Positions 1 to 64,000 of a stretch of 64,000 nt of DNA are shown piece by piece (positions within the stretch are counted from its first letter, which is position 1; every line of letters begins with the position of its first letter). Location of the stretch: IMG/VR virus record IMGVR_UViG_3300040957_000063. One strand, 5' to 3'. Source of the stretch: an uncultured virus (IMG/VR IMGVR_UViG_3300040957_000063). Taxonomy: Duplodnaviria > Heunggongvirae > Uroviricota > Caudoviricetes. The translations under genes were made by a program, and so were the position numbers. Below the pieces are notes generated by a model. It worked only from the letters and a program-made list of their open reading frames with translations. It searched no databases and was not told where the DNA came from.

Positions 1-1
1 A

Positions 2-3000
2 GCTGTATTAGATTTAGCCCAATCATTTAGTGGAATTCAAACATTCACAGCCAAGCCAGTTATCAATATAAGTGGAAGTGGCTCGGTACTCGACTTATAC
101 AATCCAGCAAATACTCATTATTACACACTAACCACAGGAGCTATAGGTGGCAATTATGCGTTAAATCTGCCAGTTATTACAGGAGCAGACACATTAGCAG
201 TATTAGGATTAGCGCAAACCTTCTCTACACAACAAACTTTCGGTGCTGGAATAGCACTTTCTAACTCTCAAGCTATAGCGTTCGGCACGGGCGGAACTAT
301 CACATTTACTGACCATACAGCCATTATAGGTACTTCCAGCAACTATGTTGCAACCGCTTACTTTAATAACATCACATTCGAAGGTGGTTCAGCACAATTA
401 GCTGGCACTTATGAAATAGCTGGTTCTCCAACGGTTTACTCAACACTTGCGTTCAACGGTACTGCTCTTAATATTGGAGCGGCGGGTGCATACCCAGCTA
501 TAGTATATACGAATGCCCTCACAGGTGAAGGCACAACTCCAACCATTACAGGATTTAATTTAGCTGGCACTTACAATATTGGTGGTACTCCTACAGTTAC
601 AGTCAATTTAGCAGTAAACGGTACAACCTTAGTATTAGGGTCAAGTACAAATTACTTCGCTACAGGATACTTTAACGCTCTTACTGGCGAAGGCACTACT
701 CCAACTATCACAGGGTTCTCACTTGCTGGCACCTATAATATCGGTGGCACACCTACAGTAACAGCCAGCGTAGCCGTTTCAGGTACAAGCCTTAATTTAG
801 GTGCGGCTGGTGCTTATTTCGCTAATATTTACGGAAACGTATTTACATTCGAAGGCGGAAGTGCTGGTTTAGCTGGAACATACAACATCGGCGGTACTCC
901 AACTGTCTCAGTTAACTTAGCTGTAAACGGTACAACTTTGGTGTTAGGTTCAAGCACAAACTATTTCGCCACAGGATATTTCAACGCTTTAACAGGTGAG
1001 GGAACAACACCAACAATAACAGGCTTCAGTTTAGCTGGAACATACAACATTGGTGGCACACCTACATTAACCGCTGGTTTAGCTCTTAACTCACAGACAT
1101 TATCAGGAACAGCAACCTTTAGCGGAGTAATAACATTCACAGCCGAACCAATCATAAACATTAGCGGTAGCGGTGCCGTCTTACGATTATACAATCCAGC
1201 CAATAGTTACTACTACACACTAACTACAGGAGCAATAGCGGCAAGTCACGCTTTGAATCTACCAGTAATAACAGCGGACGACACAATAGAAGTATTAGGT
1301 TTAGCTCAAACTATTTCAGCAATAAAAACTTTCACAGCAAAGCCAGTAATAAACGTAAGTGGAAGCGGTAATGTTCTTGACCTATACAATCCAGCCAACA
1401 CTTATATCTATACGATAGTAACATCAGCTATTGCCGCAAGTTACACATTAACTCTGCCATTAATAACTGCCAACGACACGATAGATGTTTTAGGTCTTGC
1501 ACAAACATTTTCAGCCGCTAAGACTTTTGGTGCTGGATTATCTCTCTCAAATTCACAGGCTATTGCCTTTGGAACAGGCGGAAGCATCACTTTTACCGAC
1601 CATACAGCTATAATAGGTTCTGCAAGTAACTATGTTGCTACAGAATATCTTAACGCCCTTACAGGTGAAGGAACTACTCCGACAATAACAGGTATGTCCT
1701 TAGCTGGAACCTATAATATAGGCGGAACACCTACTGTAACAGCTAACTTAGCAGTTAACGGTACAACTCTTGTACTCGGTAGCTCGTCAGCTTACTTTGC
1801 AACAGCTTATTTCAATGCTCTTACAGCAGAGGGTACTACACCAGCCATAACAGGATTTTCATTAGCTGGAACCTATAATATAGGTGGCACACCAACCGTA
1901 ACAGTTAACGTAGCCGTTTCTGGCACAACCCTAAACTTAGGTGGAGCGGCGGCATATTTCGCTCTTATTTACGCTGGTGGATTAACTCTTGAAGGAACGC
2001 CCTCAATATTATGGACAGGAACAGCGGGTGCTATTGGGTCTGCATCAGCATATCCAGCTAACATTTATGGAAATACATTAACTTTTGAAGGGGCAAGTGC
2101 GGCTTTAGCTGGTACATATAATATTGGTGGTTCTCCAACTCTTAATGCTACTTTAGCCCTTAATTCTCAAACACTATCAGGCGCGGGTACATTCTCAGGT
2201 GCGATTAACTTTACAGATAGCGGGATTGCTGTAATTGCTTTAACTTGTACACCAGCCGCTTTTTCAGCTCCAGGTGCGGCTGGGTTAACATACAGTACAG
2301 TAAAAATTAATGGTGTAACATTTACAGATGCAACACAAACTACAGTAACGGCTATACATGGAATGGGTATATGGCTCGCTAACTCAACAATTAACCAAAG
2401 TGGCGGTGCTGTAACAATTACTGAAGCTGACACTCTTTATATTGCTGGTGCTCCATCTGCTGGTTCATCTGTTACAATTACTTCCGCTTATTCTTTATAT
2501 ATAGCGGGTGGGGTAGCCTATTTTGGTGCATCAGCGACTTTTGCGGCTGGATTATCAGTTTCCAACTCACAGGCGATTGCTTTTGGTACAGGCGGTTCTA
2601 TTACATTTACTGACCATACAGCTACAATAGGAACTTCAAGTAACTATGTAGCTACTCTTTATGTTAATACCATAAGTTTTGAAGGTACACCATCCATAAA
2701 TTGGCAAGGTACAGGAACAGCTTTGTTTGCGGCGGCAGTTTATCCATCTACAATTTACGCTGGTGGATTAACTCTTGAAGGAACGCCCTCAATATTATGG
2801 ACAGGAACAGCGGGGGCTATTGGTTCAGCGGCGGCTTACCCAGCTACAATTTATACTAATGCATTGACAGGCGAAGGCTCAACTCCTACAATAACTGGAA
2901 TGTCCTTAGCTGGAACATATAACATAGGCGGTACTCCAACTTTAACTGTAACTCTGGCATTAGGAAGTCAAACATTATCTGGCACTCCAACTTTTAGCGG

Positions 3001-3847
3001 TGCAGTAACATTCACAGCCGAGCCAATTATCAACATTAGCGGAAGTGGAGCAGTTTTACAACTATGGAACCCAGCCAACACTCATTACTACACATTAACT
3101 ACGGGAGCAATTGGAGCAAATTATGTATTAAACATTCCTGTTATAACGGCGGCTGACACTCTTGCTACTTTGGGTCTTGCACAAACATTTACTGCTATTC
3201 AAACTATACAGTTGGCTCAAGCAGAGCTTATAATAAATAGTACAACATCTGGCAACCAATCCTATATAGAACTTGAAAACTCTGCGAGTGGTTATATAGG
3301 TTACTTAGGAATAGTTGCTACTGCTGGTCAGTTAGCCACAGCGAGTGTTGTTGGTGATGTGGTACTTAGAAGCAATAGTGCTGGAATATTACTTGCTACT
3401 TCAACTACAGAATTAGCTTATTTTAATCAGAATGGAAACTTACTTGTTAGTGGAACGGTTCAGATTGGTGCAGTTGCAAATACAACTGCTCATGCAGCTT
3501 ATGTTTCAGGTGCTACAAGCGCACAAGTTGGTTACAATACTTCATGCTTACGATTTAAAGATAACATAGTATCCATAGAAGATAGTTCATGGATTTACAA
3601 TTTAAGACCTGTAGAGTTTGATTGGAAAGACCCTGAGAGAAGTAAGAGGGAAGGTAGGATGATCGGTCTTATAGCAGAAGAAGTACAGGCTCTATATCCA
3701 AAGATATGTGAGTACGAGAAGGGAGAACTTACAGGGTTACACTATGAATGGTTAGCTGTTCCAATGATCGTAGAGATGAAGAAACTTAGAGACAGAGTAA
3801 AAGAGCTTGAGGGTAAAGTTAACGAACTAACTAACCGTAAGGTTTAA
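2..3847 (+). CDS. Long tail fibre/spike protein (5'-partial), Gly/Thr/Ala-rich repeats, C-terminal intramolecular chaperone (Peptidase S74-like) domain
   Basis: The frame of ORF 938..3847 continues upstream to base 2 with the same repeats (LAGTYNIGGTPT, LTGEGTTPTITG, LYNPAN). The C-terminus TSCLRFKDNI...LRPVEFDWK...GLIAEEV...LHYEWL plus a coiled coil is the typical fibre autochaperone. Confidence 0.85.
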   Translation, partial: AVLDLAQSFSGIQTFTAKPVINISGSGSVLDLYNPANTHYYTLTTGAIGGNYALNLPVITGADTLAVLGLAQTFSTQQTFGAGIALSNSQAIAFGTGGTITFTDHTAIIGTSSNYVATAYFNNITFEGGSAQLAGTYEIAGSPTVYSTLAFNGTALNIGAAGAYPAIVYTNALTGEGTTPTITGFNLAGTYNIGGTPTVTVNLAVNGTTLVLGSSTNYFATGYFNALTGEGTTPTITGFSLAGTYNIGGTPTVTASVAVSGTSLNLGAAGAYFANIYGNVFTFEGGSAGLAGTYNIGGTPTVSVNLAVNGTTLVLGSSTNYFATGYFNALTGEGTTPTITGFSLAGTYNIGGTPTLTAGLALNSQTLSGTATFSGVITFTAEPIINISGSGAVLRLYNPANSYYYTLTTGAIAASHALNLPVITADDTIEVLGLAQTISAIKTFTAKPVINVSGSGNVLDLYNPANTYIYTIVTSAIAASYTLTLPLITANDTIDVLGLAQTFSAAKTFGAGLSLSNSQAIAFGTGGSITFTDHTAIIGSASNYVATEYLNALTGEGTTPTITGMSLAGTYNIGGTPTVTANLAVNGTTLVLGSSSAYFATAYFNALTAEGTTPAITGFSLAGTYNIGGTPTVTVNVAVSGTTLNLGGAAAYFALIYAGGLTLEGTPSILWTGTAGAIGSASAYPANIYGNTLTFEGASAALAGTYNIGGSPTLNATLALNSQTLSGAGTFSGAINFTDSGIAVIALTCTPAAFSAPGAAGLTYSTVKINGVTFTDATQTTVTAIHGMGIWLANSTINQSGGAVTITEADTLYIAGAPSAGSSVTITSAYSLYIAGGVAYFGASATFAAGLSVSNSQAIAFGTGGSITFTDHTATIGTSSNYVATLYVNTISFEGTPSINWQGTGTALFAAAVYPSTIYAGGLTLEGTPSILWTGTAGAIGSAAAYPATIYTNALTGEGSTPTITGMSLAGTYNIGGTPTLTVTLALGSQTLSGTPTFSGAVTFTAEPIINISGSGAVLQLWNPANTHYYTLTTGAIGANYVLNIPVITAADTLATLGLAQTFTAIQTIQLAQAELIINSTTSGNQSYIELENSASGYIGYLGIVATAGQLATASVVGDVVLRSNSAGILLATSTTELAYFNQNGNLLVSGTVQIGAVANTTAHAAYVSGATSAQVGYNTSCLRFKDNIVSIEDSSWIYNLRPVEFDWKDPERSKREGRMIGLIAEEVQALYPKICEYEKGELTGLHYEWLAVPMIVEMKKLRDRVKELEGKVNELTNRKV

Positions 3848-3904
3848 ATACTCGACTATGTTATTAATAACTAAATGTCTTTAAAAAGGTGGTGACCGTA
3901 AAGT

Positions 3905-4174
3905 ATGAGTAACAATCCAAGTAATCAAACCCAACAGCCCCCAACTAAGGAACAGGAAGCATTAGCCGAATTCAATAACGCTCTTGCCCTTATTCAAGCA
4001 TCTGGAACAACTTTGAACAACGTTGTAAAATCTCTTCAACAAGGCGCAAACGCAATGTTAGCGGGAAATAAGGAAAAAGACGCTAAAATTGCCGAGCTAA
4101 CTGCAAGAGTAAAAGACCTTGAAGCATTGGTTCCCGCCGAGTTGAAGAAGAAAGAGGCAGAACCTAAGAAATAA
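3905..4174 (+). CDS. Small coiled-coil protein downstream of the tail fibre
   Basis: TATA box (tttaaata near 3843) and GGTGA RBS upstream; heptad pattern KIAELTARVKDLEA. Confidence 0.6.
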   Translation: MSNNPSNQTQQPPTKEQEALAEFNNALALIQASGTTLNNVVKSLQQGANAMLAGNKEKDAKIAELTARVKDLEALVPAELKKKEAEPKK

Positions 4175-4214
4175 TAGTGCCTAAAATAATCCATTTTTTC
4201 TAATGTGATAATCA

Positions 4215-4697
4215 ATGGGAATTGGTAAACCAAGAACTATTAACCCAAAATGTAGGGTATGTGGCGAAGTCCTTACTGAAAAGAATTGGTATTGGTATTT
4301 TAATGAATCACGAGACCATATTAGTTTAATATGTAAAACTTGTTGGTGCAAACGAAAAAGAGATTGGAATAAAAATAATCCTTTAAAAGCTAAAGCAATA
4401 ACTCATAGAGCGCATTTAAACCATAAGGAAGAAGACAGAGAAAAAAACTATTTAAGAAGTTATGGTATTACAATAAAAGATTATAATGAACTTTTCTTAA
4501 AACAAGATGGTAAATGTGCTGTTTGTGGTAGTGAAACAGTTGGAAGAAAAACAGATAAGAATTTTATTATTGACCACGACCATAAAACAGGAAAAGTAAG
4601 AGGATTACTTTGTCATAAATGTAATGCTATACTTGGTATGGCTCAAGATAATATAAAAATTTTTGAGGAAGCAATAGAATATTTGAGGCGAACTTAA
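4215..4697 (+). CDS. Endonuclease VII-like HNH endonuclease
   Basis: YGITIKDY...QDGKCAVC...DHDHKTGKVRGLLCHKCN motif. Confidence 0.85.
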   Translation: MGIGKPRTINPKCRVCGEVLTEKNWYWYFNESRDHISLICKTCWCKRKRDWNKNNPLKAKAITHRAHLNHKEEDREKNYLRSYGITIKDYNELFLKQDGKCAVCGSETVGRKTDKNFIIDHDHKTGKVRGLLCHKCNAILGMAQDNIKIFEEAIEYLRRT

Positions 4698-6244
4698 TGA
4701 CACGGTATTCAGCCTATGTAGGGACCGCAAGGGTGGATGAAAGCTGGGTGGACCTCATAGTAGATTTAATTATTACAGATGCCCTCGATACCCTTTTTAA
4801 GGAACTAAAAATAGACAGAACCGAATCAGTTGATGTTTTATTTAAGAAATTGAAGATAGACCGAACTGATTCTGTAGATGTTCTTTTTAAGAAAACCAAG
4901 ATTTCGGTAACTGACCACGCGGATGTTCTATTTAAGAAACTGAAGATAACCGACCAAACCCATATAGATGCGATACTTAAAAAATTAAAAGAAATTGAAA
5001 CCGAATCTATAGATACATTGCTCAAGAAAAAAGGCGTAATAAAAACAGACTCAATCGATGTTTTACTCAAGAAGTTCAAAATTACTAAAGCCGAACCTTT
5101 AGATGTTCTATTTAAACGGTTAGGAATAACTCGAACAGACTCAATAGATGCTTTGTTCAAAAAGTTAAAAATAATCAGAACCGACTCAATAGACGTTTTG
5201 TTTGCAAGGATATACGCCAACACAGATTTGCTTGATGTTTTATTTAAAGAGTTGAAAATAACCAAGACCAATTCTATTGATATGTTACTTGCAAGTTTAA
5301 AAACTAATGCGACTCTGATTGATGTTAGATTTAAACGGTTTGGAGTAACCAGACAAGACTCAATAGATACGGTATTTAAGAAATTTGACATAACTGAAAC
5401 TGAATCTATTGATGTTTTACTCAAGAAGTTGGGTATTACAGTTGTAGATTCAATTGATACTATTTTCAAAAAACAGGGCATTCCACTTACGAATCTTGCA
5501 GATGTTATGCTCAAAAAGTATGGTGTACCACAGACTTATGCAATTGATGTTTTAGAAAAACATTTTGGAATAATGAAGCCTTACTCAATTGATGCTATAC
5601 TTAGTGTTGCATTTTACTCGGTTAAATACGATATTGACGCTATTTTGGAAAAGGATGAGATTCCAATATCGTTCGCAATTGACGTTATACTCCAAGCAAT
5701 AGTTTCGCGTATTGGCGGTGGTCACCCAGACGAAATAGACTATCCTAAAATTAAAGTGAAATATATAGACTTTGACTATCATATTTCAGTTAATACCCTC
5801 AAGACAATGACACAAGTTAATCATCTGATTAAAACTATAGAACTTAGGCTTGGGTCCCCAAAGAACAAATCTGAATCTCCACCAGTAAAGGAATTAAAAG
5901 TGGCTGGAACCGAAGAATTTGGGTTAAAAACTAAATCATTAAGGGTAAAAGGAGATTTTAAAACACGAGCTAAAGTTGGCTCTTTACAAGTTGTTTCATC
6001 ATTTTCTAAATTTGTTGAAACAAATCAAATGTCTGTTGCAAAGGAATCTTCTAAAAAAGTAGATGCTGAACCGCTTGATATAGTAAAGGTAGAAACAATC
6101 TCGGCTATTCTCTCTCAGTTAGACTTGATTGAAGAATATTCTTGTTTTGTTGGTAGCTCGCCTCTTGAATTAAGGGTAAAGCCTGATAAAAGAAAAGTAA
6201 TATTGGACCTTCTCAGTAAACTGGACGAAATTGATGATTTTTAA
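4697..6244 (+). CDS. Tandem 15-aa repeat protein, probably structural
   Basis: About 21 copies of T-D-S-I-D-V-L-F-K-K-L-x-I-T-x in the first ~335 aa. Confidence 0.6.
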   Translation: MTRYSAYVGTARVDESWVDLIVDLIITDALDTLFKELKIDRTESVDVLFKKLKIDRTDSVDVLFKKTKISVTDHADVLFKKLKITDQTHIDAILKKLKEIETESIDTLLKKKGVIKTDSIDVLLKKFKITKAEPLDVLFKRLGITRTDSIDALFKKLKIIRTDSIDVLFARIYANTDLLDVLFKELKITKTNSIDMLLASLKTNATLIDVRFKRFGVTRQDSIDTVFKKFDITETESIDVLLKKLGITVVDSIDTIFKKQGIPLTNLADVMLKKYGVPQTYAIDVLEKHFGIMKPYSIDAILSVAFYSVKYDIDAILEKDEIPISFAIDVILQAIVSRIGGGHPDEIDYPKIKVKYIDFDYHISVNTLKTMTQVNHLIKTIELRLGSPKNKSESPPVKELKVAGTEEFGLKTKSLRVKGDFKTRAKVGSLQVVSSFSKFVETNQMSVAKESSKKVDAEPLDIVKVETISAILSQLDLIEEYSCFVGSSPLELRVKPDKRKVILDLLSKLDEIDDF

Positions 6245-6301
6245 TCACCTGATTAAGTACGCCCGTAACCTTTATAAGGAAGACCGTGGTAGTATTATAA
6301 A

Positions 6302-8308
6302 GTGAATGTTATGTCATACTCTCAAGAAAAAGCTGATTTACAAAATCAAATGGACCAATTTCTTCAAACTTCAAAAGGAAAGAAATATATTGATGATTTC
6401 ATCTCTGGTAGAACAAAGAACATAGTTCTTGATTTAGGGGACATATCTGACTATCAGGTAGGAGTCGCCCAGAACATAATCGAAAACGCCTCAAGATATG
6501 CTATTTCTGCTATTGAAGATGCAATTATCAGCCATATTGTAATGTATTTTGGTCAAGATAAAATTGAGCGAAATCAAATAAGCCTAAGTGGAAATCTTCC
6601 GTTAACTTTGATTCACGAAGCTGGCGCGATTGATATTGGTCATATTGTTCGAATTCACGGGATTGTAAATAAAACTGCTCCGATTCGCCCTATGTATGTG
6701 CAAGCAGTTTTTAAATGTCCGTTATGTGGTGCCGACTCTCAGCCTATTGTTCAAGATAATCCGTGGAAATTAACGTTACCGTTCCCAAAATGTGAAGAAT
6801 GTGACGAACGGGTTGTTTGGGAACCAGCACCACAACTTAGTGAATTAAAGGATAGCCAAGAATTCACCGTTCAAGAATCATATGATGATATTCCTTCTAA
6901 CAAGATGCCCAGACCAATACGGTGCATCACGTTCAAAAAGAACCTTATGAACACGGTAAACTGTGGTGATGATTTAGATGCTGTTTGTGTTGTAAATGCA
7001 ATGTTGGCTTCTCAGAAGTTCACCAAGACCAAATTTAACGTAATTTATATGGAAGTTCTTTCCATTACTAAAAAACGTAAAGACCCAGAATCAATAGTGT
7101 TTACGCCCGAAGAAGAACTTCAAATCACCGAGTTAGCTAAAGACCCAGACATCTATACAAAGATGATTGGCTCTCTTTCGCCATCACTTTATGGTCACGA
7201 AAATGAAAAAGAAGCCGTTTTGTTAGCGATATTTGGTTCTCCCGAAGAGGTTAGAGAAGATGTTACCATAAGAGGCAACATTCATATTTTAATGGTCGGA
7301 GACCCAGCTACGGCTAAAAGCCAACTTCTGCGTTCGGCTGTAGAGCTTTCACCGCGAGGAATGTATGCTTTGGGTCGAGGAACAACTGCGGCTGGATTAA
7401 CGGCGGCTCTCCACAAAGAAAACGATACTGGTGAATGGGAAATTTCTGCTGGTGTTTTAGTTTTAGCAGATGAAGGTGTAGCGGCAATAGATGAAATTGA
7501 CAAAATGCGTGATGAAGACCGAGTTAACATCCACGAAGCAATGGAACAGCAAACAGTCTCAATAGATAAAGCTGGTTACCACATTCAAATGAAGGCAAGG
7601 ACAGCAGTTATAGCGGCGGCTAATCCAAGTTTAGGACGATACGATGTGCATAAGTCGGTTTTCGAAAATTTACCAAAGTTTCCACCAAGTCTATTTAGCA
7701 GATTTGACCTTATATTCAAGGTGCTTGACATTCCAAACGAAGAAACTGATATGAAAGTTGTAACTCATATAATGGATAATACATCTAAAAAATCTCCGAT
7801 AGACCGTACACTTTTGAGAAAGTATATTGCTTACTCTAAAAGAATAAAGCCTACTCTTTCAAATGAGGCAATTACCGCTATGAAAAATTATTTTGTTGTT
7901 ATAAGAAAAACTTACACAAATGATAACAGGGTTCTTCCATTTTCATTTAGACAGTTTGAAGCATTGAAACGGTTAACGTTGGCACGGGCACGAGCACTTC
8001 TTAAAACTGAAGCTGACATAACAGATGTTACAGCTATGAAACGGTTGTTTGATGTATTTAGACATGATACATTAAATGATGATGCAGATGCAATGAATAA
8101 TGACATACCTACATCTCAAGCTGGTTTTATGAAAATTATACTTGAGGCATTTAAAAATCACGATATGACCGAAAATGATATGAAAAATACTGTTCGTTGT
8201 GACGATGAAATTATGTTTAGAAAAGCATTTACAAAATTACGCTCTGAAAATATGATAATGATGAAGGGCGTAGCTCTTAATGGTCAGGAAGTGTATGGAA
8301 TACCTTGA
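6302..8308 (+). CDS. mcm: MCM replicative helicase
   Basis: Zn finger CPLC/CEEC, Walker A GDPATAKSQ, AAGLTAA, Walker B IDEIDKM, HEAMEQQTVSIDKAG, Arg finger SRFD. Confidence 0.97.
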   Translation: MNVMSYSQEKADLQNQMDQFLQTSKGKKYIDDFISGRTKNIVLDLGDISDYQVGVAQNIIENASRYAISAIEDAIISHIVMYFGQDKIERNQISLSGNLPLTLIHEAGAIDIGHIVRIHGIVNKTAPIRPMYVQAVFKCPLCGADSQPIVQDNPWKLTLPFPKCEECDERVVWEPAPQLSELKDSQEFTVQESYDDIPSNKMPRPIRCITFKKNLMNTVNCGDDLDAVCVVNAMLASQKFTKTKFNVIYMEVLSITKKRKDPESIVFTPEEELQITELAKDPDIYTKMIGSLSPSLYGHENEKEAVLLAIFGSPEEVREDVTIRGNIHILMVGDPATAKSQLLRSAVELSPRGMYALGRGTTAAGLTAALHKENDTGEWEISAGVLVLADEGVAAIDEIDKMRDEDRVNIHEAMEQQTVSIDKAGYHIQMKARTAVIAAANPSLGRYDVHKSVFENLPKFPPSLFSRFDLIFKVLDIPNEETDMKVVTHIMDNTSKKSPIDRTLLRKYIAYSKRIKPTLSNEAITAMKNYFVVIRKTYTNDNRVLPFSFRQFEALKRLTLARARALLKTEADITDVTAMKRLFDVFRHDTLNDDADAMNNDIPTSQAGFMKIILEAFKNHDMTENDMKNTVRCDDEIMFRKAFTKLRSENMIMMKGVALNGQEVYGIP

Positions 8309-9474
8309 AGAAACTTTGCATTGTAGCCCATATCGATAACGCCGATTACTTTCAATGGTATGTAGCCCTTAAAAAATATTCCGAAAAATACGGGGTAGAA
8401 ACATCTTTTGTTAGTTCAATGCCAGTACAACTAAACATCCATAATGTTTTTACACACGATTCTTTTTGGCAACCTATAAGGGATGCAGACTACGTTTTTA
8501 CATATGCAACAAGACGTAGAACAAGAGCAGAACCTTCAGGAATAAATTGGTGGACTTTGCCCTTATTTGCCAAAACATTTATGAAACCAACCGCGAAGAT
8601 GATTGCTCAGTATGATGATGAATTTATGTGGTTGTTTGACCCCAATCATGTTTGGTGGGACAAAGTACAATGTCCGCCGCCCACAACTGAGCCGCCAGAT
8701 GTATTCTTCAAAAGAACAGGTATATTAGAGATTCCAGACGCACATATCGTAGTAAGAGGAAGACCATTTTCCGATTATACGCGATACACAACTAAACCAG
8801 TATTCAAAGTGCTTTTGCCTCAACTTTATCGATATAGGTTGCAAAAATATTCTGAGAAACACGAATCAAATACAGTAGCTATTATGCTTCATTCCATAAC
8901 AAATTCTTCTATTTCTGGGATATTGGAAAATGTTATCAGACCTAATAATTGGGCGGTAACGATTTTCTCTGGCACTTTAGACAACGATTTAATAGGAAGA
9001 TTTAGGGCAAAAGAAAAACTTCCAGTTAACAGCACAATGTATCCCCGTTTAGATTATGAGTCTTACACCGATTTGCTTTGGAGATATTGCTCAATAGGCT
9101 TAGACGATAATAGTGGCTATCAAGGCTGGTCAAGGTTTGCTATGGAATGTGCAATAACCTATATTCCATGTGTAGGTTCAACAGAAGCCGTTTATGATTT
9201 GTTCCCAGAGCTTTACACCGAGTCACAAGATTACGCAAAACAGGTTAATTTAATCAGTAGATTAAAAACAGACAAAAAGTTCTATCACGAGATGGCTGAA
9301 CTTGGTCATAAACGGGGTTTGGAAATCTTTGACGAAGAAGGATTAGTAAAGACGTTACTTTCTATTTTTGAGAAAATTGGAACGTCTTCTCCTACAGTAA
9401 CTTATAGGGACATTCCTAATCCAAATATGAGCAAATATATTCCAGACCAATTACAGGCTCGTATGCATCCGTAA
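8305..9474 (+). CDS. Putative GT-B-fold glycosyltransferase
   Basis: C-terminal GWSRFAMECAITYIPCVGS resembles the GT-B nucleotide-sugar-binding E-A/C-x-x-x-x-P-x-V segment; lies next to the sugar cluster. Confidence 0.45.
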   Translation: MKKLCIVAHIDNADYFQWYVALKKYSEKYGVETSFVSSMPVQLNIHNVFTHDSFWQPIRDADYVFTYATRRRTRAEPSGINWWTLPLFAKTFMKPTAKMIAQYDDEFMWLFDPNHVWWDKVQCPPPTTEPPDVFFKRTGILEIPDAHIVVRGRPFSDYTRYTTKPVFKVLLPQLYRYRLQKYSEKHESNTVAIMLHSITNSSISGILENVIRPNNWAVTIFSGTLDNDLIGRFRAKEKLPVNSTMYPRLDYESYTDLLWRYCSIGLDDNSGYQGWSRFAMECAITYIPCVGSTEAVYDLFPELYTESQDYAKQVNLISRLKTDKKFYHEMAELGHKRGLEIFDEEGLVKTLLSIFEKIGTSSPTVTYRDIPNPNMSKYIPDQLQARMHP

Positions 9475-9508
9475 CATTTAAATAGTAGTTCATATATATT
9501 TCTTGTAA

Positions 9509-10438
9509 GTGATAGCAATGGGCAAAAATATTCTTGTTACAGGTGGCACAGGATTTCTCGGTAGCCACTTAGTTAAAGACTTAACAAAAGATAACAAAGT
9601 AGTCGTTTTAGTTAGAGACAATATTTCTTCTAAATGGCTGGATGAAGCTCTAAAAGGGGCTATCCTTGTTAAAGGAGATGTATTGGACGATGAACTTGTA
9701 CAGAGGATTTTATCTGACTATTTAATTGAAGAAGTTTATCATTTAGCCGCTCAAGCTGTTCTTAAATCAGTAATTAAAGACCCTTTGACAGCTATCAAAG
9801 TCAATGTGGTAGGCGCGGCATCAGTTTTAGAAGCATGTAGAAGAACAGAAAAAGACATACACATTCTTGTTCAGACTACAGACAAAGTTTATGATTGGTC
9901 CAAAATGTACGTCACAGAAAAAGACCCACTCGGCTCAGTAAACGGTATCTATGAAGCAAGCAAAGTAGCTGAAGATACTATAACACGGGCATACGAGAAC
10001 ATTTTTGGTCTCAACATCAGGATAACAAGACCGAGCAACATCTACGGTTACGACCTCTCAAGCAGAATTATACCCAACACAATAAAAGATTGCCTGAAGG
10101 GTATTAGACCTGTAATTTTCGCGGGACAGGAAAAGATGATTAGAAACTATCTCTACGTTGAAGACTACGTTTCTGCGGTAAAATTGGTAATGGCGCAACC
10201 TAACGGCATATTCAACATAGGCACACCAGACGTTCTAACTCAAGAAGAAACTGTCCAAAAAATAGCCAAGTTGTTCAATTTGGAACCTGTATATAAGGTA
10301 AGGGACAAGCCAATGAAGGAAATACAGGAGCAAGCAGTTAACTACGACAAACTAATGTCTCTCGGATGGAAACCACAGTATTCTTTTGACAGAGGAATAG
10401 CTGAAACTATTGCGAGATTTAAGAGGTATGGGATTTGA
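9509..10438 (+). CDS. NAD-dependent nucleotide-sugar epimerase/dehydratase (extended SDR)
   Basis: ILVTGGTGFLGSH, HLAAQ, TTDKVY, YEASK (YxxxK), RPSNIYG, RNYLYVED. Confidence 0.93.
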   Translation: MIAMGKNILVTGGTGFLGSHLVKDLTKDNKVVVLVRDNISSKWLDEALKGAILVKGDVLDDELVQRILSDYLIEEVYHLAAQAVLKSVIKDPLTAIKVNVVGAASVLEACRRTEKDIHILVQTTDKVYDWSKMYVTEKDPLGSVNGIYEASKVAEDTITRAYENIFGLNIRITRPSNIYGYDLSSRIIPNTIKDCLKGIRPVIFAGQEKMIRNYLYVEDYVSAVKLVMAQPNGIFNIGTPDVLTQEETVQKIAKLFNLEPVYKVRDKPMKEIQEQAVNYDKLMSLGWKPQYSFDRGIAETIARFKRYGI

Positions 10439-10701
10439 AGTTAGAGCAAGCTGACAAAAGAGGATTCGTGCAATCATTCAATCTTGGCGGACAAGAATAT
10501 CTGCTTATTTTCAGTAAAGCTGGCGCACATAGAGGCGGACATACGCACGACTCAACCCAATTCAACATATTGCTGAAAGGCACTATAGAATGGAATGATG
10601 AAGTTCATTCAGCCGTTTTTGAGACAAAAACTTTGCCTAATGTCTTTCACAAAATGGTCTCAGTAACAGATTCTTTGATTTTAGAGTGGCGAGTGAAATA
10701 A
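10435..10701 (+). CDS. Small cupin, sugar isomerase/epimerase-like
   Basis: DKRG...RGGHTH...H cupin motifs; located in the sugar operon. Confidence 0.65.
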
Positions 10702-11204
10702 TGCCATTTACTTTAACAGTTGGCGTAGGTACACTCTTTCATAAAGAGAATAACGACCCACATATTATAGATTTTGGTGCAGTTAATACCAATATTGTTT
10801 TTGGTAAGTTTACATTAACAGGTCCAAACCTTACTATCTTTGCTGGTGGAAGTGAACACAATTTTAAGACTATTGCTATACTACCCTCACCACCATATAG
10901 CAAAGGAGATATTAAAGTAGGTAATGGGGTTTGGATAGGTGCTGGTGTTACTATCTTTACAGGAGTAACTATTGGGGATGGAGCAGTAATAGGTGCTTGT
11001 TCAGTAGTTTCTAAAGATATTCCACCTTACGCTATTGCAGTTGGTAATCCAATAAGAGTTATTGGTTACAGGTTTAGACCAGACCAGATAGAGAAACTTC
11101 TTAAAGTTAAGTGGTGGGATTGGGATGCTAAGAGATTAGCCGAAGATGCACCACTTCTATTCTCAGAAAACTTAGACCTTTTATTTATACGGTGTGGACT
11201 ATGA
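10686..11204 (+). CDS. Hexapeptide-repeat O-acetyltransferase (XAT, CatB/Vat-like)
   Basis: [13 protein letters not shown]...[29 protein letters not shown]...KWWDW. Confidence 0.88.
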
Positions 11205-12127
11205 AAACTTTAATTATGACCACAGGAATGAACGGCATAATACTAAACCGATGGTTGCCATTGCTAAGAACTAAAGGATGCTATGACGGGGAAGTATTGA
11301 TTGCCGATTATGGAAGCATAAATTACGGTCACGCATCTGACCCTAATAAAAAATATTTCACAGACGAATTAATGAAACAAAATAATGTTACGGTTATCCA
11401 ATGTAAACAATTGGAACAACCGATATTCAACGACAGAATCAGAGTATATTTTGACTACCTTACAGAAAACGAGAGATGGAAGAATTACGATGTCATTATG
11501 ATAGTCGATTCCAATGACGTAATATTCTGGGGTAGCATACAGCCACTAATAGAGATGGCAAGCAAAGATTTCTGTTACGTTAAAGAACAACCGCGAAACA
11601 CTTTAGACAAATGGGACGATTTCAACAGCAGACAATTCATTAAAGACAAATATTGGTCTATATCTCACAACCAACTAATAAACGGCGGTATGATGATTGG
11701 ACCGAGTAAAACAATGATGGAAATGTTGAGCCTTCAACGTGAGCTAATGAAGAAATACGCTGATAGCAAATTAGGGATTTCTACTGCTCAACCCCCGTGT
11801 GACCAAGTTCATCTGAACATTTTGATTTACTTTAATAAATTTCCAGCCAGAGAATTAGGTGACGAATGGAATTATACTCATGTCTTAATAAGCGGAAACC
11901 CACGTTATCCAATATACAAAGACGGTAAAGCATTCAAATCAGAAGATGGTACACCTGTTTACATTGAGCATAGAACAGGCACAAGTTACTGGTTCTGGCA
12001 ATCAAATCAGGGATTAGCCCTCTTAAATAGTAAAAAAGCTATTCCTATAAATGCAGAATACGAAATTCCTTACAGTCCCAATGAATATAGAATGGGTCCA
12101 CATCCACCATTTAATCAAGGTAACTAA
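11192..12127 (+). CDS. GT-A-fold glycosyltransferase
   Basis: VDSNDV (DxxD), [17 protein letters not shown] motifs. Confidence 0.7.
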
Positions 12128-12128
12128 A

Positions 12129-12710
12129 ATGAAGATAATAGCTGTTATGATGGTTTACAACTGCGGTGCATTTATGCTTGACGCATTGAAAGACTTAGAC
12201 GGCAAAGTAGATGAAATCCATTGTTATGACGGACGTTGGGGTTACGGTCAAACTGATTATTCGATAGATAACACCAAAGAAGTTATAGAGCAGTTTGCAC
12301 TTACGGCAAAGGAAAAAGTCGAATATCACAAATTACCCCCTGTGGACGAAGCCGCCTCAAGAACTTTGTCTATAGCTAATATAGCAGAGGGAGATTGGGT
12401 GTTCGTTCTCGATTCAGACGAACGAATACTTCAATGGAACGATAATATTCGTGCTATTGAAGATGCGGCATCTTACGTTTACACTAACAAAGTTGGAGAT
12501 GTTCTCTGTGTTTGTCGATTATTCAAAAAGACAAAGACCATAAAATACTGCTTATGTGACAGAATTGTAGAGGAAGGAAAAGGAATCTACGACTTAGACT
12601 ATATGGTTAGAAACTTTAAGCCGAGCGGAATAGTTATTGGTCATTCTCTTGCTTTTAGACCCCGCCTTCAACCTCACGCTTCAGAATTCTCGCGGCGACC
12701 CCATCCGTAA
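12129..12710 (+). CDS. GT2-like glycosyltransferase
   Basis: VYNC...VDEIHCYDGRW...SIDNT...LDSDE; paralogue of 26080..26706; start placed at ATG 12129. Confidence 0.7.
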   Translation: MKIIAVMMVYNCGAFMLDALKDLDGKVDEIHCYDGRWGYGQTDYSIDNTKEVIEQFALTAKEKVEYHKLPPVDEAASRTLSIANIAEGDWVFVLDSDERILQWNDNIRAIEDAASYVYTNKVGDVLCVCRLFKKTKTIKYCLCDRIVEEGKGIYDLDYMVRNFKPSGIVIGHSLAFRPRLQPHASEFSRRPHP

Positions 12711-12761
12711 TACCGCAAACTTTATATATCCAAACTACTATAACATTATAGTGAAAAATAT

Positions 12762-13082
12762 ATGCCAGCACCCCAATTACACGAAACAATTGATTTAAAC
12801 GTATTTGGAGAAGCCTACCCAGAAGTTCATAAATGGATAGACGGCTCATATGATAGCACTAATGGTCGGACTCATTGGGTAAATCGTCACTATGTTATGG
12901 CGATTTTAGACCATTTTAATCCGCGAGACTACCCAAATAAAGAAAGGCGAGACAGGCTTCAACGTGTAGCTAAACTTCACGTTATGTACGATTGGGCTTT
13001 CTATTACAAGAGAATTTATCTTCCGCTTACCCGCGAAGATGTAGTTAGAGAGTTACGTGCGGAAGGTATTTTTGTTGCCTGA
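12762..13082 (+). CDS. Hypothetical protein (His-rich)
   Basis: ORF after a TATA box near 12721; no family recognised. Confidence 0.55.
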   Translation: MPAPQLHETIDLNVFGEAYPEVHKWIDGSYDSTNGRTHWVNRHYVMAILDHFNPRDYPNKERRDRLQRVAKLHVMYDWAFYYKRIYLPLTREDVVRELRAEGIFVA

Positions 13083-13548
13083 GCGAAGACCGCGAACTAA
13101 CTACAATATTCTTGGATTCCAGTTTTCTTGTGTTCATTCGTGTAGCGAATATAAATGGGGCGTTTGTAAACATTGCCGTTCCAGAACCAAATGCAAAGAC
13201 CACGTTAGACCAGTTTACCCGTCTGAGGAAGGAATCTTTTACCCGATAGAAAGGATAGAGATTTCACCTGACCACGCTCAGGATTTAGGAACTTATGTTC
13301 ACGAGATAACCGAAGCATCAATTATCCAGATTCTACGGCGGTGGCGTAAAGATTGGAATCGAGGCGTACAATTCGAAGGGTACAACGATACATACATAGT
13401 TCACTTCATCTCGGTTTGGGGAGCTAATAACGGCACATGCTTAGAACCAGTAACACGCCAGCATAAACCAAAGTGGTAATCGAGCATGGAGTTTCTACCA
13501 CAACGTTTATATATGCCGAGCGTATAGTCATAGTTAAAGGTTGAAAAG

Positions 13549-13821
13549 ATGACTCAAAAACAAATTAGAAGTTGTATGCGTGTTCCTCTTGACAGCATAA
13601 GTGACGAAGAGAAAGCTAAAGTTCGAAAGATGGATGGCAGAATCATCGTTGTAAACGTTGACGAACCGTGCTTAACTTGTGGACGGCACAAACGCCTGAA
13701 GTATGCTCAACATATTGACGGTAAACTTTTTGTTATTGAAGAATGCCTTTACTGTTTAGTCAAAAACGGCAATGGTACAACTGAAGGAACACTTACAGCC
13801 GCTAATAGGGAGACAGCGTAA
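13549..13821 (+). CDS. Zn-ribbon microprotein
   Basis: CLTC/CLYC pairs; follows the CATG-box promoter at 13482. Confidence 0.55.
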   Translation: MTQKQIRSCMRVPLDSISDEEKAKVRKMDGRIIVVNVDEPCLTCGRHKRLKYAQHIDGKLFVIEECLYCLVKNGNGTTEGTLTAANRETA

Positions 13822-13822
13822 T

Positions 13823-14200
13823 ATGAATCCATGTTGTCCAGAACCAAATTGTCATAGAATGATGCGAGTTAGACATCTGACTCACATAATAAGTACCGAA
13901 CCCTGTCCTCATTGCAAGGGCACAGACTACAAGCGATACGTTAACACGACAGACAAAGAAGGAATGGTTAAATGCTTGCAATGCAAGAAAGACTACACGC
14001 CAGTTCGCCGAACGGGATATGGAAGATTCTGGGTATGTCCAGACCATCCGTGGCAGAAATTCAAAGTTGGCGGCGAAGTCATTAGATGCAAGTCTAAGCC
14101 AAAAACTGACACAGAAATCTACGAAATGCTGAAACCAATGCAATTCCAGAAGACAAGGGAAAAGGCACCCAACAATGTCCAGTTGCGACCACGAGCATAA
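13823..14200 (+). CDS. Multi-Zn-ribbon protein
   Basis: CPEPNC, CPHC, CLQC, CPDH motifs. Confidence 0.55.
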   Translation: MNPCCPEPNCHRMMRVRHLTHIISTEPCPHCKGTDYKRYVNTTDKEGMVKCLQCKKDYTPVRRTGYGRFWVCPDHPWQKFKVGGEVIRCKSKPKTDTEIYEMLKPMQFQKTREKAPNNVQLRPRA

Positions 14201-14409
14201 GGTCTGCGATAGCCGTTTAAGAAGTTTATTAGTAGTCCTTACAGGTAACGGTATCGAGGTCGTAATTGACTTTTTTATTTTCCATTTTTTTGGTTTAAAT
14301 TTATTCGATTCTGGTACACTTGCTATAGTAACTCAAGTTGTTTGTTATACAACTTCTTATTTTGGTATCAGAGTTTGGGATAGAATAAAGTGGGGGCGTA
14401 AAGTAATCG

Positions 14410-15321
14410 ATGTACCCGTTAGTTGATATTGACGATTTCAAAATTTCGTTTGATATGTTGTGGATTAAAGATGATACTCCATTTTTGGGAGAAACAGCTA
14501 AAGGCGTAGTTCTTCTTGTTCCTGTATTCAACACATCTAAACGTTGCTGGAAAGTTTGGGAAAAAGCAATTTATAGACTTGACCCATTACCTGAGAAAGT
14601 TATCTTCTGCGAAAACAACAGCACAGACGATACTCTTGAGCTAATTAACGGCTTCCAGTTGCCTCACGAAGTTATTAGAGTTTGGTTTAAGCCAGATGCC
14701 GCGAAAGGAAACGAATATGAACCCATAGCTCACGTTCGGCAGTTGCTTTTGACACGGGCACGGACTTATGGAGCAAAAATGGCTATATTTCTCGATGATG
14801 ATTGCATCCCAGAGCACAAAGACTTTATTCAAATGTTCCTTAATGATAACTTAGACATCTGCGGCGGCTCATATACAAGAGATTTCCCGAACGGAAATAT
14901 GATGGCAAGCCTATGGGATATTGGTATGCCGATAGCAAAGTTTCCTAAAACATCTTCACATAAAAAAGATATAGAAAACTGTACAAAAGCGGGTTACCAT
15001 ATTCTCGGATACCCCTATGAAATATTAGAGAAAGATGGTAGAAAAAGGTTTGAGTGTTCGGTCACAAGTGCTGGTGCTTTGGCTTTAGGACCAAAAGTTC
15101 TTCAAGACAAGCGTTTAGACTTTTATCCTTTGCACCCTGAATTAAGCGACAGTAAAGAAATCAGCGAAGATTTTGGATTCTGTCTTTTAGCTGGAACATT
15201 AGGCTATAAAATCTATCTTGACTTCACTATAAAGTTTGCTCATCTCGGCGGACTTAGCAATAATAATGAGCCTAAACACCGTCCGTGGGTCATAGATGAG
15301 AGAGAGACTTTCGAGTTTTGA
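14410..15321 (+). CDS. GT2 family glycosyltransferase
   Basis: LVPVFN, ENNSTDDT, FLDDD, SEDFGFC, H near the C-terminus. Confidence 0.8.
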   Translation: MYPLVDIDDFKISFDMLWIKDDTPFLGETAKGVVLLVPVFNTSKRCWKVWEKAIYRLDPLPEKVIFCENNSTDDTLELINGFQLPHEVIRVWFKPDAAKGNEYEPIAHVRQLLLTRARTYGAKMAIFLDDDCIPEHKDFIQMFLNDNLDICGGSYTRDFPNGNMMASLWDIGMPIAKFPKTSSHKKDIENCTKAGYHILGYPYEILEKDGRKRFECSVTSAGALALGPKVLQDKRLDFYPLHPELSDSKEISEDFGFCLLAGTLGYKIYLDFTIKFAHLGGLSNNNEPKHRPWVIDERETFEF

Positions 15322-15996
15322 GCATGTTGATTCCTACGCAAGGTTTAAATAGGGGAATAACGTAACAGTAACAAGGTAAGAAATATGCGAACAAATATTT
15401 CAGAATTCACGAGACAAGAAAAAAGCATTCTTCTGTACGCCGAAGATTGTTTAGTCAACAACTTAGGGCGAATGGTTGCAATAAAGATGAATGAAAAAGA
15501 CTTTGTTAACCTGAAAAGGATGCAAGAAGAAGGTCTTCTACACTATGGAAGACTCCCGTGGAAAGAAATCGAGAGGATACATAAATACTTCAACTCATTG
15601 ACTCTTCCATCCTATTATGTCGCGTTTACCGATGAGGCTTACACGTTAGCTTGGGCTATGAGAAGAGAAAGAGCAGATAAGGGCGCAAAAGAACTTCAAG
15701 AAATGCTCCAAAAAGCTGATGACTAATGGTAGAGTTTATATTAGGTCTTCTTTGCGGTGCGGGACTCGCTACATTCTTTGCCGTATGTTTCGACCATAAT
15801 AGGAGATATTTCGAGGAAGTAGAAAAATTAAAACGGAGAAACCATTAATGGGCGAACTTAGAGAATCCATTAGAGCTATAGTAAATGAACCCGAACCACC
15901 GACTACAGGTAGTTGGGGAGACCCTACAATGCTTTTTAATTGGAGAAGCGACCAAATTAGACGAATAAAAGAATTATTAGGAGTACCTGATTAGAA

Positions 15997-16437
15997 ATGC
16001 CGATGATTACAACTAAACGGTGGGAACTTGTTCACGAGTGGGAATCCGAAAGATGGGATTCTCAAGGAGTATGGACTAACGAAAAGATGCAAGATGAACT
16101 TGACTCTTTGGACGAGTTTAGAGCAGAAAACGTTCCTTCTATGTCGCTAAAAGACTTAGTGGAACAAATTATGACAAGCGGCATAGTCAGAAAAGGAAAC
16201 GTAGAGTTTAATTTCATAGATTTAAAAAGACTGTTTCACTCATGGAGTCATCTTACAACTAACTGCAAAGAATATGGGCGGTATTGGGTAGCTCAAGACG
16301 AAAGTTATCTTGCTTGCTTAGTGGACGAGCACAGAAAATGTGATGGCGAAAACAAGCAATGCAAACAATATAAGCCTATGATTAACTGCAAACCTCTGGA
16401 AGAGCTATTAAAAACGGAAAAGGTGCAATTTGACTGA
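15997..16437 (+). CDS. Hypothetical protein with C-terminal KVQFD motif
   Basis: Ends EKVQFD-stop; member of the C-terminal motif set. Confidence 0.6.
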   Translation: MPMITTKRWELVHEWESERWDSQGVWTNEKMQDELDSLDEFRAENVPSMSLKDLVEQIMTSGIVRKGNVEFNFIDLKRLFHSWSHLTTNCKEYGRYWVAQDESYLACLVDEHRKCDGENKQCKQYKPMINCKPLEELLKTEKVQFD

Positions 16438-17498
16438 TGCCAATAAAACTTCATTGCGACCACGACAATGCTGAACTTGTGCTTATTAAAGACCCAAGAA
16501 CCCCAGAAGGTTTACTCGAATGTCCTAAATGTCATTGTAGATTTAGAGCTATTTTGGTTACATCCGATGCCAAATGCTACAACAAGAGATTCCCTCAGAA
16601 GAAAGTAACAGAAGTAACAAAAGTAACAAAAAAGAAGTCTAAAAGCTCTGCATTGTTAACTACTCCTTTTTACACGAGTGAGGATGGAAAATAATGACAA
16701 GCCTGATGTATTGGAACGTCAAAGAAGCCCGTGAATTTCTACTGAAAAACGGCTATGTATTCACTTTACGTAAACCCAGAAAGGAAGGTCCAGCAATAGC
16801 CGTAGTAGGCAGTTTCTATGACCATCAACCAATTGGCTCAACTTTCGTTAAACTCATCAAAGAAGATGTACAACACGCCCACGAACTTTCGGCATATGTA
16901 GCTGGAAGCGGTATAAAAGCCCAGATTACTCTATGCGATTGTGGTTACGATGACGATGCTCACCAATGGTTCGGTCTTGCTAACGAACTTTCAGGACAAA
17001 AACTTAACCTATATCTCGTCACAATGGATATGACAGGGATGTACAAAATCCCGCCCAGAAAAGAAGGACCAGTTGAGAAAGTTTTAAATCATACTTCAAT
17101 GTCAGCAGAGGAATTATTTAGGTGATAAACTATGTGTCAAGTTGAACTAATGAAACTTAGAGTAAAATGCTCAACTCCTAACGAAGTCGATTATATGTTC
17201 GTTATGTGGAAGAAAAAAGGGCAAATAGGCATATGTAAGACTTGTTGGGAGAAAATCGGAAACAAAAATTGGGAATGCGGCGATAGACCAAGACCAACTT
17301 TTGAGTCATTGTTTACTGGTCGCGGATTAGAAGGTGCTGTACTAACCGAGTATAAAGTCAAAGACACAATCAAAGAATCACTTGAAAATGAGGAAGAAGA
17401 ATATTGAATTTCCTAAGTGCGTATAAACTATGTATTGGAACCCTATTCTATTGGGCGGATAAAATCCTAATGGGTGAAGATGCATATTCAAAGGAGTA

Positions 17499-18392
17499 TT
17501 GGACAAGTTGACCGTAAGAAAGAAAAAGAAAGTAGTAAAATTCGATAGATTCCCTCATATTCCGAACCTAAGCGGCGGCAGATTATGTCGTAGCTTGCTC
17601 GGTAAGAGGTTATTCTGGACAATCAAAGAAGACGGTGAATGCGTATCAGTATGGACTAACATAGTTAGAAAGAAAGAAGTCATTCATATCGCCAGCCGAA
17701 ACCAAGAAAATGCATCGACAGACATTAAAGCCAGAACTATGAACACAGAGGAATTTCCAAAGGTTCTTCAAATGATACGAGATAATCCTCTATTCAGAGT
17801 TGTAGTAGAAGAATGCAGAAAAGGCAGAAGCGTTACAGGAATCAAGACCTATGACCGAGACCAACTATTCGTGATTGCCATTTACGATACGGCAATAGAA
17901 AATTGGCTTCCATACACGCTTATGTACCAAACTACATACCATTATGGACTTGGACCCCAAACAGTAAAGTTGTTCGCTGAAACTCGTCATAAAACAATCA
18001 AAGATTTAGGCAAATTCAAGAACCACGTACTCGAAGTTTGCGACAGCCAAACAGACGGCAAACAAAAAGACGAAGGTATGGTTTGTAGCACTTTCGATGA
18101 CGATGGAACATTGATTATGGCTAAGGTAAAGCTGGACATTCCTGAGCCTCAAGAGAAGAAAATACGTGAAGGTGCACCAGAATTTCCACAGATTCCAGTA
18201 AGCGAAATTATGGGTTCAATCAGCAAAGTAGAAGCCGATTTCGGACTGACAGGACAAGCTAAAGACGACATGCCGCGAATAGCTAAGTATGTTAGCGAAG
18301 CCTGTAAAGAACATCTCTACTCAAGCCGAGGAAACCTATTCCAATACTATCAAGAATATATGGATAAAATGGTGAACAAAAAAGATGAGTAA
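17499..18392 (+). CDS. ATP-dependent RNA ligase-like nucleotidyltransferase
   Basis: Motif I KEDG, ASRN, motif IV DEGMV, motif V AKVK. Confidence 0.7.
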   Translation: MDKLTVRKKKKVVKFDRFPHIPNLSGGRLCRSLLGKRLFWTIKEDGECVSVWTNIVRKKEVIHIASRNQENASTDIKARTMNTEEFPKVLQMIRDNPLFRVVVEECRKGRSVTGIKTYDRDQLFVIAIYDTAIENWLPYTLMYQTTYHYGLGPQTVKLFAETRHKTIKDLGKFKNHVLEVCDSQTDGKQKDEGMVCSTFDDDGTLIMAKVKLDIPEPQEKKIREGAPEFPQIPVSEIMGSISKVEADFGLTGQAKDDMPRIAKYVSEACKEHLYSSRGNLFQYYQEYMDKMVNKKDE

Positions 18393-18791
18393 AACTCCAA
18401 AAAGAAAAATGTTGATAGCCGATATAGAAGCTATAATGCATCCTAAACACCCAGATTGCATAATCAATATTCCAGAAAAAGTCATTGACGAAGTATTAGC
18501 AAAGATTGACGAAATGGACAAGGAAATGCTTGCTAAGGAAACTCAAGCCAATCAACTGTATTCAGAAGTTAGGGTTCTTCAACATAAAAAATATGAATAC
18601 TTAGACGACATATTCTTTGGTCATATTGATTCACAACGTATGATGGCTGGCGGTTTGTTAATGGAAAACCACGAGTCGAGTGAAGATAGAAGACGGCGAA
18701 ATGAAGAAGCCAGAATTGCCAGAGAAGAACGAATTGATACGCTCGTTCGTATCCTTCAACGAAACAAACGTAGAATCGAGGAAAAGAAACG

Positions 18792-19352
18792 ATGACTCTG
18801 CATCCTATAGACACAGTTAAGAAAGAATGGTCCGATGACGATTTAGACCGAATGTTAACATTCTGTCTTCTGGACCGAGCAAGCCCCTATCCAACTGTTT
18901 GCCGATGTTTCAATTTACTGGACGATTGTGGAATGACCACAAGAGCATATGTAAAAAAGCAATACTATCCATACAAAGAAGAGGCTTATATAGAAAATAG
19001 ATTGCGTCTTGGCGGTTACCGTTTTCCTAATCAAGCGGCTAAGTACATAATAGAGTTTTCCAATAACCCCATAAACCTTCGAACCTGTACACGAGAAGAA
19101 TTAGTAGAAAGCGTTAAAGGCATAGGTTACAAGTTGGCTTCAATGTTTCTGCGTAACACACGAGGAATCCAATACGCTGTTATAGACGTTCACATAAAGA
19201 ATTGGCTAACAGAACACGGACACAACATAAAGAAACTTACGTATAAACAGATGGAAGACATATTTCTGGCTGAAGCTAAACTTCGAGGAAAAACCCCATA
19301 CGATTTCGATATGGAAATATGGGAAGAAAGACGTAGGAAGTTCAAGGAATGA
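18792..19352 (+). CDS. ogg: 8-oxoguanine DNA glycosylase/AP lyase, Ogg2-like HhH-GPD
   Basis: REELVESVKGIGYKLASMFLRN...AVIDVHI, with the catalytic Lys and Asp of HhH glycosylases. Confidence 0.8.
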   Translation: MTLHPIDTVKKEWSDDDLDRMLTFCLLDRASPYPTVCRCFNLLDDCGMTTRAYVKKQYYPYKEEAYIENRLRLGGYRFPNQAAKYIIEFSNNPINLRTCTREELVESVKGIGYKLASMFLRNTRGIQYAVIDVHIKNWLTEHGHNIKKLTYKQMEDIFLAEAKLRGKTPYDFDMEIWEERRRKFKE

Positions 19353-19571
19353 GGATTCTAAAGCTGAGAAAAAGTAGTGGTTGCATACTCGAAGTTATAG
19401 AATTTGACAACGGTAAAGTAGCGGCGTGTTGGCAGACAGACGTTCCAGAAGTCGCTATGTATGACAACTTAGACCAATTCTTACGTATGAGAACCCCAGA
19501 ACGAGGATACACGCTAATCGAGAACCGTAAAGTTTAAATACTGGTTATCGCCACATATAGATGGGATAAAA

Positions 19572-20351
19572 ATGAGATTAACATTAACAAAAAATTCTGA
19601 TACTCTATGGGCTATTGCCTATGGAAGAAACTTTGAATTAGTTAGACAATGGATAGACGCTGTTGATTTTGTTGACAAAATAGAGCTTAACTATTATATG
19701 CACCACGAAGCAAACAATTTCATAAGAAAATACTTTTTAGAACACAAACAATACAAGTACCTAATTCTCTCAACTGACGATGTGCTTGGGACACCGTGTA
19801 ACGTCAAGCAAATACTCGAAGACGAAAGAAAACACAATTTCCCCGTGATTTCAGGTTGGACAAACATCAAACTTAACAAGTCTTGGGCGGCAATTAGTTT
19901 GAGACCGCACGATGGAATAGAGACAAAAACTTCCACTTATGAGGCATATCATTTTGTTGATATGGCTGACATCTTAACTGGTAGATTAGGTTACCCGTTT
20001 TTTAAAGCGTGGTTCGTAGGTTTGCCGTTAACATTGATGACAAGGGAAGTCGTAGAAAAAGTAAGTTTCGATGGATTTATGCTACAGAAAGACAGACTTT
20101 GCCTTACACCTGAGACTAAAGAACACGGCAGACCAATTATGTTTGACCTTCAATTTTGCGTAGAATGTGCAAAGCTCGGAATACCGATAATGATTGATAC
20201 AAGATGTTTTATGCTTCATTTCGGGTTCGGGATAATTAGCTCTTTAAGTTCTATCCAAATGGCGAACATCAAAAAACTTGGATTAACTGTAGAACCTGAC
20301 CATTTACTGGTTGGAAAAGAAAAACCATTCACAAAGGTTTATCGCCGATGA
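19572..20351 (+). CDS. Putative GT-A-fold glycosyltransferase
   Basis: LSTDDV, VISGW, LMTREVVEKV, DLQFCVECAKLGIPIMIDT...H pattern like the GT2 C-terminal half. Confidence 0.55.
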   Translation: MRLTLTKNSDTLWAIAYGRNFELVRQWIDAVDFVDKIELNYYMHHEANNFIRKYFLEHKQYKYLILSTDDVLGTPCNVKQILEDERKHNFPVISGWTNIKLNKSWAAISLRPHDGIETKTSTYEAYHFVDMADILTGRLGYPFFKAWFVGLPLTLMTREVVEKVSFDGFMLQKDRLCLTPETKEHGRPIMFDLQFCVECAKLGIPIMIDTRCFMLHFGFGIISSLSSIQMANIKKLGLTVEPDHLLVGKEKPFTKVYRR

Positions 20352-21055
20352 AGCACGTATTTATAGAAGCATTCGATTGCGTAGATGCGTCATGGAAAGC
20401 CTTAAACGCTATTTGGTTTCAAGGCGAACACTTCAATGTCGGCAACGGCTCAGAAGAAGGAGATACAAAGAAACTTGATGTAAGTATCCATATTAAACAT
20501 CCAGAAAACTTGCCTTTGGTCGGTGATTTTTCACCTACAGATATGAAACATATTCAAGAGTATGGGCTGACTTATCTTTACTCTGATTTCTTAGGTGGTC
20601 ATCCATACACTTACGGTTGGCGGCTTCAACATCCAGTTGACCAAAAAGAAGAACTTATCAAAGCTATAATAAAGAATCCAAATAATCGTCAGCTTACTAT
20701 GACCATAAGAATTCCTGAAGATGCTTATCCAACACGATTAGATGAGGATAATAAAGTAGTAAAGCACGAACCGCCCTGTTTGACTATGATGGACTTTGAA
20801 GTATTAGACGGCAAAGTTAATCTCACATGCTACTTTCGAAGCTGGGATGCCTATGCTGGATTGCCAGAGAACATAGCTGGAATATTTCTTTATTTGCAAG
20901 CATTCGTATCAGACGTTAACGAACGATTACCCGAAGATAAGCAATTGAAAACTGGCGAAATGATATTCCACAGCAAGAATTGTCACATCTATAAAAGATT
21001 GTATTCTTTAGTTGAAGAATTATTAAATCCAAAATCAAAAAACCATAACATTTAA
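20348..21055 (+). CDS. thyA: Thymidylate synthase (ThyA fold, archaeal type)
   Basis: YTYGWRL, catalytic PPCL, FRSWDAYAGLPEN (Asn indicates dUMP specificity), HIY. Confidence 0.85.
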   Translation: MKHVFIEAFDCVDASWKALNAIWFQGEHFNVGNGSEEGDTKKLDVSIHIKHPENLPLVGDFSPTDMKHIQEYGLTYLYSDFLGGHPYTYGWRLQHPVDQKEELIKAIIKNPNNRQLTMTIRIPEDAYPTRLDEDNKVVKHEPPCLTMMDFEVLDGKVNLTCYFRSWDAYAGLPENIAGIFLYLQAFVSDVNERLPEDKQLKTGEMIFHSKNCHIYKRLYSLVEELLNPKSKNHNI

Positions 21056-21092
21056 ATACCTGAATGGTGATATATAGTATGGTGATAAAAAT

Positions 21093-21563
21093 ATGTGTAA
21101 AAGACCAGATTTGGCACCAAGTTCTGCTTATAGATATTACCATTGCAGATGTGAACGCTGTTTACAATGGAAAAAAGAATCTGCTAATAGAACCAATAAT
21201 AAGGAATTGGCAAAAACAAGAGCAAAAAATTGGAGATTGAATAATTTGGAAAGAAGCCGAGAAAATTCTAAAAATTATCAAAAAACACATCCAGAAAAAG
21301 TTTTAGAATGGCAATTAAAAAAATACGGATTAACTCTTGAACAATACAAAGCCTTTGGAACCAAATGTATGATTTGTGGTAAAGAACCACACGGAATGTC
21401 AAATGGAAAACTTAGACTTTGTGTTGACCACGACCACGAAACAGGTAAAGTAAGAGGATTATTATGTGGTGCTTGCAATATAGCAATAGGTCATTTTTAC
21501 CATAATATTTCATTACTTGAAAGTGCAATAACATATTTAGAATCTAATGGTGGTTTAGAATGA
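21093..21563 (+). CDS. Endonuclease VII-like HNH endonuclease
   Basis: YGLTLEQY...CMICG...VDHDHETGKVRGLLCGACN. Confidence 0.85.
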   Translation: MCKRPDLAPSSAYRYYHCRCERCLQWKKESANRTNNKELAKTRAKNWRLNNLERSRENSKNYQKTHPEKVLEWQLKKYGLTLEQYKAFGTKCMICGKEPHGMSNGKLRLCVDHDHETGKVRGLLCGACNIAIGHFYHNISLLESAITYLESNGGLE

Positions 21564-22202
21564 AAAATCCGATAGCTGTTTTGATATATTCTTTAGGTCA
21601 CAAATCTCATATTATGGCAAGACTACCGTGGTTGATAAAGTTTAATTTGATAGCTAATCTTCCATTTGAACACTATTGCGTTTTTTGTGCAAAATATGTT
21701 GATGATGATTGGTGGAAAACAAAAAAAGATTTTGAGAAAGAAGGATGGTTCGAAACGTTAGAAAGATTTAAAAGATTAGAAAAACAAGGATGTAAAAAAA
21801 TAGAAGCTAATGGTGATGTTGAGTGACAGGAATGATAGAACTTTCATTTAAAAACCGAAAAGGAGAAGCAACAATAGTTAGAATCCCCCCGAATCGAGTA
21901 TTTGTAGAACCAGACCGAACAGACGACCCTCTTATCTTCTGGGTTTGGTCAAAAGACCTCAAGCCAGCATTCGTAATAAGAAGCAAAGATGCACACCAAA
22001 CTGCAAACGTTCTAATAATGAACCTTCACAGCTTAGAAGGGATGGAAGAATGCCCAGAGGACTTTACGGGATGCATATACTATTTAAGCGCGGTATTGGT
22101 CGAAGAACTATCTCATTGCGCCTGTCGTTCACTAAAAAACCACAAAAATTGGATAGGAATGCTCAAAGACCTTCAAGCAGAACTATGTGAGGATGATGCA
22201 TA

Positions 22203-22931
22203 ATGGCATTTGACCCAACAGAGCCAGCCGCTCCAATTCCAATAATTACCCCAGATATGGACGTTTGGGTTAACACACTCATAGGCAATAAACTGAAAGA
22301 AATTTGTCCACAGTTAGAATTGAACACTCAGGACCAAAAACTCTTCCAGCTTTGCGTTAGAGACTTTAGAAATTACACAGTTTATCTACAGCAAACTCAT
22401 CTAAGAGTAGAAAACGAAGAACAACGAAATATGTTCGAAGGTGGAGCTATTTCAATGGTAATAACTTCACAAGGCATATTCTACCAAAGTTTGCAAACCA
22501 CAAAAGAAATGGCTGAATTCATCGACATGTGGGTGAAGATGTGGTGGAAGAAATGGCAAGAGAGAACAAAAATTGTTTTCTCCGATAAAGATTTACCTAA
22601 AAATGTAATTCGTCCAGAGAACGGTGTGCCACCCTCAACTTTGACTCCTGAAGAAAGAGAAGAACTTTTAGGAGTTACAATCAAGAAACTCATTCAATAC
22701 GGCGAAATATGCTGTACACAAATCTTAGGCGAAAAACTACTTCAAAAAGCAGTTGAAGATACGAGAGGCAAAGAATTAGGAGATAAAGTTAACCTCATCT
22801 CAAAACTTCAACGGCAAGCTAAAGAAATAAGCTATGTCCACGGTAATCTAATCTTCATTAAGGCAGACCAAAACTACTTCAAAGTACGCGAATGGCGCAA
22901 CGATGGCTTTGGCACAAATAAAATAGCTTGA
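22203..22931 (+). CDS. Hypothetical protein
   Basis: 242-aa ORF in a coupled chain (TAATG junction). Confidence 0.6.
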   Translation: MAFDPTEPAAPIPIITPDMDVWVNTLIGNKLKEICPQLELNTQDQKLFQLCVRDFRNYTVYLQQTHLRVENEEQRNMFEGGAISMVITSQGIFYQSLQTTKEMAEFIDMWVKMWWKKWQERTKIVFSDKDLPKNVIRPENGVPPSTLTPEEREELLGVTIKKLIQYGEICCTQILGEKLLQKAVEDTRGKELGDKVNLISKLQRQAKEISYVHGNLIFIKADQNYFKVREWRNDGFGTNKIA

Positions 22932-22992
22932 GAATGGAGTTTCTTACGCAAAGTTTAAATAGGACGGATGAATAAGGGTATAGTGACCAAAT

Positions 22993-23772
22993 ATGCGACA
23001 ACAAAGAAAATGTAATGAATGTGGGCAAAACTATTTCGCTAAGATGATTAACATTTTCGTCTTAAAGCAACATACTTGCCCAGAAGATAAAACTCCTTTG
23101 ATTATATCTACATTCGAAGGGAATACAGTTTATGCTTGTTCAACGTGCAAGAAAGCATTCCGTAAGAATGTTTCTACAGAGTACAATGCAATTGGCACCA
23201 AGATTTTGGGTTCAACACGAAACTTTTTAGAGCGAGATGATAGACTCGCAAAGGATGTTACTCTTGAGTTTGATACTGTTCCAGTACCCGAAGAAACATT
23301 GTGCCAAAGATGCCGCAACTACCAAACAAGGGCGGCTCAAGCTACTGGCAAACGTGAGAAGAAATTGGCAATGGGTTTACCTGACGATTTACAGATGGTC
23401 CCAGATACAGTTTCAAATGCGGACCTTTATAAGTACGAGATTTTCCGAAGGACTCAGGAAGAGTACCAAACCGCACGTAAAGCTGAAGCATATGAGAAGC
23501 AGAAAGCAGAACGTGAAGCGGCTGAGAAAGCAAGAAAGGCACAGTTAGAGGCGGCGGCAAAAGCGGCTCAGTTGCCATCTAAAGAAGAGATGAAATCATT
23601 AGTTGACCCAGAAATGCTAAAGATAGAGCAAGATGCAAAAGCCAAAGACATTCGCATTGAAGAATACAAGAAAAACCAAGAACAGGCAAAGAAAATCAAG
23701 GAAACTATTGCCCAGACCGATGCAGAAATAGCAAAACTGAAGAAGGAACTTGAAGAGTCACAGAAGAAATAG
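22993..23772 (+). CDS. Zn-ribbon plus coiled-coil protein
   Basis: CNEC, CSTC, CQRC; long E/K/A-rich helix; CATG-box promoter at 22930. Confidence 0.6.
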   Translation: MRQQRKCNECGQNYFAKMINIFVLKQHTCPEDKTPLIISTFEGNTVYACSTCKKAFRKNVSTEYNAIGTKILGSTRNFLERDDRLAKDVTLEFDTVPVPEETLCQRCRNYQTRAAQATGKREKKLAMGLPDDLQMVPDTVSNADLYKYEIFRRTQEEYQTARKAEAYEKQKAEREAAEKARKAQLEAAAKAAQLPSKEEMKSLVDPEMLKIEQDAKAKDIRIEEYKKNQEQAKKIKETIAQTDAEIAKLKKELEESQKK

Positions 23773-23774
23773 TT

Positions 23775-24434
23775 ATGACCTTCGAGGAAAAGAAAGACAT
23801 ACGACACCCAAGTTTCGGTGTAATCAACGTTTCCAGAGGGGTTTGCTCAAGCAAAATGAACCTCTTCGGAAGCAGTATTCAACAGCGAAGCTATATTCAA
23901 CTTTCTATTTCTAAAGCCGTTCTTGCACGACATACTAATAGAGATTGGATTAGGTCAGAAGGAGTGCCGATAGTATCTATTTATCTTTCTCCCTCACAAT
24001 TTGCAGATGCTATAACGTCCCTGAATCAGGGCGAAGGAACCCCGTGTACCATAACTTTTGTTGAAGGTCACGGAGTACAAGAACCAACTCTTGAGAGCAA
24101 ACGTGTACAGTTTGATGCAGACTTCGAAGATATAATGAAGGAAGTTACAGACCCAGCAAGCGAATTTTACAGCAAAATCGAGTATATTCTTTCAAAACCA
24201 AACATAGGAAAACACGACAAGGAATTGATTTTAAAGCAAATTGATGCTTTAAAGATGCAAATAGAAAGTAGCGTTCCATTTATGAAAAAGCAATGGACTG
24301 AGCAGTTGGATAAAACTGTTGTTGAGGCAAAGAACGAAATAAGCGCGTTTCTTGAGGACAAAATACGGACTTTAGGCTTAGAAGGATATAAAAAGGAAAT
24401 TCAAAAATCTTTAGGCTATGTGACAGGTGAATGA
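23775..24434 (+). CDS. Hypothetical viral protein
   Basis: 219-aa ORF, HPSFGVI...LFGSSI...GTPCT; no function recognised. Confidence 0.6.
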   Translation: MTFEEKKDIRHPSFGVINVSRGVCSSKMNLFGSSIQQRSYIQLSISKAVLARHTNRDWIRSEGVPIVSIYLSPSQFADAITSLNQGEGTPCTITFVEGHGVQEPTLESKRVQFDADFEDIMKEVTDPASEFYSKIEYILSKPNIGKHDKELILKQIDALKMQIESSVPFMKKQWTEQLDKTVVEAKNEISAFLEDKIRTLGLEGYKKEIQKSLGYVTGE

Positions 24435-25317
24435 CCGATTCTCTTTCAGACTTTGAACCTTCTTATGTTTTGATGTGTTTCACCGAAGAAGCTAAGAGAA
24501 AAAGAGGTCCAGCGATTCTCAGAGGATATGAACATATGAACAGAGCACAATTCAAAGCATTACACGCTGTATTCGGAGAAACAAAGCTATTTAGAGGCTG
24601 GACAGTTAGAGGATTATTGCTTGTAAAAGACGAAGCTAAAGACCAAGCTAAAGAAGACTATTAACCGCAATGTTTATATAGTTGGGTTGGTATCCTGTTA
24701 ACAGAGGAATAAGATGAGCAAACAAATCAATATGGAAGAAATCAAGTTCGCTGATGGCGAAACATTCAAGATTTTCGTTCGACCCGCAAGGAACAGACCT
24801 ATGAGCGCAACTCAAGTTCAAAAGCTATTCGAACTAATCAAAGCTGGCGGAAAAATCATCTATGTACCTGACGGCGTAGAATTCGTTGTAGTAAAAAATG
24901 ACGGCTCTGCAAGGGTGTACTAAATGGACAAAATCTGTTCAAGATGCGGCGGAAATATTTGCGACACATGCCGATTTCGAAATATACAAATTAATGCTTT
25001 GTTGTGCTTAGATTGCGAAGCTAACATCTGCACTTCTTGTTTAACCCACGGAATGTGGAAACAATGAGCAAAGAGAAATATTGTGAACTTAAAGGAAGAT
25101 GCCAAGTAGTATCTCCCGAAATTACTGTCATAAGACAAAATGGTTCTGGATTCAGATTGTTCTACAACGTTGGAGATATGGAACTTCTTCACAATGCATA
25201 CTTTGAAACCACAAAAGAACTTATGAGCGCAATCGACCTTATTGAGAATCTTGAACAGGGACTTAGACGAAACAACATAAACTTTACCTATATAGCACCA
25301 CAAACGACAGGCAGACA

Positions 25318-25770
25318 ATGAAGGAAATTAAAGGAAACATCTGGGATTTCCACGATGTTACTAAAACTTGGATAGTTATTCCTACCAACGGATTTGTCAA
25401 AAATACTGGCGAATGCGTTATGGGTCGCGGATTAGCTCTCGATGCTAAACTCAGATTTCCAGATTTGCCGTTTGAACTTGGAGCAAGAATCAAAGAATAT
25501 GGCAATGTTGTTTTCACTTTTTGGGACTATCATATCATAACGTTCCCTGTAAAGCATAATTGGTGGGAAGAAGCTGACTTAGCCTTAGTAGAACAAAGTG
25601 CCAAAGACCTCAAGGAAATTTTACGTTATAATTTGAGCCAAATCCAGACCCCGATATATGTTCCGTGGGTTGCGTGTGGAAACGGCAAACGCAAAAAGAA
25701 CGATGTTAGACCAATACTTGAGAAATATCTCGATGAAGAAGATAAATTCATAGTGATTGATAACGAATGA
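25318..25770 (+). CDS. Macrodomain (ADP-ribose binding/hydrolase)
   Basis: IKGNIW, PTNG, VMGRGLA, FPVK, PWVACGNG. Confidence 0.8.
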   Translation: MKEIKGNIWDFHDVTKTWIVIPTNGFVKNTGECVMGRGLALDAKLRFPDLPFELGARIKEYGNVVFTFWDYHIITFPVKHNWWEEADLALVEQSAKDLKEILRYNLSQIQTPIYVPWVACGNGKRKKNDVRPILEKYLDEEDKFIVIDNE

Positions 25771-26079
25771 GCATTGCTACAAAAGCCTGTGACCATTGCG
25801 GTGACGACCATATCTTGCAAGAGATTCATATCTGTTGGAATAAAGACCATAATACACTAACATGGGTGTGCGAACGGTGTATGAAGAAAGAAGGATTAGA
25901 GGAAGCGACATAATGGACAAAGCCTCATACGAATACACGCGAGGATTGCTTGTTGCTCAACGTAAAAAGATAATGGACACGCTGGAAGAACAGGAAGACT
26001 TTCCTGACCCTAAACTTGTTCAGGCGTATTACGACAATCAAACTCAAATTATAGATTTAGACACAAAATGGGAAGCAAT

Positions 26080-26706
26080 ATGTCGAAAATAGTCTGCATT
26101 ATGCCAGTTTACAACTGCGATGATGTTATTCTGGAATCGCTTAAATCAATAGATGGTAAAGTAGATGAAATTCATTGTTGTGATGGTCGATGGTCTGGCA
26201 GAGATGGACCCGATTGTTCTACTGATAATACCGAGCAAGTCATTGAGGCGTTCGCCGAGCATTCTAAATCTAAAGTGATGTACAAATGTTATCCCCCAAT
26301 GTTTGAATGGGAAGCCAGAAATGCAATGGCTAAAGACGTTGAAGATGGAGCTTGGATTATCTTTTTGGACTCAGACGAGATAATTCTTGAGTGGTTGAAC
26401 GTCCGCGAAACGATTGAAAATTCTATGGAGAAAGCATATCGGGTATGTTGGGGATTATTCAAGACATATGCGGCTGTTCCAAACGCAAAGTTCTACAGGA
26501 AAACTCCTACTCTTTATTATAACTTTAACCACAGGGAAATCTTTGACAAATACGGCTGGATAGATACGGCTCGTGCCCCGATACTTCATATTGTTTATGT
26601 CCATCAACCTAAAGCGTCTTCAAAGAAGGACAGGGAAGATATGGCTAAGTACGAATCGCGTTTGTTCGAATATGAACAGAAAACGTTAAAGAATCAAAAT
26701 TGTTAA
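26080..26706 (+). CDS. GT2-like glycosyltransferase
   Basis: MPVYNC...VDEIHCCDGRW...STDNT...RN...FLDSDE...HRE; paralogue of 12129..12710. Confidence 0.75.
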   Translation: MSKIVCIMPVYNCDDVILESLKSIDGKVDEIHCCDGRWSGRDGPDCSTDNTEQVIEAFAEHSKSKVMYKCYPPMFEWEARNAMAKDVEDGAWIIFLDSDEIILEWLNVRETIENSMEKAYRVCWGLFKTYAAVPNAKFYRKTPTLYYNFNHREIFDKYGWIDTARAPILHIVYVHQPKASSKKDREDMAKYESRLFEYEQKTLKNQNC

Positions 26707-27310
26707 ACTCCGTAGAAAGACTTAAATAGCTGTTTTTCTCTCCATTATTCACGGAAGGTGACATATATGGAAGCGTGTTACTTAGCTAAAGAGCAAGGGA
26801 TAAACACCTGTGAAAGTTGTTGGGCTAATTGTGGATGTTGGGTTTTTGAAGTTATAGACAAGAATGGAATAAACAAGCCTTTGTTCAAACCGCAACCTTT
26901 ATAAGAGTCGTTAATGACTATGTTCATATGTCGATGGCTGAGAAATATCCGCTTACTGAGAAGCCTTTTGAACTGAAGAAACCAGCTTACGCCAGATGGC
27001 AATATACTCTTTCTGGATGGATACGGATGATTCGGACAGATGACACTCAAGAAGGGCAAGAAATGGAACGCCAAATTCTCAGCAGAATGTGGGAAGACAA
27101 AGAGTTTGATAGAAAGATTCGTAAGCAATGTGAAGATTGGACTAACGAAGACCCAGAAGATACGTGGGAAAAATACCAAGAGAAACTTGAGTTAGAAAGT
27201 CGTAAACCTGTCCGTATTCAAGGCAAATATAAGGGTCGCGGACATGGAGAAAAGCGGCGTTAACCATAACATTTAAATACTCGTTTCTTCTCCATATTTT
27301 ACGAATATAA

Positions 27311-27631
27311 ATGGAATACAATATTTGCACCGAAGAAGAATTGATAATATATTTTCAAAAGAAAAGTATAGCTGGCGGGTTGGCTGACGAAAAGACAATA
27401 TCTATTTTTATGCACCCAAATGAGTTAGAAGATGAGGTAGATTGTACAGTTCAAATTTTAGTACACGAATTTCTTCACTCTTTTTTACGTAAAACAATGG
27501 ATATAAATACCAGCATAATGTTGGATAATATTCACCGTCCTTTTTTGGTTTATAATTTTGAGACAAAAAAATGGTCTCACGATATGAACTTTGTTAATAA
27601 AAGAAAAGGACAGCCTCTTTTGATTATTTAA
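27311..27631 (+). CDS. Small HExxH (zincin-like) protein
   Basis: ILVHEFLH motif. Confidence 0.45.
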   Translation: MEYNICTEEELIIYFQKKSIAGGLADEKTISIFMHPNELEDEVDCTVQILVHEFLHSFLRKTMDINTSIMLDNIHRPFLVYNFETKKWSHDMNFVNKRKGQPLLII

Positions 27632-27884
27632 TTCTACTATATAAACCTTCGCCACAAGGCTTAAATACTCTCCATCGTGGATTTCTTTTAAACAGTTGAT
27701 TAATCGCCTATTTCCGCAACCTTTATATACTACGACTACCTTAGTCCCCCACCGACCCCCGTTGCGCGAAAGCGTCGGACGACTTTGAGGGCGGGGAGCA
27801 GTAATTTAATCAAGTGATTAATTAGCTCAAAACGAAGATGTTGATTGTAGCGTAAGGTTTAAATAGGGGAAACCCCACTATTAA

Positions 27885-28715
27885 GTGACCATAATGAGCA
27901 AAAGACCAGCGGATATAAGCGGTTCAATTCGTGATTTGCAATATGAAATCGACCAAGCCATAGAGGAAGCCAGAGCCGAAGGAAACAAAGAGGGATATGA
28001 ACAAGGCAAATCAGATGGCGATGACGAGGGTTATAAAAGAGGATATGCAGACGGCAAAGCCGATGGCAAATCCGAAGCTGAAGAGGAATTTTACAAGAAA
28101 GAGAAGGTGCCGTTTACTTGAATTTTCAAGTTGGAGATAGGGTTCAAATAGTCGGAGTAGGGGATTGGGGAAATGGCATAATCACAGGAATTTCAAGAAA
28201 TATTTATTATACCGTGAGGACAGATAGCGGAGTTATACTTGAGCTTGCGTTTCAAAGTATGAAATTGCTTCCTGAAAAGGTGCGGTTTACATGATGAGAA
28301 AATATCCTCACGCGATAACCCAGAAATGCGGCAAATGTGGTAGTATATTCACTTGTAAAGGGACAGGTTGGAAACTTACAAAAGATGGAAGATGTCCTTA
28401 TGCATATACTGGTTGTCATTGTGAACAATGCCATCACGGAGAAAGTCGAACTGAAGGTTGTGAAGAAGTTATAGATGAGTTTGAGGTAGTGCAATTTACA
28501 TGAAGATTGAAAGAAGTAAACCTAAGAAAAAGAGCAAAAAATTAATGGTTAATATAGAAACTAAAAGTATTTTTATTCGTGAAGTTGAAGACCCAGAGAA
28601 AGCCTTAAAAGTTATTACTTCTTTTTTGAGTAAGGAAGGTATAAGTGACGAAAGTTTCATTCATATTATGATTACTAATCCTATAAATAAAAATGTAAAG
28701 GTGAAGTTCGATTGA
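27885..28715 (+). other. Chain 1 of four coupled microprotein genes ending in [VI]xF[TD] (27885-28121, 28118-28294, 28291-28503, 28500-28715)
   Basis: Ends EKVPFT, EKVRFT, EVVQFT, VKVKFD; 4-nt stop/start overlaps. 28118-28294 was translated by hand (SH3/KOW-like FQVGDRV). Confidence 0.85.
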
Positions 28716-28790
28716 TGTATGTTCTATGTTGTGTAACTACCATAAAGTTTAAATACTTGATTGATGATAGTATTTATACGGTGATTTAAA

Positions 28791-29294
28791 TTGGATAAAG
28801 AGAAAAGAAGATTGCAACTTAAAGGGTACAAAAAAACAATATATAATAATCGTATAGCGAAGGGATTATGTTATTTATGTGGTAAACCTAAAGTTTCAAA
28901 AACAATGTGTCAAGATTGTTTGGATGCATTGAAGAAACGAAATACCGATTTTAAATTATTTCATCCAGAAGAATATAAAAGACAACAAACTATGTATAAT
29001 AAAAAATGGCATAGAGAAGCATTGGAAAAAATAGCAAGTGATAAAGGAATTCCTGTTCAATGTCCGTGTGGTTGTTCTGATATTGATTTTTTGGAAATTG
29101 ACCATATTAATAATGATGGTGGAAAAGAAAGAGGAAAAAAATTCTCAACCCAAAGTTTTCATTTAGCAATTAGAAATGGCAAAAGAAAAACAGATGACTT
29201 AGATATACGCTGTAAGGTATGTAATTTTGCTAAATATTGTTCTGTAAAAATGGGGAAGGGAAATTGGAAAATAACTTTTAAGGAGAGTGAATAG
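28791..29294 (+). CDS. HNH endonuclease with N-terminal Zn finger
   Basis: CPCGC...LEIDHINNDGG...CKVCN. Confidence 0.75.
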   Translation: MDKEKRRLQLKGYKKTIYNNRIAKGLCYLCGKPKVSKTMCQDCLDALKKRNTDFKLFHPEEYKRQQTMYNKKWHREALEKIASDKGIPVQCPCGCSDIDFLEIDHINNDGGKERGKKFSTQSFHLAIRNGKRKTDDLDIRCKVCNFAKYCSVKMGKGNWKITFKESE

Positions 29295-29697
29295 AATTCT
29301 TACTGTGCTTGTATGCGGAGACCGAAATTGGCATAACTTTGTTTTACCCAGACAGATACTTAAAGATTTGCTTAAACACGACCCATTCATAACTGTAATT
29401 CACGGCGATTGCCGTGGAGCAGATAAGATATGCGGTTATACAGCCCGTCAGTTAGGTATGATTGTTAAGCCCGAACCAGCTAATTGGAATGAATATGGTT
29501 TGAGAGCGGGACCGATACGTAATAAACTTATGATTGATAAATATCATCCAGATTTAGTTATTGCTTTTCATAATGATGTAAAAAATAGTAAAGGTACTTT
29601 AGGGATGTTAAAATTAGCAATAAAATCAAATATACCTATAAAATTATATAAAGAAAATGGAGAAGTTGATATTTATGAGTATTTGTCCAATTTGTAA
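29287..29697 (+). CDS. SLOG-superfamily (DUF2493/YspA-like) protein
   Basis: VLVCGDRNW, VIHGDCRGAD, AGPIRNKLM, SKGT. Confidence 0.85.
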   Translation: MNRILTVLVCGDRNWHNFVLPRQILKDLLKHDPFITVIHGDCRGADKICGYTARQLGMIVKPEPANWNEYGLRAGPIRNKLMIDKYHPDLVIAFHNDVKNSKGTLGMLKLAIKSNIPIKLYKENGEVDIYEYLSNL

Positions 29698-30208
29698 AAA
29701 TGAATTTCCTAAACCAACAGGTAGGCATCATAATAAAAAATATTGTGGTGAAGTATGTCATTTGAGGGCAAATAAAGCATATTACAAAAAGTATCGAGAA
29801 ATCAACAGAAAAAAAATTAATATCAATCAAAATAAAAATAAAACAATACGTTCATTAAAACAACATAACAAATTAAAACAAGACAAAATTGAATTATTTC
29901 AACTTCTTGGTGGTAAATGTAATAATCCAGATTGCCCTATTCCAATTGAGAAGATGGATATAAGATGTTTACAAGTGGACCATATTAATGGAAAAGGTTG
30001 TAAAGAACGTAAACAATATGGAAGAGGTTCGACACTTTATAGAAATATATTAAAAAAAGTAAAAGCTGGTTCTAAAGATTATCAATTACTTTGTGTTTAT
30101 TGTAATTGGTTGAAAAGTTTTGAACAAAAAGAAAGACCATTAATCCCGATAATATTGGTGAGCGAAACAAAGGTTGAGAACATTGTTGACGTACAAACAA
30201 AGCTGTAA
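29675..30208 (+). CDS. HNH endonuclease
   Basis: LLGGKC...LQVDHINGKG...SKDYQLLCVYCN. Confidence 0.8.
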   Translation: MSICPICKNEFPKPTGRHHNKKYCGEVCHLRANKAYYKKYREINRKKININQNKNKTIRSLKQHNKLKQDKIELFQLLGGKCNNPDCPIPIEKMDIRCLQVDHINGKGCKERKQYGRGSTLYRNILKKVKAGSKDYQLLCVYCNWLKSFEQKERPLIPIILVSETKVENIVDVQTKL

Positions 30209-30717
30209 GCATTTCAAGCATTTAAAGGCGGCACGATTTCCTACTAAACAGTCTAAACCTGTTAGTAGATGGGTTTATAAGATTGTACGATGGATGATTG
30301 CAGAGGATAAACGTTTAAATGAGGAAGAAAAGGTGGCATTCACATAAGCAAATTCAATACACTTTATTTGCTTCAGGGTGCTAATAAATTCAAGTTAGGG
30401 TACGTAGAGTTAGACCTTACAAAGACTATAGGCAAACCTAATTGGGAAGTAACAATAAGATGCGAAGATATTTGGGGCGTTTGGAAAGCGTGGGATAAAA
30501 ATCAAACGTTTGTGCTTTATGCAGAATGGTCTTATAAATCTCACGGGATAGTTTATCCAGAATCTATTTCTGGCGAGTTTTATATACTCGAAATCAATAC
30601 TAACAAAACATCAACTCCAACTTCGCCAAGAAAACTTTACACGTTAAGTGGTGTTTCTCCTAATTTGACAGTTTCAGGTATTCCCGATAATGAACGAGTA
30701 AAGGTGATGTTTGACTA

Positions 30718-31227
30718 ATGGGCTACATATATCTATATACAGGAAATGGTGCGGGAAAGACTACAAGTGGTCTCGGTCTTGCACTACGAGCTTTAGGTCA
30801 CGGACAGAAAGTATTGGTTATCCAATTCTTGAAGTGGAACCGAACTACTGGCGAGTACCTATTTCAACACCCTAACTATCAAATAGAACAATTCAGCAGT
30901 ACCGAATGGATAGGTATTGCAACTCTGACTGAAAAGGACGCTAAAGAATGCCGAAACGGATTAGCTACAGCTTATCTACGATGCAAGTCACAGGACATAA
31001 ATTTGCTAATTCTTGATGAGATAAACTATGCTGTGTCTGTTGGAATGCTGGAAGAGGACGATGCTATTGATTGCATACGCCGTCTTAAAGTAGAATGTCC
31101 AGAACTTAATATAGTGCTTACAGGCAGAGCGGCTACAAGGAAACTTAGAAGAATCGCGGACTACGTTAACATAATTAAAGATGTGAAAAGTTCAGGATTA
31201 GTAAATGATGAGGGTATTCAATGGTAG
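30718..31227 (+). CDS. cobO: Cob(I)alamin adenosyltransferase (CobA/BtuR/CobO type)
   Basis: YTGNGAGKTTSGLGLALRALGHG, VIQFLK, ILDEINYA, VLTGR, ADYV. Confidence 0.88.
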   Translation: MGYIYLYTGNGAGKTTSGLGLALRALGHGQKVLVIQFLKWNRTTGEYLFQHPNYQIEQFSSTEWIGIATLTEKDAKECRNGLATAYLRCKSQDINLLILDEINYAVSVGMLEEDDAIDCIRRLKVECPELNIVLTGRAATRKLRRIADYVNIIKDVKSSGLVNDEGIQW

Positions 31228-31357
31228 AAAACAATGATTGTCAATGTTATACTTGTGCTCGTGACAGTTGCAAGCAGTATAAGTGTAAAACTACTTGCGA
31301 TAAATGCTACATTGTGCCTTACACAACACTAAAATGTTTAGGTTACTATAGAGGGCG

Positions 31358-34174
31358 TTGTTGACGACAAAAGCTGACCCAGCTAAAGTTGAGCGAATAC
31401 TAAATATTCTAAGAAAAGACCCACGTTGTCCTAAATGTCATTGTTATCTTAATGAGGCTGAGTTATGGCAGAAAAAATGCGGTGTATGCAAAACACCGTT
31501 CATATTCTTCAATGATGGTTCCGTTTTAGATATGGGTGCTGTGATGGTGGAGTTTACTTGAACCAGAAGTACATTAGAATGTCAGATATATTCTTCGAGG
31601 ACTTTGGGATAAGAAAAACTAAGTTTGCCATTCAACACTTTCTAAGAAACGATGGAAAAAATAACGTCAGGGTTGATACTAAACTTCCAGATGACGTTAA
31701 GGTTGTAAAAATAAGTTATGACCTAAGATACGCTATTTCTACGGTGATTCTTGAGAGCAAGGAATTCGTTGGAGAACAGGACGAAATACAACTTCAGCTT
31801 ACAAAGATTTATGATTACAAAGAAAAGGAGATAGTAGCCTTCACATGAAGAGACTTCCCAACTCGGCTTTTGCAGACCCTAAAGCCCGTAGATTTCCGAT
31901 AACGGATAGAACACACGTAAGGGTTGCAATTCTTACTGTAATATGGAGATTTAATCATCGTCCTTCTACTGAATCATTAGTTTATTTAAAAGAGGTTCAC
32001 GATAAAATTTTGATTCGAGCCGATGAATTAGGGATGGATATGAAACACGAGTGTCCATTATGCGACACAAAGGTTAAGGTGCAATTTACTTGAGGGGAAT
32101 ATGCTTGCTTTGTGGCTATTACTTACAAAGATTGACGCTCCCGAAGAATTCTCCCTGTTTCAAATGTGACCCTGAGTTAAAATCCGAGAAGGTGCAGTTT
32201 ACTTGATTCAATGTGAATATGGTGATGTTCACTTTCTGCATTCTCCAATAAAGCGATGCTTGAAGGATGCAAAATTTCTTGTTGTATTTACACACGGTCA
32301 TCCAGTTGTAGTGCCATTTCACGATATAAATGTTGTTTGCGAGGAACATCTTAAACAACTACGTAAAAGAGGGACCAAGATGGAATTCTACGAAATCATA
32401 TCATATAACGAAAAGGTGGAGTTTACTTGAGAAATTATATAAAAAGGGGTAATAGTCTATTAATCGAAAAAATCAAGTACACAGGTAAACTTTATAAATG
32501 CCCTGTATGCGGCGCGACAATAGAGGGCTACATGGAATCATTCTGGAAAACTCCAAAGGGAAGCGTCTATGGCGATATAAAACAACCAAATAGACCAGAC
32601 GAAGACAGCGATGAAGATAATGATGAATTCATTTGGAAAGAAGTAGCTGGTTGTGTTCGTTGCTTAGACTTCTGGGATGCAAAAGACTTATTAGATATAA
32701 CCCCTGTGAAGGTGCATTTCGATTGAAAAACTGTTGTGCTTGCAATAAGCCTTATAAGACATATGGAAAATATAAAGAGCCGAGGATAATGCAAGTTTCT
32801 GTAGCTGGCGAAACAATTTTCTTTTGCCCAACTTGCAGAAAAATATGGGGTGAAATGCGTCACAAATTAGCTATAAAATATGTTAATTCATCAATTCGTA
32901 GTGAAAAATACAAAAAAGAGCTACGAGGGTTATTAGATTCATTTTGCAGAGGCAGAAAGGAGAAGGTCGAATTTACTTGAGTGCATACTTCACAAGAGAA
33001 GACGAAAAGGAAATGTTCGAAAAAATGATGGATAATGTAGAGAGAAATATAGATGGACGAGGTTTGATTTTCTCTCAAAGACACCGAATAAGATGGTGGG
33101 CGGCTAAAGGTTTGAGATTTTGGATTAAACAAAACGCGCCAGAGAGGATTGAGTTTACGTGAGCGTAATAAAGCCTAAAGACTACATTCCTGATTGGTTC
33201 CGTTGCCCTATTTGCAATGAGGAATGCTATGGATTTATGAGTTGGGCTGGTCATACAGGAACAAACCATCAGATGGATTGCATAACTTTCGAAGAAAAAA
33301 TCGGGGTCTGGAAGAGTTTCTTCGGTACCAAATGGGAATTCTTCAAGAATGGAAAACAAATAATAATTGACGACAGAGAGAAGGTGTTGTTTACTTGAGC
33401 AAAAAAGAAATAGAATATTTCAAGAAACACGGGTTCTGTATGTACTTAGGAGAATGTCAAGGCTCGGTTGATTGTAATGGTAAAGTTTACGAGTTTTGCC
33501 GTTGCCGAGCACGGAATATTAAACCAGAAGATTTGCTTCCGCCCTCAAAGGAGAAGGTCAGGTTTACTTGAGAATATTCGAACATAGCAGCGGTCAAATA
33601 ACGAAATGTGATGAGTGGAAGCGGTACCCGTGCGAAACGTATGAATGCCCTCACACTAACCATTGCTTGATTTATCCAACTATACGAATAAAGGTGCAGT
33701 TTGATTGAGATGTCTTGCTATGCTTGATTCTACTAACGAACAATGCCCTAATGAGGGATTTTACCATATAACTACTTTTCAGAAGGATAAACAAGGAATC
33801 TTAAAGAAATTTAACGAAGACGTATTTTGCGCGGACCATTCTTGGGAGTTTGCTATGTATTACTCTAACTATCTGGGATTAAAAGTAATAGTGAACTATG
33901 CTAAAATCATTCCAGACAAGGTAGATTTCATATGACTAAGAAACATCCCAGATTCAAAACTATGGCTGAAGCAATAGAATGGGTTGTGCAATACCAAGTT
34001 AAGATTCCTGAGTACGAATGCCCAAAATTCGATATGAAACATCCGACTCCTAAAGATTTACAAGAGTGTGGCTCTATCTGTGAAAATCATTGGGGTTGCC
34101 ATACTTTCAGGCATTTAATGGGTACTCGTGACCCCGAAGACCCGAATGTTCCAGAGGTGATACAATTCACATGA
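31358..34174 (+). other. Chain 2 of thirteen coupled microprotein genes ending in [VI]xF[TDI]
   Basis: 31358-31561, 31558-31848, 31845-32093, 32090-32206, 32203-32430, 32427-32726, 32723-32980, 32977-33162, 33159-33398, 33395-33571, 33568-33708, 33705-33935, 33932-34174. All have NTGA stop/start overlaps and most contain CxxC. The short ones were translated by hand. Confidence 0.88.
31845..32093 (+). CDS. DUF6582-like small protein with KVQFT tail
   Basis: LPNSAFADPKARRFPITDRTHVRVA resembles a recurrent viral LPxSxFAxPxxRxFP domain. Confidence 0.5.
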   Translation: MKRLPNSAFADPKARRFPITDRTHVRVAILTVIWRFNHRPSTESLVYLKEVHDKILIRADELGMDMKHECPLCDTKVKVQFT

Positions 34175-34254
34175 GAGACAAATGCAAGGAATGTATTCCT
34201 AAGTCTGCTGGTACAAGAACCAAAGACCCAGATTGTGCTAACTGCAAAGATTAA

Positions 34255-35090
34255 CTCCCCTACCCCAAAAGCATTGATGAAATTTTCTGCATCAATTTCA
34301 AAAAATAGGCATTTTTATTATTTTCTTTTCTCGAAATCTTAGCTGATTATTTTCAAATTAATAAGAAAATAAGAAATAAAAATAATTCCAAAAATTTTTC
34401 CAAAACTATTTCGAAAAATTAATTCTCAAAAATCAAATTTTCCAAAAAAATCGCCTATGTACCTGTTTTTTCGGTGACCATTTTTTTAAAAAAATTTTTT
34501 TCGAAAGGTTTATATAGAAGCCATTTTCGAAAAGTTTATAAGTGGGAGAAGAATTTTCGGTTAATCATCTGATTAAATTAGCTGGTTTGCCCCGACCAGA
34601 GTGGTATGAGGGCTGGTAGCATCAGAACCGAGTGTAACCGTGTCAGAACCGAGTTGACGGATATGCCATCTGGTTCACGAAATCGGGTAAATTTAATCAA
34701 CTGATTAAACAAGCAGATTTCGAGCCGAGGTTCATCTTTTCACTTCGAGAAATTTCGAACGTTCAGAGGCATGGGAAAATTTGTGCCGACCAGAGATTTT
34801 CACGTATCTGAGCTTGGGTCTCCCCGACAAAAATCGGTAGAATATCGCTCCTTTTCGGAAATTCGACCCATTTCGAAAAGTGGGGTATGGTCAATTTGCG
34901 TGGTGGGTTAACCCGCCGAGGAAAATCGGGAGAACATCGCTCCGTTTGGCGAATTCGATTCAGTTCGATGGTCAGATTGGTTCGTCTGACCAGCCTTCGA
35001 GGGCACACCGCTTTTTTAATCCATTGATTAACTGACAAACTCATGGGCGAGAATGGACTTTTCGGGGTAAGGTTTATAAGCAACCGAACT
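34255..35090. other. Long non-coding region, candidate replication origin or control region
   Basis: A/T-tract block 34300-34560, then a GC-richer block; three TTAATC-N4-GATTAA palindromes; direct repeat TCAGAACCGAGT at 34622 and 34643; many TTCGA(A). Confidence 0.4.
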
Positions 35091-35110
35091 ATCTCTTATA
35101 TTTGACCAAT

Positions 35111-36293
35111 ATGAGTGACCCTGAATTAGTAGTTGAAAAGTGTAAAGAATGCGATAAAGACTGTTGGGGTTACCAATGGAACGAGAAAAAACAGGGTTAT
35201 ATCTGTCTCGGAGAAGAAATGGGGTTGTTCGGAGAAGAAAAGGAACAGGTTGAATTTACTTGATGGAATCTGACTCTCCTTATTTACCAAAGTGTCCTAA
35301 CTGTGGACGTAACTTATGGAACATAGATAAAAAGGATATAAAATGGGTTCCGAATGGTCACAAATACAAAATGGGAAACAAAATGGTTGAAGCAGTTGAC
35401 CCCGTTCCAATTAGGGGAACTTGCGGTTGGTGCGATGCAGTAGTCAACTTTGAGGAATTAAAAGATGAGGTTGTGCAATTTACATGACAGACGAAACTTG
35501 TGGACGATGCCACAGAACTTTCCACGAGCATTTAGGTATGGTTTCGCCTATTGACGATAAAGGACGTAGCACAGGCAACGTTTTGCTTTGCCGTGTCTGT
35601 ATGGAACTTTGGCATAAAGTTTACTATTCTGCTGGCAATAAAATCGGTAGCATAGAGTTTTTTATAAAATGGGATAAGCAATGGAGAAAGTTTATGAGGG
35701 GCGAAGCAATTATAAAAGAGAGGATTGATTTTACTTGATAGACGAAACTTGTGACCGTTGTGGTACTCATACGTACTTATTCACTTATGGATATAGCAAA
35801 GTTGGCTGTCACTTGTGTAAAAAATGCGCTCGTGAGTGGGAAAAATTTATAATGGACATTCACGTTAAAAGTAAAGTTCCGTTAGCTTCTGAAGATTGGC
35901 ATAAAATAGCTAACGAACATTTAGCCGAGTTTTTACTTCAAACCCCAGAGAAGGTAGAGTTTACTTGAGCATAAAGACTTATAGAACAAAAAGAGAAGGC
36001 GTTGTTCGAATGAGTTTGAAAGAATCAAGAGAAGGAAACTCTGTTAATCACAGTTTCGTAATTGACGGGGTACGTTATAAGTTTTTAGGATTCGAACAGC
36101 CAGACGGCAAAATAACTAAGAAACGCGGAGATGGAATTCCCGTGTTTCAAGTAAGGGTTAAACAGAAGGTCGAATTCACTTGAACATGGACTTTCTTGAG
36201 AAAGCTATAAAAGACTGTAATTGCTCATTCTGTATTAAAAAAAGACGAGAACAAGAAGAGAAAAATCCAAAGGAACAGGTAAGTTTCACATGA
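35111..36293 (+). other. Chain 3 of six coupled microprotein genes ending in [VI]xFT
   Basis: 35111-35263 EQVEFT, 35260-35487 EVVQFT, 35484-35738 ERIDFT, 35735-35968 EKVEFT, 35965-36183 QKVEFT, 36180-36293 EQVSFT; CATG-box promoter at 35049. Confidence 0.88.
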
Positions 36294-36303
36294 CCGAACA
36301 CAT

Positions 36304-36654
36304 ATGCAGTTATCGAGAGGGAATAAAAAAATGAACCCATATATTAAGAAAATCGTAAAACATAAGGCTAAGATAGCTAAGAAACAATCGGAACTAAGTA
36401 GGCTGTTAGAAGGTCTGTCAGGATTCCGTAGTGCGATTCTCGGCGAACTTGATGCTCTGGAACAGGGCAGAATAGTTAGTTTGCAACGTGCAAAAGAACT
36501 ATACGACCAACGTGTTGCCGATGCAAAAGCCCTCTACGAAGTCACACTTACTAATGCAGAAGCGACCCAAAGCAGAACCATTGATAGCGTAAACAGCACG
36601 ACTGACGCACAGAAAGCAGAACTACAAGCTGTCGTTGACGAACACTTTTCATAA
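36304..36654 (+). CDS. Coiled-coil protein
   Basis: All-helical amphipathic sequence; T-rich terminator-like tract after the stop. Confidence 0.55.
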   Translation: MQLSRGNKKMNPYIKKIVKHKAKIAKKQSELSRLLEGLSGFRSAILGELDALEQGRIVSLQRAKELYDQRVADAKALYEVTLTNAEATQSRTIDSVNSTTDAQKAELQAVVDEHFS

Positions 36655-36736
36655 AACCCCTTTTCTTTTTTTTATTAATTTACCCATAATATTTAAATAT
36701 TTGAATGTATATTGTTTATTATGTGAAATAATTCAA

Positions 36737-37210
36737 ATGCCAAGAGATTTAGAACATAAAAAAGAATGGTCTAAGAATTATTATAAGGAACATAGAGAAT
36801 ATCTTTTAAAATTAATGGAAAATTGGCGAAAAACCCATAAAGATAAAAAGAGAGAACTTGATAAAAAATATACTAAAGAACATAAAGAAGAGAGAAAAGA
36901 ATATCTTCATCGCCCAGATATTAAAATTAGAAATATAAAATCTCATAAAAAATGGATAAAAACACATCCAGAGGAAGCAAGAAAACTTTGGGATAGACAA
37001 AGAGAAGAGAGACAAAAATTAGGACATATTCCTCTTAATAATTATTTTGAGGGTTCTCATGGTCATCATATTAATGAGGATTTTATAATTTATATTCCAG
37101 AGGAACTTCACACATCAATATGGCATTGTCTAAAAACAGGTCGGGGTATGGAAGAAATAAATATCAAAGCATTTGAGTGGTTTGAAATGAACATAGGGAA
37201 ACTACCATAA
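36737..37210 (+). CDS. HNH-like endonuclease (GHHI...ELH family)
   Basis: Basic helical N-terminus, LGHIPLN...GHHIN...YIPEELHTSI...TGRGMEEIN; paralogues at 46242 and 53929. Confidence 0.6.
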   Translation: MPRDLEHKKEWSKNYYKEHREYLLKLMENWRKTHKDKKRELDKKYTKEHKEERKEYLHRPDIKIRNIKSHKKWIKTHPEEARKLWDRQREERQKLGHIPLNNYFEGSHGHHINEDFIIYIPEELHTSIWHCLKTGRGMEEINIKAFEWFEMNIGKLP

Positions 37211-37628
37211 CATTTATAAGTAGCGATGTTATTAATATTTTCTTGATGACCTATGAACCATTCGTTCCGAGATAAAGGATTTGCAATTCTATTGTTGGCA
37301 AAATATTATATGTAAATGTTTAATGTATATATATGATTGGAAAGCCAAAGAAGAAGGCGATAATTCTCGGTAATGCGTCCCGTCCCTTCATGGACGAAGC
37401 CTAAACCTCTAACGGTTATTCCGTTCGGGATGTTCACTTTTTGATTTTCTAAACGGAGTTAATTTTTCTCAACGTCAAATTTTTTAGGGCAACAAAACCG
37501 CAAAAAATCGAATTTTTAATCACCTGATTAAATTAACGACTTTTCAAAACCCATAGAACTCCGCGAAATCGTTCGAGAACCCTTCGATACCGCAACCTTT
37601 ATAAGAGAGTAAAACATCCTCTTTTCTT

Positions 37629-38000
37629 GTGAAAACTATGGTAATGACAGCAAAAATAAGACGAAAATACGGGTTCAATACATTAAAAAAAACTCCATTT
37701 AAGACGATTAGACCAATTGACCATAATGAATTGGTTATTAAAGCAAAAGAACAATTATTAAAGGATAAAATTGATATTGAAGCTATTATTGTCAATCCTC
37801 TTCCAGACATCATTCTTATTGATTGGAAAAACAGAAAAATATCTGCTGTAGAAGTGTCGCATTGTGAACAAGAGAAGGAGAAAACACTTAATTATTGTAA
37901 ATCAGACTTTAAATCAATCCTTTTTATGAAAGCGAGAAGGAGAAGGGTTCATCCAACTAACAGACCAAAATTTAAGATAAAAACTATTGAGAGAAAATAG
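37629..38000 (+). CDS. Possible PD-(D/E)xK-fold protein
   Basis: LPDIILID...ISAVEVS pattern. Confidence 0.35.
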   Translation: MKTMVMTAKIRRKYGFNTLKKTPFKTIRPIDHNELVIKAKEQLLKDKIDIEAIIVNPLPDIILIDWKNRKISAVEVSHCEQEKEKTLNYCKSDFKSILFMKARRRRVHPTNRPKFKIKTIERK

Positions 38001-38149
38001 TGAGGCGAAATCAATCCGTAATTTTCTTGCCTTTTTATGGGTTGATACGTGAAAGACCATAACAAAAAACCATATAAAAGCAAGAATTTCTTCGACCAAA
38101 CTTCGACAATTTTTGTACCATAAAGTTTAAATAGTTGGATGTTATAGTA

Positions 38150-38519
38150 ACTATTGCATATTGCTCGGATAAAGAGTAACTCTCAGATAAGGGGTAATAT
38201 GCTGAGGACTCTGGTTGAATGTAAGCAAAGGTGGGAACACCGTCTAAGTAGGATAATGACTTAGAATGCGCTAACCGAATCGCCTCTCTTCAACTTCGCC
38301 TCATTGTGACGGCTTGAAGGCTGTAGCTCCTAACGGGGAACTTGGCTGGTGATGGAAATGACCCAGAATGCCCGTACCGACTTCTAACTTGAGCGTAGGA
38401 ATCAAGTAGGGTTAGGTGTCAGCGTACCGTTAAAGGGACAGCGTAGATGCATAGCCCTGTTCCGAGGAATTGCGTCAACGGGGAAATAAAACTCCCCCAA
38501 GCCGACTATTAACTTTTTT
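38150..38519 (+). ncRNA. Candidate ~370-nt structured ncRNA
   Basis: No ORF of 60 aa or more; TATA tttaaata near 38126; GC-richer than the flanks; stem gcatattgc/gtaatatgc; ends in a T-tract at 38514-38519. Confidence 0.5.
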
Positions 38520-38571
38520 CAGCATGATGATTCTTCCATAACATTTATATAGTTGCTTGACTTATTGGTGC

Positions 38572-38770
38572 TTGTTAACACGGCACAATTAGCCCCCGTT
38601 AGCATACGAACCGTGAGTAAAGGCACGGGGAGTAAAAGGCAGAATAGGCGATGGTCACGGATAGCTAACGTGAACATGTATGCGGAATCTGTACGGTGCT
38701 ATCAATGAGGTCAACCGACCATAATCGGCTAAAGTCCGTCACTATGCGACATGGCGCGAGGTTAACATTT
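38572..38770 (+). ncRNA. Candidate ~195-nt structured ncRNA
   Basis: Own CATG-box/TATA promoter (38520-38551); closing stem tgttaac/gttaaca; internal stems ttagcc/ggctaa, gcatac/gtatgc, ccgtg/cacgg, tcacg/cgtga, ccga/tcgg. Confidence 0.55.
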
Positions 38771-38974
38771 ATACAACCTTTACAACTCTTATTATCTTCA
38801 AAACAAGTATGTTGGTTCTGGCGTAACCTTTATAAGCAACTTTGATGTACTCTTTATCTAAAGTGGTAAGATGACAACAAACGCAAAAGAAGAACGAAGA
38901 TATTGTCCGTATCAATGCAAGTACATTGTTTGTACGGGCGAATGCGATGGATGCATAAACGAGGTTGAATACCT

Positions 38975-39586
38975 ATGACCGAACCAACTTCATTCGACCC
39001 ATTCAAGATTTTGTATAAAATCGAGTTTCACGAGACAAAAGAAGCTGGCTATATCCGCGCTGGAATAGAAACGCGCTTTTACATAAAGTCATCTCCATAT
39101 CTTTCGTTAACAGAACCTAATAACCTTCACGATTTTCTCAAGTATTGTGACGATATTAAGAGTTGGAATGGCAATTATAAAGAGGAAGAATTCAAATATC
39201 AATATGAGAAAGCAATGCGGTCTAAAAGAGATAATCCTCATTTTCATTTTTCCGTTAACGGAATGAATTGTGAAGTTTACCCGAAGCAAAGTTACATTGC
39301 AGTTTACGAAGTTAATTTGCACTATATTTGCCAGCACAGTTTTGACATATTTCCGAACCAAGTTAAAGAACTTTTCTATGCTCACGACCCCCGTGGAAAA
39401 CCAATAGGAAAACTTTACCCGATAAAGCGATGCAAACTTGAAAATTGTGGACAACATAGTGATTATTTTGTCGTTAAGAATAGCGATATACTCTCAGGTT
39501 TTATGCAAAGTAGAGAAGAAAATGAGAAATATCACGATAGTTTTGTTGAGTGGATAAAACACAGGAGATTTATAGAGGTAAAGTAA
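38975..39586 (+). CDS. Hypothetical protein
   Basis: 203-aa ORF with GAGGT RBS. Confidence 0.6.
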   Translation: MTEPTSFDPFKILYKIEFHETKEAGYIRAGIETRFYIKSSPYLSLTEPNNLHDFLKYCDDIKSWNGNYKEEEFKYQYEKAMRSKRDNPHFHFSVNGMNCEVYPKQSYIAVYEVNLHYICQHSFDIFPNQVKELFYAHDPRGKPIGKLYPIKRCKLENCGQHSDYFVVKNSDILSGFMQSREENEKYHDSFVEWIKHRRFIEVK

Positions 39587-39909
39587 ATGAGGAAATGTAC
39601 AACTACCCCGTGCCCGTATAAAGAGCCTTACTGTCCTAATTGTGGTTTTTATAAAGAGGTAAAGTAAAATGTGTCAATATCGTGCTGGATTAGTCAAAAA
39701 TTGCAATAGGTGTAAATCCTCAATACGAAAGACTTGTGATTTACGCAAAAAAGGAAAGAACAAGTCATATAACGATGCTCTAAAAACAGGAGAACACAAA
39801 CAATGAGAAAAGTAGTTGGGTTTACAAACCAATTCGGAAAACTTTGTGAAATAGTCACAAACGGCGAAGAAGTCTCTGTAGAAGAGACAAAACAGGAGTG
39901 CATAGAATA

Positions 39910-40878
39910 ATGAGTGAAGATAAAAGTAAAGAAAGTAATGAGGAATTGCGAGAACGAGCTAACAAAATTTTAGAACGAATGAATCAAATTATGAGTCAAG
40001 CGAAAGGTGAGGAAGAAACTCAAGCGTTTGATAAACCGATAGATGTGACGGCGAACGCTTTAACTACCAAACCGAATGACGCAACATTAAAGTCTAAGAT
40101 TGTTGTTTTTAAAAGTGGAACATTTTTGGATAAGTTTTTCTTAGATAAAGACGATAAACTTTTGGAAGGTATTCCAAAGGTTGCTCAAATAGGCATAGTT
40201 GGAAACCCAGATGTAGGCAAGTCATTAATTGCTCAAGAACTTGCTTTGAGATTGGCAAGTGAGGGACACAAAGTTATCTTTACCACAAGTGAAGATATTT
40301 TTGAGGCAAACAACGACAGGTTTGACTTGCAGAGCCGAATGAAGGTAATGGCTGACTTTTTACAACTTGATTGGCAAAAAGTTAAGGCTAACTTGGTTGT
40401 GTTGGATGTTATTGCTCATAGTCAACTTCGGGATTGGCGAACTTTAGTGTCTGTTTACCGAGTATTAGTTGAACAAGAAAAGGCAGAGTTTCTAATAGTG
40501 GATTCTTTAACTCTATTGGACGATTACCGCGCTGGCTTAAAATATCATCTTGGAGAGTTTATTCGTTATAATCAAGCAAAAGGCGTGACAGGAATCTATA
40601 TTTCACAGAAGGCAAATGAGGATGCAATTGACCAACACGGGCTTGCGGGGGGAATTGCTCTAAGTCATCTTTTAGACGTTGAATTCGAAATTAACTTTAA
40701 GAAAGTGTGGTCTGGTGATGGACAAATGAAACTTGATACTGACGCAAAACAGGGCGATATTCTTCACTTCATACGGGTTTTAAAATGCAGAATAACAAAA
40801 GCAGATATGAAATATCATAGGCTTCAAATAACGAAAGACGGAATTTTGAGCATGGTGGTTCTGCCTAAACCTTTATAA
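39910..40878 (+). CDS. KaiC-domain RecA-superfamily ATPase (resembles the archaeal AF_0795-type family)
   Basis: FLDKFF...GIP, Walker A GNPDVGKS, Walker B IVDSLT, ISQK, AGGIALSHLLD, IRVLKCR. Confidence 0.82.
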   Translation: MSEDKSKESNEELRERANKILERMNQIMSQAKGEEETQAFDKPIDVTANALTTKPNDATLKSKIVVFKSGTFLDKFFLDKDDKLLEGIPKVAQIGIVGNPDVGKSLIAQELALRLASEGHKVIFTTSEDIFEANNDRFDLQSRMKVMADFLQLDWQKVKANLVVLDVIAHSQLRDWRTLVSVYRVLVEQEKAEFLIVDSLTLLDDYRAGLKYHLGEFIRYNQAKGVTGIYISQKANEDAIDQHGLAGGIALSHLLDVEFEINFKKVWSGDGQMKLDTDAKQGDILHFIRVLKCRITKADMKYHRLQITKDGILSMVVLPKPL

Positions 40879-40910
40879 GTGAGGGACGCATAATAGTTTA
40901 GTGATAAAAA

Positions 40911-41729
40911 ATGAGTAATAAACTATTAAAACAAGATTCGTTTGGAAATTGGAACTTCGAGAAATGTTCAAAAGAAGATTTAAATTTTACTCTCGAAGAT
41001 GATACCGAAGTTCTTATTGTGGATTGGCAATTAGGGCATGAAGATGTTCATTTACAAACTTTAAAAAATCTTGTCGATTGGTGTCTTGAAAAACCACATA
41101 GATATTGTGTTTTACAGGATTTTCTTGATGATAATTGGCTCTCAAAATTTAATATTTTATCTTATGGTTCTGATAGTGAAACTGAAGAATTAAAAAGGCT
41201 TGAACAACAATTACGAATTCTTAAACCGATTTATCATAGATTTTTATTTCAAATAGGTTCTAATCATTGGATGCGAAGATTTGGGTTAAATCTTCCAGCA
41301 CAACAATCACAAAGAGCAAGAACACAATTTAATAAAATTTATGGAAAAATTTATCAAGAAAACATAAATTTTAAACAATATTATAGTACAGAATGTTTAA
41401 TAACATTAAAATTCAAAACTAAACCATCGCTTAAAATACCTTTTCTCCATCCATCAAGATTAGGTTCTTCAACAACAGCAATGAATCGTGTATTAAATTA
41501 TGGGGACAAAGCCTATGGGGTAGCTATTGGTCATGTTCATAGTAATATACAAAAAACTATTCAAACTGCTTATGGTCATACAATGAGAATTTGGTTTGCA
41601 TCACATTTGTTTGCGGAACAGCCAGAATATGAGAAAGAAAGAATGGCAACGTTTGAACCAAGTAAACCGTTAATATTATCATGGAAAAAAGACCCGTTAA
41701 CTAAAAGAGATGAATTTACATGCCAATAA
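40911..41729 (+). CDS. Calcineurin-like metallophosphoesterase
   Basis: DWQLGH, QDFLDD, GSNH, LHP, IGHVH in the canonical order; overlaps the next gene by 10 nt. Confidence 0.7.
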   Translation: MSNKLLKQDSFGNWNFEKCSKEDLNFTLEDDTEVLIVDWQLGHEDVHLQTLKNLVDWCLEKPHRYCVLQDFLDDNWLSKFNILSYGSDSETEELKRLEQQLRILKPIYHRFLFQIGSNHWMRRFGLNLPAQQSQRARTQFNKIYGKIYQENINFKQYYSTECLITLKFKTKPSLKIPFLHPSRLGSSTTAMNRVLNYGDKAYGVAIGHVHSNIQKTIQTAYGHTMRIWFASHLFAEQPEYEKERMATFEPSKPLILSWKKDPLTKRDEFTCQ

Positions 41730-43078
41730 GTATAGCACCAAAAGATAAATCATATATTCGAGAGGAATATAAAAAAACCCCAATAATTGAGACACAAAAA
41801 CGACTTGCCGATGAATATGGTTGTTCTATTGGTGATATTCAATGGATTCTTGGTAAACTTGCTGATAAAAAAAGATTAGAAGACAAAAGACTTATTCAAG
41901 ATGCTAATGAACGTCACCGTGAGAAAACAATAGCTAAACAAAAAGAGAGAAAAGTAAAGAAAAATGAGGGAGTTTGGGAACTTCCAACTGTAACAGTTAA
42001 ATCCGTTCAACTAAAAGTTACGCTTGAACAAGATAAAAAACTGTATGAACATTACACAGAATTTAGAAGTTTTGCTAACTTTATTAAAGAAGGGATTGCA
42101 AGAACCACATCTAAAATACTTGCATTTAACATTAATGATGAGGAAATATTAACTGAATTTAATGATACAGTAAACGCTTTATTGAATGAACATATTAATG
42201 ATAAACAAGAAAAAACTTTAACCCGTTTACTAACTAAATTACCTAAAGGCAATTCATATGATTTTGTTAAAAAATATAGACAAAAGAATGGAAATTTAGA
42301 CCCTAATTGGTTGTGTGGTTGTGCAACATCTTTCTGTAATACTACTATTCCAACTGCTATACGGGGCGTTTATTTAGGCAAAGTTGGGTTCCCATTTAGC
42401 GGAAAAATATCTCCCGAAACAACAAGCAACAGTATAGAAGTGATAAAAGAAAACGATAAATATTGGCTGTTGTTTGATGGATTAAAAATAGAAATATTAT
42501 ATCAAAATCACGATGAATACTATGGTTTGGGAACAGAAAAACAATTGCATGAATATTGGGATGAGGGGGTTTATCATGGTGGCTATATACTTAAAGCCAA
42601 AAATGGAAATTGGTACGTTAAATTCGGTATTCCACGAAAAGAATCAACGTTTAAATGGGACGAAAACTCTAAGAAAGTATTCATGGTGATTCAGCCAACA
42701 TTTAACGAATTGGGAATAGTTTGGAACGCTGAATATTTTAACGAACTTAACCAACAAGTTTTCAGAGCGACTTTACTTCATGCAGTTTCAACCTCAAGAC
42801 TATTAAGTAAAGAGAAGGATTATAGAACCATTCATGTTAGGATTGCAATTAAGAAATTATTTAGAGTTTGGCATGAACGTTTTCAAACAATGAAACCTAT
42901 GGTTGTGTTACAAGAAACAATTGGCACTCAAAAACGTGAAATTACCAATATGAACCCAACATTTATACTTCAAGAAAAACTTAAAAGCAAACTTAGTGAA
43001 GTGAATGGATTTGGGGCAAATATTCAAGATGTTGAACCATTTAATATAGAGGTAATTCGCTCTCGATTAGCTATATAA
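41720..43078 (+). CDS. Cas12f/TnpB-like effector, predicted nuclease-dead and C-terminally truncated, with N-terminal HTH
   Basis: Directly precedes a CRISPR array. HTH-like TQKRLADEYGCSIGDIQWIL. TnpB-like order VKSVQLKV...FRSFANF...NGNWYVKFGI...VFMVIQP (RuvC-I position)...VVLQE (RuvC-II)...LQEKLKSK...VEP, then stop with no CxxC Zn finger or RuvC-III. Confidence 0.6.
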   Translation: MPISIAPKDKSYIREEYKKTPIIETQKRLADEYGCSIGDIQWILGKLADKKRLEDKRLIQDANERHREKTIAKQKERKVKKNEGVWELPTVTVKSVQLKVTLEQDKKLYEHYTEFRSFANFIKEGIARTTSKILAFNINDEEILTEFNDTVNALLNEHINDKQEKTLTRLLTKLPKGNSYDFVKKYRQKNGNLDPNWLCGCATSFCNTTIPTAIRGVYLGKVGFPFSGKISPETTSNSIEVIKENDKYWLLFDGLKIEILYQNHDEYYGLGTEKQLHEYWDEGVYHGGYILKAKNGNWYVKFGIPRKESTFKWDENSKKVFMVIQPTFNELGIVWNAEYFNELNQQVFRATLLHAVSTSRLLSKEKDYRTIHVRIAIKKLFRVWHERFQTMKPMVVLQETIGTQKREITNMNPTFILQEKLKSKLSEVNGFGANIQDVEPFNIEVIRSRLAI

Positions 43079-43109
43079 CTTTGAATTGAAACCGATTATC
43101 TATATAAAG

Positions 43110-43255
43110 AACTTTACAGTTACGAGTTAATCGTAAATGACTCCCTTATGGGGAGCAACAGAGTGACGGCTAAAACATAATGCCACAAATAAATACCGTA
43201 TTCCAACATGGATTATGGCTCTTATGGGGTCATGGGTGAGTTTCAACTCCTTACG
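43110..43255 (+). ncRNA. Candidate tracrRNA/scaffold RNA
   Basis: TATA-like tatataaa at 43101; hairpins 43120-43136 and 43141-43155; 43201-43225 (TTCCAA...TCTTAT) is partly complementary to the repeat (ATAAGA...TTGGAA). Confidence 0.5.
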
Positions 43256-43597
43256 GTTGTAATAAGATAATTAACTAATGATACATTGGAACACACAGCG
43301 GCAAAACAGTTATGGTACTAAAAGGCTGGGAGTTGTAATAAGATAATTAACTAATGATACATTGGAACATCCGCTGTACCAGAAGCCAAAGCTAACTATG
43401 TCGTCTGGTTGTAATAAGATAATTAACTAATGATACATTGGAACATCTGTCTTTATATCATAAATATTGGCGGCTGACACATACAGTTGTAATAAGATAA
43501 TTAACTAATGATACATTGGAACATGGTTTGAGTGTAAACTTCGAATCCGCCATTTGTTATGTTGTAATAAGATAATTAACTAATGATACATTGGAAC
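43256..43597 (+). CRISPR. CRISPR mini-array, 5 identical 37-bp repeats and 4 spacers (39, 39, 41, 38 nt)
   Basis: GTTGTAATAAGATAATTAACTAATGATACATTGGAAC at 43256, 43332, 43408, 43486, 43561. Orientation inferred from the GTT...GAAC ends and the upstream gene. Confidence 0.97.
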
Positions 43598-44810
43598 TTT
43601 TATAGCGTAAAGTCGAAACTAAGGGAACAAAAGATGCATACAACGATTTATCGGTTCAACGGACATGGACATAAAGGCACAATCTTTATAAGGAAGGATG
43701 ACATAGTAGTTGACATCGAGGAATGAAAATGGTAAGATGTCCTGAATGTAACGGCGAAGATTTAGACCGCGAATGGCTTGACCGAATGTTTAGCGAAAAT
43801 CACGATGAAACACGCTTTGTCTGCAATGATTGTGGCTGTGAATTCAGAGAAGTAACAGACATCACAATTGACAAACACGGAACCAAAAAAGAAGAGGATG
43901 AAGAATAAATGTTCACACCAAACGGAGTAGAGTACAAAGTTTTAGACCATATGGATAACGAAGTTATTGTTCTGATAATTCCGAAAAAACATATGGAAAT
44001 GAACCTTCAGACCGACACGATGACTCTGAAACAAATGTTGGCTTACATTAAGGTAGTTGTCCCAACAAGAGAAGATGCACTCTCAATTTTAGAATCCATT
44101 GCTCACATAATAATTCAACACATAGAGGATTGAACATGTCACGACTTTATCATTGTCATAGAAAAGCCCCATTGTTCCCGAACGAAGGAACCCCAGAGCA
44201 GAAAGAAGCACATAGAGGACTACGGGCACGGGTTCGGGGAGCAGTTGAAGTTAATCAAAACCAATGCGGTCAATTCGGAAAGCCATCACAAGATTGTCTC
44301 GAATTATTCAAAGCTGGTGTAGAAAGACCGTGTTTCGATGCTTGCTACCGAGAATTCTTAGCGAATTTCAAAAGGGGAAGCCAATGAACAACGAAGAAAC
44401 AGCCGAAATAGTAATTAACCATTTGGCACGTTTCGGTCAACTCAAAAACCCAAAATTCGCCGAGGACTTGAAAAGGCAAATAAAGGACTTGCTCGATTCC
44501 GAAGATAGACGAAACTTAGAAAGGCTGAAATTCCTATGATGAACAACAAAGAACAAATGGCTTTAAGTCTCACTATTGACTTGCAACTTGACAAAGAAGT
44601 TCGGAAACTTTGCAAAGAAATGATTCGTTGTTGGGGACTCACACACAAAGACAGAAAGGAAAAAATTGAACTTGAGAACTTGCTTTACCTCTATATCAAA
44701 AAATCCGATTTAGTGTTGGAATTGCATCTTGCACGAGAATGTGCAATAATACAGAACAAACTTTTAAAAGAAACCCTGAAAATAAAAGAAATAAACAGGA
44801 AGAATAACTC

Positions 44811-45248
44811 ATGAACGAGGAAGAATTTAGGGTAAAGGAACGACTAAGACATAAATTATATAGGTTAACCCATAAAAAAGAGGATAAGGCATACCGTAAA
44901 AGATACAATGCAGACCCAACTCATAAAGCAAATGCTAAACAATATAGGTTAACCCATCAAAAACCCATTCAGGATTCCAGAAAGAAATGGAAGGTTAAAA
45001 ACCCAGATAAAGTTCGTGCATTGCATACAGACTACGAAAAACGAAATCGAAAAAAGAAAAGTGCACAACTTATGGCATTAAGAAATGTTCCTTTAGGTAA
45101 AGAATGCGAACTTTGCCCCGAAGATGATAAGCGAACAGAGAATTTAGAAAGACATCACCCAGATTACGATTATCCGTTAATAATTGTTACAACTTGCCAA
45201 GAATGTCATGAATGGGTAGAAGTAGATAAAAGGGGGATTCAATTATAA
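44811..45248 (+). CDS. HNH endonuclease
   Basis: CELC...ERHHPDY...CQECH. Confidence 0.75.
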   Translation: MNEEEFRVKERLRHKLYRLTHKKEDKAYRKRYNADPTHKANAKQYRLTHQKPIQDSRKKWKVKNPDKVRALHTDYEKRNRKKKSAQLMALRNVPLGKECELCPEDDKRTENLERHHPDYDYPLIIVTTCQECHEWVEVDKRGIQL

Positions 45249-46241
45249 ACTGCGATGAAAAACGAGCACTTGAACTTCTTCGAAGTGAAGGATTGTACGT
45301 TGACGAGCGAGAATTCCGAAAGTTCTGCACGATAGACGAGCCTAAGCGAGCAAGAAACTACACACCGAGAGAGATAGCCGACAGATACATCTTTTACAAA
45401 CGAATGGAAAGAGACAGCGAAGAAAGAGGCAAAAAGCCTTATCTTTATAAAGGAGATAGTGTGCCACATGTCTAACTTGATTCATTACGAAAAGGAAACA
45501 AAACGGTTCTACGTCCTAAACGAAAAGGGCGAGAAAGAATACGTCAATATGGGGGACGAAAATGACCAAAGTTAACTGTAGTGATTGGCATTGCCAATTC
45601 AATAAGAACAGCTATTGCTCCTTAGACGAGATTCAATTAGGGCGAAGTATGCTTAACAGCGTAGCTAATGTTTTCTCGACAGATGACCTTTTCCGATGCT
45701 TGAGCAAAGTTCCGATAACTGAGAAGCCAGCAGAGCCTAAACTTGAAATCTTAGACAAAGTTCTCGACCCCGTTTGGGAATACTTGAACTTGACTAAAGA
45801 GCAATTCGAAAGGCAATGTGTTCGAGGAAACTGTGTCAAATGCGGTTCAACAGCCAAATATAAAAATGGTTGTCTCTGTCCAAACCATACACGGGGCTAC
45901 CATAAGTGGCGTAACACACGAGAACGCAAGAGAATAGAACGAGTTAAAGAAGCGAAGGGAATTCAATAATGTTCAAAAGAGAAAAAATACATTTACATGA
46001 TAAAACCGTTATTAATATTGAATGCGAAAGTTGCCAGAAAGATTTTTACATTCACGTACAAGATAACAGAAAATTCTTAGGCATATGTCCATTTTGCGGT
46101 GAGAAAGTATGAAATGGGTAGTAGTCACGAGCAAACGGCAATTCGAAGTTGAAGGAGACAGGCGTAAAGACGCTGAAAACGAAGCGTGGAAACTTCACCA
46201 AGACGGCGAAGAACTATTATATATTGTAAAGAAGGCGTTAT

Positions 46242-46715
46242 TTGAACTTGCCCTATAAAGACCCTGAAAGAGCGAAACAAAACAAAAAGGATTATTACCG
46301 ATTGAATAGGACGGAAATTCTTAGAAAAAAGAGAGACTATTATAAAACTCATAAAAAACAAATTAGGAAAAAACAATTAAAATATAAGCAAACTCATCAA
46401 GAGGAAATAAAAAATATTAACCAAAATTGGCGTAAAAATAATCCTGAACATCATAAAGAATATTGTAGAAAAAATCCCGAATTAATTAAAAAATGTATTG
46501 CAAAACACCGTAAATTGGGATTTATTCCTTTTAATGAGGCATTTATTGGTTCGGAAGGTCACCACATAGATTTTGAGTGTGTGATTTATATTCCCAGAGA
46601 ACTTCACAACTCAATAAAACATTGTGTTTGGACAGGTAAAGGCATGGATGAGATTAATGATAAAGCATTAGAATGGTTAATAACCAAGAAAGCCCTCTTT
46701 GATATGTGCATTTGA
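46242..46715 (+). CDS. HNH-like endonuclease (GHHI...ELH family)
   Basis: LGFIPFNE...GHHID...YIPRELHNSI...TGKGMDEIN. Confidence 0.6.
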   Translation: MNLPYKDPERAKQNKKDYYRLNRTEILRKKRDYYKTHKKQIRKKQLKYKQTHQEEIKNINQNWRKNNPEHHKEYCRKNPELIKKCIAKHRKLGFIPFNEAFIGSEGHHIDFECVIYIPRELHNSIKHCVWTGKGMDEINDKALEWLITKKALFDMCI

Positions 46716-46767
46716 GCACGTTAATTCTCCCATAATATTTATAAGTAAGTTTTGCATTCTAATTAAG

Positions 46768-46888
46768 ATAAATGTGTGCGGAAACAAGGTGTCCGATAAC
46801 AGTCAATCTGGGGCGCACGGATTGATGGGAACTCGGAGCATCAGCCGTACACCGCGTTAACTTTTATTACCATATGTTAACTTTTTTG
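46768..46888 (+). ncRNA. Candidate ~110-nt hairpin ncRNA
   Basis: Promoter 46714-46745; nested stems gtgtgcgg/ccgtacac, tccga/tcgga, gtcaatctg/cggattgat; T-tract end. Confidence 0.5.
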
Positions 46889-47126
46889 AACATTTCATTA
46901 GATTGAATTAGTATTTAAGTATTTCACTTTTATGAAACAGGATGACCTCTGGTGGACGACTTCCCGTGCAAAACCGTTTTTTTAATCAACTGATTAATAT
47001 AGATTGGTGTACATGTGTTCTACAAAGATATTTGTATATAAACCTAAAGTATTTGGGCATGTTATTTCTTAGGAAATCTTTATATATCGGATTGAAGTGT
47101 TGTATGGGTTATAGAGGAAAAACATT

Positions 47127-47525
47127 ATGGAAAGAGAAGAGAAACTTAAACGTAAAAGATTCATAGTGCTATTTCTCTTAGTGCTGTGCATATTAGGTCT
47201 AAGTATGTTACCGCACGATTATAACCCAAGTGCAACCATGAGAGATTTAGTTGTCGGCTTTACGGGTGCTGATTCAGCATCAGTTAGCAATGTAGTTTTT
47301 TCTGACACTTCAGGCGTTGTTTCGCCTGTAGCTGGAACAACAAACGACTATTGTGTTCCTGTCGGTACTCATTGTGTTATAACCTATAACGCAAATGCCG
47401 ACTTAAACGGTTGGAACACAACACCACAAAGTTTGAGCTATAGTTTCAATGCTGGCAACGGTGCCACGGCTCAAACAATCAGCATCACCGTCAACTATTC
47501 CATGCAAGTTGCACTTGCCCTTTAG
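47127..47525 (+). CDS. Membrane-anchored or secreted protein
   Basis: Basic N-terminus plus hydrophobic helix, then a Ser/Thr/Asn-rich beta domain. Confidence 0.6.
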   Translation: MEREEKLKRKRFIVLFLLVLCILGLSMLPHDYNPSATMRDLVVGFTGADSASVSNVVFSDTSGVVSPVAGTTNDYCVPVGTHCVITYNANADLNGWNTTPQSLSYSFNAGNGATAQTISITVNYSMQVALAL

Positions 47526-47695
47526 ACCAATATGGGGATTCTTCCCAAATGTTTATAAGCCCCGATGTTATCTTCTTTGTTGGAGATAACTATGTGGACT
47601 GAAATAGCGATAATAGCCGTTACAGCAATACTCTGTGCGACTTACCTCATAGCCAAATACTTGAACTATTGGCATAGGAAGGACTGTGGATATTT

Positions 47696-48004
47696 ATGAA
47701 GAGCCTCACATACTTTCTTGGAATCTTTGCGTTCGCAACAAATGTCGGCGATTTGATAACGACACTCATAGCTTTGCCTCTGGGTGCTACTGAACTTAAT
47801 CCGTTGTTAGCACAAGTTGGGTTTAACCTTTTCTTTCTAACAAAAATCATACTTCCAACAATCTTTATAATTTCATGTCTTGCAATAGCTGAAACAAAAA
47901 GAAAGAATTTGGTACTGAGTGCTCGTGTAGCTTTAGGGGTAATTGGATTCGCTTTCTTATACTGTGTTGTCAACAACATAATCGTTATTTCTCATATTAT
48001 CTAA
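47696..48004 (+). CDS. Small multi-pass membrane protein (DUF5658-like)
   Basis: DLITT...GATELNPLL and three hydrophobic segments. Confidence 0.6.
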   Translation: MKSLTYFLGIFAFATNVGDLITTLIALPLGATELNPLLAQVGFNLFFLTKIILPTIFIISCLAIAETKRKNLVLSARVALGVIGFAFLYCVVNNIIVISHII

Positions 48005-48063
48005 ACATTGATTCTTAGAAAACCTTTATAAGTAACATTGCTATATGGATTGGTAGTGATAAG

Positions 48064-48333
48064 ATGCGAACAATAATTAAAGCTGGAATAGTTATTCTAA
48101 TTGTTAGCGTAATTGCTGTCGGTCTATATGCTTTATTCACAGCCCCAAATACTTTGGTTTACAGCAACGTCAAAATCACTAACATAAGTATGCAAAATTG
48201 GGGAGATGACTTTGTTTACCTCAACAACGGCGCGGTTCTTCGGTTTAGCGATGCTTCTGGCTTGCTGATAGGGCACACATACAACGTCTATACTAATGCC
48301 TTTGGCGATTATGCCTTTCAATTCGTAAGCTAA
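48064..48333 (+). CDS. Small membrane-anchored protein
   Basis: N-terminal TM helix; own promoter near 48002-48032. Confidence 0.55.
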   Translation: MRTIIKAGIVILIVSVIAVGLYALFTAPNTLVYSNVKITNISMQNWGDDFVYLNNGAVLRFSDASGLLIGHTYNVYTNAFGDYAFQFVS

Positions 48334-48574
48334 ATGTCCCCCTTCTTTTTCTTGTTATGTCTGTTTTCTTTGTTTTCTCGTATTATCTCTGTTTTCTCGC
48401 GCCATAAATATACCACGTATAGTCTCGAAAAACAGCTATTTTAATCAGGTGATTAATTCGTAAAAATCCATGCCGTCTTCTTCGAGGGTTCGGGTTTTTT
48501 TAATCGGGTGATTAATTACTGAGTATGTTCAATATTAGCGAACATTTATATAGGGGAGCGAACACTATACGGGT

Positions 48575-49564
48575 ATGAAACAAGAAGAAGCGGTAGATTA
48601 CTTTCAAAGATTGCATAAGAAAGGCGAACACCTATGCATATTGGTATGGTCAACAGAGGACGTTATCGGACAGGCTCAAGAACATCATATTAAGATAACT
48701 CAGGCTGAAGCTGATAAAATCGTTGAAGATATGGAACGTCATCACGATGCATCATTTGGGGTTTCGTGGAGTACAATAGACAGTTATCTCGATGACTTAG
48801 TGACCGAACGATTAGCCAAAAAGAAAGATGAGAAAGCTAAGGAGAAGATTCAGATTGACTGAAAGGTTAACTCAGCAACAGATTCACGATTTAAAGTCAA
48901 CTCCGCTTCGCTGTGGTTTATGCAATAGGGTTGTGAGAGAAAAGACTTGGGAAGAGCATATGGAAAGTAAAGAACACCAATTTCGTTTAGAATTGCTGAA
49001 AGACAAACTCGAAGAGAAACGAAAACGTTACAACAATGACGAACTTCTTTGGGGTGGCAAAGAGGTTGAGGAAGTTAGAAAAGGGGCTGACGCTCCTATG
49101 GAAGTAAACTTCACATGATTAACCCTTCTAATATTCCCGAATGCACATTGAAGATATTAAAGGAAAAGCCAGAGTTGGCGATAGTTTTTGGTTACGAATT
49201 AAACGCTAAACTTTGTAAATTCAAGCCAAAATACAAAGCTGGCGATATAACCAAAGTCTTGATTATGTCTAACGAGGACGAAACTACACCTTCAGGGTTT
49301 GTTCCCCGTGAACTCCCAATTAATGACCCAGAAGATATAACCGAGAAAACAGAAATCTTCTACGCCGAAGTTGAAATCACAGGCTACTATGAACAGGGCT
49401 ACGGATGCATTATTAAACAGATTCTTTACAAAAGAAATGACGATAGCGAATTTGACGAAGTTGGACATCATCACACTTATCATACAGCGTGGTTTGAGAA
49501 AGCTAATAACAAAGAATTTATTGAAGCAATTTTCGAATTACAAGAGAAGGTATCATTCGATTGA
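48575..49564 (+). other. Chain 4 of three coupled genes (48575-48862 EKIQID, 48855-49118 MEVNFT, 49115-49564 EKVSFD)
   Basis: C-terminal motif or a variant; overlapping stops and starts; CATG-type promoter at 48521. Confidence 0.75.
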
Positions 49565-49938
49565 CTCAAGGATGTTGTTTCTACCCAAAACCTTATAAGC
49601 AAGGGCACTTACTTAATTACATTGGAGACTTGGTATGAGCAAGAAAAAGAGCAAACCAATAATGCGAGATTTAGATACTGTTCCGCATTATGAGGTTCAA
49701 TCGGCTGTTGACAAAATAAAGCGTAAGCGCGAAAAGAATCTGCTCATACGGGAAGAAATGGATAGACAATACCGAATAGAACATCCAACATTGGCTAAAT
49801 ATGAACCGTATATTACGGCATTAGAGGTTATAGGTGGAATTGCTCTATTCTTCGTGATTATCTACCTAATATTCTTAGTTAACAATTCCGTTGACCCAAC
49901 AATCACTCCAATCAATATGATATTAATGAGGTTGTAAA

Positions 49939-50784
49939 ATGACAGAATTAGAAAACAAAATAGCGGTAGTTGAAGGAGCAGACGTACTAAACGCCAAAAT
50001 GATGGACGAGATAGTTCAACATCTCATTGAAAACGGCAAGCTAATGGTAATTGGCTTAGGCGGTACAGGCAAAACCAACACTACGATGCACATTGTACGC
50101 TGGCTTATGCAAATGGTACAGTACAAAGCTGGCAATATGGTTATCCGAATAGGCGATAGCTCAAACGTCTGGAAGCTAAAGTTCGATAAAATCCCTTACA
50201 TTGACATCACCAAGAAAGCCTCAATTCCCGAAGAAGAGAAAACTGTTTTACTTGACTTAGGCTATTTGGACGGCGCAAAAAACGTTGCTATTCTCCAAAA
50301 CTTAATCGGCGAGGACTACTATTCGCAACGTGAATTAATGAATAACAATCACGGTCAAACTCCAATAATGAGAATCTACGTGCTCGAAGAAATTCAGAAT
50401 CTCTTTGATTCTAACGGTAAATCTAAATTCTGGCTCAAGATTTGGTCGGAATCACGAAACTACGGTCAATTCTTCGTTGGATTAGCCCAGAGACTTAGCG
50501 ATGTTTCCACAAGGATAGTGGAACGTACAAAGTGGATGCTCATAGGCTCTCTTTCAGGAGACAATGACTTAGCTAAGATACGCCGAATGTTCGGAAAGAC
50601 AACAGGAGAATCCGTCATAAACAAGATTCAATCATTGAAGCGCGGAGAATTCCTATTGATTGACAGAGAAAACACAGAAAGTTCATTCAAAATCTACTTC
50701 CCTCAGTTTATCCAAGACGGTCAACCTTACGAGTTTAACTCCAAAAACAACGGTCATATGCGCGTGGAGAGGATATTCCTTTGA
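49939..50784 (+). CDS. HerA/FtsK-like P-loop ATPase
   Basis: Walker A GLGGTGKT, Walker B YVLEEIQ, SRNYG...LAQRLS; follows a TM-protein gene (49635..49937). Confidence 0.7.
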   Translation: MTELENKIAVVEGADVLNAKMMDEIVQHLIENGKLMVIGLGGTGKTNTTMHIVRWLMQMVQYKAGNMVIRIGDSSNVWKLKFDKIPYIDITKKASIPEEEKTVLLDLGYLDGAKNVAILQNLIGEDYYSQRELMNNNHGQTPIMRIYVLEEIQNLFDSNGKSKFWLKIWSESRNYGQFFVGLAQRLSDVSTRIVERTKWMLIGSLSGDNDLAKIRRMFGKTTGESVINKIQSLKRGEFLLIDRENTESSFKIYFPQFIQDGQPYEFNSKNNGHMRVERIFL

Positions 50785-51086
50785 AAAGCCAGACTGTTTC
50801 AAGTGACATAGACACCAAAGGCTTCATGTTTCAAGATTCCAAAGAAGCGTTCCTTAAAGCTACAGGTCAACACGAGTCACCCGAACACCCAATTAAACGA
50901 GTCAAGTTCAAAGTAACATTCTATTGGAAGTAAGAATATGGGTACACCAATGTATTGCCCCGATTGCGATGAGACAACCGAATTCCAAAAGATAGCTGGA
51001 AAATGGACTTGTATGGATTGCGGTTGCACTTTAGATGACGAAGAAGAAAGTGAAGAATTAGAGGACTTGGAAGGAGAGGACAGCTT

Positions 51087-51970
51087 TTGATAGTTGGAAT
51101 GCATATTATTGATGACTTCAAAGTTGAGGACAGCGAAGAATTAGTGAAAGAACTACGCGAACGAAACTTGATAGACTTTACGCTTGAAGAAGTTAAAGAA
51201 TTAGTTTCAAAGGAATATAACGGCGCGGATTTCGAGGACGTTCAATTAGAGGACGATTGTTTAAACTATATTCTTGAGGATTTAGCTAAAGGAAACTACT
51301 ATTGGGAATATCATGAAGAAGATAAAGAGATGTTTACGATTTACGTAATTGACACAAAAGACCCGTTTACAATAGATGGTCACGTTCCAGATAACAAAGT
51401 AAAGGTGAATTTTGATTGAAAAGAACAGAAGTATTAAAAGCACTAAGAAGTATTCCGACAGGGAATATTCAAACTAATGAGCAAATTATAGCTGAGGCAT
51501 TAATTTTCATTATTGAGCATCCAACGGAAGTGAGTTTTACATGAGTGAACGCAAAAAAGTATCTTTCAAAGTAACTTATATTGGCAGTTGTGCCCCAACG
51601 AGATTCCAAATACAAAAGGCTCTGCTTGACGGTGGCATGGATGACTACGGAATTATAGAGGTAGTAGAAGTTGAAAGTTAGTCTGCGCTGGCTTAAAGAG
51701 TCAGATGACGAAATTGCTAAAGTTTTTCGTAGTGCTGTCTCTGGAACAACCGATTGTGTTTTATGTTCAATGTTTTTGGAAACTTTGTGGACAGACGAAA
51801 ACGGCGTAATGTCTAAGTGTACTTTTGATGAGATTTGTGAAGATGAACTTGAGCATTTTCAACAGATAGCAGACTTGTACGGTTCAGGCTCTTACAGTTT
51901 ACAAATTGTTTCGCTCGATTATTTGCCTCACGAGACTCAAGGTGGAAGGGAGATAGTAAAATTTGATTAA
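51087..51970 (+). other. Chain 5: 51087-51419 VKVNFD, 51416-51544 TEVSFT, 51671-51970 EIVKFD
   Basis: Same C-terminal motif; 51416-51544 translated by hand. Confidence 0.75.
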
Positions 51971-52003
51971 TTTAAACGTAAACCATAAGTTTTATATATT
52001 TGT

Positions 52004-52468
52004 TTGTTCTTTATATTTTTGGGTGTAATAGTGAATAAAGAAGAACGGGTAGTATATATGGCTGATTGGTTCCAACACTTAACCCCAGAGAAAAGAGAAG
52101 AACGCAACGAAGGGGCAAAGGATTGGCAACAAAAACACCCAGAACAATTTAGAAAAAAATGTGAGGAATATCGAAAATTGAGAAAGAATGCAGAATATTG
52201 GAAGGAATATTTTAGAAAACTCAAGAAATGGGCTGTAGATAAGAAGGGACGTAAATGTGAAGATTGTGGTTTAGTTTCTGAATATGACTGTGTTTATGAC
52301 TTCCATCACGAAAATGGAGTTGGAACGTGGTCTAAAGAGGAAAATAGTTCAAATGCAAGAACAAAAGAACTTATAAAATGGAGAAAAGCAAATAGTATTC
52401 CAGAAACTTGTAAACTTCTCTGCGCCAACTGCCACAGAATTCGAACTTTTAAACAACTGATTAACTGA
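52004..52468 (+). CDS. HNH endonuclease
   Basis: CEDCG...VYDFHH...LLCANCHRI; close paralogue of 55118..55543(-). Confidence 0.8.
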   Translation: MFFIFLGVIVNKEERVVYMADWFQHLTPEKREERNEGAKDWQQKHPEQFRKKCEEYRKLRKNAEYWKEYFRKLKKWAVDKKGRKCEDCGLVSEYDCVYDFHHENGVGTWSKEENSSNARTKELIKWRKANSIPETCKLLCANCHRIRTFKQLIN

Positions 52469-52939
52469 GGGATTTTGAGTATGTTAGTTCTGACATAATC
52501 TTTATAAGTGACGGTGTACTCTCTTAAATAGTGAAGTGGTGATTAATATGGGCGTAAAACATATATACACAGACGAATACGGCATTAAACGGTGCGAACA
52601 TTTAGATAAGCCTTACCCAAGCGGATGCTCTGAATGCAAACATAGTGTCCCTATATTCTGTGGTTGTGACTATGAAGATTATAACGGAGAAGGATTGGGA
52701 GAAGAAGGTGAATAAAAAATGAGATATAAAAAATATTTAGCGGTTACTCTTTGTCTTTTACTTATTTTCTATATAATAATTTCATTTTTATAAGCATGGA
52801 GAAAGTAAAGAAACCTTTAAATAAGGCGATGCTATAATATTCTTTGTTGATAAGTATGGGTCGTAGAGAATGCAAACAGGTTCACGGTTACGGATTTAGA
52901 TGTATTGGATGTTGTTCCATAAAGAGTGTTGGGGAGAAA

Positions 52940-53188
52940 ATGATAGACAGATGTGACAGGTGCGGACGAATTGCGGAAACAAGCGAAGTTATTAGAGGGT
53001 TCAATGGAAAAATTCCAATAGAACTTTGTAAACGATGCTTGACTGAATGGAGTGCCCTTTGGTTGAAAACTTACGGACAAGAATCTTTTGCGGTTCGTTC
53101 TGGCGAGAAAACTTTGCCGATTGAGACAGAAGATTTATGGGAAATGTTTATGAACGAAGAACTAAAGGAGATAGTGTGTTTCAGTTGA
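52940..53188 (+). CDS. Zn-finger microprotein with EIVCFS tail
   Basis: CDRC...LCKRC...W, similar to 35484, 35735 and 61217. Confidence 0.65.
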   Translation: MIDRCDRCGRIAETSEVIRGFNGKIPIELCKRCLTEWSALWLKTYGQESFAVRSGEKTLPIETEDLWEMFMNEELKEIVCFS

Positions 53189-53492
53189 GTCATCATTTAC
53201 AGTTACATTATACAGACATTGCAACTTTAGTTCCTATTCCAATGTGTGAACATAGGCTCATTCACGAACTTTAGTAAAGGTCGAGTTTACTTGAAAACTG
53301 CGCCGAAAAATTGTTGGAAATGCGATGGTAAAGGATTTATAATTAACAAATTCGAGAGGGAAGTATGCCCTAAGTGTAATGGTTCTGGTTTTATAAGTAA
53401 AAATATAAATGATGATTGTTTTACAAGAAAACTTACCTAAACCATAAGACTTATATATAAGATTGATACACTTATATATAAGGTGAAAAACT

Positions 53493-54005
53493 ATTTCTAA
53501 AAATTGGAGAGCTACCCATAAAGAGGAAAGAAAAATCTATAAAAAAAACTATTGTCAAACTCATAAAGAACAACTTAGAATATATAATAAAACTTATTAT
53601 TTAACTCATAAAGAAAAAATTATAAAAGATAATAAAAAATATCAACAGAGTGAGAAGGGAAAAATGGCTTATAGAATGGTTTCTTTAAAATATAGTAAAA
53701 AATTAAAAACAAAAGCATTTACTTTATTAGGTGGTAAATGTGTTAATCCTTATAATTTGCCTCATCCAGATTGGTGTAATGATTGGCGATGCCTTCAAGT
53801 TGACCATAAAAATGGTGGTGGAAGAAAAGAAAAAAAGAAATTGGGAACAAATGGAATTTATAATAGAGTTTTAAAGCATCCAGAGGAATATCAACTTCTA
53901 TGCTCAAATTGTAATTGGATAAAGCGATATGAAAATAAAGAATGTCCTAATTACGGTATTATTCAAGACGAAATACGAGATGATTCAAGTGCGCTTACAT
54001 TCTGA
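53493..54005 (+). CDS. HNH endonuclease (possible ATT start)
   Basis: LLGGKCVNPYNLPHPDWC...LQVDH...YQLLCSNCN; frame is open upstream to an ATT 6 nt after an AGGTGA RBS. Confidence 0.7.
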   Translation: MSKNWRATHKEERKIYKKNYCQTHKEQLRIYNKTYYLTHKEKIIKDNKKYQQSEKGKMAYRMVSLKYSKKLKTKAFTLLGGKCVNPYNLPHPDWCNDWRCLQVDHKNGGGRKEKKKLGTNGIYNRVLKHPEEYQLLCSNCNWIKRYENKECPNYGIIQDEIRDDSSALTF

Positions 54006-54393
54006 GGGAAACTTTGATATTGAAATAAAAGATACAATACCGTGGTATAAAATCCATAAAGAAGAGGATAATAAACGCTCTGCAAAATTTCGAAAAATAC
54101 ACCCAAATTATCAAAAGGAATATTCTCATACTCCAAATGGAAAGAAGATAGCTTTGCGTCATGTTAATAAAAGAAAACGAGGATTAGGCTTTATTCCGTT
54201 AAATGAACCGTTTGCTGGCTCGGTTGGACACCATATTAATAAAGAATATGTTGTTTTCATTCCAAAGGTTCTTCATAAGTCTATTCCTCATAATGTATGG
54301 ACGGGACGAGGTATGGTTGAGATAAATACCAAAGTTTTTAAGTGGTTTAAAAACCCCCCTATACCCCTTTTCCATTTAGTTATTAAAAATTAG
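53929..54393 (+). CDS. HNH-like endonuclease (GHHI family)
   Basis: LGFIPLNEPF...GHHIN...FIPKVLHKSI...TGRGMVEIN. Confidence 0.55.
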   Translation: MKIKNVLITVLFKTKYEMIQVRLHSEGNFDIEIKDTIPWYKIHKEEDNKRSAKFRKIHPNYQKEYSHTPNGKKIALRHVNKRKRGLGFIPLNEPFAGSVGHHINKEYVVFIPKVLHKSIPHNVWTGRGMVEINTKVFKWFKNPPIPLFHLVIKN

Positions 54394-54770
54394 TTTAAAA
54401 AAAAGACGATTTTAAAATTGCTGGAATGCTGGTTCCGAGCTTATCGAGGTTAAGTGGTTTTTTAATCTATTGATTAATTTGATTGTGAAATGACGCGAAA
54501 AACTTAGCCTAAAAATTAGCCGACCAAAATCAAAATTTTCCAAAAAAGTTGCCTATGTACCTAACATAACATACTCGTTTTGATTCTACTATATAAACCT
54601 TTTGGTCTATATAAAGATTCCGTAAGGTTTATATACCTGAACAATTGTCCAGCTATTTAAATATTGTGGTACCTCTCTGGGAGCTATTTCTGAGGTTTTT
54701 CGAAAGAACGGAACTATTCTCGAAATTAATATCAACGTGATTATGAAGTTAATGTAATCAAGCCAACTCA

Positions 54771-55070
54771 ATGTTTGTGCGCCTCTGTGAATCTCCGACA
54801 CTCAGAGATGCTTCTCTCACTTATAAATCTTATGGTAAAATGACCATATTCAACATAGACCATACACCTTTTGAAAATGAAACAGATTATATTCATTGTT
54901 TGCAAATTGACCATATAAACGGTAAAGGAAAAAGAGAAATAAATTCCTTCTCTTATAATAGAGCATATTATAAATTTGTTTTAGCCCAACTTAAAGCTGG
55001 AAGTAAGGATTATCAATTGCTCTGTGCTAACTGTAATTGGTTGAAACGATATAAGAACAAAGAGCAATAA
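54771..55070 (+). pseudogene. Truncated HNH endonuclease
   Basis: Only the C-terminal half (CLQIDHINGKG...SKDYQLLCANCN) of the family seen at 29675, 60083 and 63178. Confidence 0.5.
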
Positions 55071-55117
55071 CTCTCACCCCAGATACTACGCTGGTATGAC
55101 TTTTTTCGATTTTTTAA

Positions 55118-55543
55118 TCAGTTGTTTAACTGTGTTTTTATTCTATGGCAATTAGCGCAAATAAGTTTACAATCAATAGGAATACTGTCTGCTTTTTTCC
55201 ATTTTATAAGTTCTTTTATTCTCATATTTGTGGGATTTTCTTTGTGTGACCAACTATCCTCTCCTAAATGATGAAAGTCATAAACACAGTCAAACTCAGA
55301 TTCTAAACCGCATTCTGAGCATTTACGCCCAAGTTTATCAACAGCCCATTTCTTGAGTTTTCGAAAATATTCTTTCCAATAATTAGGGTGTTCTAAGTGA
55401 CGAACAATTGTTCTTTTTTTCTCTTGTTCTTTGTGATTATCACGCCATTCTTTTTCTTTTTTGCAAATTTCTTCTTTATGGGTTCGCCGATATTTTTTAT
55501 CCCATTTTTTTCGATTTAGTAGTTTTTGCTCTTTACTGTTCAT
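55118..55543 (-). CDS. HNH endonuclease
   Basis: CSECG...VYDFHH...LICANCHRI. Confidence 0.8.
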   Translation of the reverse strand: MNSKEQKLLNRKKWDKKYRRTHKEEICKKEKEWRDNHKEQEKKRTIVRHLEHPNYWKEYFRKLKKWAVDKLGRKCSECGLESEFDCVYDFHHLGEDSWSHKENPTNMRIKELIKWKKADSIPIDCKLICANCHRIKTQLNN

Positions 55544-55727
55544 ATTTTTATAAGCACCACAATGTTTATATAATGGTCAATCCTCTATTTAAAAGTTATG
55601 GTTTTTATTTAACCCGAACGAGTAAGTTTTGTGGAATTTTAATCTACTGATTAATTAGAAATGAGCATGGGCGTTCTCCCATAATGTTTATTAGGTACGC
55701 CCCCTTTCTTGTTGGGTATAAGAGCGT

Positions 55728-58496
55728 GTGAGAATGACAAAGCAAAAAACCACTAACGGCAACAGCAACTTCAGCGAGATACTTAACGAAATGAGAAACT
55801 TAGCAATGGCAATCACAAAAGACAAAAGAGTACGAGTTAAGTATATACCGAGTCAACCAACTTCTTCATTCAATATGGAAACTTATGAAATTGCGCTCAG
55901 TCTCGAAAGCTACCCCGAATTCGTTCGGAAATTTCCAAGATTATTCCGAAAAGTCTTAGACGGTGATATGGGGCACGAGTGCGGACACTTGATTTTGACC
56001 CGTCCTAATTGGGAATTCTTCAACAATTGGGCAACAAAAATCAAGAGACAAAGAGGATTCTATAAGCTGGCTCACGAGATATGCTATGATAAACTAACAG
56101 AAGTCTTAACTAAAAATGGATGGAAGTTCTTTAAAGATATAACTCTTGAGGATGAAATTGCAACAATAACTAAAGAGGGATTTATCGAATATCAGAATCC
56201 TCTAAAGGTTATACGACAAAGATATGATGGAATGATGTATCATTGGGACGGAGACCACATAGACGAAAAAGTTACACCTGACCATGAATTGATAATTAGA
56301 AAGAAATGGAAGGAAAACTTTGAGAGAATTCCAGCTTTTGCTTTAGCCGAATATAAAGCTAAAGAGAGTTACGAATTTCAAATAGGCAATTTTAAGTGGA
56401 AAGGTAAATCTCCTAAAACAATAATTATAGGAGATAAAAATTTTCCAATAAAGGACGGGTTATCTCTTATAGCTTGGTATGTTTCAGAGGGGCATTTAGG
56501 TTACTATAATCGTTCTTATCGAACAGAAATAAGTAACACAAACCCGATTTATAGAAACGAAATTCGAAGTTTGGTTTCGAAATATTGGAACTTCGTAGAA
56601 TCGCCGTCAAACATTAACTTTACTATTTCGAATAAATCTCTTTTCGAATTTTTAAGTAAAGAATGTGGAAAAGGCTCACATAACAAAAAGATTCCACAAT
56701 TTGTTAAGAATCTCTCTTCAGAATTAATTGAGTATTTTCTTAATGAATTGTTTAAAGGCGATGGAAATTTCAGAAATAAAAAGATAAGACTTTATTCTAC
56801 TGTTTCACCAAAGTTATCTGATGATGTACAAGAATTAGTTCTCAAAATAGGTTTATCTGGGGTTGTTATTTATAATAATCCAAAATATACTATAACAGTA
56901 AACCATGAGAAATTAACCCCGTGTTGCACAAAAGAAGTAAAGAAAGAAGAATATCATGGAATTGTTTATGATGTACGGGTTCCTAATCACACTTTGATAG
57001 TAAGACGCAATGGTAAAGTAGTTTTGGGTTCTAACTGCAACATAGTTGAAGATAAGCGCGTTAATCACTTCATAATTCTGAGATACAGGTTTGACATTGG
57101 AAAGCGGTTGCTGTTAGCTAACCTAATACTTAAAGATATGATGGATAACGAGATGGAAGAGCACAAGATTATAGCTAATGTTCAAATGCAATCTCAAATG
57201 GCTTCATTGCTTCAGGGCGCAAATGTTGGCAATGTTGTTCAACTTGACGCTGGCGAAAGTTTAGACTTCACCGTTGACAGTAAAGGACACACACAAACCA
57301 CAAGCACAAAGCCAAATATTCAGGTTCAAAGCGGAAAACAAGACGGTGTTTATATGGTTGCAATTCTCTGCAATCAGGGATTATATGAAGCTAAATGCAC
57401 ACAATTATGGAAGCAATTGACCCCAGAAGGCAAAAAGGACTGTGAACAAGCCTTAAAAGTCTTAGAGCGAGTCAAATATAAGCGCATTAAACTCGACCTA
57501 ATTCGCTCTTGCCAAGAAATTTACGATTTAGTTGCCAAGCACTTAAAAGCTGATTACACAACAAAAGAATATGTTTGCTCAAGAAGAGGGGGAAACATTA
57601 AAGGAACCATTTCCGATAAACTGAAGCAACTCTTAGAAGCTGAAGAGCAAAAAGAAGAGAAGGAAGAAGAAGAAAAGAAACAGAAAGAGGACTTAGCTAA
57701 GGGAAGCGGTGCTGGCGAAGGTACAGGGGACGAGATTCCAGCCCCAGAACCGAATTTCGAAGCATATGAAAGCCTATTAGACGAATGCAAGCCCGAAATA
57801 AGCCAATTGCTTAATCAACTCAAGAAGTTAATGAAACCCAGAGTGCAAAGGGAAATATTCCAGAAAAGAGGACGAATGATGTCTCCAATAATACCCAGAA
57901 TTTACACCAACAGCTTCAGAGGCACAATTAAGAACGTGTATCTGCGTACAACAGCCCATATGGAAAAGGAACAGGTTTGCATCCAATTTGACTTTGACTT
58001 CTCTGGCTCGGTTGACAAACACGAAGCTGAAAAGATAACAACTGTATTGAATGAAACATTCGGGCATTACGTTGACGATTACGGCTACGGAATAACATGC
58101 TTCGGCGCAGATACGCAAAAAATCAAGACTCCGTTTGAAACATTTGAAAACACACGGGCACGGATTGGTGGAATTTCAGTTAACTCGGCTGGAACTGAAC
58201 TCGCCGTGGCAATGGAAGCTAATCTAAAGATGTTCAACTCAGTCAAAGGCGAAAGACGAAAGATTTTGGTAATTGCGTCAGATTTCAGCCTCAGCGATGA
58301 AAAAGAATGCGAAGAATTAATGACCCATTTCGCAAAAGCTGGCATAGAAGTTATCCTTATCGGATTTTGCAACTGTGACAACTATGAAACAATCTGGCAA
58401 AACGTAAAGGGGCTAAAAATTAAGCGCACAGAAATAAAGCAAATTGCGGATTTACCACAGCACTTTTTGGACGTATATCTAAATTGCCAAAAATAG
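55728..58496 (+). CDS. vWA-domain protein (CobT-like MoxR partner) with N-terminal HExxH and an intein
   Basis: HECGH; after splicing LAHEI-CNIVEDKR; acidic linker; MIDAS DFSGS...GT...SDF. Confidence 0.82.
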   Translation: MRMTKQKTTNGNSNFSEILNEMRNLAMAITKDKRVRVKYIPSQPTSSFNMETYEIALSLESYPEFVRKFPRLFRKVLDGDMGHECGHLILTRPNWEFFNNWATKIKRQRGFYKLAHEICYDKLTEVLTKNGWKFFKDITLEDEIATITKEGFIEYQNPLKVIRQRYDGMMYHWDGDHIDEKVTPDHELIIRKKWKENFERIPAFALAEYKAKESYEFQIGNFKWKGKSPKTIIIGDKNFPIKDGLSLIAWYVSEGHLGYYNRSYRTEISNTNPIYRNEIRSLVSKYWNFVESPSNINFTISNKSLFEFLSKECGKGSHNKKIPQFVKNLSSELIEYFLNELFKGDGNFRNKKIRLYSTVSPKLSDDVQELVLKIGLSGVVIYNNPKYTITVNHEKLTPCCTKEVKKEEYHGIVYDVRVPNHTLIVRRNGKVVLGSNCNIVEDKRVNHFIILRYRFDIGKRLLLANLILKDMMDNEMEEHKIIANVQMQSQMASLLQGANVGNVVQLDAGESLDFTVDSKGHTQTTSTKPNIQVQSGKQDGVYMVAILCNQGLYEAKCTQLWKQLTPEGKKDCEQALKVLERVKYKRIKLDLIRSCQEIYDLVAKHLKADYTTKEYVCSRRGGNIKGTISDKLKQLLEAEEQKEEKEEEEKKQKEDLAKGSGAGEGTGDEIPAPEPNFEAYESLLDECKPEISQLLNQLKKLMKPRVQREIFQKRGRMMSPIIPRIYTNSFRGTIKNVYLRTTAHMEKEQVCIQFDFDFSGSVDKHEAEKITTVLNETFGHYVDDYGYGITCFGADTQKIKTPFETFENTRARIGGISVNSAGTELAVAMEANLKMFNSVKGERRKILVIASDFSLSDEKECEELMTHFAKAGIEVILIGFCNCDNYETIWQNVKGLKIKRTEIKQIADLPQHFLDVYLNCQK
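56082..57035 (+). mobile_element. Intein (318 aa) with LAGLIDADG endonuclease
   Basis: N-terminal CYDKLTEVLTKNGW, block B VTPDH, AWYVSEG and LFKGDG, block F VYDVRVPNH, C-terminal GSN followed by Cys+1. Confidence 0.9.
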
Positions 58497-59080
58497 TTAA
58501 AAGTTCCCATAAGACTTATATATCAGGAATACATCATACTGTATGGATGCCTATGATAAGACCTAAAATAAAAGACGTATTCAAACCAAAAATGTTGAAC
58601 CCTAAATTAACAGAATTAGAGTTAGGTTACTTAGTTGGTTTAATAGACGGCGAAGGAACTATAACTATAACAGCAAGAAAAAAAATCAAGAAAAAAGCGG
58701 GATTTCAATTGTTAGCAACTTTAACAATAGTTAACACATCGGAAAACTTAGCAATTTGGTTACAGTCTTTAGGATTCAGAAAGCAAAAACGCAAACGATT
58801 CGAACTATACAAAGTTTGCTATATGGCTTGCTCGGAAGGATATGGAATATTACCGTTATTAAAGCGAATAGAGCCGTATTTAATGGTTAAACAAAAACAA
58901 TGCCAATTAGTAATTAAGTATATAGAGAAACGTTTGGAAATGGAAATGAATTCGCCTTATGATAAACAAGATGTAGAAATAATGACACAAGTAAGAACGT
59001 TGAATATGAAGGGTAAACGATTTCCCGTTCGTCCTCTTTATCCAAACTTAGTTAATCAACAGATTAAAATTTCGGTTTGA
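58484..59080 (+). CDS. Free-standing LAGLIDADG homing endonuclease
   Basis: YLVGLIDGEGT...IVNTS...IEPYLMVKQKQ. Confidence 0.85.
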   Translation: MPKIVKSSHKTYISGIHHTVWMPMIRPKIKDVFKPKMLNPKLTELELGYLVGLIDGEGTITITARKKIKKKAGFQLLATLTIVNTSENLAIWLQSLGFRKQKRKRFELYKVCYMACSEGYGILPLLKRIEPYLMVKQKQCQLVIKYIEKRLEMEMNSPYDKQDVEIMTQVRTLNMKGKRFPVRPLYPNLVNQQIKISV

Positions 59081-59146
59081 GCATGGGGAAAGTGGGCAAA
59101 GGTTTAAATAAGACATTGACGTATCATCTTTTAAGGTTGAAAGAAA

Positions 59147-60019
59147 ATGAATGAAAAAGCAAAAGTTGAAAAAGCACTCGAATCCTCTGGAATATACGTA
59201 AAGGGAATAGAATATATTGATGAACATAATTACATTGAGAAGGCACGGGCTATTCTCGAAATAGTTGGTAATTTGCGTTTATGCGGGGAGACAGGTACGG
59301 GAAAAACAACGTTAGTACACAAACTTGCCGAACTACTTTCCGTGCCCTTATATGAAATTGTCCTTACGCGCGATGTTACCAAATGGGATTTACTTAGTTG
59401 TGATACATTGGAGAATGGCAGTACAAAAACCCGTGAAGGCATAATAATTCAATGGCTCAATTCGGAAAGTGGTTTGCTTTACATAGATGGCTTTAACTAC
59501 GCCGAGCCAAGCATCATATCGTTGTTAGAGTCACTTGCCGATTTTCGCGGAAATATCTGGGTGCCAGAATATAAGCGCGAATTCACACGGACGGCGAAAC
59601 ACTACTTAGCCATAAGCTACAACCCAAGCGAAAAATCTGGCTACTCAGGGACATTCTTAGAAAACATTGCAACAATTAGACGCTTTGAAGGACTATTGAT
59701 TGAATACTTATCACCGCAAAAAGAACGACAGTTAATCACAAAGTTCGCTGGAAAATACGATTTTAGTGCTCGATGGGTGGAAATCGCACATAAAACGCGA
59801 ACTGAGTACGAAAACGGTAAATTGCGTACACCTATCACAACAGGTAACTTAATTAATTACGGAAAACTCTATAAAGCTGGAATGAGCGAGGACGATTTGA
59901 TTGAAATAGCTTCGAGCCTTTTCACCGCTAAAGAAGAGAGAAATCTATTCTTATCGTTCTACGAAAATAGTGACGATATTGATATTGAGAAACTTAAGAA
60001 AGAAGATGTAGATAGCTAA
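59147..60019 (+). CDS. MoxR/CbbQ/CobS-type AAA+ ATPase
   Basis: Walker A GETGTGKT, degenerate Walker B LYIDGFN, SYNP...YSG, ATIRRF. Confidence 0.8.
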   Translation: MNEKAKVEKALESSGIYVKGIEYIDEHNYIEKARAILEIVGNLRLCGETGTGKTTLVHKLAELLSVPLYEIVLTRDVTKWDLLSCDTLENGSTKTREGIIIQWLNSESGLLYIDGFNYAEPSIISLLESLADFRGNIWVPEYKREFTRTAKHYLAISYNPSEKSGYSGTFLENIATIRRFEGLLIEYLSPQKERQLITKFAGKYDFSARWVEIAHKTRTEYENGKLRTPITTGNLINYGKLYKAGMSEDDLIEIASSLFTAKEERNLFLSFYENSDDIDIEKLKKEDVDS

Positions 60020-60082
60020 GATTCCATAAAATTTCTTTTTTATTTTTCTGTTAAGTAAAACCAAAAGACTTAAATAGTAGTT

Positions 60083-60682
60083 TTGTGTATAATACTTGGG
60101 GATTGTATGAAAAACCCAACTATAAAGAAAACTTGCTTAAACTGCAAAAAAGAGTTTGAAACGACTGACTCAAGACGAAAATATTGTGATGATAAATGTA
60201 AACGAGAGTTTAGAAAAGATTATTATGATACATATAATAAAAACTACCGTTTGACACATCCAAAATACTTTCACGATTATGTAAGAACGGAAAAACATAA
60301 AACTCGTGAGCATAATCGAAGGATAGAAAAATATAAAAATGATGAAGATTATCGTGAGAAAATAAAAGCCTCTTCGATAAGTCAAAGAAATAAAGCCAGA
60401 GATGAAGTTATTGCTTTGCTCGGTAGTAAGTGTGCTAATCCCTATAATTTACCACATCCAGATTGGTGTAATGAAAAAAGAGTATTAGAGGTTGACCATA
60501 TAAACGGCGATGGATGGAAGGAACGAAAAGAAATAGGCTCAAGTGGTAATGGAAAATACTTTAGATATATTCTCAAAAAAATTAAAGAGGGTTCTAAAGA
60601 TTATCAATTGTTATGTTGTAACTGCAATAAAATAAAACAAATAGAAAAAAGAGAATTTAGAAAACCTAATGAGGCAGAATGA
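60083..60682 (+). CDS. HNH endonuclease with N-terminal Zn finger
   Basis: CLNC...YCDDKC; CANPYNLPHPDWC...EVDHING...YQLLCCNCN. Confidence 0.8.
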   Translation: MCIILGDCMKNPTIKKTCLNCKKEFETTDSRRKYCDDKCKREFRKDYYDTYNKNYRLTHPKYFHDYVRTEKHKTREHNRRIEKYKNDEDYREKIKASSISQRNKARDEVIALLGSKCANPYNLPHPDWCNEKRVLEVDHINGDGWKERKEIGSSGNGKYFRYILKKIKEGSKDYQLLCCNCNKIKQIEKREFRKPNEAE

Positions 60683-60953
60683 GCATGGGCGTTCTTGCAC
60701 AATGCTTATTAGGGACGGCGTATTCTCCTATTAATAAACGTGATTGAAACATGAGAACTGAAAAAGAAATTGAGGATAAATTAGAAGAATTAAAACAAAA
60801 AAGTAAAATTTTTCCCTTTCCTCACTCACAATGTTTGAAAGACCCAACAAAAAAGTGTATGAGGGATATTTTCTTTACGCCAGAAGAACAATCAAAAAGT
60901 AAATATGGTTGTGTTATTTGCCCCCATAATCCTTCTTATATAGGGGTTTGTAA

Positions 60954-61887
60954 TTGAGCGAAACTGAAACATTCGAGATTTACTTCGATGACCTCTCAGA
61001 GGACGCGAAAAAGCGTTTCCTCTCATTTGTGAGGCTGAAACGCCCAGAGGACGGCAATTATGGCATTTTTCCGCTTGCTACGTTCGAAGTTGAAACTGAA
61101 GTGCTCAAAGAGAACGAACAGGAAACCAAAAGGGCAGAACGCGAAGAGGCAAAAAAAGAACGTAAAAAACCCGAATCTGTTAGCTTCAATTAATCCCCTT
61201 TTTTAGAGGAAATTTTATGACCGACTTAATATGCGATAGATGTGGTAAAAAACCAAAAATTAATGAACACCTTAATTTTCACAGTAAAATTGTTAAACCA
61301 ACTCGTCTTTGTACGAAATGTGAGGGCGAATGGGACATTTATTGGCATACTTTTCTTAGAGGAAAACCCGATGGTGATTGGATAATTGGGTTTGAAAAAT
61401 TTATAAGGATGGAAATGAGGCAAAAAGAGGTAATAGAGTTTACTTGAGGCAACCTTATGAGTATTTATAACGAATATACAACTAAAAAAGGTTGTTTTAA
61501 TTGCGATAAATTCAAAGTTTGCCCCTTTATTAAAATAGAAAGAATTAATGGACGGAATTTTACTAATATTATGGATGATAATGATATGGCTGTTCCATAT
61601 GTTTACGGCTGTGCTTGTAGTGACTACCAAACCCATAAAAAAGAGAGGGTTGATTTCACTTGATTAAAAGCGGTTGTTGGTGTTGCAAAAATAGGAAAGG
61701 AACTTGTTGCTCAAGAGGAAGCCATAAAGATAATGACCCATTTTATTTTATAGATTCTACATGGAAAGATGTCCAAGAAAACATTGCTGGCAAACCCGAT
61801 AAAGCTGGCGTGGTTGTTGGCTCTGGCTGTATAAACTTAACCCATAAGTTCAATCATGTTGAGAGGGAAAAAGTCGAGTTTAGTTAA
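60954..61887 (+). other. Chain 6: 60954-61193 ESVSFN, 61217-61447 EVIEFT, 61457-61663 ERVDFT, 61660-61887 EKVEFS
   Basis: Same C-terminal motif; two end in TAA with no overlapping start. Confidence 0.8.
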
Positions 61888-61941
61888 TCGGGAACCGTAA
61901 CATTTAAATAGTTGAATGTTATTATATTTCTCTGAATACAA

Positions 61942-62433
61942 ATGCCAAAAGGAAAATATAAAGACCCAAACTATATGCTAAATTATCGTTTAACACATAG
62001 GGAACAGATTTTAAAGACTCAAGAAAATTGGCGTAAAAATAATAAAGAACATTCACATAATTATTATGAAACAAACAAAACAAAAATTTTAAATCGTTCA
62101 AATGAACATATCAAAGACGTTAATTTTTCCGTTATAGCGATGTATTCTAACTTTGAAACTGAAAAACTTGTTCAACCTATATGCGCTTGTTGTGGAGAAA
62201 CCGAACTTGATTTTCTTACCATTGACCATATTAATAATGACGGGGCAGAACAACGAAGAAAAATTGGAAATAATGTACTTGGTGGTTGGGCACTTTCTTT
62301 GTGGATAATCAAGAACAATTTTCCAGATGACCTTCAAGTATTGTGCGGAAATTGTCAATTAGGAAAAAGACGAAATAATGGTGTGTGTACTCATAAAATT
62401 AATCATATGATTAACGAGCATGATGTTTCTTAG
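61942..62433 (+). CDS. HNH endonuclease
   Basis: CACCG...LTIDHINNDG...LQVLCGNC. Confidence 0.8.
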   Translation: MPKGKYKDPNYMLNYRLTHREQILKTQENWRKNNKEHSHNYYETNKTKILNRSNEHIKDVNFSVIAMYSNFETEKLVQPICACCGETELDFLTIDHINNDGAEQRRKIGNNVLGGWALSLWIIKNNFPDDLQVLCGNCQLGKRRNNGVCTHKINHMINEHDVS

Positions 62434-62482
62434 CAAAGGTTTATATAGGACGATGTAATCACTATTAATCAAGTGATTAAAA

Positions 62483-63181
62483 ATGAGTAATAATCAATCA
62501 AAAACTACAAACAGGTTAATCTTAGACGCGAAGGCGTTAGAAGAATTAGGGCTAAATTCGGAAGTGCTTTATGTCTGCGAATATGATTTATATTCGGAAC
62601 GTTATCTAACTGACGCGGAAAAGAGAAGAATGAACACAGAACAAAAGGACGCTAACAAACGCTTTAACAAGTTGGCTCGTATTATTAGGAATAAGATGGT
62701 TTTTACCCTCAAGTTCAAATTAGATGCAACCAAAAACTTGGAAAGCAGTTGGTTTATTGACGGGGACAAACTTGATTTAGCCGTTTCCGAACTTGAGAAC
62801 TTGAAAGCTGACGCAAAAAGAAAGGGCTTTAGTGACATTGATAACCGTATTAAAATTATTCCGTTAATCACAAACGATGTCGGGTTTGAGCACTATGAGG
62901 ACAAAAAGGCTGAATTCGTGCTTGAATTCCTTATGGAACACGTAGAATACGCCGAAAAGGGAATTAAAAACAAAAAGATGGCTCAGTCAACTTTGTGGCG
63001 GTGTAAAAAGGCAGTAGAAATCTGTAATGCACACGCCGAAACTCTAAAACAAAGTGAACGTTACAATGAAATAATTGATACTATAAATATGTTAGACGAA
63101 CTTAATGGAATGTGTGAGGCGTTTCTCACAGAACAGAAAGAAAAGAAGGCTAAGGAAAAAGCAAAGGATAAAAAAGCCTAA
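62483..63181 (+). CDS. Hypothetical protein
   Basis: 232-aa ORF after the CATG-box promoter at 62416; a palindrome lies just before the start. Confidence 0.6.
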   Translation: MSNNQSKTTNRLILDAKALEELGLNSEVLYVCEYDLYSERYLTDAEKRRMNTEQKDANKRFNKLARIIRNKMVFTLKFKLDATKNLESSWFIDGDKLDLAVSELENLKADAKRKGFSDIDNRIKIIPLITNDVGFEHYEDKKAEFVLEFLMEHVEYAEKGIKNKKMAQSTLWRCKKAVEICNAHAETLKQSERYNEIIDTINMLDELNGMCEAFLTEQKEKKAKEKAKDKKA

Positions 63182-63600
63182 AGTTCTTGATTTTCAGCTT
63201 TTTTTATCCAATTACAGTTAGCGCATAGTAATTGGTAATCCTTAGAACCCTCTTTGATTCGTTTTAAAACCTCACGATAATAAGTTGTTCTGCATAATGA
63301 TGTTTCTCTTATATCTTTGTGCCCGTGACCGTTAACATGGTCAATTTGTAAACATCTAACATCACTCATAAAATCTCCATGCTCAAGATTATAAGGATTA
63401 ACGCATTTATTTCCAAGTAATTCAAATATCTCAGCTTTTCGTTTTTCTAATAGATTTTTCTTTACTTTTTTTGCTGTATCAATAACAGATTTTCGGAATT
63501 TAGGGTCATTATGATAACGTTTTTTTCGTTTTCTCAATTGTTCTTTCCAATGAAGTTTTCTCCAATTTTTAGAATATTCTGGGTCTAAAGGTTTTCCCAT
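63178..63600 (-). CDS. HNH endonuclease
   Basis: LLGNKCVNPYNL...LQIDHVNG...SKDYQLLCANCN; GGAG RBS on the minus strand. Confidence 0.8.
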   Translation of the reverse strand: MGKPLDPEYSKNWRKLHWKEQLRKRKKRYHNDPKFRKSVIDTAKKVKKNLLEKRKAEIFELLGNKCVNPYNLEHGDFMSDVRCLQIDHVNGHGHKDIRETSLCRTTYYREVLKRIKEGSKDYQLLCANCNWIKKAENQEL

Positions 63601-64000
63601 TTTTTACATCTCCTTTGATGTTTGTAAAAATGCATAATCAAATATTTAAATCTTTTGGTTATATATAACTGTTTTTGATTTGAACATGTTGTTTCTGCCA
63701 CAACCTTTATATTGTTGGTTGATATAACTAATTAATCAGATGATTAAGATGAGTAACAAACCAATAGACGTTGGCGAATTGCTGATAAGGCGATTGGAAG
63801 AGGCACATCAAAGAGATGTTGCTAATTGCAATGCTCACAGAACTATTTTCAGACTAAATCCCAGAACTAACGGGGACGAACTTGATTGCAAAAAAGAAAA
63901 ATGTTCAAAAGGATGTCCGTTAAAATGAGCGAAATATTAACTAACGTTAATAAAGCTATGGAAGCTGGAAAATGGGCGCAAGCTACAGCTAATTGCCCTG

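Follow-up and report, generated by a model that had tools for sequence, protein, structure and literature searches.

The window, i.e., the whole 64,000-nt stretch of viral DNA analysed here (IMG/VR record IMGVR_UViG_3300040957_000063), carries 35 microgenes on its + strand whose mostly unrelated products share a short C-terminal tail, [VI]-x-F-[TDSN], directly followed by the stop codon. In the reading that we favor, with a probability of roughly 0.55, the joint between these genes is dual-coded and the tail would be a C-terminal short linear motif for a putative common reader. The window belongs to a virus of archaea of the archaeal tailed type and not to a bacteriophage. It encodes an MCM helicase and displays TATA-type leaderless promoters together with GGTGAT Shine-Dalgarno (SD) motifs. 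Contigs carrying one of the virus's proteins reach 147.6 kb, and the source is a large tailed archaeal virus.

Occurrence of the tail and diversity of the tagged proteins

The motif terminates 35 of the 207 + strand ORFs that are 35 aa or longer. Its enrichment against internal and shuffled positions, a calculation suggested in an earlier note on this DNA, was determined for 145 + strand genes modelled without overlaps (19,312 residues). About a quarter of these genes (35) end in the motif, vs 0.32 expected from the internal rate (42 internal and 35 C-terminal occurrences), and 1000 within-protein shuffles yielded 0.18 terminal motifs on average and never more than 3. The earlier count of about 35 ORFs was recovered at the positions then given. 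The motif ends 35 of the 108 proteins up to 150 aa long vs none of the 37 larger ones, the microgenes encoding 37-149 aa (median 76). Over all six frames, a stop follows 40 of 119 occurrences on the + strand vs 12 of 171 on the - strand. The wider ending of the microproteins reads [K/P/R]-E-x-[V/I]-x-F-[T/D/S/N]-COOH. Tagged genes form chains at 27.9-28.7, 31.4-34.2, 35.1-36.3, 48.8-49.6, 51.1-52.0 and 61.0-61.9 kb, with single ones ending at 16437, 30347, 30718 and 53188 (Table 1). The starts 32723, 32977 and 48855 were corrected, being better placed at the overlap codon.

Table 1. Tagged microgenes and associated features of the window.
Coordinates	Strand	Feature	Ending and stop	Remarks
15997..16437	+	Tagged microgene, 146 aa	EKVQFD-TGA	1-nt TGATG overlap with next gene
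27885..28121	+	Tagged microgene, 78 aa, starts array 1	EKVPFT-TGA	TTGA overlap; body matches phrog_4785
28118..28294	+	Tagged microgene, 58 aa	EKVRFT-TGA	ATGA overlap
28291..28503	+	Tagged microgene, 70 aa, Cys-rich	EVVQFT-TGA	ATGA overlap
28500..28715	+	Tagged microgene, 71 aa, ends array 1	VKVKFD-TGA	Overlap starts merely a 25-aa ORF
30174..30347	+	Tagged microgene, 57 aa, uncoupled	EKVAFT-TAA	21 nt to next start downstream
30368..30718	+	Tagged microgene, 116 aa	VKVMFD-TAA	1-nt TAATG overlap with CobA-like gene
31358..34174	+	Array 2, about 14 consecutive microgenes (13 listed)		4-nt overlaps; all tagged except 33705-33935 (degenerate, DKVDFI)
31358-31561, 31558-31848, 31845-32093, 32090-32206, 32203-32430, 32427-32726, 32723-32980	+	Array 2 genes, first part		
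32977-33162, 33159-33398, 33395-33571, 33568-33708, 33705-33935, 33932-34174	+	Array 2 genes, second part		
35102..36293	+	Array 3, six tagged microgenes		TATA-like box in front
35102-35263, 35260-35487, 35484-35738, 35735-35968, 35965-36183, 36180-36293	+	Array 3 genes		
36180-36293	+	Array 3 last gene, uncoupled	EQVSFT-TGA	Next start at +11
48575..48862	+	Degenerate member, 95 aa	EKIQID-TGA	7-nt overlap with next gene's TTG 48855
48855..49118	+	Tagged microgene, 87 aa	MEVNFT-TGA	ATGA overlap
49115..49564	+	Tagged microgene, 149 aa	EKVSFD-TGA	
49939..50784	+	HerA/FtsK/TrwB-like P-loop ATPase, 281 aa	ERIFL (tag-like, not tag)	Between tagged arrays
51087..51419	+	Tagged microgene, 110 aa	VKVNFD-TGA	
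51416..51544	+	Tagged microgene, 42 aa	TEVSFT-TGA	
51671..51970	+	Tagged microgene, 99 aa, uncoupled	EIVKFD-TAA	Followed by HNH gene with own promoter
52940..53188	+	Tagged microgene, zinc-finger family	EIVCFS-TGA	
53253..53294	+	Remnant joint	LVKVEFT-TGA	Out of frame with preceding 29-aa ORF (53185-53274)
60954..61193	+	Tagged microgene, 79 aa, uncoupled	ESVSFN-TAA	Tail without SD-like bases
61217..61447	+	Tagged microgene, 76 aa, zinc-finger family	EVIEFT-TGA	Next start +10, own GAGG
61457..61663	+	Tagged microgene, 68 aa	ERVDFT-TGA	TTGA overlap
61660..61887	+	Tagged microgene, 75 aa, operon-last	EKVEFS-TAA	No start within 40 nt

The bodies were found to be dissimilar, as previously claimed, except for a single family. 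After removal of the tail, blastp recovered only this family, which consists of four zinc-finger members (35484, 35735, 52940, and 61217), and one borderline match of 22 residues (E = 0.001). Body compositions differ widely (acidic/Gly-rich, helical, Zn-ribbon), none of the 37 proteins with the tag or a near-tag reached the cut-off of any Pfam family, and three tagged bodies match three different PHROGs, the phrog_4785 profile stopping 10 residues short of the C-terminus of the 27885 protein. Among 5.8 billion proteins, the 49115..49564 protein matches itself alone. The linker preceding the tail is variable, with Pro 2.4-fold enriched at -12..-7. In the sole usable AlphaFold2 model, that of the zinc-finger family (4 sequences, pLDDT 73.9), a Zn-ribbon with two helices is predicted and the tail appears disordered, outside the fold (pLDDT < 50 for residues 73-77); the single-sequence model of the 28118 protein, which places the tail within a long strand, is too poor for use (pLDDT 66.6). 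Common descent would make the tagged microproteins one hyper-diverged superfamily, with the tail as its last conserved structural element. The tail is indeed the only segment in common, two or more CxxC-like pairs occur in 10 of the 35 tagged proteins, and one true paralog family exists. However, such an origin is very improbable in view of the blastp result, the range of lengths and compositions, the three distinct PHROGs, the disorder predicted for the tail and the tail-less homologues of the 51671 family described below.

The joint as an initiation region

Consecutive microgenes are linked by a stereotyped 21-nt joint, GAG AAG GTG nnn TTY ACW TGA. Its AAGGTG sets GGTG at -12..-9 of the next TTG or ATG, the same distance as for the GGTGAT-type SD of free-standing genes (at about -12/-11), and the final tail codon holds the first base of this overlapping start. 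As read from the sequence, the ending is dual-coded, its E-K-V half being the predicted GGTG SD of the next gene. Because these codons form the SD, codon usage in the tail is strongly biased toward GTG (18 of 31 Val, vs 9-10% genome-wide), GAG (17 of 25 Glu, vs 23-30%) and AAG (18 of 19 Lys, vs 23-28%). No fewer than 7 of the 18 bases in the tail are under constraint from the SD and the start overlap and, therefore, nucleotide selection accounts in part for the conserved E, K and V. The next start is overlapped by 4 or 1 nt in 25 of the 35 tails. At the 30 TGA tagged joints, starts are mostly TTG (TTG 20, ATG 8, GTG 1), vs ATG 13, TTG 6 and GTG 1 at the 20 other 4-nt overlaps of the window, which display SD-like bases and diverse endings but no tail. 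Moreover, at two remnant joints the upstream ORF is not intact and the joint still serves the following gene (window 53253-53294 and 3886-3928 of the related contig L006), the first of these joints providing a GGT-type SD and a TTGA start to gene 53291-53440.

While the overlap architecture itself is directly visible, translational coupling is most likely by analogy with published work on ATGA overlaps, and each microgene would be translated by termination-reinitiation from the preceding gene. Such a process has been described at ATGA/TGATG overlaps with an intragenic SD, with leaderless leading genes and SD-led internal ones in Crenarchaeota I and Haloarchaea (Huber et al., 2019, PMC6728339). 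The joints resemble this coupling by their 4- or 1-nt stop/start overlap and by an SD located near the 3' end of the preceding gene, within its coding sequence, and the leading and internal genes of the window are likewise leaderless and SD-led, respectively. Unlike those cases, the window has a 21-nt joint that recurs in stereotyped form across dozens of consecutive microgenes with mostly TTG starts, and its peptide reading is itself selected, even where coupling is impossible.

The tail could be a pure by-product, merely translating an optimized initiation region of the next gene (SD, 8-nt spacer and TTG/ATG overlapping the stop), with uncoupled copies as recent relics. The placement of GGTG, the SD-biased E, K and V codons, the frequent overlaps, the use of TTG starts and the survival of remnant joints as initiation regions are all in line with this explanation, which we nevertheless consider unlikely. 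Indeed, the 20 untagged overlaps function with other, diverse endings and, therefore, the tail is not required for coupling. Furthermore, the SD spacers of free-standing genes are A-rich and not TTYAC, and conservation in the tail is codon-periodic, wobble being free at Phe and, in orthologs, at Val.

Selection on the tail residues and gene turnover

Comparison with relatives shows that the tail residues are selected as amino acids. The tail ends 16 of 36 + strand ORFs in L005 and 10 of 21 in L006, two related metagenomic contigs. Synonymous and non-synonymous variation, whose comparison had also been suggested earlier, was examined in five independent window-vs-relative ortholog pairs (32-57% identity). 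Motif codons change synonymously and their neighbours by replacement: at positions -6, -4 and -2, 4 codons are identical, 8 differ synonymously and 3 by replacement, vs 3, 6 and 31, respectively, at the other eight of the last 12 positions, -1 being left aside (Fisher p = 1.6e-4 for the residue kept and p = 8e-4 for synonymous vs replacement). These counts derive from gapless alignments of the last 12 codons, in which part of the linker replacements may be misalignments. Orthologs of 51087..51419 (L006 5697-6020, 57% identity) and 61457..61663 (L005 6399-6605) end in VKVVFT and EQVQFT, those of 51416..51544 (TEVSFT) in EKVSFT in both contigs, and that of the degenerate 48575..48862 (L005 7446-7787) in ERVNFT. 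The ortholog of 51671..51970, L005 10319-10633 (53% identity), is likewise uncoupled and ends in EKVKFT-TAG; E-x-V-K-F-[DT] is kept in this pair, and the preceding linker differs, with an indel. An HNH homing-endonuclease gene, which may be a recent insertion, follows the gene of this family in both the window and L005.

The tail also persists where no start overlaps it. Six of the 35 tails are operon-last or at least 10 nt from the next start, and two more, at 1-nt overlaps, have their SD 3 nt out of register; in all these cases the tail is locked to the stop and not to the next start, contrary to what a by-product would do. As the earlier note had stated, overlapping starts are absent at the TAA-ended tails 30347, 51970, 61193 and 61887, and the residues are retained at 61193 and 61887 without SD-like bases, which again argues against a by-product. 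Overlapping starts are likewise absent at 3 of the 26 L005 and L006 tails, with TAG or TAA stops (L005 7268, L005 10633, and L006 3885). AAG is found in 1 of 6 uncoupled vs 13 of 23 coupled tails, a trend only (Fisher p = 0.17). Tails without coupling might derive recently from coupled ones, a possibility to which the perhaps recent HNH insertion behind the 51671-family gene would also point. The synonymous variation reported previously was confirmed: Phe is encoded by TTT (23) or TTC (12), in agreement with a genome usage of 55-63% TTT, and the Val/Ile position by GTG (18), GTA (6), GTC (4), GTT (3), ATT (2), and ATA (2). All 25 TTNACWTGA sites read TTY. The last residues, T, D, S and N, are chemically similar whereas their codons are dissimilar, another point unfavorable to a by-product.

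Residue-level selection could also be exerted in cis, the nascent E-x-V-x-F-T delaying termination or recycling, whereby the small subunit would be retained and reinitiate efficiently at the weak overlapping TTG. This would explain such selection together with the tight link to 4-nt overlaps and TTG starts, as well as the occurrence of the tail on any body and its disordered look. We regard a cis-acting peptide as improbable, however, since the tail is retained in operon-last and uncoupled genes, including ones that stop at TAA or TAG, and untagged microgenes elsewhere in the window use the same 4-nt overlaps. We know of no archaeal arrest peptide of such kind.

Beyond these contigs, 53 matches to the zinc-finger family were obtained by hmmsearch among 1.84 billion representatives, and the tail was found at the end of 43 of the 49 non-window ones (at the protein level), with a profile whose tail columns favor tailed matches. 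The tail Phe, four Cys and one Trp are invariant in a 45-sequence alignment. The 51671 family comprises 8 tailed and 5 tail-less proteins among 13 homologues, most of the tail-less ones being among the weaker matches.

The comparison of L005 with L006, whose shared genes are 80-92% identical, shows whole genes gained and lost exactly at joints, tag, SD and start staying intact; in terms of sequence, this can be attributed to all joints being alike. At least three cassette-level differences are bounded inside joints. L005 5474-5650 and L005 5924-6402 (two genes) are missing from L006, in which the joint at 2063 combines the left part of L005 5927 with the right part of L005 6402, and at L006 3607-3885 a cassette was replaced by a non-homologous gene, leaving a 40-nt remnant. 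Joints also form the largest repeat families in a repeat search. Both observations would suit a joint kept for in-frame shuffling, gain and loss of cassettes, with an incidental peptide. This is quite improbable, however: only about 12-15 bases are fixed, with a free codon between them and wobble variation, a poor substrate for homologous exchange, and a scan of the 70 larger proteins revealed no integrase or site-specific recombinase. In addition, selection for future shuffling is weak, codon-periodic conservation would be left unexplained, and the pattern more plausibly follows from the joints being repeated. Regarding the interpretation given in the earlier note, peptide selection independent of the start/stop overlap held and gene turnover at joints fits its interchangeable proteins, whereas the nucleotide signal in half of the motif had been under-weighted.

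Proposed role of the tail

The tail is probably an address label. It would act as a C-terminal short linear motif, attached through a flexible linker, and recruit numerous unrelated microproteins, a rapidly changing set, to one shared putative reader, into which V/I(-4) and F(-2) would be inserted, with the free carboxylate beside a small polar residue. Docking on a hub, including beta-strand docking, capsid loading or a proteasome link, is conceivable, and the reader could act in loading of the virion, in proteolysis at a set time or in attachment to a host machine. Unrelated cargo is loaded into a shell by the capsid targeting sequence of phage T4 internal proteins, which is N-terminal and cut off, and by the C-terminal cargo-loading peptides of encapsulins. 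The tail is similarly a short terminal peptide on a flexible linker of otherwise unrelated proteins but it has no sequence likeness to them, and no capsid, scaffold or protease gene was found in the window.

An aromatic residue near a free C-terminus, on a flexible tail to be read by a hub, is also shared with HbYX (proteasome alpha ring; a hydrophobic residue then Tyr at -3/-2) and with the PIP box (PCNA; Q-x-x-h-x-x-a-a). Unlike HbYX, the tail mostly has E, Q or S at -3, and Phe at -2 in 35 of 35 cases; unlike PIP, it has a single aromatic residue and a V-x-F spacing. HbYX, PIP and PDZ-type docking rules are not followed by the tail sequence.

Type IV secretion effectors carry C-terminal translocation signals read by a VirD4/TrwB-type coupling ATPase. 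The window likewise combines a library of unrelated putative effectors bearing a common C-terminal signal with a HerA/FtsK/TrwB-like ATPase within the arrays, which is a candidate only for the reader. In contrast to type IV secretion, this ATPase is a bare P-loop domain with a weak family assignment (an E of about 1e-4 at the sequence level, and look-alikes in features and structure), and no secretion apparatus was seen. The ATPase is conserved in L005 and L006, with 59% identity in a three-way alignment, and lies inside tagged arrays in all three genomes.

Tagged microproteins and their relatives

The ending [VI]-x-F-[TDSN]-stop, here called the tail, closed 35 of the 207 plus-strand ORFs of at least 35 aa. 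The C-terminal enrichment claimed in the earlier note withstood both internal and shuffled controls, since the 42 internal occurrences in the 19,312 residues of a 145-gene model predicted 0.32 terminal cases, and shuffled proteins averaged 0.18 cases, never exceeding 3. The tail was carried by 35 of the 108 proteins of at most 150 aa and by none of the 37 larger ones. Its extended consensus was [K/P/R]-E-[K/x]-[V/I]-x-F-[T/D/S/N], with Phe at the penultimate position (-2) in 35/35 tails, a last residue (-1) of T (24), D (8), S (2) or N (1), mostly E (9), Q (7) or S (4) and few hydrophobic residues at -3, and K, P or R at -7. Once the last eight residues were removed, blastp joined only one four-member zinc-finger family (genes starting at 35484, 35735, 52940 and 61217) and one borderline 22-residue match, so that the bodies are indeed as dissimilar as had been supposed. 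Besides, no Pfam family exceeded the cut-off in 37 tagged or near-tagged proteins, and three tagged bodies each matched a different PHROG; the phrog_4785 profile stops 10 residues short of the C-terminus of the protein encoded from 27885. Proline was enriched 2.4-fold in the six residues preceding the tail. The AlphaFold2 model of the zinc-finger family (pLDDT 73.9) displayed a Zn-ribbon and two helices, followed by residues 73-77 with values below 50, and Foldseek returned no PDB match for it at E <=0.001 (best 0.08). The single-sequence model of the tagged protein encoded from 28118 (pLDDT 66.6) was too poor for use.

A search of 1.84 billion representative sequences (hmmsearch) gave 53 matches to the zinc-finger family. 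The ending E-x-V-x-F-[TDNS] was present on 43 of the 49 matches from outside the window, all of them protein sequences alone, a count somewhat favoured because the profile included the tail columns. The four Cys, one Trp and the Phe of the tail did not vary across an alignment of 45 members, which were 19-46% identical to the first sequence. Two related metagenomic contigs, L005 and L006, were reached from one homologue; their GC content is 37-38% and their genes all lie on one strand. The tail was found on 16 of 36 ORFs in L005 and 10 of 21 in L006, with the same joints as in the window (the joint being the 21-nt stretch that codes the tail and overlaps the start of the next microgene), and TAG- or TAA-stopped tails without an overlapping start occurred at L005 7268, L005 10633 and L006 3885. 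Among homologues of the tagged protein encoded from 51671, the tail was present on 8 of 13 and absent from 5, mostly weaker matches. One of the tail-less homologues stops at the end of its domain, which argues that the tail is an add-on.

The joint as translation signal and as peptide

The consensus joint reads GAG AAG GTG nnn TTY ACW TGA, and the next gene starts with a TTG, ATG or GTG overlapping its TGA, which places GGTG at -12 to -9 of that start, the same distance as for free-standing Shine-Dalgarno (SD) motifs. Both features are those of termination-reinitiation pairs. Indeed, a stop/start overlap (ATGA/TTGA/GTGA or TGATG/TAATG) was present at 29 of 35 tails, as 4 nt shared with an ORF of at least 30 aa (23) or of 25-29 aa (4) or as 1 nt shared (2), the remaining 6 being uncoupled; an SD-like motif lay within the upstream gene's 3' end, spaced as is usual for the virus, and an SD-like tetramer was found in 21 of 23 coupled tails. 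One published account (PMC6728339) describes termination-reinitiation at ATGA and TGATG overlaps in one archaeon and one bacterium, with a variable contribution of the intragenic SD. Among the 30 tagged TGA joints, the starts fed were mostly TTG (20), with ATG (8) and GTG (1), whereas those fed by untagged 4-nt overlaps were mostly ATG (13), with TTG (6) and GTG (1). Two remnant joints were also observed. In the window (53253-53294), an out-of-frame LVKVEFT-TGA leads into the gene whose start is TTG 53291, and in L006, 40 nt of a displaced gene's tail still provide the downstream gene with an SD and TTGA; therefore, the joint acts as an initiation region by itself. This architecture shows that it serves as both SD and start, and dependence on translation of the upstream gene is predicted. 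Recoding of TGA was considered and set aside, since table 11 leaves the large conserved genes open and each following gene lies in a different frame. A role of the joint as promoter or terminator was also rejected, as TATA-like boxes lie elsewhere and no T-run follows the joints.

The earlier note had named nucleotide constraint as the explanation that could account for the motif in full. Part of it stands: the tail codons are strongly biased, with GTG for 18 of 31 Val (9-10% genome-wide), GAG for 17 of 25 Glu (23-30%) and AAG for 18 of 19 Lys (23-28%), and this bias is due to the pull of the SD. However, uncoupled tails, codon periodicity and ortholog comparisons are left unexplained by it. 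Besides, 20 further 4-nt overlaps in the window carry SD-like bases and endings quite unlike the tail, and free-standing SD genes have an A-rich spacer, not TTYAC. The tail tracks the stop, not the next start. At 16437 and 30718 the next start lies 3 nt further on and the tail is kept; at 48862 the start is shifted 3 nt upstream and the tail reads EKIQID. In the six uncoupled genes (ending at 30347, 36293, 51970, 61193, 61447 and 61887), the next start is at least 10 nt off or absent. This is illustrated by the tails ending at 61193 (GAA TCT GTT AGC TTC AAT TAA) and 61887 (GAA AAA GTC GAG TTT AGT TAA), which have lost the SD-like bases and retained the residues E, V and F and a final small polar one, as the earlier note had stated for TAA stops without an overlapping gene. 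The loss of SD codons across uncoupled tails was not significant (Fisher, p = 0.17-0.36), and these tails may be recent. Conservation followed the codon period: the two T's of the Phe codon are invariant, its wobble base (T 23, C 12) follows the genome ratio, TTNACWTGA sites have TTY in 25/25, 21 different codons occur at x, and the last residues T, D, S and N are chemically similar with dissimilar codons.

Codons were then compared in five independent ortholog pairs between the window and its relatives (32-57% identity, linkers aligned without gaps). At tail positions -6, -4 and -2, 4 codons were identical, 8 synonymous and 3 replaced, against 3, 6 and 31 at the other eight of the last 12 positions (-1 excluded). 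The difference was significant both for residues kept (Fisher, p = 1.6e-4) and for synonymous versus replacement changes (p = 8e-4), the outcome expected if the peptide is under selection. Between L005 and L006, whose shared genes are 80-92% identical, tail residues differed at -5 and -3 only. Furthermore, neither the gene at window 51671 (TAA) nor its counterpart at L005 10319 (TAG) is coupled, and a different HNH gene follows each; both retain E-[IK]-V-K-F-[DT] behind a linker that is not conserved and contains an indel. These sequence comparisons show that E(-6), V/I(-4), F(-2) and a final residue that is small and polar are selected as amino acids. The 21-nt joint is dual-coded, a clean natural case in which a single module is selected both as translation signal and as peptide.

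Candidate readers and turnover at joints

We infer that the tail works as an address or docking motif recognized by one common reader. No reader protein was found for it, and the docking systems compared differ in their termini. Proteasome docking by HbYX requires hydrophobic-Tyr-X at the extreme C-terminus, whereas the penultimate residue of the tail is never Tyr and the one preceding it seldom hydrophobic. PCNA clients bear a PIP-box (Q-x-x-[LIVM]-x-x-[FYW]-[FYWL]); the tail, in contrast, has one aromatic residue, V/I-x-F spacing and no conserved Gln. C-termini recognized by PDZ domains or tail-specific proteases end in a hydrophobic residue, unlike the T, D, S or N of the tail. The FxSxx-COOH small proteins of vWA-MoxR systems have Phe at -5 and Ser at -3, whereas the tail Phe is at -2; the window encodes a MoxR-like AAA_5 ATPase, and no vWA domain was detected in the 70 larger window proteins scanned. 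The T4 capsid targeting sequence, which is removed by the prohead protease and whose cargo is found in virions, is N-terminal, unlike the tail. The encapsulin cargo-loading peptide, which binds an HK97-fold shell on its inner face, is C-terminal and sits behind a flexible linker on unrelated cargo. The tail has this layout too, with unrelated bodies, a Pro-enriched linker and disorder in the model; the likeness is one of working alone.

As a lead, a 281-aa HerA/FtsK/TrwB-like ATPase is a candidate reader, being the sole enzyme-like gene within the arrays of all three genomes. The complex predicted between this ATPase and the tagged microprotein encoded from 51416 scored under the mark, speaking neither for nor against binding. 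As a separate observation, its C-terminus (ERIFL/ERVFL) corresponds to the tag minus the x residue with Leu last, and in L005 and L006 its TAG stop is directly followed by GGTGAT, with the next start 9 nt on.

Gene content differs between L005 and L006 by blocks of one, two and three genes, with boundaries inside joints: the joint at L006 2063 combines the left part of that at L005 5927 with the right part of that at L005 6402. The gene at L006 3607-3885 is non-homologous and bears a tail of its own. As in integron cassette arrays, a joint is repeated between cassettes and gain or loss occurs at it; unlike in them, no dedicated site-specific recombinase was found among the 70 larger window proteins (Pfam/PHROGs). 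Stereotyped joints allow gene content to turn over with expression unbroken, and we read this turnover as a consequence of the repeated joints, not as the reason for them.

A wider reading, to which we give roughly one chance in ten, is drawn by analogy with type IV secretion, where a coupling ATPase reads C-terminal signals of effectors. Each joint would be three things in one, coding the address tag of the preceding gene, giving the following gene its SD and start, and serving as the in-frame breakpoint of cassette exchange, so that an ORF placed between two joints would be expressed and delivered to one reader at once. The HerA/FtsK/TrwB-like ATPase would be that reader, and the microprotein effectors that it translocates, a rapidly changing set, would for example enter the virion and be co-injected. 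Should the tail prove to be an address label, roughly one in four genes of the virus would belong to a single functional class, dozens of "hypothetical" microproteins with unrelated bodies would share a destination, and one pull-down could name the target. The literature searched, with subscription journals outside its coverage, held no description of such a tag.

The virus and further features of the window

All long ORFs of the window lie on the plus strand. Scanning of its 70 larger proteins (Pfam/PHROGs) identified a complete MCM helicase (PF00493 at 2e-82, OB and lid domains present), two endonuclease VII genes, several HNH and LAGLIDADG endonucleases, a thymidylate-synthase-like protein, a corrinoid adenosyltransferase, a KaiC/RadA-like ATPase and a MoxR/CobS-like AAA_5 ATPase, sugar-modifying enzymes and a tail-fibre protein with an S74 chaperone domain. 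The closest solved structures to the MCM are archaeal MCMs, and all 19 records of the phage collection that it matched (tblastn) are archaeal viruses. Operon-leading genes lack an SD and have TATA-like boxes about 25-30 nt upstream; GGTGAT-type motifs precede internal free-standing genes at about -12/-11. From the MCM matches and these signals, the window is part of a large tailed virus of an archaeon. Window proteins are listed on contigs of 144.7 kb and 147.6 kb, the latter being the maximum for one of them, and relatives on contigs of 58-71 kb. No head gene, capsid included, no tRNA gene and no Rfam family was found in the window. Close relatives were absent from the phage collection and IMG/VR: megablast of 31000-36500 against the former gave 0 matches, and the latter returned none for a 452-aa protein, an 84-aa protein or protein P0064. 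The joint pattern gave 4 single matches in IMG/VR and 58, a chance level, in the genome collection, with no arrays in either. Three of those 58 lie on Bathyarchaeia MAG contigs (L011, L027, L032), and one cluster of structural look-alikes of the ATPase is mostly from Bathyarchaeota, a faint hint at the host lineage.

Coordinates of features in the window and its relatives
Feature	Sequence	Coordinates	Remark
HerA/FtsK/TrwB-like ATPase	window	49939-50784	within tagged arrays
HerA/FtsK/TrwB-like ATPase	L005	8672-9547	within tagged arrays
HerA/FtsK/TrwB-like ATPase	L006	4598-5470	within tagged arrays
Genes missing from L006	L005	5474-5650	one gene
Genes missing from L006	L005	5924-6402	two genes
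Genes missing from L006	L005	6602-7268	three genes
Palindrome, first ten sites	window	5817, 6241, 9250, 27688, 27806, 34561, 34693, 35016, 37516, 46982	
Palindrome, last ten sites	window	48441, 48500, 52449, 54462, 55114, 55639, 59052, 62399, 62465, 63732	
CCATAAnnTTTAAATACT-type motif	window	27264, 27652, 28740, 36684 (also 9475, 21049, 61901)	directly after gene ends
Stretch of ~850 nt	window	34255-35100	no convincing ORF
922-aa ORF	window	55728-58496	
LAGLIDADG endonuclease gene	window	58484-59080	free-standing, after 922-aa ORF
MoxR-like AAA_5 ATPase	window	59147-60019	
Endonuclease VII genes	window	4215, 21093	
HNH genes	window	52004, 54771, 61942	

A 16-nt palindrome, TTAATCA-nn-TGATTAA, recurs at 20 sites with at most 2 mismatches (40 strand matches vs 0.63 expected). 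The sites are mostly intergenic, often paired and just upstream of operons, among which are the MCM gene and the tagged arrays that begin at 27885, 35102 and 48575; the palindrome has the look of an operator for a dimeric regulator. Three copies lie in the ORF-poor stretch, whose first part is A/T-rich with several TTTATA boxes and whose later part is more G+C-rich with short internal repeats (ccgaccagag, gaaccgag). Rfam gave no match there; the stretch may act as an origin or regulatory hub, or code for a non-coding RNA. The repeated CCATAAnnTTTAAATACT-type motif is probably a BRE/TATA promoter class; its 11-mer core alone was not significantly enriched (7 matches vs 4.0 expected). Only residues 97-437 of the 922-aa ORF match phage ribonucleotide-reductase large subunits (tblastn), and a weak LAGLIDADG match at residues 335-379 suggests that it may hold an intein. 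Given its LAGLIDADG, endonuclease VII and HNH genes, the window is dense in homing elements.
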